Shown here: piece after piece, positions 1-64,000 of the stretch | How positions within the stretch are numbered: the stretch's first letter is position 1 | Layout: every line of letters begins with the position of its first letter | Assembly (NCBI GenBank): GCA_965238215.1 | Contig: OZ250180.1 | Span: 25,648-89,647, forward strand | Direction: 5' to 3' | DNA length: 64,000 bases | Source of the DNA: Dehalococcoidia bacterium | GTDB taxonomy: Bacteria > Chloroflexota > Dehalococcoidia > Lucifugimonadales > GCA-2712585 | Program-made: the position numbers and the translations under genes | Notes under the pieces: generated by a model | What the model saw: the letters and a program-made list of their open reading frames with translations, nothing else | Told to the model about the DNA's origin: nothing | Database searches by the model: none

Positions 1-1
1 T

Positions 2-2473
2 ACCACACAGGTTACTCTGACAGCGAGGGCAGTGACTGCGACGAACAAGCGCCCGGAGAGCGGGTTCACTTTAGACTTCACCGTGAACACCGCCAACGGC
101 ACCGCGCGGCAACCCGCGGACTACCAGCAGCTATCGGTAACGAAGACTTTCGACCGTTTCTATTTCTTGCAGGAAACAGTGGACGGCCAATCCCGCTGGG
201 TGGCGAAGGAGAACTTCAATGTGCTTGTTAACCACGACACTATAACGCAGGAGACCGAGACGTTCCGTGTGCAACTGGCCTTCGATGGCCCCAGCCAACC
301 CTACCTGCTTCGGGGCGATATGACCGCAACCGTGACCGTCACCGACGACGCGTCATCCCTCTCCGACCTGAACACGTCGGTGATGGTGGACAGCAGCTCG
401 GCCTCGCGTGGCGACCAGCTAACCTACAGCTGGTCGGTGGCCAACACCGACGTGACTGATACCACGAACGTCAGGCTAACCGCCACGCTGGACCCGGGGG
501 TGACCTTTATTTCGGCAGAGGTCGCGACGCCCGCGACTGGCCGGTGCAGTCACTCGGGCGGCACTGTCACCTGCACGCTGGGTACGCTGGCGCAATCCGA
601 TACGGCGAACGGTACTATAGTTGTCACCGTGGCCGACAACGCCTCGGCAGACATCGCCCTCATGGCGCGTGCAGAGGGGGACCAGCTAGACCGGACGCCT
701 GGGGACAACGACGACACGGTGACGACGGAGTTGGATGCTCCGCCCCAGCGTATTGCCAATCTGAGTGCATCCATAGAGGGTGGGCACATCGACCTGACAT
801 GGAGCAAGCCCGGGGACAATGGCAGCCCCATCACTTCTTACGAGCTGGAGCGGAAGGCCGGCACCGATGACTACGTGACACTAACAGCGCCTGACCCCAA
901 TGCCCGCTCCTATCGTGACGAGGACGTATTGGAGGGGATCGTATACACCTACCGGCTTAGGGCTTCCAACGTCGATGGAGACGCGGAGTGGTCGAATGAG
1001 GCCGAGGGTGAACGACGCGACGCGTCGCCACCTATCATTACCGGCACCGGTGGCGGTGGTGGTGGAGGAGGAGGTGGCGGTGGAAGCGCCAACCGTCCTC
1101 CGGAAATCACAGGCCCCAAGAGCATCCAATTCCCGGAGCACGGCACTGAACCGGTAGCCACCTACGAGGCCCAAGACCCTGAAGGCACCGAGATTCGATG
1201 GGAGATAGAAGACTCAGACCATGAGCATTTCCGTATCTCGGAGGATGGAGTCCTCCGCTTCATAACGCCTCCGGACTATGAAAACCCCGTCGACTTCCGT
1301 CTGAACAACACCTACGAGATTCGCCTACTTGCCGTTGACAGCGGTATTCCTTCCCAGTCCGGCCGCCTGCAGGTCAGGATAGAGATCAAACGAGTAAACG
1401 AGTTGGATCCGGTCAGTGGAGAGGTGCAGCTCTCGGTAGCCGAAAACCATACCGGCGCCCTCACTCAGTATCAGGTCGAAGACCCAGAGGGCGACGCCGT
1501 AGCATGGTCCCTCTCCGGCCCGGATGCGGCTTTGTTCCAGATAGACGAAGCCGGGACCCTGTCTCTGAACGAACCCCTGGACTTCGAGGCCCCGGCCAGC
1601 GCCGCGGGCGCCAATGACCACTCCCTTACCGTGGTCGCCACCGATGACGGCAAGCCTCCAGTGTCCCAACAGCTGCAGGTTGTCGTTACGGTGACTGACG
1701 TTAACGAAGAGCCTATGAGTGCGCCAGTCCCTGTCGTTGAGTTGACAGCCGGCAGTCCCGCCACCACATTAGACCTCGGCGAGTACTTCACTGACACTGA
1801 AGGAGATTCCCTAACTTACACCTTGGTTGAAGGCGCAGAATCTAATGTAGCCTCGGCCGTAGTGGAGGAAAGCACTCTCTCCTTAAACCCTCTGGAAGCA
1901 GGAACGGCGTCATTCCTTGTAACCGCCAGTGACGCTGCGGGGTTAAGTGTAACGGTCACCATAGAAGTGTCCGTGGCTAGTCCACCGCCGCCGGAACAGA
2001 CGCCCACACCCACCCCTGAGCCAACGCCCACGCCTACCCCTGAACCTACAGTTACGCAAACACCAACGCCGACGCTTTTGCCTACGGCAATACCTAGACC
2101 TGCGCTCAGGCCTGTCCCCACTGCTGTGTCAACTCCCACGCGTTTGCCCAGCCCCACAGCTACGCCTACACCGATGCCGACACCAATATCCGACGCCGTA
2201 CCCACGCCAGAGCCTATCGCAACCCCTACTCCAACGCTTAGCCCGACATTCTTACCCGCGTCCTTGGCGACTCCAACTGCCTTGCCAACGGCAGCTTTCA
2301 CCTCCGTGCCCAGCCCCACACCCGACGCTACGAGAGACGTGGAACCCGTAACGGAAATAACGTCCGAGAGGGCAGGTATGCCAGCTTGGCTAATAGCCCT
2401 TATCATTGCGGGTTTCCTTGCAACCATGGTTGGAGCGGCTGCCTTCGCATACCGTCATATAAAGCAGATGTAG
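2..2473 (+). CDS. Large cell-surface adhesin-like protein, 5-prime end outside the window (Calx-beta-like, DUF11-like, fn3, poly-Gly, two cadherin-like repeats, Ig-like domain, Pro/Thr stalk, C-terminal TM anchor)
   Basis: The frame is open from base 2 (track ORF 32..2473). Motifs: GTARQPADY (Calx-beta-like), LTWSKPGDNGSPITSYELE (fn3), VTDVNEEP (cadherin-like repeat boundary), a 12-Gly run near 1046-1081, a PTPTPEPTPTP stalk at about 1980-2330, and the hydrophobic WLIALIIAGFLATMVGAAAFAY before the TAG stop. Confidence 0.8.
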   Translation, partial: TTQVTLTARAVTATNKRPESGFTLDFTVNTANGTARQPADYQQLSVTKTFDRFYFLQETVDGQSRWVAKENFNVLVNHDTITQETETFRVQLAFDGPSQPYLLRGDMTATVTVTDDASSLSDLNTSVMVDSSSASRGDQLTYSWSVANTDVTDTTNVRLTATLDPGVTFISAEVATPATGRCSHSGGTVTCTLGTLAQSDTANGTIVVTVADNASADIALMARAEGDQLDRTPGDNDDTVTTELDAPPQRIANLSASIEGGHIDLTWSKPGDNGSPITSYELERKAGTDDYVTLTAPDPNARSYRDEDVLEGIVYTYRLRASNVDGDAEWSNEAEGERRDASPPIITGTGGGGGGGGGGGGSANRPPEITGPKSIQFPEHGTEPVATYEAQDPEGTEIRWEIEDSDHEHFRISEDGVLRFITPPDYENPVDFRLNNTYEIRLLAVDSGIPSQSGRLQVRIEIKRVNELDPVSGEVQLSVAENHTGALTQYQVEDPEGDAVAWSLSGPDAALFQIDEAGTLSLNEPLDFEAPASAAGANDHSLTVVATDDGKPPVSQQLQVVVTVTDVNEEPMSAPVPVVELTAGSPATTLDLGEYFTDTEGDSLTYTLVEGAESNVASAVVEESTLSLNPLEAGTASFLVTASDAAGLSVTVTIEVSVASPPPPEQTPTPTPEPTPTPTPEPTVTQTPTPTLLPTAIPRPALRPVPTAVSTPTRLPSPTATPTPMPTPISDAVPTPEPIATPTPTLSPTFLPASLATPTALPTAAFTSVPSPTPDATRDVEPVTEITSERAGMPAWLIALIIAGFLATMVGAAAFAYRHIKQM

Positions 2474-2942
2474 GCAGTCAGTGGAACGCAAAGCGTAATG
2501 GTGAGACAAGGCTAGTAAAATCAGATGGCGCATATATCGAGGCTTTGGTCGGCATTTGTAGGCCGAATACTAACGGTGTTGTTCAACCATGGCCCGCCCT
2601 GCGAGTATTGATATCTTTACCTTTTGAAGCCGTTTCTACGTCCAACCCTTTGGGTCCGTCTCAACGGATTGGGATGCCCCAAGTTAGCCATCATCCTGTA
2701 GTGTGGCGCCCGACCTCGGGCGTCGTACTACCGGTATGCGGTCGGGGAGCATTGGCGCTCACGTCTCAGCCAGTTGCTGTGTGGACAAAACCCGAACCGG
2801 GACGGCCATTAACAACATTGAAACGCCTACTATCATGCCGCCGAAGCCTCGCCTACAGTGTTTCCTGTGAAGGCTGCTAGGCACCTGCCGACGCTGACAG
2901 ATTTAAGACTCTTTCAAGAGGTCATACTATCGACCGCTTGTA

Positions 2943-3335
2943 CTAGAGGTTGCGAAAGGCAAAATAGCCTATAGCGACGGCTCCTAGGCATAAGCTTAGC
3001 TGCAAGCCTGTGTTGGCTAAAGCCATGGCGGTTTGACCGTCTCGCAGCAGAGTGAACGTCTGGTGCCCAAAGGCTGAAAAGGTTGTGAAACCGCCCAGTA
3101 GGCCGACAAAGAGAAAAAGCCTAGCGCTATCACCAAAGAAGTCCCGAGAGTCGGATAGCCCTGCTAAGACTCCAATGGTAAGACAGCCCACTGCGTTGAC
3201 GAACAGCGTGCCGTAGGGGAATGTGGACGGGCCAAACAGACCCTGTACCCACTCGCCGGCGACGTATCGAAGCGCTGAACCGAAAAATCCGCCCAGCCCC
3301 ACCAGGAGCAGTGTAGCTAGGAAGCTAGTGGTCAT
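2943..3335 (-). CDS. crcB: Fluoride ion channel CrcB/FluC
   Basis: Start taken at the internal Met17 of track ORF 2943..3383. MTTSFLATLLLVGLGGFFGSALRY ... GGFTTFSAF, about 130 aa with four hydrophobic helices, matches the CrcB family pattern. A purine-rich GGCGGGA lies 8 nt upstream of the ATG. Confidence 0.85.
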   Translation of the reverse strand: MTTSFLATLLLVGLGGFFGSALRYVAGEWVQGLFGPSTFPYGTLFVNAVGCLTIGVLAGLSDSRDFFGDSARLFLFVGLLGGFTTFSAFGHQTFTLLRDGQTAMALANTGLQLSLCLGAVAIGYFAFRNL

Positions 3336-4082
3336 TCGTTTGTTCCCGCCTTTAGATATGATAAGGTTGCCGGTTGACAGCACGGCACCACCGTGTGGTA
3401 AATGCCTGTTGCCTCACTGGAGAATGTTACCAGAAATTCAGCCGCTCCTGATTGACACCTACGGGTTCTATGTCTCTGTACCTCAACTCATCAATCTCAC
3501 TCTGTTTAATTGAAGCACACACCAGTTTCTTGGTGGTCACACTACGCTCCTATCGAACCCTTCGTTGCAGCCTCCGCAGGTGATTTCGACTGTAACGACC
3601 CCGTTTGTTGTGAATCAGTCGGACAGGATGGGAAAATGGTTTAGTTCATTTGACAATCCCATCCTGGACATCAGTGGCCTAACCCGTTGATCAACGCCAG
3701 CTGCTAAACCGTCATCTAAAGACCCAGCTACAGGGAAAGGCATTCTCCCTATCGGAAGTTCCTGAGCCGAAAGGAGGTGACTGACCCACAACTAAAACTT
3801 GATTCAAGTCTTCATCAGTCATCTCCAGGGTGGACTAATGTCTATGGCGATGACTGGTCTAATGACCCTGGCGATCGGCGCTCTTACTTAGCCCTACCTT
3901 ATTTCTGCCCAAATATACTGATACACCTCGGTAATCCATTGATCTTTTGACTCTAGCGGAATGCGATGTTAGCTTGAACCTCCGCGGAAGAATTTGGGCA
4001 TCTCTATATCGATTGTGATTGTAGGCCACTTGTTGGTTGAAAATCTTAGGAACCCCACGGCTAGCATCCTAAACGCAGGACA

Positions 4083-4372
4083 ATGATGTTAGATTGTCTC
4101 CGGCACTTTCTGAGAAATAGCGGGCTTTCGGGTCTTCTGACCTTAGCGGTGCTTGTACTATTTGTGGTCACCTGTAGCGAAGATGCGAAACTCCGCAGAT
4201 TACGATCACATCGCCATCGGTGGCCAGACCCTTGCCAACCAAGACTCCGACGGTATCACTAACTCCGAAACTGACAGCCGCTCGGATGCCTACATCTACA
4301 CCCACGCCCACACCCATGCCACCGCCAATGTCCGCCGCCGTACACACGCCCGCGTCCACACTTTTGGCCTAA
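4083..4372 (+). pseudogene. Lipoprotein stub: signal peptide plus Pro/Thr linker only, with a probable frameshift
   Basis: The ATG at 4083 gives MMLDCLRHFLRNSGLSGLLTLAVLVLFVVTCSEDA (lipobox VVTC). The Pro/Thr linker ETPQITITSPSV...PTSTPTPTPMPPPMS continues in another frame to the TAA at 4370-4372. No globular domain follows. Confidence 0.3.
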
Positions 4373-4574
4373 CGGTACTGAATTCATAACTCCTTGACTG
4401 CATCGGATGTTGTTCTCCTGGGCCGAGTTCATGGCCGAGGAGCCGGTCGGCGCGGGACGCTAGGCCCCAAGATACAGAAGGAGGGATAGCTTATCGTGGT
4501 GTCCTCCCCGTGACTGACCATGTATGCGGCCTTTTTCGTTGTCGGGGGGAAACGCCCGGCAGCGGCTAGTCACT

Positions 4575-5387
4575 CTAGTTCCCCGACTCGTCGTGGTGCC
4601 AGCCGGAGCGGAAGACCAGCCTGTCGTGCTCAACCAGCCAGAAGTGCTTGTCCTCGATCTCACCAGTGGCCGGGTTCACGTCCTCGTGAGTCACCCAGAT
4701 TCCCTTCCCGGTGTCCGCGAAGGACCCATCGTCGAGCATTTCTTCCAGGTGCACTCCCAATGCGTCGGCGTTGTAGTGGCTCAATATCTCGCCCTCGGGG
4801 TATGCGATGAACACGTACCACTGGGCGTCAACGCTGTCGGGGCTGTTGTAGTAGGCCAGGGTCGCCTCCAACCCGTCGGCGTGATACCGGGCGATGGCCT
4901 CGTCCACGACGAACTGGGTGTAGTCGGCGGGGGCTGACTTTGGCGGGATGGAGGCGACCACGCCACGGGCTATCTTCTCGGCTTCGTCAGAGGTGAGACC
5001 GGGTTCCGGCTGGGGCAAGGCCGCCAATGCCGTGCCGATGGCATCTTCCACGTCGGCGGAAGTGAGTCCGGGTTGTGACGCGGGTATTGAGGCGATGGCG
5101 GCTTCGACTATTCGCTCGACCTCCTCTTGGGACAGCCCAGATTCAGGCTGCGGCATCTCAGCCAGCGCCGCACGGATTGCCTCCTCTACATCGGCGGAAG
5201 TGAGTCCCGGCTCCGGTTGGGCCGGGGCGGGAGCGTCAGCCAACTCCTCACGCACGATCTCGTCAACATCGGCGCGGGATAGCTCAGTGTCCACGCCGCC
5301 GCAGGACACCAGGAGCAGGGCGACCAGCACCGCGAGCGCCATCAATGACAAAGGGGCCTTGGTCATCTTCTTCACGCTAGTTGGCAA
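4575..5387 (-). CDS. Lipoprotein with four tandem 23-aa helical repeats and a C-terminal Cache/PDC-like domain
   Basis: Signal peptide with lipobox LLLVSCGG. Repeats of the type PEPGLTSADVEEAIRAALAEM occur four times. The C-terminal part (VDEAIARYHADGLEATLAYYNSPDSVDAQWYVFIAYPEGEILSHYN) resembles single-Cache sensor domains. The start codon is uncertain (TTG at 5387 or ATG at 5366). Confidence 0.6.
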   Translation of the reverse strand: MPTSVKKMTKAPLSLMALAVLVALLLVSCGGVDTELSRADVDEIVREELADAPAPAQPEPGLTSADVEEAIRAALAEMPQPESGLSQEEVERIVEAAIASIPASQPGLTSADVEDAIGTALAALPQPEPGLTSDEAEKIARGVVASIPPKSAPADYTQFVVDEAIARYHADGLEATLAYYNSPDSVDAQWYVFIAYPEGEILSHYNADALGVHLEEMLDDGSFADTGKGIWVTHEDVNPATGEIEDKHFWLVEHDRLVFRSGWHHDESGN

Positions 5388-5601
5388 CTTCCTTCATCAT
5401 GTACCGGGTCGTGCTTTACGAGGGAATCCACAAGCCGCTAGAGGCCCTCGATGTCAGCCGACACCATGTGGCCTGAGTCGTCGGCAACGGCGTCGTGGCT
5501 CAAATCAGCGTCGTTTATTCCTTCCCCGCTCCTGCCTGCGGCATCCCTGATCCGTTGACCCGTCGTCATGCCAGGAACGGTCTCCCATCAGGGTTTACTC
5601 T

Positions 5602-6849
5602 TTACAACCTGCCCAGAACCACCGGTTCCGTAGCCGCGCTGGTCAACGATTCCCCATTCCCTGCGTCGTCGGTAAAGGTGACCCGCACCGTAATCACCTT
5701 GCCCTCGTCGGATGTTTGGAGCGTGTAGGTAGATGATGTCGCGCCATCTATTTCGGTGTCCCTGCTGGACAGCCACTGGTAACTCTAGCTGATATTGGTC
5801 AACCCGTCGGCGTCGGAAATCCCTGAGGTGTTCGCGGTCAGCGTCTGGCCCACTTGCGCCGTCCCGCTGATGGTGGGTACGCCCATCGCCGGGGTGTTTT
5901 CGCCGTCTCCCAGGACAAGAGATACGCCCCTGCCCGTTTGAATGCCGTTGTACTGGTAGCCGTCGTCGTCCTCAGCGGTCGCTGTAACCAGGAACGTTGC
6001 AGAATCTATGCTCACTGTAACCTGTGGATGCCCCGGATCCCCGGGAGTAACGGTGACCGGTGCACTGCGGATGCTGCCGCCGTTGATGGTGACTGCATCG
6101 ACAGACAGAGTGCCCCCGGTAGCGGACAGGGTCACTGACATGGAGAAGGGCGACCGATAGGCGACTTTGACCACGAAAGTGTTTTCCCCCATAGCTTCCA
6201 GTTCCGTCTTGAAGATGAAGGAGGACCCCGGGTTGTCGTCCAAATACAGCCTTTCCAGGCTAAAGAGGCTGTCGAACACGTCCTCGGGCAACGCGCTTAT
6301 CTGGTTATTGTTCAGCTCAAAAATGTCAGATTGTCGAGGCCGTCGAACACGTCCTCGGGCAACACGCTTGTCTGGTTAGTGTTCAGGGTAAAAATGTCAG
6401 GTTGTCGAGGCCGTCGAACACATCCTCGGGCAACGCGCTTATCTGGTTGCCATCCAAGCGCACACTTTTCAGGCTGTCGAGGCCGTCGAACACATCCTCA
6501 GGCAACGCGCTTATCTGGTTACCACCCAAGGACAACAATTCTAGGTTGTCGAGGCCATCGAAATCCCCGGAGTTAATTGCAGCGATGGTTTTTTGTAAGC
6601 TCCAATCCGCCTAATATCCCATTCAGGTCCGACTCGGTAACCAACACGCAGTCGCTTACGGCAGGCAGCCTGGCCAAGATCGCATCCTGCACTTGCTGGG
6701 TGCGGTCGAATATCGACGAGATGGTTGGCGCGGTGGTATCGGTCTGAGCGGAGACTGAAGGCAGGCCACCGGAGCCGAACAGCCCGACTATTCCCACAAG
6801 CAGCGCCGCCACCAGCCCCATTCGCCCATCTGCAGATTATTGGGTTCAT
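5602..6849 (-). pseudogene. Disrupted secreted LRR / Ig-like repeat adhesin
   Basis: AAGGAGG plus ATG at 6849. Signal peptide GLVAALLVGIVGLFGSGGLPSVSAQ. LRR units NQISALPEDVFDGLDNL. Ig-like repeat GTAQVGQTLTANTSGISDADG...YTLQTSDEGKVITVRVTFTDDAGN. The reading frame is broken in homopolymers at 6589-6594, 6390-6394 and 6319-6323, and by an in-frame TAG at 5785-5787. Confidence 0.7.
6271..6560 (-). repeat. Tandem LRR-coding repeat array (units of 71, 71, 72 and 72 nt)
   Basis: The GTCGAACAC-containing unit recurs at 6271, 6342, 6413, 6485 and about 6557. The first two intervals are 71 nt, not a multiple of 3. The later intervals are 72 nt. Confidence 0.85.
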
Positions 6850-7776
6850 GGTCACTGTTTCCTCCTTGATACAGTCATGTCGCTGGGCGGAGTCGGCTCC
6901 TCATCGTAGGTCGCCGCAAGAAGACAGAGGACGCCGCGTTATCGAGTCGAGCCGGGTTGAATCCAGCCGCCCGCGATGCGAGAGGGCCTGGCTGGAGGGA
7001 ATGAACGGGCCGGTCGCTAGGGGAGTGACGACATGAGTCGAGGCGGGCAGGGATGATTGACTTGAGTGCCGCGGAGTCCAACGAACGCGGCGTCGGGTGC
7101 TCTCGGTGCGGTCCCTAGGTCTATTGAAAACTGCGTCCCATTCAGGATGCAACAGCAGTCGGCCCTCCCACAGAGATGGCGATGCTAAACAACACACCGC
7201 AGGGGTTAGGATCAGCGTTACTGTGGATCCACCCACCGACACGCCGCTTGGAGACCGGGCCGACCCAGAGCGCAAACCACGTGCGCAAGATCTCCGCAAC
7301 GGACTGCCTGCTGGCGCTGACGTTGGCTTCACGGCTGCCTTTCTTCAATTCTCATGGTCTCGGTAACAGAGCGGGCCCGGGTCGAGTTGGCCGTCTCGCT
7401 GCTCGCATCTCGCTGACAGCTTTGCGCGGTCAGCAGGTGGCCAAGGCCGAGACCGTTGGCCAGATCGAGCAGCGCCATCAGATGGCGCGAGTTGGGTTGC
7501 ACGCCGGCAAGCCTCCACTTTTGTATTTCCCGCCTGTGGGCGACAGCCGATCGAATGCCCGCGAAAATGCCCTGCCAACGGGCGGGGCTGCATGAGGCTA
7601 TACAGCCGTTGTGTGATAATACCGTGCCGAACAAGCCCGCTACGGCGAGAAGTATCGTGTAATGTCTCGTCTCCTGCTGGAATGATTGACCCGACAATAG
7701 CCGGTTGGGATATATTTCGCAGCCGGCCCGTATCCCGTGGCCGACCGTGCGTCGGCCGTCTAAGAGAGGGGAGAAT

Positions 7777-7926
7777 ATGGTGAAATACGATGAGAATGGT
7801 CTGGAGATAGAGGCGCTGCGGGAATCTGTGATAGCAGCTATCTGCGGGATCTGCGGATACCTTATCTTCAGGGGAATCAAGAGTTGGATGAAACGGAGGG
7901 GAACCCTGGAGGGCGTTCTCGGTTGA
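7777..7926 (+). CDS. Hypothetical 49-aa protein with one hydrophobic helix
   Basis: ATG at 7777 preceded by GAGAGGGGAG. Sequence MVKYDENGLEIEALRESVIAAICGICGYLIFRGIKSW. No recognisable family, and it may be non-coding. Confidence 0.25.
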   Translation: MVKYDENGLEIEALRESVIAAICGICGYLIFRGIKSWMKRRGTLEGVLG

Positions 7927-7942
7927 ACCAGCTGGCGCAGCC

Positions 7943-8899
7943 CTAGTTCAAGATGCTCAGATACGCCTCTTCCAGGGTGGGTTCCCGGACAACCAAGCTG
8001 AATATGTCTGTCTTCGGCATCCTGTCCTCCAGGTATGCACTTATATCGAAGTCAGGTGAGCCGTGCACTATGAGCTGCTGCATGGCGTCCTCCGTTCCTT
8101 CGGTGACCCGCTGGACATCTTCCAGTGAACCAATCTCATCCACGAGCTCGGGGACGGGAGTTCTTAGCGTAAATTGAGTTATCTTAACCGTGCTGAATGT
8201 GCTCTTGATCTTCGCGGGAGTGCCAAGTGCGGCGAGCTTACCTTTGTCTATGATTCCTATGGAGTCGCAAAGGGTATCGGCCTCGAACATGTAGTGGGTG
8301 GTCAGAAGCACGGTCGTACCGCCTCTGGCCAGAGTAGGTATCAGCTGGCGAATTTCGTGGGCGCCTACGGGGTCCAGACCTATGGTGGGCTCATCCAGAA
8401 AGAGCACTTCCGGGTCCATGAGAAGTCCTCTGGCAAGATGTAGCCTCTGCTTCATTCCTCTGGAATACTCCTCTACCAGTGTCTTGGGCCGGTCCGTGAG
8501 GCCTACTAGTTCCAAGAGTTCGCCGATGCGCTTCCCCGCTTCGCCGGGTTTCATGTGATTTAGGGCGGCGAAATAGCGCAGGTTATCCTTTCCAGATAGC
8601 CGGCCATAGAGTCCGCGCTCCCCGCCGAGGACAAGGCCTATCCGCTTCCGTACCTCGTTGGATTCCTTCACAAGGTCAAATCCCAAAATGCGTGCACGTC
8701 CGCTTGTTGGAGTGAGAAGGGTGGCGAGTATGCGGATGGCGGTGGTCTTGCCGGCGCCGTTGGGCCCAAGGATGCCGAATACTTGTCAATGGGAGACATT
8801 GAGGTCCAGAGCATCAAGGGCGACGGTGGAGCGCGACTGGCCCAGTAGACTGCGGGACGTGTAAACGCGTCCGAGGCCCTGGCAGGTTATGGCGTCCAT
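7943..8899 (-). pseudogene. ABC transporter ATP-binding protein (ABC-2 exporter type) with an in-frame TGA
   Basis: ATG at 8899 gives MDAITCQGLGRVY...LDLNVSH, then TGA at 8786-8788, then [15 protein letters not shown] (Walker A). Downstream are YSRGMKQRL (signature-like), LLFLDEPTIGLD (Walker B) and the H-loop TTHYM. The stop sits where this family usually has Gly. Confidence 0.75.
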
Positions 8900-8943
8900 T
8901 GGGGACCTATCCATTCAATCATGGCTGCCTTCCTCGATGCGGG

Positions 8944-9738
8944 CTAAATACCCTGCTGCTCCATTATACCCCGGCGTTTCAGCTCCCGCTCCGCAAAGAT
9001 GAAGCCCAGGTAGCCCGCTAGAGCATAGCCGAGTGCGACGATAGCCTCAAGAGCTAGGTTTGCTCCCACGTCTCCAATGCCCGCTCCTGCTAGTGAATCC
9101 CTTAATGCCACAAGCCCGTGGGAGATTGGCAGAATCTGAGCAATGCCCTCAAATGCTGTCGGCAAACTTGATACCGGCACCACCATGCCGGTCAACCCAA
9201 CAAGAATGCCCAATACGGCCATGTAAAGGTTCTGCCAGTCGCGCAGCAGCAACGTAAGACCGCCCAAGAACAACGCGAACATGATTAGAGCGGTAACAAT
9301 CAAGAACACAGATGCCAATAGAGTTCCCCAGTTAGCGTTGGAGAAATCAAGATCCAGAATTAGGACTCCGGCGAGAAAGCCCATAGCGATGGTGAAGAAA
9401 GCATAATGGTAATGGACTATGCCCCGGGCAAAATAATGTACATAACGGCTGACTGGAGGCAGAAAGACGGTTGGAAGGGTCCCTGTCCATTTCTCCCTAT
9501 AGAAGCCCAGGGTCACCTCATTTGCTAAGAGCAGCATTGCTCCATTGACCGACATTCCAACGACGATTTGTCGGGTCAGGCCGGGGTCGAGGGCAAAGGC
9601 AGCCAGGAATCCGAAGCCAAGCATCATGAAAACCGATACCATGACTGCGTTCAGGATGTACGCGGAGGGCGTGGACCAGTAGAACCGTGCCCTGTAGCCG
9701 AGGTAGGTCTGCAGCCATATGTTGGTAAGGCTCGGCAC
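8944..9738 (-). CDS. ABC-2 type transporter permease
   Basis: GTG start at 9738, 7 nt after GGGGAGGA and 2 nt after the upstream permease stop. Six predicted hydrophobic helices and an ABC-2-like pattern (YLGYRARFYWSTPSAYILNAV...). Confidence 0.8.
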   Translation of the reverse strand: MPSLTNIWLQTYLGYRARFYWSTPSAYILNAVMVSVFMMLGFGFLAAFALDPGLTRQIVVGMSVNGAMLLLANEVTLGFYREKWTGTLPTVFLPPVSRYVHYFARGIVHYHYAFFTIAMGFLAGVLILDLDFSNANWGTLLASVFLIVTALIMFALFLGGLTLLLRDWQNLYMAVLGILVGLTGMVVPVSSLPTAFEGIAQILPISHGLVALRDSLAGAGIGDVGANLALEAIVALGYALAGYLGFIFAERELKRRGIMEQQGI

Positions 9739-9740
9739 TA

Positions 9741-10540
9741 TTAGATCCTCCCCAACATTCCTGAACTTCGCACCATGCTCTCCACTTTCTTGAACATCCA
9801 CAGGGTCGCCAACAACCAGATAATGGACAGAGCACCGGTCATGGCCCAGTCGAAGAGTACCTCGGATGTGAATCCGGCGCCCCTACTGGCCAGCGCTGCG
9901 GCGTGCATACCCCAAGAGGTGGGGAATACCCATGCGATGGGATCCAGATAGACTGGAAGTACGTCAATGGGATAGAGAAACCCGCTGAATACTACCCCGA
10001 AGGGCGCCACCGCGTTGACGTAGCCCCTGCCACCGCCGCTGAGTACGTAGAGAGGGGAGAAGAAGAAGCTGACGATGATCAGTGCGATAGAGACCAACAG
10101 AATAGATAAAGCAAATACTGGCAGACTTGAAATCTGGGGGAGACCGTCGGCCACGATGGTTAATACAAAGAAAGAGATGGGCGTTGAGATCGCAGCGACT
10201 GCAACTATGTACGAGGACCCTTCCCAGGACAATTACCGCTAAGGGGGTCGGGGCAAGCAGCATCGTATCGACGGTCTGGTTCAAGAACTCAGCCTGAAGG
10301 GTATGTCCTGCCCGAAAGCTTGTCAGGTGCCAGATAGTGAAGAATATGGCGCCAAAGGTCACGAACGCCAGAACTGCCGGGTCTGGGTTCTTGCCCACTA
10401 TCCAACCCATGATTGCCATGTAGGGCACAAAGATGAGGAATATGGAAAGACTTCCCCAGTCCGGGAGAAGCTGCTTCCACTGCAGGATGAAGGATGCTAT
10501 CAGGGCCCGGTGGTATCCGATGATTCTCTCCCCGTTTCAC
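9741..10540 (-). pseudogene. ABC-2 type transporter permease, interrupted by two frameshifts
   Basis: Three track ORFs (10289..10540, 9964..10428, 9741..10232) tile one permease. MKRGE... then IIGYHRALIASFILQWKQ...TMLLAPTPLAVIVLG then SSYIVAVAAISTPISF... The shifts fall at the C4 run 10530-10533 and near 10218-10220. Confidence 0.65.
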
Positions 10541-10706
10541 AACTTGAAAGGGCGATGGGGGTAGAAGAAGATTCTCTCAAAACTCCGATCTATTTCCAAC
10601 CTCTTTTATTCCCCTTGGCCTGATCTGGTTGGATCTCTTCATTCTATGACTACTTCGCATTTCCGTCTCATATTCCTGGTACGACGGTCTGGCCGATGGG
10701 CAACTT

Positions 10707-11408
10707 ATGTCCCTCGAAATGCTCTACAATTGGGCTGTTGATATGAGCAGCCCCGTTGATTTAGTAATCTTCGACTGTGACGGCGTCCTTGCCGACACGG
10801 AGACCCTGGACAACCAGGTAGTTTCTGCCCTCCTTGATGAGGCCGGCCATACTATTTCACTGGAAGAAGTCGCTGCAAGGGCCAGCGGACTCACCGATGA
10901 CGCCATTTGGACTCTGGTCGAGAAGGAGTTGGGACACCCTCTCCCCGAGGGCATCAAGGACCGCCGGAAATCGATGCTGCTGGAGACCTTTAGGCAAAGT
11001 CTAACGCCGACGCCGGGGTTACAGGAGGCCGTACGCCATTTATCCGTAAAGAATGTCACTCTATGCGTAGCGTCAAATGGAACTCTCGAGAAAGTCGGCG
11101 CAATTCTGGACATCATCTGTCTAGCTGATGAATTTGGAGAAAGAATCTTCAGCGCGGATATAGTCTCTCGAGCAAAGCCCTTCCCTGATCTGTTCCTGTA
11201 TGCGGCGAAACAGCTAAGAACGGCTCCTTCCCGGTGCGTCGTAGTTGAGGATAGCCGGGTGGGAGTGCAAGCCGGCCTCGCAGCGGGTATGCGCGTGCTG
11301 GGCTTCTGTCCCGACGGAGACGTGCAGGACCTGAAAGACTTTGGCATTGAGACCTTTCGTCACATGGACGCTCTCCTTAGTCTCTTGGGACTTGATGGGC
11401 CACGTTGA
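10707..11408 (+). CDS. HAD-superfamily hydrolase (beta-phosphoglucomutase-like subfamily)
   Basis: Motif I DLVIFDCDGVLADTE, ASNG (motif II region), VVVEDSRVGVQAG (motif IV). Met13 (10743) is an alternative start. The TGA stop overlaps the TTG start of the next gene (TTGA at 11405-11408). Confidence 0.85.
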   Translation: MSLEMLYNWAVDMSSPVDLVIFDCDGVLADTETLDNQVVSALLDEAGHTISLEEVAARASGLTDDAIWTLVEKELGHPLPEGIKDRRKSMLLETFRQSLTPTPGLQEAVRHLSVKNVTLCVASNGTLEKVGAILDIICLADEFGERIFSADIVSRAKPFPDLFLYAAKQLRTAPSRCVVVEDSRVGVQAGLAAGMRVLGFCPDGDVQDLKDFGIETFRHMDALLSLLGLDGPR

Positions 11409-12286
11409 TAGGGTCGAAAGAGAGTTTCATTCCGGTTTCAGGTGGCCGAGTGTACTGCCGCCAGGTTGGTGGCCCCTGTGAGCCTCCTCTGTTGGTCGTT
11501 CATGGCGGCCCCGGTATTCCCCACCAACAGCTTCAGCCTCTGGAGCATCTCAGCGTCGACAGGCCAGTGATCTTTTATGACCAGCTGGGTTGTGGAAAAT
11601 CGGACCGACCGGATGATGCCCACTTGTGGCAGATGGACCGGTTTGTTGACGAGCTCGACGAGGTGAGAGACAACCTTGCACCGGGCGCGGTCCACATCTT
11701 GGGATACTCGTGGGGAAGTATGGTCGCCGTAGACTACGCTCTTCGGAAGCCGGCGGACATCAGAAGCCTGGTGTTGGAAAGTCCCATCCTGAGCGTTGCA
11801 AGGTGGACGAAGGATCAAGAGAGACTCAGAGATTGTTTGCCCAAAGAGGTCCGATCGATCCTGGACCGTTACGAAAAGGGTGAGACCGGTCTGCGTCTTG
11901 AGTACAAGACTGCACTAACGGAATTCAGGAAACGGCACATGTTCCGCAACCTGAAGCCGTGGCCTGCAGTAATGAGCGAGGCTATAGGGGAAAGGAACAG
12001 GGAGGTCTCTAAAATCATGTGGGGCGACCAGCCCTTCAGAGTTTCAGGGAATCTTGGAGACTACGAGGGGACAGCCCGGTTGGGAGAGATAGAGGTTACA
12101 ACTCTCCTGACGTGCGGTCAGTACGACACCAGCATTCCAGAGACTGTCAGATGGTATGGCAGCTTGTTCCAGAAGGCAGAGACTGTCGTCTTCGAAAACA
12201 GTTCTCACTGGGCGCATTTTGAAGAGAGGCGGGCATTTCTGGCGACAGTCCAGAGGTTCCTACGTGCGGTCGATAGGGGTTGTTGA
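11405..12286 (+). CDS. Alpha/beta hydrolase, proline iminopeptidase family
   Basis: HGGPG oxyanion region (LLVVHGGPGIPH), nucleophile elbow GYSWGS, late His in SSHWAHFEE. Length 293 aa. Tandem stop TGATGA. Confidence 0.85.
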   Translation: MIGSKESFIPVSGGRVYCRQVGGPCEPPLLVVHGGPGIPHQQLQPLEHLSVDRPVIFYDQLGCGKSDRPDDAHLWQMDRFVDELDEVRDNLAPGAVHILGYSWGSMVAVDYALRKPADIRSLVLESPILSVARWTKDQERLRDCLPKEVRSILDRYEKGETGLRLEYKTALTEFRKRHMFRNLKPWPAVMSEAIGERNREVSKIMWGDQPFRVSGNLGDYEGTARLGEIEVTTLLTCGQYDTSIPETVRWYGSLFQKAETVVFENSSHWAHFEERRAFLATVQRFLRAVDRGC

Positions 12287-12335
12287 TGAGAGACAGCAAT
12301 CGTGGAGGCACTTATCCACGCCAGGGTAGAAGTAC

Positions 12336-13037
12336 GTGCTATATCCGGAGGATTGGCGGTGCACTATGACCGCAGTTGATGGCTTGATATTTGACCCGGA
12401 TGGCACTCTCCTTGATGGGAACGCAGTCTTCGTCAAGGTTGCCGGGAACTTCTATGACGAGCATCTTGATAACCTGACAACAATGACACGAGGCGAGGCG
12501 GAGGACATGATGGTCCGATGGGACGGCGACGGCTATTCCAACCGTGAGTGGATGCGGTCACAGTGGCTTAGCCAGTGGCCCAAGACGGGTTTGGATACGG
12601 AATCCCTGCGAGTATGGTACCGGTCGGCCATGGAGAGACACATTGAACAGGACGTGGAAATCATAGACTTTCTAACCGGACTCAATCACCAAGAGATCCC
12701 CTGGGGCATAGTGACCAACGGAGCCGCAAGCCAGCGGGGCAAGTGCAGAGCGGCGGGACTGGAGCAAATTGCACCCTTCACCATAGTCTCGGGGGAAGTT
12801 GGCTATGCGAAGCCGGACCAGAGGATATTTCGCGACGCTTTTACGGCCGCGGGTCTTGAGGGTCCTGAGAAAGTGTTATTCGTAGGGGACAATCCGGTGG
12901 CAGACATAGACGGGGCGAAACGCTTCGGAATGATGACCGCCTGGATAAGAAGGGGTCGGTCGTATCCGTCGGACCTGCCGCCGCCGGATTACACCATCGA
13001 CTATGTGCTGGAAGTGCGGAACATCGCAGGAGTCTAG
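12336..13037 (+). CDS. HAD-superfamily hydrolase
   Basis: LIFDPDGTLLD (motif I), IVTNGA (motif II), FVGDNPVADIDGAKRFGM (motif IV). The likely true start is Met11 at 12366. Confidence 0.8.
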   Translation: MLYPEDWRCTMTAVDGLIFDPDGTLLDGNAVFVKVAGNFYDEHLDNLTTMTRGEAEDMMVRWDGDGYSNREWMRSQWLSQWPKTGLDTESLRVWYRSAMERHIEQDVEIIDFLTGLNHQEIPWGIVTNGAASQRGKCRAAGLEQIAPFTIVSGEVGYAKPDQRIFRDAFTAAGLEGPEKVLFVGDNPVADIDGAKRFGMMTAWIRRGRSYPSDLPPPDYTIDYVLEVRNIAGV

Positions 13038-13452
13038 TCTGATGCCGGCCTGTGGGTTCTCGTCTGCTTGGTGTTCATGGAGTTGAGTAGCCAGGGTTTC
13101 CAACCTAGAGTACACATCGACTAGGGTGACCAAGGTCAGATTATGCACTGGCGAAGACGCCGCAATTGTCTCGCCTCCTCCTCCTTCTTGACTGCTACCG
13201 CTGCCCTTAGTCTTGGAGCAAGACGCTCACTTAGCCACCTGTCTAGTTTTCCGGGCCACCTCAGGCTGAACGGCTCATCTCAAGTTGTTCAGAGGTTTCT
13301 AGCGTTACAAGGGAATAAAGAACCCGACGCAGTGAGTTAGACGCTGCCTTGGGCTGGATGGTGCAGGCCGCCCAAGTGGTGTGGCGAAATGGGTCAGCCA
13401 CGAGGGTGTGGTAGAGGGTAGTTAGCCGTGATGATTGCGGTTCTGTGGGGCT

Positions 13453-13980
13453 CTAAGGGTTAATGGTGTAGTTGGCAGTTACGGATTGGCCCTGGGCTCT
13501 AAAGCTGTTGATGAAGCTGAAGGTGTGTTCACCGGAAACCTGCGCGGTGATGGAGGCTTGGTTTTGGGAAAGCTGTTCAGCTTGGAAGATGACATTTCCG
13601 CTGGGGTCAGTGGCCGCGAATTGGACGCCGCTTGCTATTCCGCCAACGTTACCGCCAGACTCAGAGCGGCCCTGGATTCGGGATTCGACGGTGTAGTCCA
13701 GTTCAACTACATCACCGGCAGTGAGGGAGAGGGTGAAGCCGTTGTCGCTACTGGCACGAATGAAGAGTTCCTCCGTGCCACTGGTGGGTTGAGAGGGGCT
13801 GGGAATTGATGTTGATTGTGCGGGGGTTTGGGTAGGCTCAGGGGCGGCCTCTTGTGTTTCTCCATTGTCGCCGCCGCCACAGGCTTGGGCTGCCAAGGAC
13901 AGAGCTATCAGCAAGAGCAGGGCAGGCAGGGTTTTGGGTAGAAAGCGGGTTCCTGTTGAAATTGTCCAGTAGAGTGTCAT
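13453..13980 (-). CDS. Secreted lipoprotein of unknown function (beta-rich C-terminal domain)
   Basis: Signal peptide with lipobox LAAQACGG, an acidic/Pro-rich linker, then about 110 aa with an alternating beta-strand pattern (TLSLTAGDVVELDYTV...GEHTFSFINSF...VTANYTI). Confidence 0.6.
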   Translation of the reverse strand: MTLYWTISTGTRFLPKTLPALLLLIALSLAAQACGGGDNGETQEAAPEPTQTPAQSTSIPSPSQPTSGTEELFIRASSDNGFTLSLTAGDVVELDYTVESRIQGRSESGGNVGGIASGVQFAATDPSGNVIFQAEQLSQNQASITAQVSGEHTFSFINSFRAQGQSVTANYTINP

Positions 13981-14163
13981 GAAATGCCCTCCTCAGGCAT
14001 CTTTGGCCAGAGGGTAGGTGGAATATAAGGGGTGGCAAGAATGGTTGTCAACCGCGCCGGTGAGGGCGGGGTGGCCTTTAGATTATATTTAGAAAAACAA
14101 TGGATAGAGCCATAAGTAAACGCGGTGGGGTGGAGATAGTCGAGTAGGCGTAATGCAGTCTTG

Positions 14164-14331
14164 AAAACGAGTGGGTTTTAGGGGGACTCGTTTTAAGAAT
14201 GCCAGGCGTGGGAGGGACTCGATCTATAAATCGAGTATGGGGTAATAGGGGTGCCTTTTTGGGTGTATCAGGCGTGGATCTAATTTGCATTTTGGGGATG
14301 ACTCGTTTTATTTTTCTGGGAGATACGAGTC
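14164..14331. repeat. Three short hairpins sharing an ACTCG core in an ORF-free spacer
   Basis: Perfect inverted repeats: AAAACGAGT/ACTCGTTTT (14164-14172 / 14186-14194), ACTCGAT/ATCGAGT (14217-14223 / 14230-14236), GACTCGT/ACGAGTC (14300-14306 / 14325-14331). Each ACTCG arm has a G-run 0-3 nt upstream, and CAGGCGTGG occurs twice between them. Confidence 0.6.
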
Positions 14332-14699
14332 GGGGGTTGAGAAGGAGTCCGGCGGCTTTTCATGTAGGTAGGTTAACAGGGTAGAGGGATTTACGGCAAT
14401 TGGAGGATGTCAGCGTCCGAAGCTGGAATAGTGTACGGATAGGCGTTTGGCGAAATGTCCCTACGGGGAACTTTAGAAAGGCCTTGATGAGGCAAGGGTG
14501 TCAGAAGCCTTCCTGAATGCTTATGGAAGATAGACGCACGGATTGGTGTCGGCACTTTTGGGCGAAGGACGGGTGGAGCGGATGTAATTCCACACGTACG
14601 TGATCTTGTGGATTCAAGCTTCACACCTGGTTGGCTATCCAAAACGGGACGTATACGCACTACTTTTCGTGGGTCGTTGGGTTAGGCGGAAAAGTAATA

Positions 14700-14729
14700 G
14701 CAGCGGCGCCCATATATGGGCGCCGCTGC
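14700..14729 (-). terminator. Stem-loop terminator candidate downstream of the binding-protein gene
   Basis: A 13-bp perfect stem GCAGCGGCGCCCA / TGGGCGCCGCTGC with a TATA loop, 30 nt past the stop at 14760. It is followed on the minus strand by CTATTACTTTTCC. Confidence 0.65.
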
Positions 14730-14759
14730 CAAGAGAATGCGGATTCTGCTATGCAGTAT

Positions 14760-16547
14760 CTATTGCATTACTGCCTTTGTGTACTCGTGGTAGCGGACGG
14801 GGCCGAAGTGCAGCATGCTGATTTCATAGTCCACCACAACGTTGGGGTTGAATCCCACCTCGGCAAAGAGCCATATGAGGGGCACAGTGAGGTGTTCGTT
14901 GTGGAAGTAGTCACCCAGACGCTGGGATTCTGCAAACCTGGTGTCCGGGTCTAGGGTCTGGTCGTAGGCTTCTTTCCACTCGGTAATGAACTCATGCTCC
15001 ATGAAGGCCCTGGTTGCCTTCCGCCAGAGGAAGCTCATGGAGAGAGAGACGGGGTCAATGGAGTAGCGGACCAGATTGACGCTGCCTGTCCAGTCGTGAG
15101 CGGTCTGCAGGGACCGTACTACGTCGGACTGGGCGACTTGGAGGTCCACGTTAACGCCTATCTCTCCCCACATGGCGGCCATGGCTTCGGCAACGTCCGG
15201 GATTTCAGGAACGCCGCCGAGGTTGGGAGAGGCGTAGAAGGTTAGGTCGAAGCCTTCTGGGTAGCCCGCCTCAGCGAGGAGATCGCGGCCCATCTGTGGG
15301 TCATAGGGGTAGGGCCAGCCGCCGCCTGCGCAGCCGGTGCCGCCATCGGGGCCGGGGTTGGGCGCCCATTCGTCCTTACAGTCCGCTCGCCAGGGCGGGA
15401 AGAACTCCACGGGGTCGGGGATGCCGCTGCCCTTGAAGAACTTGTTGTTGATCAGGTTGCGGTCGATGGCCACGTTGAGGGCTTGGCGCACCTTGGGGTC
15501 GCGAATCGGGTCGTTTTCGTCGAAGTTAGGAGTCGGATCGCCGGTCTTGAAAATGGTCGGCTGGTAGTAGGGGATGCGAATCCAGACGTGGAAGCTGGGG
15601 AGCGTTGACTTCTGGATCTTCATGCCGCCTTCGATGATTTCGTCCTGAAGGTCTCTGGGAATCTCGGCGATGTGGGCCTCACCGGCGATTAGCTGGGCGA
15701 CCCGGGTGGCGGACTCAGGTGTCCAGAGGAACTTGAGCTCGTCGAACTCGGGAGTCTTGCGCCAGTGGGGCTTGTTGGCCTTGTAGATGATATGCTGGTT
15801 AACCGATTTTTCGACGAAGCTGAAGGCGCCGGTGCCCATGGGGGCCTGCTTGTAAGCGTCTAAGCCGCCGATATCGTTGAAGTATTCCAGGTCTTGGACG
15901 CCGAAGGTCCATTCCTCCGAAAGACGGAAGGGAAGTTCCAGCTCGATCAACTTGTGGTGGAGCTGGATCTCGTGGTCGTTGACGATGGTCCAGCCCTCTT
16001 CGACGGAGTCCATCATTGGCGTCCAGTCGCCGGCAGGGTTGGACTCTCCCTTCTTGCCGGCCATGACTTCCCAGGTGTGCACCACGTCCTCGGCGCTGAA
16101 GGTATACTTTTCGGAGGCTTGGCCGTCCTGGTAGAAGGAGATGTTGGGCCTGAGCTTGAAGGTCCAGTTCTTGCCGGTCTCGTCCACTTTCCAGTCGGTG
16201 CCCAGGTGGGTGGGTTCTTCTACGCCTGTAACAGGGTCGAGTCCGACCATGTAATCGTGCAGGTTGTGTAGGTGACCGCCCGCGCTCTGGAAGGTCTCGC
16301 AGTGGCATGTGACCTGACCGGCGGGAGCTGGCATGGTTATTAGCAGTCGGGGAGCCACGGGTCTGGGCGCCGCCGCTGCGGGCGCCATAGTGGGCGCGGC
16401 GGTGGCTGCCGGCGCTGTTGTTGCCGCAGGAGCCGCTTCATCGTCGCCGTCGTCGCCGCAGGCGAAGATAAACAGGGTGAGGAGAACCAGCGCTCCAAGG
16501 AAGGCGAATTGCTTCGCCACTGTCCATAAGAGTTTGCTATTCATCAT
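14760..16547 (-). CDS. ABC transporter substrate-binding lipoprotein, family 5 (peptide/nickel, DppA/OppA-like)
   Basis: Start at the ATGATG at 16547, 6 nt after AAGGAGG. Signal peptide MMNSKLLWTVAKQFAFLGALVLLTLFIFACGDD (lipobox FACG). The length of about 595 aa and overall sequence are typical of family-5 SBPs. Confidence 0.9.
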   Translation of the reverse strand: MMNSKLLWTVAKQFAFLGALVLLTLFIFACGDDGDDEAAPAATTAPAATAAPTMAPAAAAPRPVAPRLLITMPAPAGQVTCHCETFQSAGGHLHNLHDYMVGLDPVTGVEEPTHLGTDWKVDETGKNWTFKLRPNISFYQDGQASEKYTFSAEDVVHTWEVMAGKKGESNPAGDWTPMMDSVEEGWTIVNDHEIQLHHKLIELELPFRLSEEWTFGVQDLEYFNDIGGLDAYKQAPMGTGAFSFVEKSVNQHIIYKANKPHWRKTPEFDELKFLWTPESATRVAQLIAGEAHIAEIPRDLQDEIIEGGMKIQKSTLPSFHVWIRIPYYQPTIFKTGDPTPNFDENDPIRDPKVRQALNVAIDRNLINNKFFKGSGIPDPVEFFPPWRADCKDEWAPNPGPDGGTGCAGGGWPYPYDPQMGRDLLAEAGYPEGFDLTFYASPNLGGVPEIPDVAEAMAAMWGEIGVNVDLQVAQSDVVRSLQTAHDWTGSVNLVRYSIDPVSLSMSFLWRKATRAFMEHEFITEWKEAYDQTLDPDTRFAESQRLGDYFHNEHLTVPLIWLFAEVGFNPNVVVDYEISMLHFGPVRYHEYTKAVMQ

Positions 16548-16710
16548 ACGTAGCCTCCTTAGGGAAATTTGTCGGGAAGGTGCGTGCATCCTCCCGAGGA
16601 ATAGCGCAATACTAGTTTTGACCTGAGTCTTTGTCAACTTTCGCGTTAGAAGGCGGCTGTGGGAGATCATTCTGGCTGGGAGCATCGTCTTGGGTGGAGG
16701 TTAGGACGGC

Positions 16711-16757
16711 GAGCGGCTAGATACGTCCGATACTGGGGTGAGCGGCTAGATACGTCC
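16711..16757. promoter_or_regulatory. Perfect 18-bp direct repeat in the binding-protein upstream region
   Basis: GAGCGGCTAGATACGTCC occurs at 16711-16728 and again at 16740-16757 (29-bp period), 165-210 nt upstream of the start at 16547. Confidence 0.4.
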
Positions 16758-16863
16758 ACCAGGACAACTCTGTAGTCCTGCACAAGGGTGCATGGACGTG
16801 ACTTTTCTTCCCGGAATGGCGAGCCGGGCGCTACAACCCACCACTGGGGGGCGTAGACTTGCC

Positions 16864-18108
16864 CTAGACTATCTGTTGTCCTGCTCGCATGACCATTCTC
16901 ATGGAGCGGAGGGCCCGGATGTCCTGGAGCGGGTCCTGGTCAACAACTATCAGGTCGGCCTCCTTGCCAGGCTCCACGGTACCAATGAGTTGCCCTGCGT
17001 CGATGGCTTGGGCCGCCACGCTGCTGGAAGCCATAATTATATCCATGTTGCTCATGCCTGCTTGGGCCATGAGCTCCAGACCCAGGCAGTAATCTCCGAG
17101 TATCTCGACGGCATCAGTGCCGGAGACAATGTTGATGTCAAAGTCGTTCCACATACGGCCCAAGAATTCCAGTTGACTCTCGCATTTGGCCTTTAGACCG
17201 TCCAAGCGGCCCTGCTCCTGGACGGTCAAGGGCCGTTCCAACTCCTTGGCCATCAGGGCCTCTCGCTGGCGGTATCCCGTCTGCACCGTGGGGCAGACAT
17301 ACACCCCCTCCTCGGAGATGCGCTCTGCGATTGCATTATCGAACTTGTAGGAACCATCAGGCTCTCTAAACCCGGCGTGTTCGATCATATCCAGCCCCGC
17401 GTCCAGCGCGTTAGTAAGGCTTTGCGTGGCCAAACAGTGGGCCGTGGTCAGCTTGCCAAAATTGTGGGCTTCGTCAACGATGGCCCGCAGCTCCTCCACG
17501 CTGTAAGACGGCTTACGGTTGTCCGTAATCGTCGTGGCTCCCCCGGAAGCCATGATCTTTATGTGGTCGGCGCCATCCTTGATGAGTTCTCGCACCGCGG
17601 CGCGTACCCCTTCCACCCCGTCGGCTTCCTGGTTGCACCAATGGAAGTGGCCGCCGGTAATGGTTACCGGACGTCCGCAGAGGTAGAGACGCGGCGTGGT
17701 GGCGTAACCTCTGCGGGCTCCCTCGCGCAGGTCAAAGGCGACCCGGTTCCGAGCGCCATTCTCTCTCACAGTTGTGACACCACTCTTCAGGTGGGTGAAG
17801 GCGTTCTGGGCCGCTCGCAGCAGCATGACCTGGTCCGAGTCGTTGTTCATCAATTCTTCATGGGAGGAGCCGTAGACCCCAAATGATAAGTGGATGTGAC
17901 TGTCTATCAGGCCAGGCAGAAGATATCCGTTGGGAAAGTCCAACGTCCGTACGTGAGGGCCCTCGGGAAGGGAGACTTGGCCCTGTCGCACGACAGCCTT
18001 GATGGTGGACCCTTCGATGACAACGGCAGCGTTCTCCAGAGGCTTGGCTCCGGTTCCGTCAATTGTAGCTTTGGTCTTGATCACAGTAACGGTTGGCGCA
18101 GGACTCAA
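16864..18108 (-). CDS. Metal-dependent amidohydrolase family protein
   Basis: GLIDSHIHL (HxH metal ligands), later HC..., and an EADLIVVD tail typical of the amidohydrolase_1 fold. TTG start after GAGGGGGGAG. Confidence 0.85.
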   Translation of the reverse strand: MSPAPTVTVIKTKATIDGTGAKPLENAAVVIEGSTIKAVVRQGQVSLPEGPHVRTLDFPNGYLLPGLIDSHIHLSFGVYGSSHEELMNNDSDQVMLLRAAQNAFTHLKSGVTTVRENGARNRVAFDLREGARRGYATTPRLYLCGRPVTITGGHFHWCNQEADGVEGVRAAVRELIKDGADHIKIMASGGATTITDNRKPSYSVEELRAIVDEAHNFGKLTTAHCLATQSLTNALDAGLDMIEHAGFREPDGSYKFDNAIAERISEEGVYVCPTVQTGYRQREALMAKELERPLTVQEQGRLDGLKAKCESQLEFLGRMWNDFDINIVSGTDAVEILGDYCLGLELMAQAGMSNMDIIMASSSVAAQAIDAGQLIGTVEPGKEADLIVVDQDPLQDIRALRSMRMVMRAGQQIV

Positions 18109-18496
18109 CTTGCTCCCCCCTCTTCTGGGCCTAATTGTGGCTCTCGTACGGTACTAGCCTAGAACTTCCCCCGCATGTGGAATGCTGCAATAGGCATGCC
18201 ATAGAGATGAGAGTTCCTTTTACGTTGTTGCGTAGGCTACTCCCACATTATTTATGAAGTCAACGCCGACGTGATTTCGGTGTTGCCACAATTGCAGAGG
18301 GAATGGGGCCGGTGTTACGATTGCGGAGTCGCCGAGAATAACACCACAATGATGACTAGAACTATGCTAACTGTGTCAACTGGAGGAGAATGCATTCCCG
18401 GATTCCCCAAAGGCGACGGTGGCGATTAAGTATGCCAAAAGTGCCGCTCCTGGCAATTGGCAAAATTCAATCACTAACCTATTGGACTAAGTTGTA

Positions 18497-19663
18497 TTGA
18501 CTACATCGAACAGGAACGAGAGTGGCGGCGATCGCCAACACCCGCGGCCGAGGCTCGCGAACGTAGAGCGGCTGCACCGGCTGATGGACGAAGAAGGCAT
18601 TTCGGCAATTGTTGCCCGCTCGGGCAAGAACTTTACCTACCTGGCCGGCTTTGCCTACCCCGGCACGCTGGCTCGCCACCTGGAGTTTCCAGATTCGCCG
18701 CGGGAGGTGATACTGGTGTGGCCGCGTACGGGCGAGCCGGTGATGGTGCTGAACTCCTACGCCGCTCCTCTGGCCCGCCGCGACTCGTGGTTGGAACGTA
18801 TCGAGGTCGTTGACGACTACGCGGAGTCGCCCTACCAGAGAGCCGCCGACGTGCTGCGGCAACTGGGGCTGGCCGAGGAGACTATTGGGTTCGAAAAGAG
18901 CTATGTGAGCTCGATCCGGTGGGAGGAAATTGGAGGGCTGCTGCCAAAGGCGCGAATCGTCGACAGCACTGAGTTGATGGACCGGGTACGCTGGATCAAG
19001 ACACCCGAAGAGGTTGCAGCGCTAGAAGCTGGGGCCCGGCTGCTGGACGAAGCGTACCTGGAGGTGCTGCCTACCGTTCAGCCCGGAGACACAGAACGTC
19101 TGGTGCACAGCCGCATAATCGAGAGCTGTCTGCGCCGGGGCGCCAACTGGGCCCACGGCATCCTGAATTCCAGCCGCAACACCGTGGCCTACGGCGGCGA
19201 GAGTGACCTGGCCTTCGAGGCAGGCGATATCATCCGCAACGATTATGTCTCATACCTGAACGGCTATCCTGGCCACCAGTCGCGGAGCGTCTGCGTGGGC
19301 CCGCCCTCAGACGAACAGAAGCGGATTTACCAAGTTGTGAGGGACATCTATCGCGCCACTATCGAGCGGTGCCGCCCCGGGACACGGACAAAGGACATCT
19401 ACCACTTTGCCAACGACAGCTTTCACGAAGCCGGGTTCCAGGGCAACGTGTCCCTGGCCGGGCATGGCGTCGGAGCCTGGTGGCACCAGCAGGAGCCGTA
19501 CATGGTGCCGTCCAGCACGCGCGTCCTGGAGGAGGGAATGGTAGTGGCCCTCGAGCCACACATCGGCTACTGGCACCTGCAGGATATGGTGTTGATCACC
19601 GACGACTCACCAAGGCTGCTTTCGCCTCTCTTCAGCACCGACGAGATGCTGGTAGCCGGATAG
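18497..19663 (+). CDS. M24-family metallopeptidase (Xaa-Pro peptidase / creatinase-like)
   Basis: Creatinase-N-like N-terminus (RLHRLMDEEGISAIVARSGKNFTYLAG) and a pita-bread C-terminal domain (GDIIRNDY..., HGVGAWWHQ, MVVALEP). The exact start is uncertain. Confidence 0.85.
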   Translation: MTTSNRNESGGDRQHPRPRLANVERLHRLMDEEGISAIVARSGKNFTYLAGFAYPGTLARHLEFPDSPREVILVWPRTGEPVMVLNSYAAPLARRDSWLERIEVVDDYAESPYQRAADVLRQLGLAEETIGFEKSYVSSIRWEEIGGLLPKARIVDSTELMDRVRWIKTPEEVAALEAGARLLDEAYLEVLPTVQPGDTERLVHSRIIESCLRRGANWAHGILNSSRNTVAYGGESDLAFEAGDIIRNDYVSYLNGYPGHQSRSVCVGPPSDEQKRIYQVVRDIYRATIERCRPGTRTKDIYHFANDSFHEAGFQGNVSLAGHGVGAWWHQQEPYMVPSSTRVLEEGMVVALEPHIGYWHLQDMVLITDDSPRLLSPLFSTDEMLVAG

Positions 19664-20563
19664 GGCCGAGGTGTGGGAGGCGGCCAGTGGTGGATCGACG
19701 CCAATGACATCATAGCCGCAGTTTGGAATCTGGGCGAGTCTTCTACCCCCCGACCTTTAAGGTGGACTCTGTTAGTTAGACGGAGTTGGAGCCATCTACA
19801 GTGTGGGAGAGGTCGGTTCAGGGGGTGATAGAAGCTGAATCCTGTACTGCCGCCGCTAGCAGTATGCCCTGTTATGTTAAGCCAAGAAGGGTTTCGACTT
19901 GACTCGTTTTCTTACGATGGTTGTTCCCAGACGTCTCTAGAATCAGATATACCCCAACCAAACCTCGAAGGTGATACCGTCTACCGTACAGAATCGAACA
20001 CATTTGAACCTTGTGCATCATCTTCCATTGTGCTCCGCTTAACTCTAATGAAGATGGCGGGTGGTCCGGTTTTCAATCCCCGGCTATTGACGGTCGTACT
20101 CGCCTTCGTGGTCTATTGTCTCTCTGCTGTTTACAGCCTGCCGCGTCTCAGGATGACTAGTGGTCCTTCAAGGGAGCTTGGGTTGGATGGTGGAAAACGT
20201 AATTTTGGTTGGACTAATAGTGTAACATCGATTGGAAGAAGGCCATGCCCCCAATTTCAACCGCCTCTTGTGCAAGGCCAGTGTAGTTCAGGTAGGCCCG
20301 GCTGCGATAAGAAGATGCAGATGCCGACAGTGGAGGGAAACCAAGACCTAGAGGGCAAGCTGTTTGAGACTCTTTGGATGATGGGCTACCATCAGCGACC
20401 AGCTAGTACACCGAGCAAAAAGGGAGAGGGGACAACACCTAAGGGGACTGTCCCCGGAACGTGAGGCTCCTCAGCAGTTCTGACAGCACAATATTCTGTC
20501 CGTGTGCTTTAAAATAGATCCCTCAATTCTAATTTCATTGACCAAATAATCAAGCACAACGAT

Positions 20564-22546
20564 ATGTTATTTGCATCAGACATCAGCAAATCCTATACAA
20601 ACGGATCCCTATTCAGTGGGCTCACATTTAGCGTATCCGGCGGCGACCGCATTGCGCTAATAGGCCCGAATGGCTCGGGGAAGACCACGCTTCTGGACAT
20701 TCTCACAGGCGAAATCGTGCCGGAAACAGGGAGCATTTCCAGACAGCGCAACGTTACTATGGGCTATCTCAAGCAGGAGCCCAGTTCGTATACAGGCAAG
20801 CCTCTGCTCCAAGAGGTGCTGGACGCCCGGTCCGAGGCAAATGCCCTGGTAAACGAAATTGCGGCCACGCAGGCGGCCCTGTCATCGGAAACCGACCCCG
20901 TGCGCCAGGAGTGTCTATTGGAACGCCTCAGCAAGCTAGACATGGACTTGGAGGCCGCAGGTGGCGGATACCGCGAGCACGAAGCCAAGGCGATACTTTT
21001 GGGACTTGGTTTTGCGCAGGATGACTTTCTCCGGCCCATGAGCGAGTTCAGTGGCGGGTGGGTAATGCGGGCAAGTCTCGCCAAGATTCTGTACAGGAAA
21101 CCCAACCTGTTGCTCCTTGATGAACCAACCAATCATCTTGACCTTGAGGCAAACCTATGGTTTGAGAAGTATCTAACCTCTTTTCAAGGCGGAGTGCTGA
21201 TCACATCTCACGACCGCACTTTTCTCAACCAGATCGCAACCAAGGTTCTTGCTATTGAGACGGACGAGACGGTGCTTCACAGGGGAAACTATGACGATTA
21301 CCTAGTTGCACGTGAGCGCACCCTTCAGGTCAAGCGAGCGGCCTCTGCCAGGCAGGAACGCGAGGTACAGAAGCAAATGCGCTTTGTTGAGCGGTTTCGC
21401 TTCAAGGCTAGCAAGGCTGGCCAGGTACAGAGTCGGTTGAAGCAACTCGGGAAAATGGAGATCATCAAATTGCCAAGGGCTACCAGGAAGGTTCGCTATT
21501 CGTTTCCAAAGCCCCCGCGCAGCGGTTCCGAGGTCATTTCACTAACCAATGCAAGCAAGTCCTACGGCGATAACGTGGTCTACCGAGGCCTGGACCTGAC
21601 GCTGTCTCGGGGCGACCGGGTTGTCTTACTCGGACCGAATGGCGCCGGTAAGACGACTCTCTTGAAGATGCTTGCCGGCGTCATTCCACTTGACAAGGGG
21701 GAGAGAAAGACCGGTCATAACGTAACCACGGCCTATTATGCACAGCAAGTACTTGAGCTCCTCAACCCCGGCAATACGGTCTTTGAGGAGTTGCAGCAGT
21801 CGGCGCCAAAGGAATCGGAGCAGAACCTTCGCAACACCCTCGGCGGCTTCCTGTTCAGCGGTGACGATGTCAGTAAGCCTATTTCCGTACTGTCCGGTGG
21901 TGAAAAGGCTAGGGTTGCGCTGGCGAAACTGCTCCTCCAGCCGAGCAACCTACTCCTGATGGATGAGCCGACAAACCACCTAGACATTGCTTCCAGGGAG
22001 ATTCTCGTGGATGCCCTTGGTGACTATCACGGCACCATTTGTTTCACGACCCATGATCGGACACTAATTCGCCAGGTTGCAAACAAGATTGTTGAAATAG
22101 ACGGCGGCAGGAACACGGTTTTCCCTGGAGACTACGACAGTTATCTCTACCGAAGGCAAACTAGGGACAGCAAGAAGAATGCCAAATCAACAGCCACCAG
22201 AGGAGTCGTGGATGCTTCGAAAAAAGCTTCGTCCAGGCGCCGCCGGGGACGACCACTCAGCGCCGAGGAGCAGCAGCGCCGGTCTCTCAGCAAAGAGGCA
22301 GGCAAGCTTGCTATACAGATAGAAAACATAAACGTTTCCCTGGCTGACCACGAGGCCCGCATAACGGAAATGGAGGCAATGTTCTCCAACCCTGACCTAT
22401 TTGACGATCCAATTCAGATTGCTGCTTCAGGGGAGCAATACCGTGTGCTCAAAGAGGAGACACAGTCCCTCTGGGAGGAGTGGGAGAGGTTATCGTTGCA
22501 GGCGGAGAGCGCCGGCAGCAAGCTGGCAGGATTAGAGGCCAGCTAG
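20564..22546 (+). CDS. ABC-F family ATPase (two ABC domains, no TM domain, C-terminal coiled coil)
   Basis: Walker A appears twice ([18 protein letters not shown]), signature twice (FSGGW, LSGGE) and Walker B twice ([24 protein letters not shown]), with a basic/coiled C-terminal tail. Confidence 0.9.
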
Positions 22547-22963
22547 ACTGGCGGGAAGAGTGTAGATCCCTGTTTATTTTCTGCGCCTAGAGTCATGCAG
22601 GACTCTGATAGCACGGTTAGCCTTGTCATCGCTTCTATCTCGTATTCCGGGATAAATCGTCCCAGGAAACGCCACCCGTCGGCTTCCTCTCTCATATACC
22701 TCGAGAAGCTCAAAGAGATCAGCAGGACAGCGATGATCCGTTGCCCTAGAACGCTATCTGACGCGCGAAGTCTTCATCGTCCCATGGAACTCAGCCCTTA
22801 TACCCACAACAATGTTCGACATCTATAAGAGGACTAGGACGTCCGCTGCAGTTCTGTCAGACAAGGTAGAGGGGAAAGAGGACAATTTGCCGATGCCAAA
22901 GAAATCCGAGTGCATTGATGATACGTATTATCAAGTAACAGAAAGGATGAAAGGAGGGGTGAG

Positions 22964-23439
22964 ATGAAAGAGACACAAGAGCATCTTGGATGGCAGCTGT
23001 TTAGAATTGCGTCGAACTCTATCCCTGCTCCAGTTGATGCGGGAAGCGATGACCGGAACGACGCATACTGCTTCATCGGCAAGATATCCCCGAAGGGAAC
23101 CGATGGATCGATTAATTACACCCACACCGGTATCAAGGATCGAGATGAGCGGACCGTTAATATTCCTCTTACCTTCAAGGCCGAAGTGGTGTCGAAGGCG
23201 ATGGACCCATCGATCTGCACCTCAGGATCGACGAGAACAACTGGGATGAAGTAATGAGGCGGACGAAATACATCCGCGGCTCCGGCGTTGACACGTTAGT
23301 GTTCGGCTACAAGGTTCTTCCAGGCGATATAGAGGCCAAGGGCATCTGATTGATTCACGGTGCAGAAGCGGCCTATTTCGGTGACGATGGCGCCATGAAT
23401 GCCAAAGATACAAACACCGAGCACAATCCCGTGGGGTAG
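22964..23439 (+). pseudogene. Small adhesin-type Ig-like domain gene, frameshifted and with an in-frame TGA
   Basis: Strong RBS AAAGGAGGGG before the ATG at 22964. Frame 1 reads ...ERTVNIPLTFKAEVV. The domain continues in another frame as GDGPIDLHLRIDENNWDEVMRRTKYIRGSGVDTLVFGYKVLPGDIEAKGI, then TGA at 23347-23349, then LIHGAEAAYFGDDGAMNAKD, to the TAG at 23437-23439. Confidence 0.35.
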
Positions 23440-23569
23440 AGCAACCCCGCTAGTGGATGCAAGAACCGATTAGGCTTGGGGTAGACCTTGGAGAGTCTCC
23501 TCAAAGGTAACGACTGAGACTACTCAATAGCGCTTGCACAACGATCTTGGAAGGCTGGGCAATCGTTAG

Positions 23570-25726
<2,157 letters not shown>

Positions 25727-25893
25727 ACCCAGAACAGTGCTTGTAGTTGTTAAGGACCGTGGGTATTGACCTGCGCCGATGTCGTTCCGCCTGTTATGTC
25801 AACTCCGACAGGGGTTGGAGCCGGCTCGGCGCTTAACGTATGTTGCCCCTAGCGGTCACCATGTCAACGAACGTCCAACAACTCCTCAAAATC

Positions 25894-25952
25894 GTACTGT
25901 CTACCAAGCAGAGTGGCCCACACCTTTACGCCTAAAGCCATGCAGGACTCGA
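25894..25952 (-). repeat. Copy A of a diverged repeat carrying a mini-ORF start ([15 protein letters not shown]...)
   Basis: 59-nt core. 37 of 48 coding nt and 8 of 11 upstream nt are identical to 30285-30343, including exact 12-mer and 10-mer blocks at the same spacing. Confidence 0.6.
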
Positions 25953-25984
25953 GATCGGTTGTTGAGCGCTGCCTCGGCGGCACT

Positions 25985-26209
25985 ATGACTTCGCCGGAAC
26001 GTGGGAGGGTCTCCAGACAGATAACCTCTTCATCTACTGTTGGTGACAGAGATGTTTACCATGCCGGCGAGCCTATAGCGATTGTAGGTATGTCGTGCCG
26101 ATTCCCAGGAGCAGGTGATTTGGAAGCGTTTTGGCGACTTTTGTCAGAGGGCAAGAATGCGGGTGATGAACGCGGAGACCTTCGTCTACTCTTAACCGCC
26201 ACCTTTTGA
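25985..26209 (+). pseudogene. Polyketide synthase stub: only the N-terminal about 30 aa of a ketosynthase domain
   Basis: [31 protein letters not shown] (26069-26161) is the signature start of type I PKS KS domains. The ORF ends 16 codons later and no frame continues the KS. Confidence 0.5.
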
Positions 26210-26322
26210 ACGATAAGGATGATTCCACGGTATAGTTTCCACCTGCCGGCGTCGGTTGCGTTCCTGTCAACGAGCTAGACCGGCATTTGGAGGGTCACGC
26301 CTGAAGTGAAGCCAAACTCAAG

Positions 26323-28948
26323 GTGTTAATGAGAGAAACGCCCTCGGAGAAGTTCAGCGCTTTTCTGGAGAGGCGTTCCGGCTGGATAGTGATTGGGGTG
26401 GTCATTGTCACCCTCCTGCTTATCGTTCCACTCATAGCCCTGGCGCCCGATGAGCAGGCTTCCACGGAACCTGACGGGCCCATCTTCGATCTGCGAGACC
26501 TGGTTAATGAGCGCTTTCCTCAAGCGCTCTACGTCCCGTCCTACATTCTGGAATCCCCCGACGGCCCGGATGGCGACGTTCTGACCCAGGCCGCGCTGTG
26601 GGAACTATTCCAGAATGAGGAAGCCCTGCGTCGTGCGGACGAGCGCGGTGAACTGCACCCTCCCAAGTTGGAAGACCAGCCCTATTTGTTTAAGGTCAAC
26701 AACCCAAACACTCAGCGCCCAATCCACGGCATCTACTCCGTTGCTGACGCTGTTCAAGCCGTCCTGGCCGAAATGGGTACGGATTTGGGAAGCGCGAGTG
26801 ATGAAGACGTGAAGATGGCTCTTCATTTCGTGTTGCAAGAAGGGTCTCCAACTTTCAGCCTGATGCAGTCGTTATCTGAGAAGGCCACGTTTACCCTCGA
26901 GGACTCGGATTGGATTGGGCGGTACCAGCGCTGGCGCTCTCCAGCCATCATAAACTTCGTGATTGCGGACAACGGCAGGCTAGGTGGGGGGGGCCCAGAC
27001 TATCAACGTTGGTGGCGATGAGACTGTTGTACAGAAGGAGCACTTTGGCCGGAACGTACAGAAAATCCTGAGGGGCGAGGAGCGGAACTACCGACTTTGG
27101 GGTGTTGCCGTTGACCCCAATCTGGAGTCCTAGGATGAAGGACGCACGACCGTTCCCTTCGTCTTTGCCACGGTGCTGGCCGTACTGGTGGTAATCGGGA
27201 TAAGCCTACGCTCGTTGAGGGCGGTGTTCCTTTCCGCCGTAGGCCTTGGCATGCTAATTGTGTGGCTGAAGGGCATATCCAATCTAATAGGCCTCAAGGC
27301 GGGCCTTGTGGTAGAGCTGATAGTGCCCATTGCCATGATCTCCTTGGGCGTAGACTTCGCCATCCACGCCCTTCATCGATACAGGGAGGAACGAGGCAAA
27401 GGAATAGGACCGCGTCCTGCTCTCAGACTGGGATTGGCCGGAGTGATGGGAGCGCTCGTGCTTGCCATGCTCACCGACGGCGTGGCCTTCTTCTCCAACA
27501 CGGTTTCCGGGATAGAATCCATAATCGGGTTCGGTGTTGCAGCCGGTATAGCCGTAATCTCCTCATTCGTAATCATGGGGATATTCGTGCCTTTGGTCTT
27601 CATGCGTCTCGACGGGCGCAAGAAATCCGGCCAAGCCGTCGCTAATCCGGCACAGGGAGCAGATACCTCTCCCGATAACAGTCAACCCCGCAGTTTTCTC
27701 AGAGCGGAGTGGGTTGTGGTGAGGCTTGCTCGGAGTCGCCTCTTTGTGCTTCCTGTTGTGGCTGTAGTTACCGGCGCTTCCCTGTTGCTCGCCTTCAGGC
27801 TGGAGGCCCAATTGGACGTCAAAGATTTTTTCGATAGCGAGTCGGACTTCGTGGTGGGACTGGACAAGCTCGACTATCATGTTGGGACAACTCAGGGCGA
27901 GCCTGGGATCATCTATATAGAGGGGGACCTGTCGTCCACCGATTCCCTTGAGGCCCTCAGGGAGCTACACGCAAATCTAAAATCCAACCCCCACGTGGCC
28001 AAAGGAGTTGATGGAGAGCCGACTTTGTACAGCTGGACGATCTTTGACCTGATGGAGCGTCTCATCGGCAGCGAGTACGCCCGTTCCCAGGTGGAGTTTG
28101 CCACAGGGCAGGTCATCACCGACTCGGACGGAGATGGAATGCCTGATAGCCAGGCCCAGATCAGAGCGGCCTTTGACTATATTGTGGAGTACGGTATTCC
28201 ACTGGATGAGTCTACTCCGTCCTTCACGCCGACCCAGGTGCAAGGCAGCCTCTTCCACGATCCCACCGGACGCACCCCCGACGCTCTCAAGATGTTGGTT
28301 GGCCTGCCCGGTACCAGGGAGCAAACTGCCGTGTCCAGGGCACAGCAGGCCGTTGAGGCCGACCTGGAGTTTCTCAAGGATGTACCCTCCATCTCTGCTG
28401 CGGGCCTAACCGGCTCCGCATTCACCAGGGCGGCCTCCCTGGATGCCGCCGTGCGTTCGCTGCTCATCTCGCTGCCCATTGCCGTAGCCGCCTGCTTCCT
28501 GGTGGCGGCACTGTTCATGCGTTCTGTGCGCTATGCCTTTGTGACCATTATTCCCATAGGCCTGGTGGTTGCATGGCTCTACGCGATGATGTATCTGCTG
28601 GGGTTTGACCTCAACTTTGTAACGGCCACTATCGGTGCCATATCCATCGGTGTGGGGGTGGATTTTTCCATTCACCTCACCCAGCGGTTTCGTGAGGAGA
28701 TGGCGCGGGCGGGGGATGGGATACTAGCGATAGAGCGGGCTGCCAAGAGCACGGGAATGGCCCTTATTGCGTCGGCAGCCTCAAGCGTAGCAGGCTTTGC
28801 GATAATGGGCTTCGCCCCGATGCCCATGTTTTCTGCGTATGGCACTCTCACCGCGGTGATGGTATTCATGGCCGCAGCAGCTGCGCTGCTAGTGCTGCCT
28901 TCCCTGCTTTTGGTGGTGACGCCGCAACGGCAACGGGTAGATGCTTGA
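26323..28948 (+). pseudogene. MMPL/RND-superfamily membrane transporter, frameshifted and with an in-frame TAG
   Basis: Track ORFs 26323..27021 and 27173..28948 are joined by frame 2 (AQTINVGGDETVVQKEHFGRN...VDPNLES, then TAG at 27131-27133, then DEGRTTVPFVFATVLAVLVVIGISLRS). The frameshift is in the G8 run 26986-26993. There are two 6-TM bundles with ...SLRS.../...FMRSVRY... motifs. Confidence 0.7.
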
Positions 28949-29248
28949 GCACTGCGAGGGGCTGACCTAACCCGACTGTTGTGCCACGTGGCACGTTAAA
29001 TCGACAAGGATGTGACTTGCCGTATTGCTTTACAAGAGTTGCCTTAGGCGGTTGCCAGGTTCAGAGATCGCCCAACGACATCTATATGGCAATACTGTTT
29101 TCCGTACAGAATCGCCCATTTTTCATGCCTGAAGGCATTTGGGACCGGAGTGCTGATCTGAAGGCAAATCTCAGCAGTATCTGCTCTCGTTATGGCCATG
29201 CTTTACGCAGACTCTGACGGGAGCCCAGGATGGGGTGATCACTAGCTC

Positions 29249-30106
29249 CTAAAGACCGCTCAGCCAGTTGAACATCGTATAAAGCAGATTTTCCTCACGG
29301 CCCATGTAACCATGGTTGGCTCCGTCAATTACGCTAATCTGGGCGTGCGAGTAGCCGGCTGCTTCCAGGCCGCGCCGGGCTGCGCCGACTACCGGGATCT
29401 CCTGTGGCCCACCAACGGCGCACTCCTCGGCACCGAAAACATATAGCGTAGGGCAGCCCGTGTTCGCCGCGTGTGTGGTCACGCTGTAGCGATTGTCCCG
29501 ATTGAAGCAATCTACGTAGGCCCGTGCGCTCCACGTTGACCCCCATGGAACTCCCGGACGGAGCAATACGTCCGGGCGGGCCTCCGCGATGTTTCGCTCA
29601 GACTCGTGGAACGGCCCTGAGAAGTTCTCTCCATGCAGGGCGATGACGCCTTCGTGGTCGTACTCGCCTGGCGACACGGCTGTGACCCCCACCACGTTGT
29701 CGAACCTCTCTGTTGCCTGGGCATAGGTGGCCCGTACGGCGCCGCCACTGTGTCCGCCGATGGCTATGCGGCGGTGTCCTCTCTCTCGCAGCAGCTCCAG
29801 CCAAGCCCCGAAATCGGCCCTTGAATCATCAACGGACTCGAAGGCGTAGCCGGCTAGCGGCCCTCCCCTGACACCGCCGGCGACATGATCGTGGCCCCGG
29901 CGGTTGGCTGTAAGAAAGGCAATGCCCTTCTCCGCCATGCTCCGGCCCAGACCAAGATAAAGGCTGCTGTAGAAGTGGCCTCCATCGCCGTGAAAGAACA
30001 GTATGGCATCCACCGAAAGGGACCGGTTCACGTTGGCCGGGGCGAAATAGGCGCCAGAGAGCACGATACCTTCAGGTGTCGTCACATCGACCAGGTCCGC
30101 AAGCAT
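29249..30106 (-). CDS. Alpha/beta hydrolase (dienelactone-hydrolase-like)
   Basis: Nucleophile elbow IGGHSGGA, FFHGDGG near the N-terminus, a late His in GANHGY. GAAGGAGG RBS before the ATG at 30106. Confidence 0.8.
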   Translation of the reverse strand: MLADLVDVTTPEGIVLSGAYFAPANVNRSLSVDAILFFHGDGGHFYSSLYLGLGRSMAEKGIAFLTANRRGHDHVAGGVRGGPLAGYAFESVDDSRADFGAWLELLRERGHRRIAIGGHSGGAVRATYAQATERFDNVVGVTAVSPGEYDHEGVIALHGENFSGPFHESERNIAEARPDVLLRPGVPWGSTWSARAYVDCFNRDNRYSVTTHAANTGCPTLYVFGAEECAVGGPQEIPVVGAARRGLEAAGYSHAQISVIDGANHGYMGREENLLYTMFNWLSGL

Positions 30107-30284
30107 ATTCGCCTCCTTCTGTGTCTGATGTCATTCGGAGTTTGGTTCAGAATGCGTTTGGATTGTAACCATTGGCGCTGGTTCTTAGCAAAGCCGAAAA
30201 GGCATGATGCCGTCTCGCACTGACAGTTGACACGCTCGCTGGGGTCGTCAGGCTCATGGATCTCTTAACTCCATTGCAAAGATG

Positions 30285-30343
30285 GCACTGTCTACCGCCC
30301 AGGATCGCCCGCATGTTTATGCCTAAAGCCATATAGGATTCGA
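30285..30343 (-). repeat. Copy B of the diverged repeat (mini-ORF MALGINMRAILGGRQ..., track ORF 30147..30332)
   Basis: See copy A. It lies directly upstream of, and co-oriented with, the alpha/beta hydrolase gene. Confidence 0.6.
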
Positions 30344-30474
30344 ACTGTCCAGGTTAAGGAAGCTCATCTGCGCCAGCGCCTCGGAGAAGAATCACCCCAT
30401 GTAGCGCTAGATTATGGAACCCTTCTGGGAGGCTTTCTTGTGAGTTTTATACAAATACCCGATGGCCCGACAAC

Positions 30475-30503
30475 TTGACACTAGATATCCCTCTCCGGAT
30501 TAT
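30475..30503 (+). promoter_or_regulatory. Sigma-70-like promoter candidate upstream of the CPA2 locus
   Basis: TTGACA (30475-30480), a 17-nt spacer, then GATTAT (30498-30503), about 160 nt upstream of the GTG at 30663. Sequence match only. Confidence 0.2.
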
Positions 30504-30662
30504 GTCGCAGACATTGTGTTTATGCTCACGCCACTGGCGTTCAATCCCCCATTGCAACCGTTTCTCAAGAACCCGCCGACATTCGCTAAAGGCGTAATGA
30601 CGGGTCCTTGCCTGGTGCTTTACTTTTGGTCAGGGCCGCCAAACGGTAGGGTCTGCTAGGGA

Positions 30663-31753
30663 GTGCACAGCCAATTGGAACTGCATGAAGCACTCATCTC
30701 AATCGGTCTGATCATTGTTGTTGCAAAATTGCTGGAAGGTGTATTCAAACGATTCGGCCTTAACTCGATAATCGCCTACGCCACCACCGGAGTGATCCTT
30801 GGTCCCGCGACCGGACTAGTGGAGGCGGGGACCGAGGTCGAGGTTATCCTGGGCATAGGCATCTTCATATTCTTCTTCCTTATCGGCTTAGAAGAACTGG
30901 ACATTAGGGGATTCTTTCGGGTTATTCGCGGGCGTCTCTGCCTCACGTCGGTATTGTCTGTGACCATATCACTTTTGGTGTCCCTGTCGGTTACCACCGA
31001 CACTTTGTTCGATTTGGGGTTAGACCTCGATTTTACGCAGGCATTGGGATTGGCCGGGGTGCTCTGGCGGGTAAATTTGCCGGCTCGTTTATCAGCGCCT
31101 ACATTACGCGGCTCGATGCTCCCTTCGCGACAGCCACAGGTCTGATGGCCAAAGGAGTGGCTGAAATTGCGATTCTGCTCCTGCTGCTCCACACAGGGGC
31201 AATCGACAAGGGAGTATTCTCTTTGTTGGTGCTCGTCATGTTCGGGTACATCCTATTGACGCCCATGGGCATCAGTTTTGCGCTCAAAAGGCTCAAACGC
31301 CCCGAGGCCGTTACTACACAAGGACAAGTCCCACCGTCACTAGTCCGGTTCGCCCTGGAAGGAATCAGGGTTCAGGACGTCCTGGACCGCTCTCGGAGTC
31401 ATCCTGAAAAGTCGCTATCGGTAAAGGCGTTTGCAGAGACTTGGCTTTTTCCGAAACAGCACGATTACGTGGTTGTGGACCATTGTAAGCTCGCCCGCAT
31501 AGCGTCGCTAAGCATGCTGCGCTACCTCCCTCGGAGTGAGTGGGAGCAAACTTCCCTCAGCAGGGTGATGCGTCAAAATACGCCGAATGCCTACGCCGAC
31601 GAATTGGTGGAAGATGCGCTCCAGCGAATGATTGAGGAGTCTTTAACCGTACTCCCTGTTGTTGATAGGGAAACAGGGGAGTTGATAGGTTCAATCTCCA
31701 GCCACGAAGTATTGGAGATGATTGCGCTGACCGCCAGGGGTCACGAAATCTAG
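30663..31753 (+). pseudogene. Cation:proton antiporter (CPA2-like) with a C-terminal CBS pair, carrying an out-of-frame internal deletion
   Basis: The N-terminal 5 TM helices (...FTQALGLAGVL) switch frame near 31065 to LAGKFAGSFISAYITRLDAPFATATGLMAKGVAEIAILLLL (the last TM helices). This is followed by CBS-like VQDVLDRS...YVVVDH... and ...LTVLPVVDRETGELIGSIS. Roughly 180-200 aa of a normal TM core is missing. Confidence 0.65.
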
Positions 31754-31823
31754 GGCACTACATTTCCGTCCCGGGAACAGCAGCAGGTGCTCCCGGTCAT
31801 GGTAAGAACTCAGATGTGGACGA

Positions 31824-32351
31824 ATGATGAATAGGTTGAAGACACTGGGCGCGAGGCGGAGCCTTGTGCTTGAGGGTCGGCGGATATATAGGAAGGCCCG
31901 CCGACGCTGGAAGGATTACCTGCTTCAGTGCGGTCTGTCTGCTCTGGCGCTGCTGTTAATCCCGCTGTTTGTAGATGTGGTCTTTAGGACCGCCATCAGC
32001 GTGGCCATTGCTTCCTCCGCCTTTATCGTCTTCGTGATGCCGGATAACGGGGCATCCAGTCCCCGGCGGGTCATAGGCGGGCACGTAATGGCAGCGATTG
32101 TCGGTACGGCGATTTCCACGGTGCATCTAGACCCGATGTTTGGCGAACTGACCTTAGAGTCTCACTTGGCCGAAGATATCATTGCTGTGTCATCAGTCGG
32201 TATCAGTATCTTGCTCATGCTCTTGACAAGTACGGAGCACCAGCAGGCCGCAGGCGCCGCCCTCGGGCTTGTAGTCGGTGGATGGGACCCGTCGGCGATC
32301 TTGTTCGCGTTGGTGGGGCGACGGTCCTCTCTCTTGCTCACACGCTACTGA
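31824..32351 (+). CDS. HPP-family membrane protein (motif-variant)
   Basis: ASSAFIVFVMPDNGASSPRRVIGGHVMAAIVG matches the HPP-family N-terminal block. The eponymous HPP motif position reads TSTEHQQAAGAALG. Confidence 0.65.
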   Translation: MMNRLKTLGARRSLVLEGRRIYRKARRRWKDYLLQCGLSALALLLIPLFVDVVFRTAISVAIASSAFIVFVMPDNGASSPRRVIGGHVMAAIVGTAISTVHLDPMFGELTLESHLAEDIIAVSSVGISILLMLLTSTEHQQAAGAALGLVVGGWDPSAILFALVGRRSSLLLTRY

Positions 32352-32797
32352 AGTCGCGTATGGTCAACTTGCTCTAACCTCTAGTACCCCCGACTTGGCC
32401 TTCCGTAGATGTTCCACAAGAATGCCGGAGCACTTTTAACCCAGAATGACGTTGCTTTCTATCTCAATGCCACTATCGGACTGTCTCGAATGTGGGGTGC
32501 ACTGTTATATTTATCTGGACATGTTCGGCATGGGCCGCATTTCCGCCTCGGAACAACGCGATGGCTCACGGCCACCACCAGCTATATCCTAGACGGCAAC
32601 TGCACCCGAACTGCAACGAGCAAGCATTCCAGGGATATACGGACGATGATGGCATAGCAGAGAAGTTGGCCGGTACCATTCGATCTGTGTATCGAAATGG
32701 GGAGACTCACTGGGAAAGCCATTTGATACCCTGGGAAGGTCAATGCTATCATCAGTTCACTCCGGCATCTCCCAAATCCACCTAGTGAGGTTGTGAA

Positions 32798-34708
32798 ATG
32801 GAAGCCATAAATCCCCTCGTCGATAGGTGGCTAAAAGACGCAGCCCAAGACCCCGACGGCTTTTGGGAGCGCGCCGCCCAGTCTCTTCCTTGGTTCCGAG
32901 GTTGGGATACTGTCTTCAAGTGGGAGTTCCCTAACTTTCAATGGTTTTCCGGTGCGGAAACCAACCTTGCGTATAACTGCGTAGACCGCCATGCCCAAGG
33001 CCCCCAGAGGGGGCGCGCAGCCCTGGTTTATGTCAATGAGCGCGGGGAAAGAGTCGTCCTCACCTACGCCCAGCTTCTGCACGAGGTTCGCAAGGTTGCA
33101 GCCGCCTTACGGGGAATGGGGATCCAGAAGGGCGACCGCATAACCATCTACATGCCCGTATGCCCTGAAGCCATCATCCTAATGCTGGCAACCGTTCGCA
33201 TCGGCGCCATACACTCCGTGGTCTTTGCCGGATTCGGAGCGGGCGCTCTAGCAGAACGGATTCAGGCCAGCGGCTCCAAACTCGTCTTCGCCACAGACAT
33301 TACCTATCGCAAGGGCGCTGACATCCCATTGAAATCCATAGTTGACGATTCCCTAGCCGGTGGGGATAGCCCGGTAACCAACGTAATTATCCTACGCCGA
33401 GGTAAGGACGCGGTGCCCATGACTCCGGGTAGAGACCTATCCTGGGACCAATTCCTTGCCAAAGCGGAGGGGCAAAGTAACGAATATACACGCATGGAGG
33501 CTAACGAAACTGCCTTCATCCTGGCTACCTCCGGCACCACTGCCAAACCCAAGCTGGTAGTCCACACCCACGGCGGCTACCAGGTAGGCATTCATAGCAT
33601 GGCACAGTGGTGCTTTGGCATGAAACCTACCGATGTTTGGTGGGCCAGTTCCGACATAGGATGGATCGTCGGTCACAGCTACATCGTATACGCTCCCCTC
33701 CTTGCCGGCTGCACCACCATCGCCTATGAGGGAGCCGTTGACTATCCAAGCCACGACGCGGTCTGGCGTATCGTCGAAGAGTTTGGAGTAACTGGTATTT
33801 TCACATCACCCACCGCGGTACGGCTAATGACACGTTACGGAGAGAGCGCCATGCCCAAGTCCAACCTCAACTCTCTGGAGCGCGTATTTTGTGCCGGCGA
33901 GGTTCTGAACCCTCCCGCTTGGGAATGGCTCCAGAAGGAGGCTTTTGGGAACCGGATACCAGTGATTGACCACTATTGGCAAACGGAAACGGGAGGTCCC
34001 ATCATCGGCAATCCTTACGGCCTGTCATTGCTGCCCATCAAGCCCGGCTCTGCCGCCATACCCCTGCCTGGCATCGATGTGACCGTCATGACCCCGGAAG
34101 GTGAATTGTGTGGCCCGGAAGAGAAGGGCATTCTGGTTATCAATCGTCCCTTCCCCAGCTTGACGCCCGCCCTCTGGGGTGAACCGGACAGGTACGCCGC
34201 CGATTACTGGACTCGCATTCCTGGAAAGCAGGTCTACTTTGCCGGGGACTCCGCCCACATAGATGAGGATGGCTACGTCTGGTTTGCAGGCCGTGCCGAC
34301 GAGGTAATTAAGATAGCAGCCCATCGCATCGGCACCGTGGAGGTGGAATCCGCCCTGCTCACTCACCCCAGCGTAGCCGAAGCCGGCGTCACGGGACGTC
34401 CTGATGATCTAAGAGGGGAGGTCATTTCCGCCTTCGCAGTTCTAAAGAGCGGCTATCAGCCCTCTGATCAGCTTCGCCGTGAGATAATTCAGGCCGTTCG
34501 CCGTACCCTTGGTCCCATCGCCGTCATTGGAGAATTGAATTTCGTAGAGCTGTTGCCAAAGACGCGAAGTGGCAAGATCATGCGACGCGTCTTGAAAGCT
34601 GTTGTTCTCGACCAGGACCCCGGTGACATCACCACCATCGAAGATGAAGGCTCGGTAGAAGACGCCCGTCAGGCATGGCTTCAAATGAAAGCCTCAGCTA
34701 ACAGCTAA
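32798..34708 (+). CDS. AMP-forming acetyl/propionyl-CoA synthetase family enzyme
   Basis: TSGTTAKPKLVVHTHGGY (AMP-binding motif), YWQTETGG, FAGDSAHIDEDGYVWFAGRADEVIKIAAHRIG, LPKTRSGKIMRR. 636 aa. Confidence 0.9.
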   Translation: MEAINPLVDRWLKDAAQDPDGFWERAAQSLPWFRGWDTVFKWEFPNFQWFSGAETNLAYNCVDRHAQGPQRGRAALVYVNERGERVVLTYAQLLHEVRKVAAALRGMGIQKGDRITIYMPVCPEAIILMLATVRIGAIHSVVFAGFGAGALAERIQASGSKLVFATDITYRKGADIPLKSIVDDSLAGGDSPVTNVIILRRGKDAVPMTPGRDLSWDQFLAKAEGQSNEYTRMEANETAFILATSGTTAKPKLVVHTHGGYQVGIHSMAQWCFGMKPTDVWWASSDIGWIVGHSYIVYAPLLAGCTTIAYEGAVDYPSHDAVWRIVEEFGVTGIFTSPTAVRLMTRYGESAMPKSNLNSLERVFCAGEVLNPPAWEWLQKEAFGNRIPVIDHYWQTETGGPIIGNPYGLSLLPIKPGSAAIPLPGIDVTVMTPEGELCGPEEKGILVINRPFPSLTPALWGEPDRYAADYWTRIPGKQVYFAGDSAHIDEDGYVWFAGRADEVIKIAAHRIGTVEVESALLTHPSVAEAGVTGRPDDLRGEVISAFAVLKSGYQPSDQLRREIIQAVRRTLGPIAVIGELNFVELLPKTRSGKIMRRVLKAVVLDQDPGDITTIEDEGSVEDARQAWLQMKASANS

Positions 34709-34804
34709 GACTAGCTTCTCCAAGCATCCCATAATCAGGGACTGCTGATACTCTAACGAAATAGAAGCGGAAAGCCTAAGCGAGGGAAGGAGCAATCATC
34801 TCTA

Positions 34805-35497
34805 TTGCTTGAATCGGACGCCCTTCGCAGAACAGCTCTGATTCTGGTATTTGCCGGTCTGCTGTGGAACCTGGTAGAGGCCGGAGTCTCATTGTGGGCG
34901 GGAGTGCAGGCCGGAAGCGTGGCCTTGCTGGCTTTCGGGATAGACAGCATCGTAGAGCTTCTTGCGGGCGGGGTCTTGGTGTGGCGGTTGAGGGCAGAGC
35001 GGAGCGAATTGGACGCAGAGGCAGCTGAGAGAAGGGCACAAAAGCTCCTGGGGTTCAGCTTCTTTCTCTTGGCGGCATACATTCTCCTCCATTCCGGAAC
35101 CAACCTCCTGGGATGGTTGCCGGAGCCGCGGCCGAGCCTCGTGGGTGTTGGGATTGTCGTAGCAAGCGCCATCGTGATGACTGGCCTCTACGTAGGCAAG
35201 ATGCGTATCGCCACTAAGATGCAGTCCAGGTCTTTGAGAGCGGAGGCCATGGAAAGCCTGTTTTGCGATCTTCAGGACCTGACCATCCTGGTGGGACTGG
35301 GTCTCAACAGTTTATTCTCCTGGTGGTGGGCAGATCCCGTGTCGGCCCTGTTCCTGGTTCCCTTTTTCGTCAAGGAAGGCCTCGAGAACTTCTTTGAACA
35401 TGGGGAAGAGCATGAAGACCATGGACCTCGAGTCTGCTTTTGCCGGAGTTGCTTCTATGGCTTGCGCAGCTGCAGAGCGGAATGTTGTCAAGCCTAA
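34805..35497 (+). CDS. Cation-efflux (CDF-like) membrane protein lacking the cytoplasmic domain, with a Cys-rich tail
   Basis: Six hydrophobic helices. The N-terminal LWNLVEAGVSLWAGVQAGSVALLAFGIDSIVE resembles CDF TM1-2. The tail is CFCRSCFYGLRSCRAECC. Confidence 0.55.
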   Translation: MLESDALRRTALILVFAGLLWNLVEAGVSLWAGVQAGSVALLAFGIDSIVELLAGGVLVWRLRAERSELDAEAAERRAQKLLGFSFFLLAAYILLHSGTNLLGWLPEPRPSLVGVGIVVASAIVMTGLYVGKMRIATKMQSRSLRAEAMESLFCDLQDLTILVGLGLNSLFSWWWADPVSALFLVPFFVKEGLENFFEHGEEHEDHGPRVCFCRSCFYGLRSCRAECCQA

Positions 35498-35509
35498 ACC
35501 TGCAGATGT

Positions 35510-35713
35510 GTGCAAGCCGCCTACGAAGTTGCCGAATATGTCATGAAGCTACGGACTGCAGTGACCGAGTTTGCCGGAGAACGTACCGTCTCAGAATTGA
35601 TTGAGGCCGTGGGAACGGAATCAGCGTATTTGGTGGAGGAATTGTGGCAGGCAGAAGCCAACGACTATTGGAATACGAGGATACGTCCCGCTCTTATAAA
35701 ATTGGATCACTGA
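35510..35713 (+). CDS. Hypothetical 67-aa protein
   Basis: GTG-start ORF 13 nt after the CDF-like stop. Helical-looking sequence with no recognisable family. Confidence 0.25.
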   Translation: MQAAYEVAEYVMKLRTAVTEFAGERTVSELIEAVGTESAYLVEELWQAEANDYWNTRIRPALIKLDH

Positions 35714-35837
35714 GAATAAAGCAGCTTCATCCCAGGTCATATTTGGATTTGCTGATGGCCTTTACGTGTACTTTGACCCACAAGGATCACGTTCAATCTA
35801 GTCTGTAAATCTTGATGAAGTCCTTTCGTCTACCGGG

Positions 35838-36470
35838 CTAGCTTGTTTCGCCGGTGTAAAATGCAGTCGTGCGCCTCGCCGCCGCACCTGCAGCCTCCGG
35901 GTCCGTTCCGGTTACGACCGATGCGTGTCCCCACCTCTCGCTGCTGCCTGTGATGAACGCCTTTCCGCCCGGAGAAGTAGCAAAAGCGGCTTCGTCGGGC
36001 TTTGGCTCGTTCGGTTGCACGATGTGGATCGCCAGTCCCATGAGACCCAACTCCCAACCCACGCCTACTGCCCCTGGTCCATACTCTGTCCAGTGCTCCG
36101 AAAGCAGTGAGGTGTGGGTGAGTGTAAGCCTTGTATGGCTGGCTTCATCGGTCGAAAATCGTACTTCTACCCAGCTGACGTCCCCGGCGAACTCCCATGT
36201 GAGCGTGAAATGCGATAGACGTTCGCACGCCATTATCATGCCGCCTGCGTTGCCCTCCAACTGATAGCGACCGCCGGGGCTGAGATCGCCGCTAATCGGC
36301 AGAAACCAGCGCGGAATGCGCTCGGCGTTAGTCAGGGCGTCCCACAAGTCCTCAATCGCCGACTCGTAGATTCGGGAAAGAGTGACCGCGCGAGCGGGTA
36401 GTCCATCGCGCTTCAGCGATGAGACGGAGCGCTCTACAGCGTCGAGATGACCTTCGACATCGAATTTCAT
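35838..36470 (-). CDS. SRPBCC / AHSA1-like ligand-binding domain protein
   Basis: ESAIEDLWDALTNAERIPRWF...GGRYQLEG...FTLTWEF...SWVEVRF...TRLTLTH pattern typical of the Aha1/START-like SRPBCC fold. Confidence 0.75.
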   Translation of the reverse strand: MKFDVEGHLDAVERSVSSLKRDGLPARAVTLSRIYESAIEDLWDALTNAERIPRWFLPISGDLSPGGRYQLEGNAGGMIMACERLSHFTLTWEFAGDVSWVEVRFSTDEASHTRLTLTHTSLLSEHWTEYGPGAVGVGWELGLMGLAIHIVQPNEPKPDEAAFATSPGGKAFITGSSERWGHASVVTGTDPEAAGAAARRTTAFYTGETS

Positions 36471-36530
36471 AGTTTGCTTTTGCCTTTCCTAAGAGACCGT
36501 CCCCAAACAGTCTCTTTTGTTGAAAGGACG

Positions 36531-38273
36531 TTACCGATAAATTTCCTCGCCTCGCTGGAGACGAAGGGCAATCTGATAAGTCTGGCCTTCGGCCCGGGGA
36601 GTGGGGGAATGGGCAGCAAGAAAGCGGGATAGGCCTATCATCACGTGGCGACCAGACTCCGTGCCTTCTCGCGAAGCAAACTGGCTGAATGCGGCGTCGA
36701 CAATTTGGAACGAGTGGAAATCGGCATCCTCCCGTAGCATCAACCGCCCCATGGTGGCCAGAAGGTTTTCCGTCGACCTGTCGTCGACGAGGTAGTCGGA
36801 TACAGCCTTGGCTAATTCTTCAACCTGCTGGCGGACGTTTACCATATCCAGTAGGCGCTCAAGCTGCTCTGAGGAGGATTCGTGGCCAGGCGTTCCAGCG
36901 GGAAGCGGCATGGCTGGCATATTGAGGAATCGATCGAGGTAAATGCTCATAGCAATGTCGTACACGCCCCGCAGCAGCTCCGGAGTGGGAGTCCGTTTCA
37001 AGGCCTGATGCAGGCCATGGGCGGCGGTCAGAGTATTGTGCACCGTGTCCCAGTCTCGAAACTCGTTGGACGTGTGGAAATGGGCCATGCGGAGGAAGGC
37101 TGCATGAGCGGCCGCCGCTCCAAGCTGCTCGGCAGTGGCCCCGAACAGGATGCTGTTGTTGATTGCAGCAATGATTTCCCCTGGTGAGTCGCCTAACATT
37201 TCCGAAGCCAACGAGTCGGATTCGTTCCAACTGCCTGACCTTTCTTGTCCCCGGGCCAAGAGACTCGGTAGTTCCGCCCGCGCCTCCCAGACTATCGAGG
37301 CGATGTCGATAGGATTACGCCACTGGCTGAGTTCCTCGCTGCGGCGAGCCCGGGCCATCCCATGCACCAAGCTCGGGAGCACTTGCCCCGCCATCCCCCA
37401 CCCCAGGTGGTCCAGCAACTCGAAAGCTTTGTTTGTGAAGTCCACCACGTGGCCGCCGTCAAGATAAATGTGGTCGGTGGCCGAAGCGAAGATCATGCTG
37501 GCGATCTCTTCCCTGGAGACTCCGACCTCAATGGCGGTGGCTAGACATCTCTCGGCCCCCTCGTCATCCCGAACCTCGATGAAGTTACGAAACCATGAAG
37601 CGAACACCTCCGGGCGCGTCTCTCCGGTGGGCAACGCGTCAATGGGAAAGCGAGGGGCCTTCCCGGAACACTCCCTGGCAACTTGAAGAAGACCCTGGTA
37701 CAGCGCCCGGGGACGGTCTTCCTCGCGCAGCTTTAGCAGGATGTTGGCGGTGCAGGTCAGGATGCTCATGGCCGGACCCCAACCGTTGGCCGAGTAGGTG
37801 GCGCCGAACTGAGCGCCTATTCTCAGCGGCTCCCGGTGGTCCGCACCGGCGGTCTGCAGCCCGAGTACCGCCTTGGCTATGACCAGGCGTATATTGTGCT
37901 CCAGTCCATTATTCAGCCGGCCCCGCCAGTGCCGTCCTTCATCACGTGACGGCGGATATGGGTCGACCCACACCTCCTCATCTAAGACAATTACCGGAAA
38001 GGTGCGCACGTCGTCAGCGAAGGGGTTAAATGTGCCGCCGCCCGCGAGGTCAAAGCGGGCGTGATGCCAGTGGCAGGTGAGAATACCATCCTTGACACTG
38101 CCCCTATCCAAGGGGAAACCCATGTGGGGACATCGATTGTCCACGGCGCGAACCTGTCCATCGTGGTGGAACACAGCAATTGTGTGTCCCCCACCTGTGA
38201 CCACGGTGCAGCCACGCTCCTTTAGCTGCTCCACTGAACCAACTCTGATGTGTCGCTTCACTAACGTTGACAT
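36531..38273 (-). CDS. Rieske [2Fe-2S] domain fused to a roughly 470-aa uncharacterised alpha-helical domain
   Basis: CPHMGFPL, then 16 residues, then CHWHHARFD (CxH...CxxH Rieske ligands) within the first about 100 aa. I recognise no motif in the remaining 470 aa. Confidence 0.8.
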   Translation of the reverse strand: MSTLVKRHIRVGSVEQLKERGCTVVTGGGHTIAVFHHDGQVRAVDNRCPHMGFPLDRGSVKDGILTCHWHHARFDLAGGGTFNPFADDVRTFPVIVLDEEVWVDPYPPSRDEGRHWRGRLNNGLEHNIRLVIAKAVLGLQTAGADHREPLRIGAQFGATYSANGWGPAMSILTCTANILLKLREEDRPRALYQGLLQVARECSGKAPRFPIDALPTGETRPEVFASWFRNFIEVRDDEGAERCLATAIEVGVSREEIASMIFASATDHIYLDGGHVVDFTNKAFELLDHLGWGMAGQVLPSLVHGMARARRSEELSQWRNPIDIASIVWEARAELPSLLARGQERSGSWNESDSLASEMLGDSPGEIIAAINNSILFGATAEQLGAAAAHAAFLRMAHFHTSNEFRDWDTVHNTLTAAHGLHQALKRTPTPELLRGVYDIAMSIYLDRFLNMPAMPLPAGTPGHESSSEQLERLLDMVNVRQQVEELAKAVSDYLVDDRSTENLLATMGRLMLREDADFHSFQIVDAAFSQFASREGTESGRHVMIGLSRFLAAHSPTPRAEGQTYQIALRLQRGEEIYR

Positions 38274-38337
38274 GTTTACGCCTCCTTAACCGAGTTCCAA
38301 TTACCTATCTTTCTATCCTAACAGATGGTGGGTTTAG

Positions 38338-39912
38338 CTAACCGGCCGCTATCCAATCCACCACACGCTCGCCGATCATGAGAGCCGTGGGATGGAGGCC
38401 CCCCGACCTGGGAATCCGCGGCACGACTGAAGCGTCGGCCACCCATAACTTCTGCACTCCCTTTACCCGGCAGTATTGGTCGACCACCGCCATAGGGTCT
38501 TTGTCCGGCCCCATCCTACAGGTGCCGGACACGTGTCTGGCAGAGCCCACGGTCTGACGTATCCACAAGTCCAAAGCGTCGTCGTCGGCCAGAATTTCGT
38601 CTGTCGGGCTGATCCTGTAATCTACCACGTCTTTATACGCCTCGGATTCCAGAAGTCTGGCGCCGAATCGCAGGCCTTCCCTCACCCTTCGGATGTCGTT
38701 GGGATTCCGGAGGTAGCAATAGTTGAAGGATGGCTGAACGCGGGGGTCGGAAGACGCCAACCTGACGTATCCCGAGCCTTCGGGCAAACCTAAGGTGCAC
38801 GAGATGCGCGCCGCTAGCTCGGGCGAAACATCCCCCGTCAGGTACTTCGAGCGTAGACCGGGGACGCGTTCTTCTCGTTCGTCCACCACGGTGCTGGTCT
38901 TTAGCGCCATATCGTTGATTTCCCTGGATCCTTGGGAGGTGTAATGAAGGCTGAAGTGCGGCGCATCAAGGCCGGCGGTAAGGGTCTTTCCATCTTTGAC
39001 CTTGAAAGTTAGGTGGGCGCTGAGGTGGTTCCACAGGCTCTGTCCCACGCCAGAGATCTCATACACCAGGGGTATTCCAAATTCCTTTAACTGTTCCTTG
39101 GGGCCGATACCCGACAGCAGGAGCAATTGGGGCGACCTGATAGCTCCGGCGCTCAGCACAACCCGGTCTGCCCGCACGGTGAAGATCTCTCCACCGCTTT
39201 CGGCTTCCACTCCGACCGCATTCAAGCCCTCGAATAAAATCTTTCTTACGTAAACTCCTCCCCGGACCGTAAGGTTTAGGCAATGACGGATAGGATTTAG
39301 GTAAGTGACGGCGGAACTCATTCTCATGCCGTCCAGGTTGTTGGTCGGAGTCACACCAACGCCGGAGGGGTTGGGACCGTTCGAATCCTCCGTGGCGCCG
39401 AAACCTTCCTGCAAGCAAGCATCGTAAAAGGCCCTTTGGATGTCCGGCCAAGCGGCCGAGTGGCGGCGCCTTACCGGCATCGGACCGTCAGTCCCGTGAA
39501 AGTCATCCTGAATGTCGAGGTCAGTCTCCATTTTTTTGTAGAACGGCAGCACCTTTGCATAGGACCATTCGTCGTTGCCGAGGGAAGCCCAGGAGTCAAA
39601 GTCTTCGGGAAATCCTCGTTGCATCGCTTGACCGTTGATGGAGGATCCTCCGCCAATCACCTTGCCCTGCGCCACGTGGATCTCCCCCTGCTCCTCTGTG
39701 ATCGTTCCCCGCAGGGCCCAATTGTGTTCCGAATCCGGCGACTCGGCATACCTGGTATGGCCGAACTTTACTTCGTCGGGGAGATTGGCGAAGTCGGGAT
39801 AATCATTGCCAGCTTCAAGCAGCAGGACCGAAGTGCTTGTGTTTTCAGCCAATCTGGCGGTCAACACCGATCCTGCCGATCCTCCGCCGATAATAATGAC
39901 GTCGTATTTCAT
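38338..39912 (-). CDS. GMC-family FAD-dependent oxidoreductase (choline dehydrogenase-like)
   Basis: YDVIIIGGGSAGSVLTARLAE (FAD-binding motif), GGSSINGQ, HVSGTCRMGPD near the C-terminus. 524 aa. Confidence 0.9.
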   Translation of the reverse strand: MKYDVIIIGGGSAGSVLTARLAENTSTSVLLLEAGNDYPDFANLPDEVKFGHTRYAESPDSEHNWALRGTITEEQGEIHVAQGKVIGGGSSINGQAMQRGFPEDFDSWASLGNDEWSYAKVLPFYKKMETDLDIQDDFHGTDGPMPVRRRHSAAWPDIQRAFYDACLQEGFGATEDSNGPNPSGVGVTPTNNLDGMRMSSAVTYLNPIRHCLNLTVRGGVYVRKILFEGLNAVGVEAESGGEIFTVRADRVVLSAGAIRSPQLLLLSGIGPKEQLKEFGIPLVYEISGVGQSLWNHLSAHLTFKVKDGKTLTAGLDAPHFSLHYTSQGSREINDMALKTSTVVDEREERVPGLRSKYLTGDVSPELAARISCTLGLPEGSGYVRLASSDPRVQPSFNYCYLRNPNDIRRVREGLRFGARLLESEAYKDVVDYRISPTDEILADDDALDLWIRQTVGSARHVSGTCRMGPDKDPMAVVDQYCRVKGVQKLWVADASVVPRIPRSGGLHPTALMIGERVVDWIAAG

Positions 39913-40845
39913 GGAACCCTCTCTAAACCTGCGTTTGATGTTTCAAGCTGATAACGAACATTATAGCCGTAGATTTCTTTGTGTCATTCTTCTAAGTGGG
40001 TCTGGGCTTTAACCCAACCCGCACAAGGGATGCACAGATGATGCAGAAGTCTATTTTCTATGTATCATGGTGTGCATGATTCCATTATGTGAGGTGAACG
40101 CGTTTATTTCGACGGAATTAGGGCGGTATTAAGTGATGTTGGGTTCGCCCCGAAAGAGGTCAGGGGAATCTGAAACCCACTGTTCCGATGATAACCTATA
40201 GGATCACTCCCCACCGAAAGCATCGCAGTACAGGGCAGTCCGGCCCGCTTCTTACGTCCACGCCCATACAGGACTTGAACTCTCTCCTCGACGCTTGGCC
40301 TGACCGGAATTAGCGCGTACTCAGAGGCTATAATATGGCGGCTCTCAAAACTTGGCGTTAGATGCTAAACTTCTCGTTAGTGGGTGGTTGCACTGCGGCT
40401 CAATTATTGTGCACTACACCCAACCTGGCTTCGTCAATCTCAGTTGAACTTATTAGTGGAGCGCAAGCGCCTTGGAATCACGGGACTCGTTGGAGCCTTG
40501 CCGGAACGTTGACGCTGCGCCCGCCGATATCGCGATGGATTGTAGTAACTCGGCATCTCCCGGCGAACCCGAAAATTCGGCGCCTGTGCGCAATGAATCG
40601 GACATAGCCGACGTAGCACGTCAGACCAAGACAACTGAGGAGTCGAGTAAGGCCGACCTTGGTCAGTTGCCCGGTACAACCGGTTCCAGCCCGCCTGCCG
40701 CTGGGTGCGCTTCGAGCGGCGTTTACGCAATCGATTCCCCTTCAGAAGAGACCACGGGAGCCTTAAAGAAGCCCCCCACTACCGAAAGACCTGCAGCCGG
40801 GGCAGTATCCCGCCCCAGCGTTCGACGTCCACACATCGGGCACAT

Positions 40846-40861
40846 CCGCATCCGGATGCGG
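40846..40861. promoter_or_regulatory. 16-bp perfect palindrome spanning the MFS start codon
   Basis: CCGCATCCGGATGCGG at 40846-40861. The preferred ATG (40856-40858) lies inside the right arm. Confidence 0.3.
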
Positions 40862-42085
40862 GTCCATACCTTCGACTCCTTCGGTCACCGGAGTTTCCTG
40901 CTCCTGTGGCTGGCTATGCTGTTCTTTTCATCAGGCTACTGGTTACAGCAAATCGTCGTTGGCTGGCTGACTTACGAAGTGACAGGGTCGGCGTTATGGA
41001 CGAGTCTAGCGCTGAGTCTCGAAGCCCTCCCAATACTCTTCGTAGGTCCCGTAGGAGGGGTCTTGGTCGATAGATTCGACCGCAAGAGACTGCTTGCGGG
41101 CATTTACGGTTACCAAGCCACATTAACCATAGCCTTTGCCGCCATCGTCTTGACAGGTCAAACCGAGACTTGGCATATCTTCGCGTACATATTCCTCATG
41201 GGTCTGGCATTGGTTGTCAGCGAACCTGCGCGCACGTCGCTCATTGCAAACATCGTGCCCAAGGAAAATCTGATTAACGCTTTTGCCCTCAGTTCCTTGG
41301 CCTTTTCCCTTCCACGGCTGGGGGTTCCAGTCCTGGGCGGCTTGATCATAGTGCTAGCGGGCCCAGGAGTTGCCCTGGCGTTGGAGGGCGGACTGCAGCT
41401 CTGCGCAGTTGTGGTAGTGATGGGTCTCCAAATGTCGCGATCAACCAGACCGGCTATGCGCTTGTCAAATGTATTTGCCGACATGGTTGATGGGGTGCGC
41501 TACATTTCCAGGGAGCCCGCGCTGATCGGGCTGTTCGCACTGATTTCTCTGCCTGCCCTGCTGGTTATGCCGTCTATACAGGGACTATTGCCGGTTTACG
41601 CCGCGGAAGTGTTCCAAGTGGACGCGAGGGGTCTAGGGTTGCTGATGTCCTCGGCAGGAGCCGGATCAATCCTGGGCACGTTGATTCTTGCTACCAAGGG
41701 GGATTTCAGGTCGAAGAACATGGTGGTGTTGGCCAGCATGTGCGTCATGGCGATGGCGACGGGCATCTTTTCAATCAACGTCTTCTTCCCCACAGCCTAC
41801 GTTAACCTGATCATCATCAGTGCTGCAATGATGATATCCTTCTCCATAAGCAGCGCGATTATCCATAGCACGATAACGGATGAATACCGAGGGAGAGTTG
41901 CCGGCCTTTTCATTTTGCCGTGGGGACTGTTGCCCCTAGGGAGTCTTGCATCCGGGTTCATGGCGGAGCGTCTAGGGGCGCCGCACGCCACGCAGATCAC
42001 GTCGGGAATAATGATAATTCTCCTCTGTCTTGTCGTTTGGAGGATAAGGACCCTGAGAAAGCCAGCGCCTGTCAGTCAGGACTGA
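40856..42085 (+). CDS. MFS transporter (EntS/MFS_3-like)
   Basis: From Met129 of track ORF 40472..42085: MRVHTFDSFGHRSFLLLWLAMLFFSSGYWLQQIVVGWL..., 12 hydrophobic helices, GPVGGVLVDRFDRKR loop motif. The upstream 128 codons are low-complexity and look non-coding. Confidence 0.8.
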   Translation: MRVHTFDSFGHRSFLLLWLAMLFFSSGYWLQQIVVGWLTYEVTGSALWTSLALSLEALPILFVGPVGGVLVDRFDRKRLLAGIYGYQATLTIAFAAIVLTGQTETWHIFAYIFLMGLALVVSEPARTSLIANIVPKENLINAFALSSLAFSLPRLGVPVLGGLIIVLAGPGVALALEGGLQLCAVVVVMGLQMSRSTRPAMRLSNVFADMVDGVRYISREPALIGLFALISLPALLVMPSIQGLLPVYAAEVFQVDARGLGLLMSSAGAGSILGTLILATKGDFRSKNMVVLASMCVMAMATGIFSINVFFPTAYVNLIIISAAMMISFSISSAIIHSTITDEYRGRVAGLFILPWGLLPLGSLASGFMAERLGAPHATQITSGIMIILLCLVVWRIRTLRKPAPVSQD

Positions 42086-42158
42086 AACGGTGAATATGAA
42101 CGGGGATGTGTTTAGGGAGTGAATGTGAGACTCGACCCGATCTGTCGTCGACGTAAGT

Positions 42159-42194
42159 ATGCCGGAGGCCCTTTACCTAAAGGGCCTCCGGCAT
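42159..42194. terminator. Strong bidirectional stem-loop between convergent genes
   Basis: A 16-bp perfect stem ATGCCGGAGGCCCTTT / AAAGGGCCTCCGGCAT with loop ACCT, between the MFS stop (42085) and the VWA gene stop (42203). There is no clear U-tract. Confidence 0.6.
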
Positions 42195-42202
42195 AACCTC
42201 AT

Positions 42203-43792
42203 CTAACGTTCCAGGCGGTCTTGAACCCTGAGGGTACGGTCGACGAGGTCGGCAAACTCCGCTACGTCAGAGTCGTTGGCCAGCAGGTCTTGCAGACGGC
42301 GAGCCTCGGCGAGAACCTGGGTTAAAGACCCATCTTGGGCCCAGTAACTTTTTCTTAGAATCTCCGCAAACTCAGCCACTACCGCTGCCAGCTGAAAGCG
42401 AGTAGAAGCTTCGTCAAACCTGACGAGCAGATCTGACCGTTGGAGAGTCTGGGAGGTCTCAACTATCCGTTCAGAGTCCGAGTCTTCGTACCGGACGTAA
42501 ACCGTTGCCACGCTCCCGCTAGCGCCATCATGAAGTTTCAGTTCGTAGAGGGCGGTGACGCTGTGGCCGGCGCCAACTTCGCCTGCATCCACCGTGTCGT
42601 CCCGAAAGTCTTGGTCGTCCACCCGACGGTTTTCATAGCCCAGAAGCCTGTATCGGCTAACAACTTCGGGATTGAAGTCCACCTGAACCTTGGAGTCCTT
42701 GGCGATGGTCTGAAGGGTCCCGGTCAGGTTCTCCACGAAGATTCGCTGAGCTTCGGATATGTCATCCACATAGTGATAGCTGCCGTTACCGTCGTTGGCC
42801 AACTGCTCCATCAGTACATCGTTGTAGTTACCCATGCCGAAACCCACCGTGGTGAGAGTCACGCCTCTGTCCACTTGTCCCCGAACTTCACGCAATATAG
42901 AGTCCGCCGAAGTGTTGCCGACGTTCCCAACGCCGTCGGATAGCACAATGACGCGGGTAATCCGACCCGGTTCCACCTTATCAACAGCCATGTCGTAAGC
43001 CAGCTCGAGCCCCTCTTCAACAAAAGTGGACCCGCCGGACTGGAGACGGTCAATGGCCTCAATGATCCTATTCTTGTCCTCGCCACTGGTGGGCTTCAGA
43101 ATTACTTGCCCTCGAGAGCCGTAGATTACAATGCCTACTTCGTCCGTTGGCCGAAGTTCGTCCACCAGAAGCCTAAGAGACCTTTTAACCAATCCCAAGC
43201 GGTCTTCGCGTGCCATGGACCCGGAGACGTCTATGGTGAAAATGAGGGTTGCATTCTTTCGGTCTTTGGCGGCAATCTCTTTGCCTTGGAGACCGACCCT
43301 CATCAACCAGTGTTTCTCTCCTCCGAAGGGAGAAGGGGATCCCTCCATGTGGATGGCAAAGGCACCATCCGAAGGCGGCTCGTAGGCGTAGTCGAAATAG
43401 TTGATGAACTCCTCCACCCGGACTGAGTCCGGGTCGGGGAGGTTGCCGTCCATTACGAATCTACGCGTTACGGTGTATGACGCAGTGTCAACGTCCATGG
43501 CGAAAGTGGAAAGATGATCATCCTCGGTATCGATGAAGGGGTTGACGCCGTAGTGTCTGAAGAAAGTGAGGTCGTAGGCGGCGTCGTTTACCGTGGCAGA
43601 CCCGCCGATGGTATTGAAGCCCTCTTGCTCTACCGCTGTGCTCCAAGCTGCAGGAGCCATCGGTGCGGAATCCAAGCCCCATGCCTGCTGAAGAGCTTCG
43701 TCTCCTTCGTCGTACCCGCCACACGCTGCCAACGCCAGAAGCACCACTGGCAGTAACGCCGCGAATATGAGAGCCCTATAAAGTTTACCCAT
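42203..43792 (-). CDS. von Willebrand factor type A domain lipoprotein (YfbK-like)
   Basis: Start at 43792 after AGGAGG. Signal MGKLYRALIFAALLPVVLLALAACGG. MIDAS motif IFTIDVSGSM. N- and C-terminal flanking domains as in YfbK-type VWA proteins. Confidence 0.85.
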   Translation of the reverse strand: MGKLYRALIFAALLPVVLLALAACGGYDEGDEALQQAWGLDSAPMAPAAWSTAVEQEGFNTIGGSATVNDAAYDLTFFRHYGVNPFIDTEDDHLSTFAMDVDTASYTVTRRFVMDGNLPDPDSVRVEEFINYFDYAYEPPSDGAFAIHMEGSPSPFGGEKHWLMRVGLQGKEIAAKDRKNATLIFTIDVSGSMAREDRLGLVKRSLRLLVDELRPTDEVGIVIYGSRGQVILKPTSGEDKNRIIEAIDRLQSGGSTFVEEGLELAYDMAVDKVEPGRITRVIVLSDGVGNVGNTSADSILREVRGQVDRGVTLTTVGFGMGNYNDVLMEQLANDGNGSYHYVDDISEAQRIFVENLTGTLQTIAKDSKVQVDFNPEVVSRYRLLGYENRRVDDQDFRDDTVDAGEVGAGHSVTALYELKLHDGASGSVATVYVRYEDSDSERIVETSQTLQRSDLLVRFDEASTRFQLAAVVAEFAEILRKSYWAQDGSLTQVLAEARRLQDLLANDSDVAEFADLVDRTLRVQDRLER

Positions 43793-43825
43793 CTTAGTGT
43801 CCTCCTCATTATATAATAGTGGCCC

Positions 43826-45835
43826 TTGCACCCCATTAGTTTCGCCTTGCTCTCGTGTACGGGACACTACAAAGGTGTTACATCCGAGGCGAAACATGAA
43901 TCTACGTGGTATCACTTGCCGACTTTTTCCGAATTACTGACCAAATATGTGACCAGAGCCGGCATCGGCGACGCGGAGCTAGCCCGCCGGATCCGAATCA
44001 GCCGCCTAACCCTTATCCGTTGGAAGGAGGGGGTGACCAGTCGTCCTCGCTACCGAGAGGACGTGGTTAGATGCGCCGACGAATTACGGCTTTCGCCGGA
44101 GGAGCGTGACGAGCTGCTGACCGCCGCCGGATTTGATCCAGTGGAGCCTGCGGACGTCCCGGCTACCGACGCTGCGGTTGATTCGGCAGAGGTGGTTGCG
44201 GAGCCGCCGGTTATTACGCCCCGTCGCTTGCGCAGGACTCTTGCGGTCAGCGGTGCGGCGGCGCTCGTAGTGGTTGCCGCTCTTGGTTGCTTTTTTCTGT
44301 TGAGGCAGGAGGGACAACCCAATTTTCCCGTTGCTGCCGATGGAGAGTCGGTTATCCTGATGGCCCCATTCGTCAACTACACCGGCGGGCAGCAGGGGTT
44401 CAACATCCAGGGTCGTCTCACTGAGGAGGTTGAACGTGCGATGTCCACGGCCGGCCTAGCTAACGTGCGAATCGTCGAGGGGACTGAGCCGATTTCTACC
44501 GAGGCGGATGCTGTCGACGCGGCTCTAGAGTCGGGGGCCGACATGGTTATTTGGGGTGAATATGACAGCGGTCGGGCAATGGCGAATTTCACTGTGCCAT
44601 CACAACCGCAGGGCCAGGGAGGCTACAATCCGCAGGTGGTGGATATTTCGTTGTCTCCGGCCAATCTTCCCACATCCATCAACGAGGGTCTTACCGGGGA
44701 AGTGCGTACAGTGGCGCTCATGGTTCTTGGCCAACTGTACCTGGAACGTGACGAGCACGATCTGGCCAAGACTGCTCTGTCTGAGGCTATGGCGCAACAG
44801 CCCGTCAATCCTGACACATTGGCCGGAATCAAGTTCCGCTTAGGCTTGGCGTACATGGGCGGGAAATATGCCGACTTTGACGAGGCGGTATGGCTTTTCA
44901 CTCAGGTGCTGGCGGTGAGGCCAAGGTCCGTGGACACTCTAAATAATCGGGCTTTGGCTCACCTGGAGCGGGGCCGTGAGGGCGACGTGGCGCTTGCAGT
45001 TGATGATTTAACGAGAGCATTGGGCCAAGAACCCCGTAGTGCCGGTACTTACTTGAACAGAGGGGTCGCGTACCTGCGGCATGGTGATAGTCAAAACCTC
45101 TCTCGATCTATCGCTGACTTCGAGAGGGCTATTGAGCTGGAGCCCGAATACTCTAGGGCGTACGTCAACCGCGCCAGCGCGTATTTGCAACGGGGCGATG
45201 AAAGAGACCTTGAGCGAGCGTTCGACGACATAGACAAGGCGCTGTCCATAGATCCGAAACTTGCAATCGCTTATGTAAACCGCGGCAATGCCTATCTTCA
45301 GAGAGGCCAGTCCGGAGACTTGGAGAGGGCGGGCGAAGAGTACGCCAGGGCCATAGAGCTGGAGCCGAAAGGCGCAACTGCCTACTATAATCGGGGCCTG
45401 GTGTTAAGTGCGCTGCTTGGCCCGAATGAAGACTGGGCCGATTCCACCAACGACCTGCTTCGCGCCCAAGAGTTGGAGCCTCGAAATTTCGCGTTTAACA
45501 ACACCTTATGTTGGCAGCTGGGTGTGCAACGGAGACCAGATGAGGCGCTGCCCTACTGTAATGTTGCACTGGAGGAACGTCCTGAGGGTTTGGTATTGGA
45601 CAGCCTCGGATTAGTCTATGCTGTGATGGGTGAATACGACGAGGCAGTGACAAACTTTGAGTCTTTTCTTGCCTGGGTGGGAACTTCCCAGAAGGATACT
45701 TGTCGCAGTCACTATCAACCCAGCCGCGTCACTTGGATAAATGACTTGAAGGCTGGAGTGGACCCGTTCAACGACGAATTGCTTCGAGAGTTGCGGATAC
45801 GGCCCGCACCTCCGTCTGCGGTGGATATCTGCTAA
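43826..45835 (+). CDS. HTH domain - single TM - TPR-repeat protein
   Basis: N-terminal HTH (TFSELLTKYVTRAGIGDAELARRIRISRLTLIRWKEG), TM helix LAVSGAAALVVVAALGCFFLL, then about 8 TPR-like units (AYVNRGNAYLQRGQSGDLERAGEEYARAIELEPK). The real start may be the TTG at 43916. Confidence 0.75.
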   Translation: MHPISFALLSCTGHYKGVTSEAKHESTWYHLPTFSELLTKYVTRAGIGDAELARRIRISRLTLIRWKEGVTSRPRYREDVVRCADELRLSPEERDELLTAAGFDPVEPADVPATDAAVDSAEVVAEPPVITPRRLRRTLAVSGAAALVVVAALGCFFLLRQEGQPNFPVAADGESVILMAPFVNYTGGQQGFNIQGRLTEEVERAMSTAGLANVRIVEGTEPISTEADAVDAALESGADMVIWGEYDSGRAMANFTVPSQPQGQGGYNPQVVDISLSPANLPTSINEGLTGEVRTVALMVLGQLYLERDEHDLAKTALSEAMAQQPVNPDTLAGIKFRLGLAYMGGKYADFDEAVWLFTQVLAVRPRSVDTLNNRALAHLERGREGDVALAVDDLTRALGQEPRSAGTYLNRGVAYLRHGDSQNLSRSIADFERAIELEPEYSRAYVNRASAYLQRGDERDLERAFDDIDKALSIDPKLAIAYVNRGNAYLQRGQSGDLERAGEEYARAIELEPKGATAYYNRGLVLSALLGPNEDWADSTNDLLRAQELEPRNFAFNNTLCWQLGVQRRPDEALPYCNVALEERPEGLVLDSLGLVYAVMGEYDEAVTNFESFLAWVGTSQKDTCRSHYQPSRVTWINDLKAGVDPFNDELLRELRIRPAPPSAVDIC

Positions 45836-45887
45836 CAATTGAGGTGGCCATATGTATTGGACCACCATCGGCGGTTTCTAGACCTGC

Positions 45888-47843
45888 CTAGTGGTTCTCG
45901 ATATTTACTGGCGCTATCTCATCCTGCGTCTCAAACCCGAATAAACGGGAGAAGAAGTAGAGTTCGGCTTCGAGCGCCCTCTTGATGTTGCCCGCCTGCC
46001 GGAATCCATGCTGCTCCCCCGGAAATGTCAGATACGCCGTCGGGATTCCCTTCGCCCGTACCGAGTTGAACATGGTCTCTGCTTGGTCAGGTGGCACTAT
46101 CCTGTCCTCCAGACCCTGCAGAAATATGATCGGACTAGACAACCGCTCGGTGAAATTGATTGGTGACCTCTCCCTGTAGACGGCGGCGTCTTTCGGATAG
46201 GGCCCCACCAGTGAATCCAGGTAACGCGACTCAAATTTGTGGGTGTCTCGCGCCAGGGACTCAAGGTCGCTCACTCCGTAGTAGCTAGCCCCTGCGGAAA
46301 ATATGTCTCGGAAGGTCAGCACTGCCAGCGTGGTGTATCCCCCTGCACTTCCCCCGTCGATGGCTAGCTGCCTCTCATCAACCAAACCTCGCTCAACCAG
46401 GTATAGGGCTGCGTTGACACAATCGTCCACGTCCACCACACCCCAGTTTCTCTCCAAACGCCGCCGGTATTCCCTGCCGTACCCGGTGCTCCCTCCATAG
46501 TTCACGTCCACGACTGCGAATCCCCGGCTTGTCCAGAACTGGATCTCCAGGTCAAGGGCGTTGGACGTAGCTGCTGTGGGGCCGCCGTGGCTTTTCAACA
46601 GTAAGGGAGGTTTGGCACCCTGGGGCGCTGCAAAGTCCTGATTTTGCGGACGATAGAAGAATGCATGGGCTGTCAATCCGCCTTCTGTCGGGAATTCTAT
46701 TGTTTCCGGTATAGACAGGTACCCCGGATCAACCGGTGTCGTGCTGGAACGCCGCAACACGCAAAGCTGCCCGGACTCAAGATCCAGCCGTAGCAAAGCG
46801 TTTGGTTCAGTCGGCCCACCTGCCTCAAAGAGCACCTGATCTGCGCCAATCCGCAGGTCGGACCGGTCCATTGCCGAATAGCCGCCGATTTTCAACGCCG
46901 TCCAGCAACCGCTCTCTAAATCGACATCCAACAATTCCCAGACCCCACTGCGGTTGACGGCGCATATGGCCCGGTCCGCCGAGACGAATCCGTAGCAGGT
47001 TGCTCCGAATACCCACTGTGGCCGAGCGAATTCCGCCTCCATGGGCAGGATGGACTCGCAAGCCACTTGGTCTGTTCGGCCGTCCCACCGGTATAGGTTC
47101 CACCACCCGCTCCGGTCCGACACGAAGTACAGACGACCGTCGGGGCCCCATTCCGGTTGGCAGATGGACTCGTCAATCCCTCCGGCCACTAGCCTTCGTT
47201 CGCCGACCTTGCCATCGTCGTCCAGTGCGCCAACCCACAACTCCGTCCCGTCCCAGGGCATGTTCGGGTGATTCCAGCTTAGCCAGCACAACCGAGACTC
47301 GTCTGGACTCAGCCGGGGAGAGGAATAGAAATCATTCCCTGAAATCAACACTTCTGGATAGGCTGTGACTCCATCAGAGGTGTCCATCTGGACCGCAACC
47401 ACCGAGTTGATAGGCTCGCCCTGGCCAGAATGGTTCTCCTGAACGCAGATTAGCCGCGAGTGCGACCAATCAACTTCAAAGTCCGCGTGACGTATGTCCC
47501 CATCAGGCGTGATAGGTTCGGGGTTCTGCCCGACGGGCTGTCGATAGACCCGTTGATCGACGAAATTCGTGAAGTAGACCGTGCCTCTGTAGACTGCATA
47601 GGCGCCACCGCCATACTCATGAACCCGGGTGCGAACGTTGAACGGAGTCGGAGTGACATCCGATGTGGCCCCATCCTGGGTCCGTCTCACCACTACATGC
47701 CGCCCTGCCTCCATTGGACGAATTTCCACCCAGTAGACATCACCGCCGTCCAGAGCAATCTGTCCCAACCCCAGAGAGTCGGCCACGATCGAGTCCGTTG
47801 TAATCGGCGAAGCCCAAGAACCGTACGGGCTAATAGTTGGCAT
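45888..47843 (-). CDS. S9-family serine peptidase (prolyl oligopeptidase / acylaminoacyl peptidase-like)
   Basis: N-terminal beta-propeller region, catalytic IDGGSAGGYTT (GxSxGG), late GEQHGF His. 651 aa. Confidence 0.9.
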   Translation of the reverse strand: MPTISPYGSWASPITTDSIVADSLGLGQIALDGGDVYWVEIRPMEAGRHVVVRRTQDGATSDVTPTPFNVRTRVHEYGGGAYAVYRGTVYFTNFVDQRVYRQPVGQNPEPITPDGDIRHADFEVDWSHSRLICVQENHSGQGEPINSVVAVQMDTSDGVTAYPEVLISGNDFYSSPRLSPDESRLCWLSWNHPNMPWDGTELWVGALDDDGKVGERRLVAGGIDESICQPEWGPDGRLYFVSDRSGWWNLYRWDGRTDQVACESILPMEAEFARPQWVFGATCYGFVSADRAICAVNRSGVWELLDVDLESGCWTALKIGGYSAMDRSDLRIGADQVLFEAGGPTEPNALLRLDLESGQLCVLRRSSTTPVDPGYLSIPETIEFPTEGGLTAHAFFYRPQNQDFAAPQGAKPPLLLKSHGGPTAATSNALDLEIQFWTSRGFAVVDVNYGGSTGYGREYRRRLERNWGVVDVDDCVNAALYLVERGLVDERQLAIDGGSAGGYTTLAVLTFRDIFSAGASYYGVSDLESLARDTHKFESRYLDSLVGPYPKDAAVYRERSPINFTERLSSPIIFLQGLEDRIVPPDQAETMFNSVRAKGIPTAYLTFPGEQHGFRQAGNIKRALEAELYFFSRLFGFETQDEIAPVNIENH

Positions 47844-47993
47844 TTCAGTCTACTCCTTTGTTGGGGCCATGACTTTGGGAAGGCCAATGTCAATAGCGAT
47901 TAAGCTTGAAGTTAAGCCTTTGCCCAAGAGGCCTAACTTGACCAACGGGTGAGTGGTTTGGGCAAAGCTGTCCATCACTCTATGATGCCAGCT

Positions 47994-49248
47994 TTATTGG
48001 CGTTTTGGTAAGATTACAGTCATTTCGGTATGTTGACCTAGCGTCGAATCCACCTTGACATTGCCGCCGTGTTCCCTGATCACATCGTAGGCGAGGCTCA
48101 ATCCCAGCCCGGTATTCCTTATGCTCTCCCTAGTTGTGAAGAAGGGATTGAACATCTTTTCCTTTACCTCTTGTGTCAGGCCAGTACCGTTGTCGCGGAC
48201 CAGTATCGTGAAGCCGTCTTCCGTGCTGGCCGTAGCGACTTTCAGTTCGGGCTGGTAGTCGCTTGCGCTTTCCCTGGCCTTGTACAACATCGCCTGACAG
48301 GCATTGGATACTAAATTCGCTATTACTCTCGCCACATCTTCGGGCACCACGATCACTTCTTCAAGCCTCGAATCCAGTTCCATTATTATCTCTGCGAAGA
48401 AGTCTGAGTCATGTACTTGCACGGCCCTGTGAGCTAGATCGGTCTGATAAGCCACCAGTTTGTTTAGATCCACGGTGCGGAACCCACCCGCAGTGCCTCG
48501 ATCCAGCGTTAGCATGGCCGACACGATCCCATTAGCCCGAATACTATGGTTAACGATCCGTTCCATGTTGTCCGAGAGGTCTTCAACGAGTTCTTCGGCA
48601 TCTTCTCCAGCGAGCTGGCTGGGCTGTTTCATCATGTCCTTCAGCTCTAGCGCAATTTCTTTTGAGGAGGAGGCAACATTGCGGATGAACTGGAGGGGAT
48701 TGCGCATCTCGTGGGCTACGCCTGATGAGAGCTCCCCGAGTTCAGCCATCTTCTGCTGGCTGATGATCTGGTCCTGTGAGCGCCGGAGGTCTGTCAACGC
48801 CTGTTCCATCTCATCATTCTTATCCCGCGGTTCATCGGAAAGCTGCTGCACCCTATCTAGCTGCAACGCCCTAATGGAACTCTGGCGTAAGGTTTCCAAC
48901 GCTTCACAGGCCTTGGACACCTCGTCGTTTCCCCATGGCTCAATGCGGTGGTCAAAGTCTCCCATGCCCAGCCGCCGAATCTAAATTTCGATGGCCACGG
49001 TCCTGACACCGGTGAAGATGGTGAGGCCACCCATCGCTAGCGCTAAAAACTGGGGTGACCGCTGCCAGGGCCATTAACAATGTTTCGCCTTCCCGGAGAG
49101 CGTATACGTTCATGGCCGTGATCAGGCTTAGAATCAAGAACAGCAAAATGACATGTTGCACCGAGTATCGTCGGATACTGAACTTGGACATACCGAGCGG
49201 ACTGTTCGATTCTGTGGGTTTCTGGTAGGGAGCGGGTCTGCTCGTCAT
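47994..49248 (-). pseudogene. Membrane sensor histidine kinase (TM-HAMP-HisKA-HATPase), frameshifted and with an in-frame TAG
   Basis: H-box SGVAHEMRNPLQF, N-box and DNGTGL/GLGLSL ATPase motifs are in ORF 47994..48965. The HAMP reads ...TVAIEI, then TAG at 48981-48983, then IRRLGMGDFDHRI. The N-terminal TM ORF (48952..49248) joins after a shift in the A5 run 49045-49049. Confidence 0.7.
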
Positions 49249-49670
49249 GTTTCCCTCCTGAGCAGGGTTACTGATGTTAGGGTCTATGATAGTCCATTGT
49301 TTGCCCTTCGCATCCCGAGTTGTGAAGGTTTGATGCGCCGTACTGCCAGTTAAGAAGCAGGCGGGCGCGCAACTCGATTACCATGGCCTAGCGATGTCAC
49401 ACGAGATTCTAGCTAGTTCCATGTATTCGGTGTCAAGGGTAGCGGGAAATCAGGCCTGTGTAAGAGAGTTGAGGCACAACCCATTGGGTCCACTAAACTG
49501 GACAGAATGAGAAATCCTTACCCTAGGGTTCAGATTAGCGCTGTATATGGGGATTATGGGTTGAGGCCCAAGTGAAAATCCATTAGAGGGCGATTGGAGC
49601 ATGGAGGTGCGAAGCTCGTTATCAACGTTGTTTTACGCATCTACGCTGCAATTTGGTCAAATGCCCATTG

Positions 49671-52600
49671 CTAGATGTAGTAACAGGAACCAGTTCGATA
49701 TACGCGGAGTTGGTTTGGGTCGCCAGGGAGAATGATCGCGATACCCGTGACATCGGCGCCATCGACCACGACTGGAGTCCCCTCATTTGTGTACCGCGTG
49801 AACCCGGTGGAATCATATGCGCCCACGTAATTGCATTCGCTATTGCCGATAAACAGGTAGTACGACTCGTCTGGCACACGTATGAGGAAGCTTCCGTCGG
49901 TCTCGGTATAGTCGTAGTCGTCGATGGGCATACCTCCGTAATTCTCGGTCTGGACGTCATGAGCGTATACAAATACGTCCTCCAGCGGCTCTCCGTTTGG
50001 CCCTGTCACAGTGCCTTGAATGGAGTAGTAGGGCTTTGCGTACACTTTACCATCACACGATGGCAATCCGACCGAAGGAAGGTCGGTATTGGGAATCTCC
50101 CACAGGGATTCGGGTATGCACCCTGCCAGATTGCGGTTTCCGCCGAGCCCCAACCATTCCAGATTGAAGAGATCCCCTAGCTCATTGGGGATATCTCCAC
50201 TCAGCCGATTGCGACTTAGGTGGAGAGAGTCCAAGTTTGTGAGATAACCTAACTCTGCTGGGATCTCGCCGGTCAACAGGTTGTTGTCAAGGGACAGGGA
50301 ATACAGGTCAAACAGATCGCCAAGCTCCCGCGGGATCTCTCCGCTCAAACGGTTCCGACTTAGGTACAAGCCTTGCAATTTTGAGAGGTCTCCCAACTCC
50401 CGCGGAATCTCGCCACTCAACTGGTTCCCCCACAGAAACAGGGACGACAGCTTCGAGAGGTTGCCCAGCTCCCGAGGAATCTCCCCGGTCAACTGATTCC
50501 TATACAGGGTCAGGGATATCACTTTACGGAGCTTGCCCAGCTCCCCCGGGATCTCCCCACTTAACCGATTCTTATCTAGGTGCATAAATATCACGGATGA
50601 TAGGTTGCCCAACTCCGGCGGGATTTCTCCACTTAGCTGGTTCTCTGAAAGGAGCAGGTTCCGCAACCTTGTGGGGCTGCCCAGCTCTGACGGGATCTCT
50701 CCCCTCAACTGGTTCTGGCCCAGGCGCAGGACTTCTAGTCTCAATAGGCTGCCCAACTTCGGCGGGATCTCTCCCACCAAATGATTATCAGTAAGAGACA
50801 AATCTTTTAGGTATGACAAGTTGCCCAATTCCGGCGGGATCTCTCCCCTCAAGCGGTTGCCCTGGAGGGACAACGCAGTAACACGACCCCTTCGGTCGGT
50901 GGTAATGCCGTTCCACCTGCTCAACGGAAGATCGGTATCCCAGTTATTGTTGTTGTTCCAATTCGCGCCGTTCGTGGCATTGTAGAACGAAACAAGCACG
51001 GCCCTATCATCGGCTGAAGTCGACAAAATCGTGGTCCCGGTGGCCATGTTCGACGCAGGCCCCGTACCGGCAGAATTGATTGCAGAGACTCGGTAGTGGC
51101 GCGTGATTTCTGCCTCTAATCCAAGGTGAGAGTAGGTGGCGGCGCTGTCTCCGGTATCGGCCGATAGATCCCTCCACCTCGAACCGTCTTCGGATACTTC
51201 AATGCGGTAACCAGTGATGTTCGCGCCGCCATCGTCGGCCGGCACGGTCCACGACAGGTCTATCCACTTTTCCCAGTTGGCAGTGGCGGTCAATTCTGTC
51301 GGTTCCACAGGCGCCGTTGCGGGAGCCGTTATCCCGATGGCAGTGATTGACGTCTCTCCCGTACCGGCGGAGTTGATGGCCGAAACCCGGTAGTGGTGCG
51401 TGGCTCCACCCCTCAATCCGGAGTGAGAGTGCGTGGTCTCGATCACACCGGTATCGGCAACAAGGTCGCTCCAATCTAAACCGTCTTCGGACACTTCAAT
51501 GCGGTAGCCCGCGACGTCCGCCCCACCGTCGTCGGATGGCGCCATCCACGATAGGTCGATCCACGTTTCTCCATTCCTTGTGGCGGTCAACTCTCTCGGT
51601 TCACCAGGTACGGTCGCGGGAGCGGTAATCCCGGTGGCGACGTCGGACGCTGGACCAGTGCCGGCGGAGTTGATGGCATAAACACGGTAGTGACGTGTGT
51701 CCTCCCCTCTCAATCCAGTGTGGGTATATGTAGTAGTCGAAGTCTCAGTGTTGGTTACCAGATCGCTCCAATTTGAGCCGTCGCCGGACACCTCGATGCG
51801 GTAGCCTGTAATGTACGCTCCGCCGTCGTCGGCTGGTGTGGACCACGACAGGTCGATCCGCCGTCCCACATCCTGCGAGGCCCTTAGTTCCAATGGCGCA
51901 TCAGGCACAGTCGGGGGAGCGGTGGCGCCGGTAGCGGCGTTTGATGGAGGCCCTGCGCCGGCGGAGTTGATGGCCGAGACCCGGTAGTGACGGTTGGACC
52001 CACCCCTCAATTCGGTGTCGGGGTAGGCGGTGTCGGTAGATCCGGTGTCGGTTTCCAGATCGATCCACGTCGAATTGTCCGAAGACACTTGAATGCGGTA
52101 GCCGGTGATGTTCGCACCGCCGTCGTCAGGCGGCGTCGTCCACGATAGGTCGATTCGCCTTTCCAAGCCGGCGGTGGCCGTCAATTCAGTTGGCGCGTCT
52201 GGCACGGTGGCGGGCGCCGATATTCCGGTAGCAAAATTCGATGCGGGTCCCGTACCAGCGGAGTTGATGGCAAAGACTCGGTAGTGACGCGTGGTTTCGC
52301 CTCTCAATCCGGTGTGGGAGTGTGTGGTAGCTGTAGTCTCTGTGTTAGTCACCAGATTGCTCCAAGTCGAGCCGTTTTCGGACACCTCAATGCGGTAACC
52401 AGAAATCTCCGCTCCGCCATCGTCGGACGGGGCGGACCACTTGAGGTCGATCCGTTTTACTGCGTCTTTGGTGGCGGCCAATCCTCTCGACACCCCAGGC
52501 ACGGTTGCGGGAGCCGTAATCCCGATAGCAACGTTCGATGCCGGACCCGTACCGGCGGAGTTAATGGCCGAAACTCGGTATTGACGCGAGGTATCCACTT

Positions 52601-53258
52601 CTAATTCAGTTTGTGTATACATTGTGGCAGTGCTTTCGGTGTTGGCAACTACATCGATCCATGTCGAACTGTTCGCCGACACCTCAATGCGGTAGCCAGT
52701 GATGTCAGTCCCGCCGTCGTCATACGGGGCTGTCCAGGACAGGTCTATCCGCCTTTCTTCGTCCCTTGTCGCAGTCAACACACTTGGCGCTTCCGGCACC
52801 GTTGCCGGAGCAGTAATCCCGGTGGCAATGCTCGACGCCAGACCCGTGCCGGCGGAGTTGATGGCCGAGACCCGGTAGTGACGCTTGGTTTCCACATTCA
52901 ATCCGGTGTGCGCGCGGGTGGTGTCGGAGGCTCCTGTGTCGGCCGCCAGATCGCTCCAGGCTGTTCGGTCTGCCGACACCTCAATACGGTAGCCAGTGAT
53001 GTCCGCTCCGCCATCGTCGGACGGCGCGGTCCACGACAGGCTGATCCGCTCGTCACCATCCTTCGTGGCCGTCAGTCCCGACGGCGCCCCAGGGGTCGTT
53101 GCCGGTTGGACGGTGGGTATGCTGGTTGGTGCAATTGTAGGAACCGGCGTATGCACGGGCGTTGCCGCTTGCGTGGCACTAGGCGTGGGCGTTTGGGTAA
53201 CCGCGGGTGCCTGACTATCGCTGCAGGCGTTTAGAGCGGCGACAACGAATAGGACCAT
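49671..53258 (-). CDS. Giant lipoprotein: Pro/Thr linker, 7 fibronectin type III domains, LRR N-cap, 11 plant-type LRRs, C-terminal carboxypeptidase-regulatory-like beta domain
   Basis: MVLFVVAALNAC lipobox. Seven units of exactly 99 aa (RIDLSW...GYRIEVS...RHYRVSAINSAGTGPAS). Cap DRAVLVSFYNATNGANW...WNGITT. Eleven 24-aa units LxxLxLxxNxLSGEIPxELGxLxx. Tail YSIQGTVTGPNGEPLEDVFVYAHD. Confidence 0.9.
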   Translation of the reverse strand: MVLFVVAALNACSDSQAPAVTQTPTPSATQAATPVHTPVPTIAPTSIPTVQPATTPGAPSGLTATKDGDERISLSWTAPSDDGGADITGYRIEVSADRTAWSDLAADTGASDTTRAHTGLNVETKRHYRVSAINSAGTGLASSIATGITAPATVPEAPSVLTATRDEERRIDLSWTAPYDDGGTDITGYRIEVSANSSTWIDVVANTESTATMYTQTELEVDTSRQYRVSAINSAGTGPASNVAIGITAPATVPGVSRGLAATKDAVKRIDLKWSAPSDDGGAEISGYRIEVSENGSTWSNLVTNTETTATTHSHTGLRGETTRHYRVFAINSAGTGPASNFATGISAPATVPDAPTELTATAGLERRIDLSWTTPPDDGGANITGYRIQVSSDNSTWIDLETDTGSTDTAYPDTELRGGSNRHYRVSAINSAGAGPPSNAATGATAPPTVPDAPLELRASQDVGRRIDLSWSTPADDGGAYITGYRIEVSGDGSNWSDLVTNTETSTTTYTHTGLRGEDTRHYRVYAINSAGTGPASDVATGITAPATVPGEPRELTATRNGETWIDLSWMAPSDDGGADVAGYRIEVSEDGLDWSDLVADTGVIETTHSHSGLRGGATHHYRVSAINSAGTGETSITAIGITAPATAPVEPTELTATANWEKWIDLSWTVPADDGGANITGYRIEVSEDGSRWRDLSADTGDSAATYSHLGLEAEITRHYRVSAINSAGTGPASNMATGTTILSTSADDRAVLVSFYNATNGANWNNNNNWDTDLPLSRWNGITTDRRGRVTALSLQGNRLRGEIPPELGNLSYLKDLSLTDNHLVGEIPPKLGSLLRLEVLRLGQNQLRGEIPSELGSPTRLRNLLLSENQLSGEIPPELGNLSSVIFMHLDKNRLSGEIPGELGKLRKVISLTLYRNQLTGEIPRELGNLSKLSSLFLWGNQLSGEIPRELGDLSKLQGLYLSRNRLSGEIPRELGDLFDLYSLSLDNNLLTGEIPAELGYLTNLDSLHLSRNRLSGDIPNELGDLFNLEWLGLGGNRNLAGCIPESLWEIPNTDLPSVGLPSCDGKVYAKPYYSIQGTVTGPNGEPLEDVFVYAHDVQTENYGGMPIDDYDYTETDGSFLIRVPDESYYLFIGNSECNYVGAYDSTGFTRYTNEGTPVVVDGADVTGIAIILPGDPNQLRVYRTGSCYYI
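50091..50882 (-). repeat. Eleven tandem 72-nt LRR-coding repeats
   Basis: 24-aa periodicity of GEIP.ELG.L across residues about 793-1056 of the protein. Confidence 0.9.
51030..53093 (-). repeat. Seven tandem 297-nt fn3-coding repeats
   Basis: CCGGCGGAGTTGATGGC and its variants recur about every 297 nt (near 51065, 51365, 51661, 51958, 52255, 52552, 52849). Confidence 0.9.
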
Positions 53259-53584
53259 TAATAGGGTGGCTAGGCACGTTGGACGAGGAGCGAGTGAGGC
53301 TATGGTGGTCTCCTAGCTGCGTAAGCGCGTCAAATGGCATTCCCTGGTGGGTCGCACAATTGTACAAGAAATGTGACTACCTTGAAACATCAGTACAGAG
53401 TTATTGACCACCTGAGCTCGAGTTCTCGCCCCACGCACTCTGTTCCTGGTATCCAGGACGCGCCGAGCCCTTGACTCTCTCCACCCACACTGGTTCAGGT
53501 AATAACACTAGGTGCCGTAGGCGGCGAATGTCATCACCGTTCCCGCCAGTCTTGACCGCTGAGCCAGGGAAGGAGAAGTGAAAT

Positions 53585-53632
53585 GGGTGCGGACGGTAAA
53601 TAGGTTCATGGGCCTGCTTACCGTCCGCACCC
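53585..53632 (-). terminator. Long stem-loop downstream of the DppB-like permease gene
   Basis: A 15-bp perfect stem GGGTGCGGACGGTAA / TTACCGTCCGCACCC with an 18-nt loop, about 100 nt past the stop at 53736. It is followed on the minus strand by ATTTCACTTCTCC. Confidence 0.5.
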
Positions 53633-53735
53633 TAGCAACAACTTTCTCAACCGCGAGTTGACTATTGCACTATGAAGGCAATGATTAGTTAGCCTCTGCT
53701 TGGAAGGCTCTGAATTCTTCTATTTTCCGAGGCTT

Positions 53736-54680
53736 CTAGCTGTAGCGGATGCGGGGGTCCAGGTAGGCGCAGAGGATGTCTACGACGAGGTTGGAGACGA
53801 TGAAGATGCTGGCCATAAACACCACCACCGCCTGCACCACCTGGGAGTCTCTAGCCTGCACGGCTTCCACCGCCAGCAACCCGGTGCCGGGCCAGGCGAA
53901 CACCGTTTCCGTCACCACCAAACCGGTGAGCAGGGAGCCGGCCACCAGTCCGAACTGGGTGAGGGGAGCGATGGCGGCGTTGCGCAGACAGTGCTTCCAA
54001 AAGACCTTCCATTCCGACAGGCCCTTGATTCGGGCCAACTTCACGTATTCGCTGTCCAGCGCTTCCAACATGGCGGAGCGGGTCAGGCGCATGAGGGCCG
54101 CTACGTTGAACCAGCCCAGCGTGATAGCGGGCATTATCATGTGGGCTATGCCCCCTCTGCCCGAGGTGGGCAGCCAGCCAAGGAGGACGGCAAACACCCA
54201 TATGAGCACAATGCCCAGCCAGAAGCTTGGCAGGGACTGCCCAAGGAGACCGACGATCTTGCCTCCATAGTCGAAGGGCGTATCCTTCTTGATAGCCACA
54301 AGGATACCGATTGATATACCAAGGAAGGTGCTTATCGTCAGAGTAAAGGCTGCCAGTTGGAGCGTGGCGGGGAACTTTTCGAAGACTATCTCACGTGCGC
54401 CGCCGCCCCATTTCCAAGATTCGCCCCAGTCTCCTTGCAACACGTTCTTCACGTAAATGCCGTACTGGACGACCATGGGTTTGTCCAAGCCCCAGGCCTT
54501 TTCTACCCGTTCGAAGTCCGCCGGGGCAGCGTTGAAGTGCAGCACGTTGCCGCTGAGACGGGTGAGGAAGAAAACAAGCATTGAGACGCCGATGAGCGCT
54601 AAGATAGATTGGCCAACCCGAAAGATTAGGTATCTCTGCATTTCGTGCACCTCTCTAAAATCTGGAGTGCGGACCCCCAT
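53736..54680 (-). CDS. ABC transporter permease, DppB/OppB-like (peptide/nickel family)
   Basis: N-terminal MQRYLIFRVGQSILALIGVSMLVFFL, an EAA-like loop (YVKLARIKGLSEWKVFWKHCLRNA), six TM helices, 314 aa. Confidence 0.85.
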   Translation of the reverse strand: MGVRTPDFREVHEMQRYLIFRVGQSILALIGVSMLVFFLTRLSGNVLHFNAAPADFERVEKAWGLDKPMVVQYGIYVKNVLQGDWGESWKWGGGAREIVFEKFPATLQLAAFTLTISTFLGISIGILVAIKKDTPFDYGGKIVGLLGQSLPSFWLGIVLIWVFAVLLGWLPTSGRGGIAHMIMPAITLGWFNVAALMRLTRSAMLEALDSEYVKLARIKGLSEWKVFWKHCLRNAAIAPLTQFGLVAGSLLTGLVVTETVFAWPGTGLLAVEAVQARDSQVVQAVVVFMASIFIVSNLVVDILCAYLDPRIRYS

Positions 54681-55283
54681 TGAAGAGTCCTGTAAAGGTT
54701 GGAATCCTGCGCCAAGAGCGCGATAGACGAGATAGTAGAATAAATGATTAGTCCATCAAAACTGGGATATTTCTTGCCCTATCATATATGTACTGCAAGA
54801 CTTCTTCTCTGTCAAATGGTGAGTGAATGTAATCAATCGGAAAACGGGACCGCACCAGTAGACGTTGCTTATGGATATGAGACAAATTGGACGAGGAGCG
54901 TACGTGTGGGCATGCCTGGCCTCCGGAAGACCTATTATGTTAGGCTTGGAACCGTCATTGATCTCCAAGCCGCGCCAGTTTAGCGGCGGCATCCCATCAT
55001 CTAATCTCCCTGTGCCGGATACAGGCTCAGCGGATGCCTGTTCCCACGGCTGGTGATCATTGCGGTCAACGTCAAAAATTGCGTGTAAGCGTAGTACGTG
55101 ATCCAGCCCGTAATTAAATTGGAATCGGGAGGCGGGTCAATTCTCCCTTTGAGGTAGAAAGCTAAGATGGGTGTGAAAACCTATAATCACACTCTCTCTG
55201 AGGGCGATTCATCCAAGAGAATCGGGCGTTTAAGGTCCCGATTCTCCACGTCGCTCCCAAAGCAGCAGAGGAGGCACAACGTC

Positions 55284-56945
55284 ATGCCAATAATGACCGG
55301 AAAACAGGCCCTAATGGAGATGCTGCGGGCCGAAGGAGTGCGTTACGTCTTTGGCAACCCCGGAACCAGCGAAAGCGCGATTATGTCTTCGCTGCCCGAC
55401 TACCAGGACATCAAATATGTGCTGGTGACCCAGGAAGGGGTAGCGATGGGCATGGCCGATGGCTACAGCTCTGCGACGGGAGGTCCCTCTCTGGTCAACC
55501 TGCACATCGAGACCGGCCTCGCCAACGGCATAAGCCTGCTGCAACATGCAATGGACGGCGGTGTTCCCCTGGTGCTGACCGCCGGTAACAAAGACATCCG
55601 CAAGCTCACCGAGGGACGCTCCGATTTGGTAGAGATGGTGCGCCAGTTTACCAAGTGGAGTGGTGAAGTCACCCACCCGGAGCAAATGCCGGGGATGCTG
55701 CGCCGGGCATTCAACGAGGCCAAGACCCCACCCACCGGCCCCACCTTTGTAGACTTTGCCGCCAATGCCCTGGAGGACACCGCAGAGATGGAGATCATTC
55801 CCTCATCCACCGGGTACTTTCAGTTAAGCCCAGACCCGGCGGCAATACAGGCAGCTGCCGACCTGTTATCCCGGTCCGCACGCCCCATAATGGTGGTGGG
55901 CGACCGGTTGGCCCAGTCCCAGGGCGTGGCCGCCGCTGTCCAGCTGGCGGAGTTGCTGGGCGCCCAGGTCTACACCACGTCCTATGCACGGATGAACTTT
56001 CCGTCGGGACACCCTCAATTTCTGGGCCGGATCAACCCGACGCTACCTGCCTCGCGGGAGATGTTGTCCTCCGGAGACGTAGTCCTAGCGGTGGGCACCA
56101 ACGTTTTCTCCGGTTTCTTCTACTTTTCCGGACGAAGCTTGGCCGCATCTACCAAACTGATCCACGTGGACTCGGCCCAACGGGAGGTAGGCAAGTCCGA
56201 GCCCACCGACGTTGGCATAATCGCCGACCCCAGGACTGCCCTCCAGTGCTTGATCGATGCAGTCAGCGATGATATGTCGGGGTTGCAGCGCGAGGCGGCC
56301 CGTCTGCAGGCCACGGTTGTATCCGAGCAAAAATCGGCCAATCAGGCTGCTTGGAATGCTCGGCTGAAGCGACGCTGGCAGCAGAAGCCCATGTCTCCAG
56401 AACGAATGATGACCGAGTTGGCGCGGGCGCTGCCAGCCGATGCCATCGTCGTAGACGACTCCATCAGTTCTAAGGACGCTCTTCACGGGGCGGTGGAGTT
56501 CAACGAGGCTGACAGTATCTACGGGGAGCGGATCGGGGCCATTGGATGGGGAATGGGTGGCGCGATGGGCGTGAAATTAGCCCACCCTAACCGACCTGTC
56601 ATTGCCGTGGTCGGGGACGGTAGCGCGATGATGACGGTGCAGGCCCTGTGGACGGCGGCCAACGAGAACATCCCGGTGGTCTACCTGATTTGCAACAATC
56701 GCTCATACCGCATACTAAAGATCAATATGGACGTTTACAAAACGCAGGTGCTGGAAGAAGCACGGCCTGAAGAATACATGGGCATGGACTTTCCCTTGCC
56801 TTTGAACATTGCGGGGATAGCCAATGCCATCGGTGTCTACGGACGTACTATAGAAGACCCGGAGGAGCTGGCGCCGGCCATGCGGCAAGCGGTGGAGTCG
56901 GGCCGCCCAGTGGTATTGGACGTGGTAATCGACGGCATCCTATAG
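55284..56945 (+). CDS. Thiamine-diphosphate-dependent enzyme (acetolactate synthase / benzoylformate decarboxylase superfamily)
   Basis: Start at Met40 of the track ORF after AGGAGG. GVRYVFGNPGTSE (PYR domain), GDGSAMMT...NN (ThDP-binding motif). Confidence 0.85.
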   Translation: MPIMTGKQALMEMLRAEGVRYVFGNPGTSESAIMSSLPDYQDIKYVLVTQEGVAMGMADGYSSATGGPSLVNLHIETGLANGISLLQHAMDGGVPLVLTAGNKDIRKLTEGRSDLVEMVRQFTKWSGEVTHPEQMPGMLRRAFNEAKTPPTGPTFVDFAANALEDTAEMEIIPSSTGYFQLSPDPAAIQAAADLLSRSARPIMVVGDRLAQSQGVAAAVQLAELLGAQVYTTSYARMNFPSGHPQFLGRINPTLPASREMLSSGDVVLAVGTNVFSGFFYFSGRSLAASTKLIHVDSAQREVGKSEPTDVGIIADPRTALQCLIDAVSDDMSGLQREAARLQATVVSEQKSANQAAWNARLKRRWQQKPMSPERMMTELARALPADAIVVDDSISSKDALHGAVEFNEADSIYGERIGAIGWGMGGAMGVKLAHPNRPVIAVVGDGSAMMTVQALWTAANENIPVVYLICNNRSYRILKINMDVYKTQVLEEARPEEYMGMDFPLPLNIAGIANAIGVYGRTIEDPEELAPAMRQAVESGRPVVLDVVIDGIL

Positions 56946-57059
56946 CTGAACCGCAACGTTGGTCATTCGTCGGCTTCCTAGGAATCTGAGGATGGCGGGC
57001 ACGATAATGGCTACGGAAACCCGTCACGTGGGAACCCGGTAGGACAGGTCTCGCAAAAG

Positions 57060-57584
57060 CTACAGTTCTCCAAGCAGCCGGTCTACCAGCCTCTTCAGTG
57101 GCCCTTCCGTCTTCGTCGGGCCGACGACCTTTGAGATCGACGACAACTCCAGGATAGAGTCTTCCTCATTGGCGGCAGCCTCCACCGCCGCCAAGGCTTC
57201 CTGCCACGGCTGGGCATCATTAGGGTCGAGGTCGAGGGGGGAAAAGCCAGCGGGCAGCGGCAGAGTGAACATTGATTCACTTTCGGCTCCTACCAGTAGG
57301 ACCAGGGTGGGATAGGAGTCATCCTCTAAGCCAAATTCCCGCAACAGACGGCGTGCGGTGGAGGACAGGCCGTGTTGTCCGAAGATGGCAAGGTGCCGAA
57401 AGCCGGCGTTGAGAGACTCGAAGCTGCTGCGAAAGCTACGGAATACGTCGTGGGCCAGACGGTCCTTTGAGGATACTAGGAACATCGCGTGTACCGGGAA
57501 ATGCCTGTTGGGTTCCTGGGATAGGGCGTTAGCCCAACGTGTCAACTTATCTCGGTCGTGGTTTTCGGCATAGATGTTGCTCAT
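57060..57584 (-). CDS. Hypothetical protein, 174 aa
   Basis: Clean ORF with an ATG start and plausible globular composition. I recognise no motif. Confidence 0.5.
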   Translation of the reverse strand: MSNIYAENHDRDKLTRWANALSQEPNRHFPVHAMFLVSSKDRLAHDVFRSFRSSFESLNAGFRHLAIFGQHGLSSTARRLLREFGLEDDSYPTLVLLVGAESESMFTLPLPAGFSPLDLDPNDAQPWQEALAAVEAAANEEDSILELSSISKVVGPTKTEGPLKRLVDRLLGEL

Positions 57585-58095
57585 GATAATTTCACCAAAT
57601 TCTTGGGGCCAACGATGGAGCTACTTGCCCAACCTGCAATAGAAAGTTCTCTCGTCTCGAGCTCTTCATCATCCATAGGCTTGTGTTCGTATTGCTTGCC
57701 TCACGATGACTCCAAAATCCCATAAGAAGTCATCGCTCAAAGATACAAGAGAATATAAATCATCGTTACAACCACGTCGCCTGTTTCCCTAAAGTCCATT
57801 GTGACAAAGCCATGCTCCCCAAGGATTTACGCAAGAAAGTCCGATTCTGCTTAAACGCCCTTGATACACGCCTAGGGGGTATCCAACATCAGGCGCCGTC
57901 ACTGTGCAAACACTACCATAGTTATCACTACCGCTCACGTGCCATAAAGCGTGTCCTATTATCACCTGAAGAATCGACTTGACTTTGGGCACTTTCGGAA
58001 ACCTTGCGTAGAGTGGAGTTCGCGGAATCGGTTTCATAGACTTGCGACAATATATCGACTAAAATTCAGAGCAGGTAAATTGAGGAGCGACAACT

Positions 58096-58920
58096 TTGGA
58101 AGATAAGGATTTGAAGGATTCCAACTACATAATGGGTTACAGCGGCGAATTTCAACAGCTTCTACGCCGCCGCAGCGCTGAGACCAACGCGGCCCACCTG
58201 CTGCCCCATCTAAAGCCAGGTCTTCGCCTCTTGGACTTCGGTTGTCGGCCCGGGTCGATTACTGTTGGGCTGGCTAATGCCGTTAATCCAGGCGAGGTCC
58301 ATGGCATCGACATGGAAGAGTCTCAGATTAACGTCGCCAGAACCGTCGCCAAGGCAGGCGGACATGAAAACGTATTTTTCCACGTTGGTGACGTGACCGC
58401 CCTACCTTTTAAGGACAACTTCTTCGACGTGGCCCACTGCCATGCCGTTCTAATGCACGTTCCTGATACTACGGCTACTTTGGCCGAAGTAAAACGGGTC
58501 CTGAAATCCGGCGGAATAATCGCCAGCCGAGAGATGTTCATATCCTGCTCCTTCTTGTCACCTCAAGACGGCGGAGTGGACGACGCGTGGGCGGTCTTCG
58601 CAGATCTGCTGACCGCTAACGGCGGGCGCCCTGAAATGGGTACGGAGTTGAAAGACACCTTTCTTCAAGCAGGGTTTCGAGGCGTCCGCGCCGGGGCTTC
58701 CTTTGACTTCTTCGGTACGAAGGAAGACGTTGAGTTTATTCACGGATTTATCAGCGACTGATTCTATACTCCCGATGTTATGGCAGCAGCTATCAAGTTG
58801 GGTCTTGCCACGCAAGAGCAGTTCGGCAGATGGCGCAAAGAGCTAGACCTCTGGAGGGATCATCCCGGCGCTTGTGGCGGCTTCGCCTTCGGCCACGCAA
58901 TCGCCTCCAAGCCCGGCTAG
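58096..58920 (+). pseudogene. Class I SAM-dependent methyltransferase with an in-frame TGA and an altered SAM-binding loop
   Basis: LLDFGCRPGSITVGLA (canonical GxGxG reads G-C-R-P-G), FDVAHCHAVLMHV, LKSGGII. After FISD comes TGA at 58759-58761, and the frame continues FYTPDVMAAAIKLGLATQEQFGRWRKELDLWRDHPGACGGFAFGHAIASKPG to the TAG at 58918-58920. Confidence 0.65.
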
Positions 58921-59155
58921 ACCTGTATTGGTACTGGGTTGCCCGTATCCTCTCCTTGACATGGGCTAGCCTAACTGGCGGACCACCGCTCCGAAGGGAA
59001 TCAACTGGGTTAAACTAGTCCTACCTTCCGGATCCACCTCACCCCTTAGCCTGCCAGGCCTGCAGCCCCAACTTGACGTCCGTTCCGGCCATCGCGAGAA
59101 GTTCAGCGGATGTAAGGGCCTGGGCGTCAGTCGATTCCTGAAGACCGGAGGCGGA

Positions 59156-62100
59156 TTACCATCCCCTGGTAATTATGCCGTATACGAGGCCGATCAAGGC
59201 CAGAACCATCAAACAGGCTATCGCCAGAAGGATTATCAGCCAGAGGGGCACCGAAGCAATAGCCAAAGCCAAAGCTACCAGACCGGCTATTATCAGAATG
59301 TTAACTATCCAGAGGGGCATAGAAGCAATGGCCAACAAACCGACCATTATGAGTAGGATAATAAGCCAGAGTGGAAGTCTACTCCGGGAGTCGTCTTCGG
59401 CTGCGGTTGTTGTGGGTTCCGGTGCAGGCGTAGCTGTCGTCCTTGGGGATACAGGCGCCTTCTGCACGGGGACCACGGTAGGTTGGCGCGTGGCAGGAGA
59501 TGAAGGCGCCTGGGAATCCTGAGAGGCCGGCTGCGTTGGCTGCGCCGAGGGCGTGGGACGTGATATCGAGGTCCTGATGGGAACGGGCGCAGCAGTCGGT
59601 GTTGGCGTCGCTGGAGTCGGAGCTGCCGTGGGTGTTGGCGCCGCTGGAGCCGGAGCCATCACGGTAGGCGCCGGCGTGGAGGCTGGAATCCTGCGCAAGG
59701 ATACGGCGGGAATGGGTTTTCGCGTGAGACCCTCGGTGGTGCTTGGTGGCTCCTCAAGCGCCGATGATGCAGCCGGGTCGAGTATGGGTTGAAGCACAAG
59801 GGCGTAAGAGGGGTCTGAATATCGGGTGACAATTGGTCTTATGATCGCATCATAATCCCGATCGGGGTCTAGGGATCGCACGATGGGAGGAGCTATGACA
59901 GTCACGATGACGTAGCTAGTGGCAGACAGGCCTCCGGCGTCGCTGCCGGACAGTTCAAACGACAGGGAACCTTCCCCAACCGGTGAGACTGAAAGCGAAT
60001 TGCCATCCAAGGTTGCTGACACCACGGTGGAGTCAGCCGGGCCATCGAGAGAATAGATTAACGAGTCGCCGTCCGGGTCGGTGAAGAACTCGTCAACTTG
60101 CACAACCGCCGGGCTGTCTCCAACAGTGAACTCAAACCCAGGTATTTCGGAGCTCACGGGAGCTTCATTCACGTTGGACACTGTAACGGCTACGTCGAGT
60201 TCGGAAGACACCTGCGGGTTACCATCGTCCAGGGCGGTGACCGTCAACGAGTGGACGTTGCTCGCTGCCGCACTACTGGGTGTCTCAAAATCAAAGGCGC
60301 TCTCCAGCGAAAGGTTTCCTTCCTCATCTATCTGGAAGTTGGCGGCATTGAGCCCTCCTACGGACCAGGTGATGGCATTGTTTTCAGGGTCCTCCACCTG
60401 GTATTGAGCCAGAAGACCAGTTTCGCCCTCTGGGATTGTAAGCTCGGTATCGCCGCTGATGGCGCCGAGCTCATTCTGGTTAGTAACGCGAATGCTCACG
60501 TCCTCCGAATCGTCTTGGCTGGGAGAGCCGTCGTCGGATACCCTTACTCTGATCTCGTATTGATTGTCTCCGTCGCGGTCAGCAGGACTTTCGAAGTCTG
60601 GAGGAGTTTTGAAGCTCAGCACACCGTCATCGGATATCTTGAATGTCTTGCTGTCCAGACCGTCCACGTGCCATGAGAGATCATCATCGTCGGGGTCGCT
60701 ACCATGAAACGTGGCGACCGGCCCCGTTCCGTTCTCCTTATACCGCAGACTATCGTCGTCGACGTCCAGTCTAGGGCGTTGATTGGACCTGGGGCGGATC
60801 CCTCCGCTGCTGCTACCGCCACCACCGCTCTTGGTCGATACTGTGGTCGGTGTCGGGCGCCTCTCAGGCTCGATTGTTTCCGGTTCAGATGCGGGAATGC
60901 TTGTAGTGAAATCACTGAATCCGCTGATGTTGACGACTTTAATGGTGCCGCGGCTGCCATCAGTCTCAAAGGTGTAACATTCGGACGTTCCGACTGGGTC
61001 CGGGCACTTCGGTATCTCAGACCAAGACCCGGCTGTCCCGTCGCCCTTGTACAGGGAGAATGTATCGGCAGTGATGGCGGTCTGCACCGCGGTGGCCTGG
61101 GTTTGGTTCAAGGTCAGGACCATTTTGGCGTCCACGTCCAAGGCCTCGTCAATGGGATTCGCTGCCAGGTCAAAAAGGTCCACGGAGAGACAGAGATACT
61201 CATTGTTGGTAGGGGCCTCCGAGCTGCAGTCATCGCTCTCCGGATCAATTCTCGCCTGGAAGTATTCGGTCCTGGACCCGCTGGGGAAAGTGACAGTCAG
61301 TCTGTCTGCGGTGACCGGAGTCTCTTCGTTGGGATCAACTATCCCCGACATCTCTGTGTTTGTGCGTAGGTCCGGCTTTGTGTAGACGACTACTGTGAAA
61401 TTCGTGTGTGCCGAACCGCCACCGTCGGAAGCCGTGACGGTTACGGTTGTCACGCCGGGTGAGACGGCAGTAATCGTCACGGTGCTCCCGGATACAGAGG
61501 TGGTGGCCTTGGTGGAGTCCGTAGGACTTGCAACGTAGGTCAGAGTATCGTCGTCGGGGTCTGTGAAATAGCTGCTGAGGTCTACGGTGCCGGAGCCGTT
61601 AGTTGGCACGTCTTGCCTTGGAATGGATAAATTTCTTGTCTGCGGCGGAGAGTTATTCTGAGGCAGATCGTTGCCATCCAGCGGTATTGGATGCCACAAT
61701 CCCAAAGTGTGCCTGTAGCATATCAGGAGGACAGCCCCGACTTCGCTTGTCGTGTATTTAATCTGGAAGACGTTTTTACCTTCCAAAACAGTTACTTCCC
61801 CATGATTAGCATAGTTGAAGCTGTTTGAGCCGTTATCATCTATAGAGATGTGGGAAACGCCACCCCCGTCCTTTACCACCAGATCATCATGTTCGCTCTC
61901 CGCCCACAACAGGTATCTACCCGGCGGACCATCGTTAACATCTTCTATATAATGAGTGTAACTGCCGCCATCGCAATAGGCTTGGTCATGCGCCTGAGAC
62001 ACACTGGTTGCGAGCGCGAGCATAACGGCAGTTGCCGCTATGACCAAGAATAGCCACACGACGCCTCGCCATAGGCCCTTATAAATACTGGAACTGACGG

Positions 62101-62161
62101 TTCCGCCAACGAAAGCAATTATCGCCGGGTTCAGTCGAGTTTTCGAGAAATACTGCGACAC
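59156..62161 (-). CDS. Large cadherin-repeat surface adhesin, paralog of the protein at 2..2473, with an N-terminal signal anchor and a triple C-terminal TM segment
   Basis: Signal anchor VVWLFLVIAATAVMLALATSVSQA. Ig-like domains (DLSSYFTDPDDDTLTY, VDEFFTDPDGDSLIY). Two cadherin-like repeats ending VTNQNE / VSNVNEAP. Gly/Ser run. Ala/Pro/Thr stalk. Three consecutive PLW-initiated hydrophobic segments. Confidence 0.85.
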   Translation of the reverse strand: MSQYFSKTRLNPAIIAFVGGTVSSSIYKGLWRGVVWLFLVIAATAVMLALATSVSQAHDQAYCDGGSYTHYIEDVNDGPPGRYLLWAESEHDDLVVKDGGGVSHISIDDNGSNSFNYANHGEVTVLEGKNVFQIKYTTSEVGAVLLICYRHTLGLWHPIPLDGNDLPQNNSPPQTRNLSIPRQDVPTNGSGTVDLSSYFTDPDDDTLTYVASPTDSTKATTSVSGSTVTITAVSPGVTTVTVTASDGGGSAHTNFTVVVYTKPDLRTNTEMSGIVDPNEETPVTADRLTVTFPSGSRTEYFQARIDPESDDCSSEAPTNNEYLCLSVDLFDLAANPIDEALDVDAKMVLTLNQTQATAVQTAITADTFSLYKGDGTAGSWSEIPKCPDPVGTSECYTFETDGSRGTIKVVNISGFSDFTTSIPASEPETIEPERRPTPTTVSTKSGGGGSSSGGIRPRSNQRPRLDVDDDSLRYKENGTGPVATFHGSDPDDDDLSWHVDGLDSKTFKISDDGVLSFKTPPDFESPADRDGDNQYEIRVRVSDDGSPSQDDSEDVSIRVTNQNELGAISGDTELTIPEGETGLLAQYQVEDPENNAITWSVGGLNAANFQIDEEGNLSLESAFDFETPSSAAASNVHSLTVTALDDGNPQVSSELDVAVTVSNVNEAPVSSEIPGFEFTVGDSPAVVQVDEFFTDPDGDSLIYSLDGPADSTVVSATLDGNSLSVSPVGEGSLSFELSGSDAGGLSATSYVIVTVIAPPIVRSLDPDRDYDAIIRPIVTRYSDPSYALVLQPILDPAASSALEEPPSTTEGLTRKPIPAVSLRRIPASTPAPTVMAPAPAAPTPTAAPTPATPTPTAAPVPIRTSISRPTPSAQPTQPASQDSQAPSSPATRQPTVVPVQKAPVSPRTTATPAPEPTTTAAEDDSRSRLPLWLIILLIMVGLLAIASMPLWIVNILIIAGLVALALAIASVPLWLIILLAIACLMVLALIGLVYGIITRGW

Positions 62162-62729
62162 TTTTTATCACCAGATGATGGAAGGAGTATCTGGGTTGAA
62201 TTGAGTTTCTCTTGTTTCCAAATGGAATTTTTGGATTCCCTAATAATCTTAGAGTGTCGCTCTTAAACCCTTCTAGTAATTTAGCGTCCTGCTTTTGCGT
62301 ATTTTCTAGTAAAATAGGCCAATATCTTCCAGAAATCTCTCATTTGAGTGGATGGGTAAGGCAACGGCAAGGCAGATCGGTGTGGTAGAAGGCAAGTTGG
62401 CACGTTAGTCAAGATGTCCAGGCATGATCGAATGCCCAGAAAGGGCGGTCAGGAGGGGCCGGTAGAGAGCGTGGGTCGGGTGTCGTTTGAAGTTTGTTGG
62501 GGGAGCCGATAGGGCGACGGGCTTAGGCAGAGCAGGCAGGCAACGGCCCGTTACCCTATCCGTTCACCTGCAGCATGAAAACGTGTCTGGAGAGCCGGTC
62601 CGATCGTGTGCCGGTGAGCTACTCTGAGCCGGACACAAACGTCTCTGGCGAAAGAAACTTGGCGAGTGCGTTCCTGCCAGACTTCTCGTCGGGTTGGTCA
62701 ATGGACTTCCGCCATTGACCACAGGGCAA

Positions 62730-63808
62730 TCAGGCGAACGTAAGAATTCTCGCTGGATTGTAGATCATCACCTGACGAATGTGTTCTTCGGGAATACCGC
62801 GGTCACGCATCCTCGGCACGATGTTTTCAATCAGGTGGCCGTAGCCGTACCCGCCATAGGTGAAGGTACGTGCTTTGGAGAACACGTCCTGGGCAAGAAC
62901 TATCTTCTCGAGGTGGCCATGCTCTTTGAGCAGCTGCACGTAGTCGAGCCTTTGCCCGTCGTGGATCATGTCGTGGGGGCCCAGGGAGTAGTAGGACGAT
63001 TCCCAGCCGGAGAGGTCGTACTCCAGCATCGAACTCCGGTCGGCGAATTCCAACAGGGTGGCAGAGTCGAGAATCGTCCGATCCAGGTGCCCCATGATGA
63101 CCCGGCTGCTATCTGCGCCTGCCTCTTTGAGGATATCCAGTATCTCGAAAGGAGCGCGCGGATTGCGACCGGGATGAATGAGTATTCCGGCGCCGGTCTT
63201 TTGCTGTGCCCGGGCGCCCGCCCGAAGCACCTTCCGCTCGTTCCGGGTTAGCGGCCAAGAGCAGCCCAGCTCTCCGATTATACCGGCCCGAACTTCCGTA
63301 CCGCCGACTCCAACAGTCAACTCGTTAATCATCTGTGATGCAAGCTGTTCCTCTGAACGGTCGTCCATGTCGGAAGGGTGCACCATGTCTACGTAGTACC
63401 CCGCGCCCATTACTATGTTAACTCCCGTCGCCTGGGCAACATTTACAAGAGCCACGGGGTCCCTGCCTATGCCGATCGTGGTAGCGTCAACGATCGTCCC
63501 TCCCCCGGCCGCCTTGAACAGGCCGATCTCGTATATCGCCATTTTTCGTCGAGCAGCTCAAGATTGTCCTTGTTACGGAAGGGGTCGTACCGCACCCAAC
63601 CAAGGTTTCCCAGCGCCACCTTCTCCTCGCACCGATTCTTGGAGCCAGCCTCCGACGTAGGTGCGTACATGCACACGAAATCTATAAGGACGTGCTCGTG
63701 GGTGGAGGTCATCCCCAGCGTGGAAGGATCCACTGTGCCAAGGATGGTCTGAACCTTGCCGGAAAGTTGTGAGTTTGCCAGAGGTTCACCTCGACGTGTT
63801 TGATCCAT
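62730..63808 (-). pseudogene. Phosphotriesterase-family (PTE/PHP) metal hydrolase split by one frameshift
   Basis: N-terminal ORF GKVQTILGTVDPSTLGMTSTHEHVLIDF (HxH) ...NKDNLELLDEK. The frame changes in the T5 run 63542-63546 (A5 on the coding strand, A6 would restore it) to MAIYEIGLFKAAGGGTIVDATT...ILIHPGR...IMGHLDR...NPARILTFA. Confidence 0.7.
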
Positions 63809-63831
63809 AGAGATTGAGGAGCAGCCTAGAA

Positions 63832-64000
63832 CTAGAGGCCAGGTGACCACTTATAGATTTTAGCCAGCGTCCCACCCATTAAAGCAGCGCGCTCGGAATC
63901 CGAGAGGCTGTTGGTTACCCGGAAGGCCTCTACGCCCTGCTCATAGGTGAGCACTCGGACGGCGCGGGTCCAGTCGGTCCCCCACAGGCATCGCTCCAGC
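63832..64000 (-). CDS. C-terminal fragment of an amidohydrolase-2-like (TIM-barrel metal hydrolase) gene, 5-prime part outside the window
   Basis: The minus-strand frame reads LERCLWGTDWTRAVRVLTYEQGVEAFRVTNSLSDSERAALMGGTLAKIYKWSPGL, then stop (TAG at 63832-63834). The GTDW...NA..Y tail pattern resembles the amidohydrolase_2 family. Confidence 0.4.
   Translation of the reverse strand, partial: LERCLWGTDWTRAVRVLTYEQGVEAFRVTNSLSDSERAALMGGTLAKIYKWSPGL

Follow-up and report, generated by a model that had tools for sequence, protein, structure and literature searches.

Evidence for recent and probably ongoing gene decay in a 64-kb stretch of an uncultured Chloroflexota genome

In a 64,000-nt stretch of bacterial DNA (the window), the reading frames of conserved proteins are repeatedly interrupted by stop codons and frameshifts, which raises the question of whether these genes are really being lost or only appear broken. 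The original prediction favoured ongoing gene decay over an indel-prone assembly. The source is a 3,055,267-bp contig representing the roughly 3-Mb genome of an uncultured Chloroflexota bacterium whose nearest named relatives are Dehalococcoidia MAGs; for ABC-F the best GTDB species representatives are Dehalococcoidia MAGs with only 66–70% amino-acid identity, some protein matches carry Dehalococcoidia or Chloroflexi names, and synteny with Dehalococcoidia loci from GTDB was not found beyond ABC-F. Mycobacterium leprae, suggested by GC content, MMPL, PKS and the pseudogenes, was ruled out as the source by Pfam content and a genome scan. The contig names resemble metaMDBG output, which is usually HiFi-derived. 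For comparison we used DNA of L081, L084, the sister strain L082, L083, the haplotype L085 and the 92%-identical relative L086, which carries one IS with a DDE_3 domain. Our analysis covers the 64 kb and its flanks together with loci of about 20 kb, and any statement on the genome-wide extent of decay is an extrapolation. We consider it probable (roughly 0.85) that genes of this bacterium are really decaying, and that the decay is recent and still under way.

Counted over the window, 11 loci out of about 40, or about a quarter, have been inactivated (about 10 had been predicted). Intact coding sequence accounts for 63% of the window, pseudogenes for 17% and other non-coding DNA for 20%, which, for the window alone, is the low coding density of a pseudogene-rich genome; the non-coding DNA apart from pseudogenes amounts to 12.9 kb, where about 10 kb of spacer had originally been estimated. 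Comparison with orthologues or family profiles verified ten disrupted or remnant loci; the eleventh (22964–23439) was checked against a second assembly and its homologues (Table 1). Additional to the lesions first listed are the ketosynthase remnant, the ABC-2 permease remnant and the 1-nt deletion at 23192, which is polymorphic. The window contains no tRNA genes and its spacers no tRNA or Rfam RNAs; searching the spacers with ORFs of relatives yielded conserved spacer DNA only and no further recognisable gene remnants. A frame plot of codon usage gave too faint a signal to separate coding from non-coding DNA, and X-masked ORF concatenates, covering the first third of the gap ORFs, added little besides CrcB, ABC and LRR matches. 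ABC-F, SBP, the kinase fragment and the cadherin protein had no exact-protein match, owing to SNPs or differing start calls. Eukaryote-like repeat proteins are also encoded in the window.

Table 1. Disrupted and remnant loci of the window, with the principal lesion or the basis of the assignment
Locus	Positions	Strand	Lesion or basis
LRR and Ig-like-repeat surface protein pseudogene	5602–6821	-	Frame walk, profile, family alignment
ABC-2 permease remnant	7810–7926	+	Final 38 codons remain
ABC transporter ATPase pseudogene	7943–8914	-	TGA 8786–8788 in place of Gly
ABC-2 permease A pseudogene	9741–10536	-	+1 nt insertion at about 10209–10220
Small repeat-domain protein gene (128 aa)	22964–23439	+	1-nt deletion at 23192 relative to L081
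Polyketide synthase (PKS) remnant	25985–26209	+	First ~31 ketosynthase (KS) residues left
MMPL/RND transporter pseudogene	26329–28948	+	G8 frameshift 26986–26993, TAG 27131–27133
Na+/H+ exchanger-CBS pseudogene	30675–31753	+	Out-of-frame internal deletion, junction near 31058–31076
Histidine kinase pseudogene	47994–49248	-	Frameshift 49045–49056, TAG 48981–48983
SAM-dependent methyltransferase pseudogene	58132–58920	+	TGA 58759–58761 in place of Trp
Phosphotriesterase-family pseudogene	62730–63808	-	1-nt deletion in A6 run

All six in-frame stop triplets and the homopolymers named in the original prediction are present where it placed them. Five of these stops stand in place of conserved sense codons (Tyr, Gly, Gln, Trp and Trp). 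As predicted, TAG 5785–5787 (minus strand) falls on the Tyr position of an Ig-like repeat, where all eight family members have Tyr or Phe within 'LTNVSYSYQW'. The TGA just upstream of the Walker A motif in the ATPase (8786–8788, minus strand) corresponds to GGA (Gly) in the intact L086 orthologue (318 aa, 93% amino-acid identity), and the Pfam ABC_tran profile aligns over positions 1–136 across it. In the MMPL transporter, whose orthologues are intact (871–872 aa, 73–87% identity), TAG 27131 is CAG in L082 and Gln in all orthologues. The TAG at the start of the kinase HAMP region (48981–48983, minus strand) is Trp in 12 of the 12 orthologues covering the site, and TGA 58759 in the methyltransferase, a family member by Pfam with GCRPG in place of GCGPG in motif I, is TGG in L085. 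The sixth, TGA 23347–23349, does not stand as a lesion as first described: the closest homologues (one at 80% identity and three others, 128–129 aa) end at it or within a few residues, whereas more distant ones continue through it with Gly. To judge from these alignments, it appears to be the usual end of the small repeat protein in close homologues, and its role as an inactivating stop is ambiguous.

Similarly, comparison with intact orthologues or profiles confirms seven of the eight frameshifts originally listed. Those near 6589–6594, 6390–6394 and 6319–6323 break the LRR register, and with the frames repaired the LRR_8 score reaches 132.9 bits. The frameshift predicted at about 10218–10220 exists: permease A of L086 reads 'VLGRILAIVAVAAIS' in a single frame and the window has one extra base, which maps to 10209–10220 and not clearly within the CCC run; the other listed shift in this gene, at 10530–10533, finds no support, as the same C4 occurs in L086, whose operon is intact, and the next 39 codons differ at third positions only. 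For the G8 run at 26986–26993 the reading frame of the intact orthologues implies G7; the single orthologue for which DNA was examined (L083) has G6 and a different flanking codon. The kinase frameshift, placed by the prediction at 49045–49049, is real with its exact position somewhere within 49045–49056; the corresponding stretches of intact orthologues (417–420 aa, identity of up to 90%) are 'AAVT-LFLALAM' and 'VAIEIWIRRLG'. At 63542–63546 the plus strand has T5, i.e. A5 on the coding strand, and regaining the reading of the intact phosphotriesterase orthologues (350 aa, at least 90% identity), 'LLDEKMAIYEIG', would require one more A (A6); the repaired protein matches the PTE profile over positions 1–298 of 298 with 278 bits. 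When metagenome contigs were searched with this protein, the best relative reached just 57%.

Not all of the damage consists of point changes. The deletion junction predicted near 31065 is borne out by the exchanger, of which the Na_H_Exchanger Pfam profile finds only positions 2–114 of 375 before the CBS region; a frame walk indicates that most of the membrane domain has been taken out, and in L081 the locus is annotated as two genes (156 and 202 aa). The PKS remnant matches positions 2–32 of 252 of the Pfam ketoacyl-synt profile and lies in a region with 96% amino-acid conservation in L082. Of the ABC-2 permease, tblastn with the 234-aa L086 protein recovered only residues 197–234 (79% identity).

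Are these lesions in the DNA or in its consensus? If long-read assembly were at fault, homopolymer indels and occasional miscalls would break genes that are in fact intact. Five or six of the nine frameshifts indeed sit in runs of 5–8 bases, the comparison contigs have a low coverage (3–6x), G8 occurs in three assemblies despite purifying selection and so has the look of a systematic miscall, and a homopolymer bias common to all assemblies is possible at G8, T6 or A5. However, contigs of the ENA analysis ERZ26167216 (5–6x coverage) equal the window over 3727–19683, 23193–34706 and 59383–64000 including, base for base, every lesion there, with SNP tracts elsewhere and both kinase lesions uncovered, and over the ~39 kb in which the two assemblies, which may be partly non-independent, are near-identical, there are 0 homopolymer-length discrepancies. 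The LRR pseudogene is identical in L084, the MMPL locus in L081 and the phosphotriesterase lesion in L085. Substitution of a conserved codon accounts for five stops, and relatives keep the sense codon there; neither the exchanger deletion nor the remnants of the KS (31 residues) and the permease (38 codons) can be base-calling errors; and the frameshift near 10209 is not clearly homopolymeric, while that of the kinase is placed only to an interval. Moreover, intact genes hold 55 runs of at least 5 bases, 7 of them of at least 6, all unbroken, and 216 CCWGG sites are intact, which argues against miscalling at methylation motifs.

The distribution of indels between strains argues in the same direction. 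Among 41 indel events separating the window from L081/L084, L082, L085 and L086, 3 fall in intact genes and 0 shift a frame. This avoidance of intact genes is significant in the three divergent comparisons (P = 0.007, 0.0008 and 1e-7), but not in the near-identical L081/L084 pair (2 indels, P = 0.22). The lesions are neither confined to homopolymers nor irreproducible nor random across genes; they are reproducible and clustered (15 lesions on at most 9 genes, P = 0.03 by simulation). Taken together, with lesions shared by two or more assemblies, sister strains and relatives that keep the sense codon or the frame at the affected positions, and several lesions that are substitutions or large deletions, the broken genes are biology and not an assembly artefact, in line with the reading preferred in the original prediction; a technical origin of the pattern as a whole we regard as improbable. 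The comparisons also show that these genes were intact ancestrally.

Nor do the lesions behave like switches, i.e. a phase-variable or slippage-rescued G8 tract, and perhaps short A/T runs, in genes that are still used. Two observations would suit such an arrangement: the ORF with G8 has a dN/dS of 0.12 compared with a strain carrying the same G8, and two of the LRR frameshifts share the same position in consecutive repeat units. The length of G8 is, however, constant in all three assemblies (L082 among them), so that no variation of the tract in an otherwise intact gene is seen between assemblies; in the window the MMPL gene also has a TAG, which is irreversible, and L082 carries a +1 of its own in this gene, the LRR gene bears a TAG too, and runs of 5–6 bases are short for contingency loci. 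We therefore regard switching as very improbable. Reassignment or programmed read-through of TGA or TAG, for which the six in-frame stops in conserved proteins with homology resuming after each could be cited, can practically be dismissed, since the two codons would stand for four residues (Gly, Gln, Trp, Tyr) and not one consistent amino acid, TAG and TGA terminate 24 of 29 intact genes (TAG 19, TGA 5), TAG, TGA and TAA each ending intact genes in the window, ordinary sense codons occupy the stop sites in close strains, and affected genes are also frameshifted.

With gene decay as the preferred reading, its age can be addressed through selection. The dead genes have dN/dS values of 0.08–0.14 (MMPL 0.12, methyltransferase 0.09, ATPase 0.11, permease A 0.08–0.13). 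Intact neighbours span the same range, and neutral evolution of the dead genes is rejected (P < 1e-5); values near 1, as in neutral pseudogene evolution, are not seen. We read these low values as a sign of very recent inactivation and not of retained gene function. In addition, strains that are 97–99.9% identical carry differing lesions, and several genes have been hit in parallel by lineage-specific lesions: the MMPL gene has a +1 at 26411 in L082, whereas the window has the TAG; the methyltransferase of L085 has TGG at 58759, yet its own -1 (58246) and +2 (58678) indels; and P0215/P0218 and P0201 have their kinase frameshifts elsewhere in the gene. The low dN/dS and the variation of lesions between such close strains support the view that decay is ongoing. 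The presence of G8 in L082 as well, together with the dN/dS of 0.12, rules out that G8 is an old inactivation shared by descent; the shared tract would need recurrence, recent recombination or error.

In the explanation that we favour, selection has been relaxed on a subset of accessory functions, namely the ABC-2 and MMPL exporters, a cation antiporter, an orphan sensor kinase, the LRR surface protein, the methyltransferase, the phosphotriesterase and the PKS. Mutations of the ordinary kinds would then be left unpurged, i.e. slippage in short runs, indels outside homopolymers, deletions and nonsense changes (C-to-T/G-to-A as well as transversion), and a gene once dead would accumulate more hits. 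The most likely cause, as we infer, would be that the effective population is small or that the niche has shifted, e.g. to host association; the eukaryote-like repeat proteins and notes on HiFi/metaMDBG sponge genomes are at most hints of host restriction, and a sponge host is only suspected. Literature searches on Chloroflexota found no report of pseudogene-rich symbionts. More tentatively, the window may offer an early, strain-resolved snapshot of erosion across a clade of roughly 3-Mb Dehalococcoidia-like genomes, possibly sponge symbionts, in which co-existing strains would each, and very recently, have begun to lose the same genes for export, sensing, surface functions and secondary metabolism. 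If so, the parallel losses would suggest a recent change in selection common to the strains, e.g. host restriction or even adaptive loss. Because the lesions of 97–99.9% identical strains differ and the dead genes still look selected, the clade is a rare chance to follow the first steps of erosion outside insect and pathogen models, and the order of function loss as well as the shares of homopolymer slippage, deamination and deletion could be learned from it. For this Dehalococcoidia-like lineage, annotation pipelines and completeness estimates will be misleading if they take gene fragments for genes or for errors.

Several known systems invite comparison. In the lacI work of Coulondre and Miller, amber hot spots reportedly arose at Dcm sites through deamination of 5-methylcytosine (CCAGG to CTAGG); TAG 27131, where CAG lies within CCAGG, is exactly this change relative to L082, a context that fits one of the six stops. 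Massive gene decay of the Mycobacterium leprae type, said to have been described by Cole and colleagues in 2001, resembles the window in its many multi-lesion pseudogenes beside intact neighbours, low coding density and long non-coding stretches, and its casualties include transporters, sensors, PKS and MmpL-type genes. The pseudogenes of M. leprae are old, however, and the species is clonal, whereas the window belongs to Chloroflexota, its decay is much younger (dN/dS ~0.1, strain-differing lesions) and its extent is known for the window. Sodalis, Shigella and Yersinia pestis show incipient erosion after recent host restriction. 'Streptomyces philanthi' has also been described as recently host-restricted with incipient genome erosion (PMC8092579). 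Such bacteria share with the window recent inactivation, lineage-specific lesions in the same genes, short-run frameshifts and nonsense mutations, and the early loss of accessory sensing, transport and surface functions; they differ in that no IS expansion is visible in the window and host association of its genome is only suspected. The sponge symbiont bin Tethybacterales Sp02-1, as far as the portion of its description considered here goes, has ~2.95 Mb, ~25% pseudogenes and a coding density of 65%, interpreted by its authors as ongoing genome reduction (Waterworth et al. 2021, PMC8546597). These figures almost equal those of the window (~27% of loci dead, 63% coding), but Sp02-1 is a betaproteobacterium, a sponge origin is only suspected for our genome, and strain-resolved parallel lesions are a feature of the window's clade that is not met in that portion of the Sp02-1 account. 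Should the host be a sponge, the clade would add Chloroflexota to the small set of sponge symbionts in which erosion is known; the phenomenon, genome erosion, is known, and the lineage is new.

Within the window (G/C content 56.3%, zero Ns), 11 of the ~40 loci are dead or remnant, against roughly ten hit loci in the original prediction; 63% of the sequence is intact coding DNA, 17% pseudogene and 20% other non-coding DNA, in which neither tRNA nor Rfam RNA was found. In the syntenic relative L086 (ENA/NCBI ERZ25072854, 62x, a 2.85-Mb contig; ~92% identity over 7816-20443) the ABC-2 operon is intact, yet long spacers and an IS element are present there too, so that low coding density seems to characterise the clade as a whole. 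We further compared the window with the sister strain L082 (ENA ERZ25766727, 3x; 96.8% identity over 23227-29779 and 94.6% over 32662-38298), with L083, a 1.70-Mb contig bearing an intact MMPL orthologue, and with hundreds of orthologues for MMPL, the kinase, the phosphotriesterase (PTE), the LRR family and a 128-aa protein.

Decay is favoured over the alternative of an indel-prone assembly, as the lesions recur in a second assembly and indels spare intact genes. The second assembly, ENA ERZ26167216 (5-6x coverage, essentially the same strain), covers parts of the window with contigs L084 (707-21407), L081 (17175-34706) and L085 (52917-64000) and agrees with it base for base at every lesion covered. 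It is not the same consensus, since SNP tracts differ elsewhere: 16 SNPs lie in 20770-22647 (12 within the ABC-F gene), and 53041-58860 diverges by ~3% over 5.8 kb. With perfect identity on their flanks, these tracts resemble the products of homologous recombination among co-existing strains. Over ~39 kb of near-identical sequence (707-34706 and 59383-64000) no homopolymer-length disagreement was found, and the runs in intact genes (55 of at least 5 bases, 7 of at least 6) are all unbroken. The window and the four comparison sequences differ by 41 indel events, of which only three fall inside intact genes, one at a start codon and two as a compensating -2/+2 pair; none of these three changes a frame. 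This avoidance of intact genes is significant in the three divergent comparisons (P = 0.007, 0.0008 and 1e-7) and not in the near-identical pair, which has only two indels. Indels that avoid intact genes and leave every frame in them unshifted are what real mutations look like after selection has acted. Stop-codon recoding can be dismissed, because TAG, TGA and TAA all terminate intact genes and four different residues are replaced. The terminators of 29 intact genes are 19 TAG, 5 TGA and 5 TAA, which is unusual, TAG usually being the rarest bacterial stop codon.

Five of the six predicted in-frame stops stand where relatives or haplotypes have a conserved residue or a sense codon. At the MMPL amber codon (27128-27134) the window reads CTAGG where the sister strain has CCAGG, the kind of site at which deamination of 5-methylcytosine creates hot spots; since 216 CCWGG sites of the window are intact, the change is not a methylation miscall. 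The sixth stop, TGA 23347, did not hold up as disrupting: it is the exact end of the closest homologue (80% identity), and three more divergent proteins of 128-129 aa stop within a few residues. Homology runs on beyond it, with Gly at this position in distant homologues. As the closest homologue ends there while distant ones continue, this TGA may be either a normal gene end or an old truncation. The gene is nevertheless disrupted in the window: 1 nt is missing at 23192, a deletion absent from the second assembly.

Judged against orthologues or the repeat register, the predicted frameshifts in PTE, MMPL, the kinase, permease A and the LRR gene are real, although two of them were placed too narrowly: the kinase shift is not necessarily in the A5 run, and that of permease A lies in a substitution patch with no pre-existing run. 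A further predicted frameshift at 10530-10533 was not confirmed, as L086 has the identical C4 and the next 39 codons differ only at third codon positions (7/7 differences), so that the region is translated in that frame. These 39 conserved codons reach from the upstream stop to the first ATG and contain no ATG, GTG or TTG; the start codon of permease A is therefore probably non-canonical, perhaps ATC. Two of the shifts in the LRR gene are 71 nt apart and hit successive repeat units at an equivalent point ('DNLTFL'), which looks as though repeat conversion or duplication had propagated a single lesion.

Lesions and remnants in the window
Feature	Position	Strand	Comparison
LRR gene, stop TAG	5785	-	Tyr or Phe in 8/8 family members
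LRR gene, two frameshifts	6312-6406	-	with a third (6589-6594), interrupt an otherwise regular 24-residue repeat
Second ABC-2 permease, last 38 codons	7810-7926	+	not listed as such in the original prediction
ATPase, stop TGA	8786	-	GGA (Gly) in L086, whose ATPase is intact (318 aa); ABC_tran profile alignment runs through
Permease A, frameshift	~10209-10220	-	one extra base relative to L086
Permease A, conserved codons before first ATG	10420-10539	-	L086
Ketosynthase N-terminus remnant, 31 residues	26069-26164	+	not listed as such in the original prediction
MMPL, G8 run (26986-26993)		+	G7 implied by reading frame of intact orthologues
MMPL, stop TAG	27131	+	CAG in L082; Gln in all orthologues ('NLESQDEG')
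Na/H exchanger, out-of-frame junction	near 31058-31076		profile positions 2-114 of 375 left
Kinase, stop TAG	48981	-	Trp in 12/12 orthologues covering the site ('VAIEIWIRRLG')
Kinase, frameshift	within 49045-49056	-	'AAVT-LFLALAM' in orthologues
Methyltransferase, motif I	58231-58257		GCRPG in window; canonical GCGPG in L085, shifted -1 right there
Methyltransferase, stop TGA	58759		TGG in the other haplotype, L085
PTE, frameshift in A5 run (63542-63546)	62730-63808 (gene)	-	one A more needed; intact orthologues (at least 90% identity) read 'LLDEKMAIYEIG'; repaired, full profile matched at 278 bits

The deletion junction predicted near 31065 was borne out by the truncated exchanger profile. 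Window 3877-7816 holds a lipoprotein gene, the LRR pseudogene and a 1-kb spacer, where L086 (4040-7111) has an IS (DDE_3 + HTH) and a second ABC-2 permease gene pair; of this pair the window retains only the end of one gene. The ketosynthase remnant (region 25985-26209) lies directly upstream of the MMPL exporter (26329-28948) and recalls the PKS-MmpL lipid export clusters that occur in actinobacteria. Since the remnant region shows 96% amino acid conservation in the sister strain, loss of the PKS probably predates the MMPL lesions.

The dN/dS values between window and relatives are 0.12 for MMPL, 0.09 for the methyltransferase, 0.11 for the ATPase and 0.08-0.13 for permease A, the same range as in intact neighbours (0.06-0.33; up to 0.65 in one small 175-aa ORF), and neutrality of the dead genes is rejected (P < 1e-5). 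Purifying selection therefore acted on the dead genes through almost the whole of their divergence, and their inactivation is very recent. The lesions also differ between lineages: for MMPL, the window's TAG contrasts with a +1 shift at 26411 in L082, and for the methyltransferase its TGA contrasts with -1/+2 indels in L085. In the methyltransferase, motif I of the window has an altered residue just where L085 is shifted, which suggests that the window lineage first underwent a frameshift and then gained a compensating insertion close by. Two other sites of the kinase are frameshifted in proteins of related genomes (P0215, P0218 and P0201, at least two further groups), one of these genomes being a 3.11-Mb contig. 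Shorter versions of genes intact in the window, e.g. the Rieske protein, occur in 90% identity clusters and could be breaks or contig-end truncations. The MMPL G8 is shared with L082; it may reflect recent recombination, in keeping with an unusually low dS in the segment, recurrent slippage or a systematic miscall, and an old inherited lesion is incompatible with a dN/dS of 0.12. Whatever the origin of G8, each lineage has a second, independent MMPL lesion.

By its ABC-F gene, the nearest relatives in a scan of GTDB species representatives are Dehalococcoidia MAGs only (66-70% amino acid identity), with no synteny beyond that gene, and window proteins match exactly those of a 3,055,267-bp contig (NCBI, ENA). 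On these grounds the organism would be an uncultured, Dehalococcoidia-like Chloroflexota bacterium with a genome of ~3 Mb. Pfam searches of the 20 longest ORFs revealed a giant adhesin tail (cadherin, DUF11, fn3, Calx-beta), eukaryote-like repeat proteins (fn3/LRR/F5-8C, 1195 aa; cadherin/Big, 1001 aa; TPR; VWA), transport genes and genes of aerobic metabolism (KatG, GMC oxidoreductase, Rieske protein, TPP enzyme, acyl-CoA synthetase). A sponge is a plausible host, hinted at by the repeat proteins and by contig names such as ctg478059_6.38x_l, like those of HiFi/metaMDBG metagenomes in sponge genome notes. The first ORF (1-2473 and upstream) encodes the tail of a protein that is 3,838-3,902 aa long (L084, L086) and whose L086 orthologue has precomputed Pfam fn3, peptidase S8, P_proprotein and Calx-beta domains; nucleotide identity of the tail with L086 is only 85% (dN/dS 0.24). 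A 210-codon ORF (19832-20461, + strand), uncalled in either assembly and with atypical codon-position GC, shares 88% amino acid identity with L086.

The decay pattern is that of classic genome erosion, and its interest lies mainly in the strain-resolved data, which show erosion very soon after its onset. Our literature search found no earlier description of such a pattern in Dehalococcoidia-like Chloroflexota; erosion itself is of a known kind, and this group is a new case. In its figures, a sponge betaproteobacterium with ~25% pseudogenes and a coding density of 65% (PMC8546597) is almost identical to the window.
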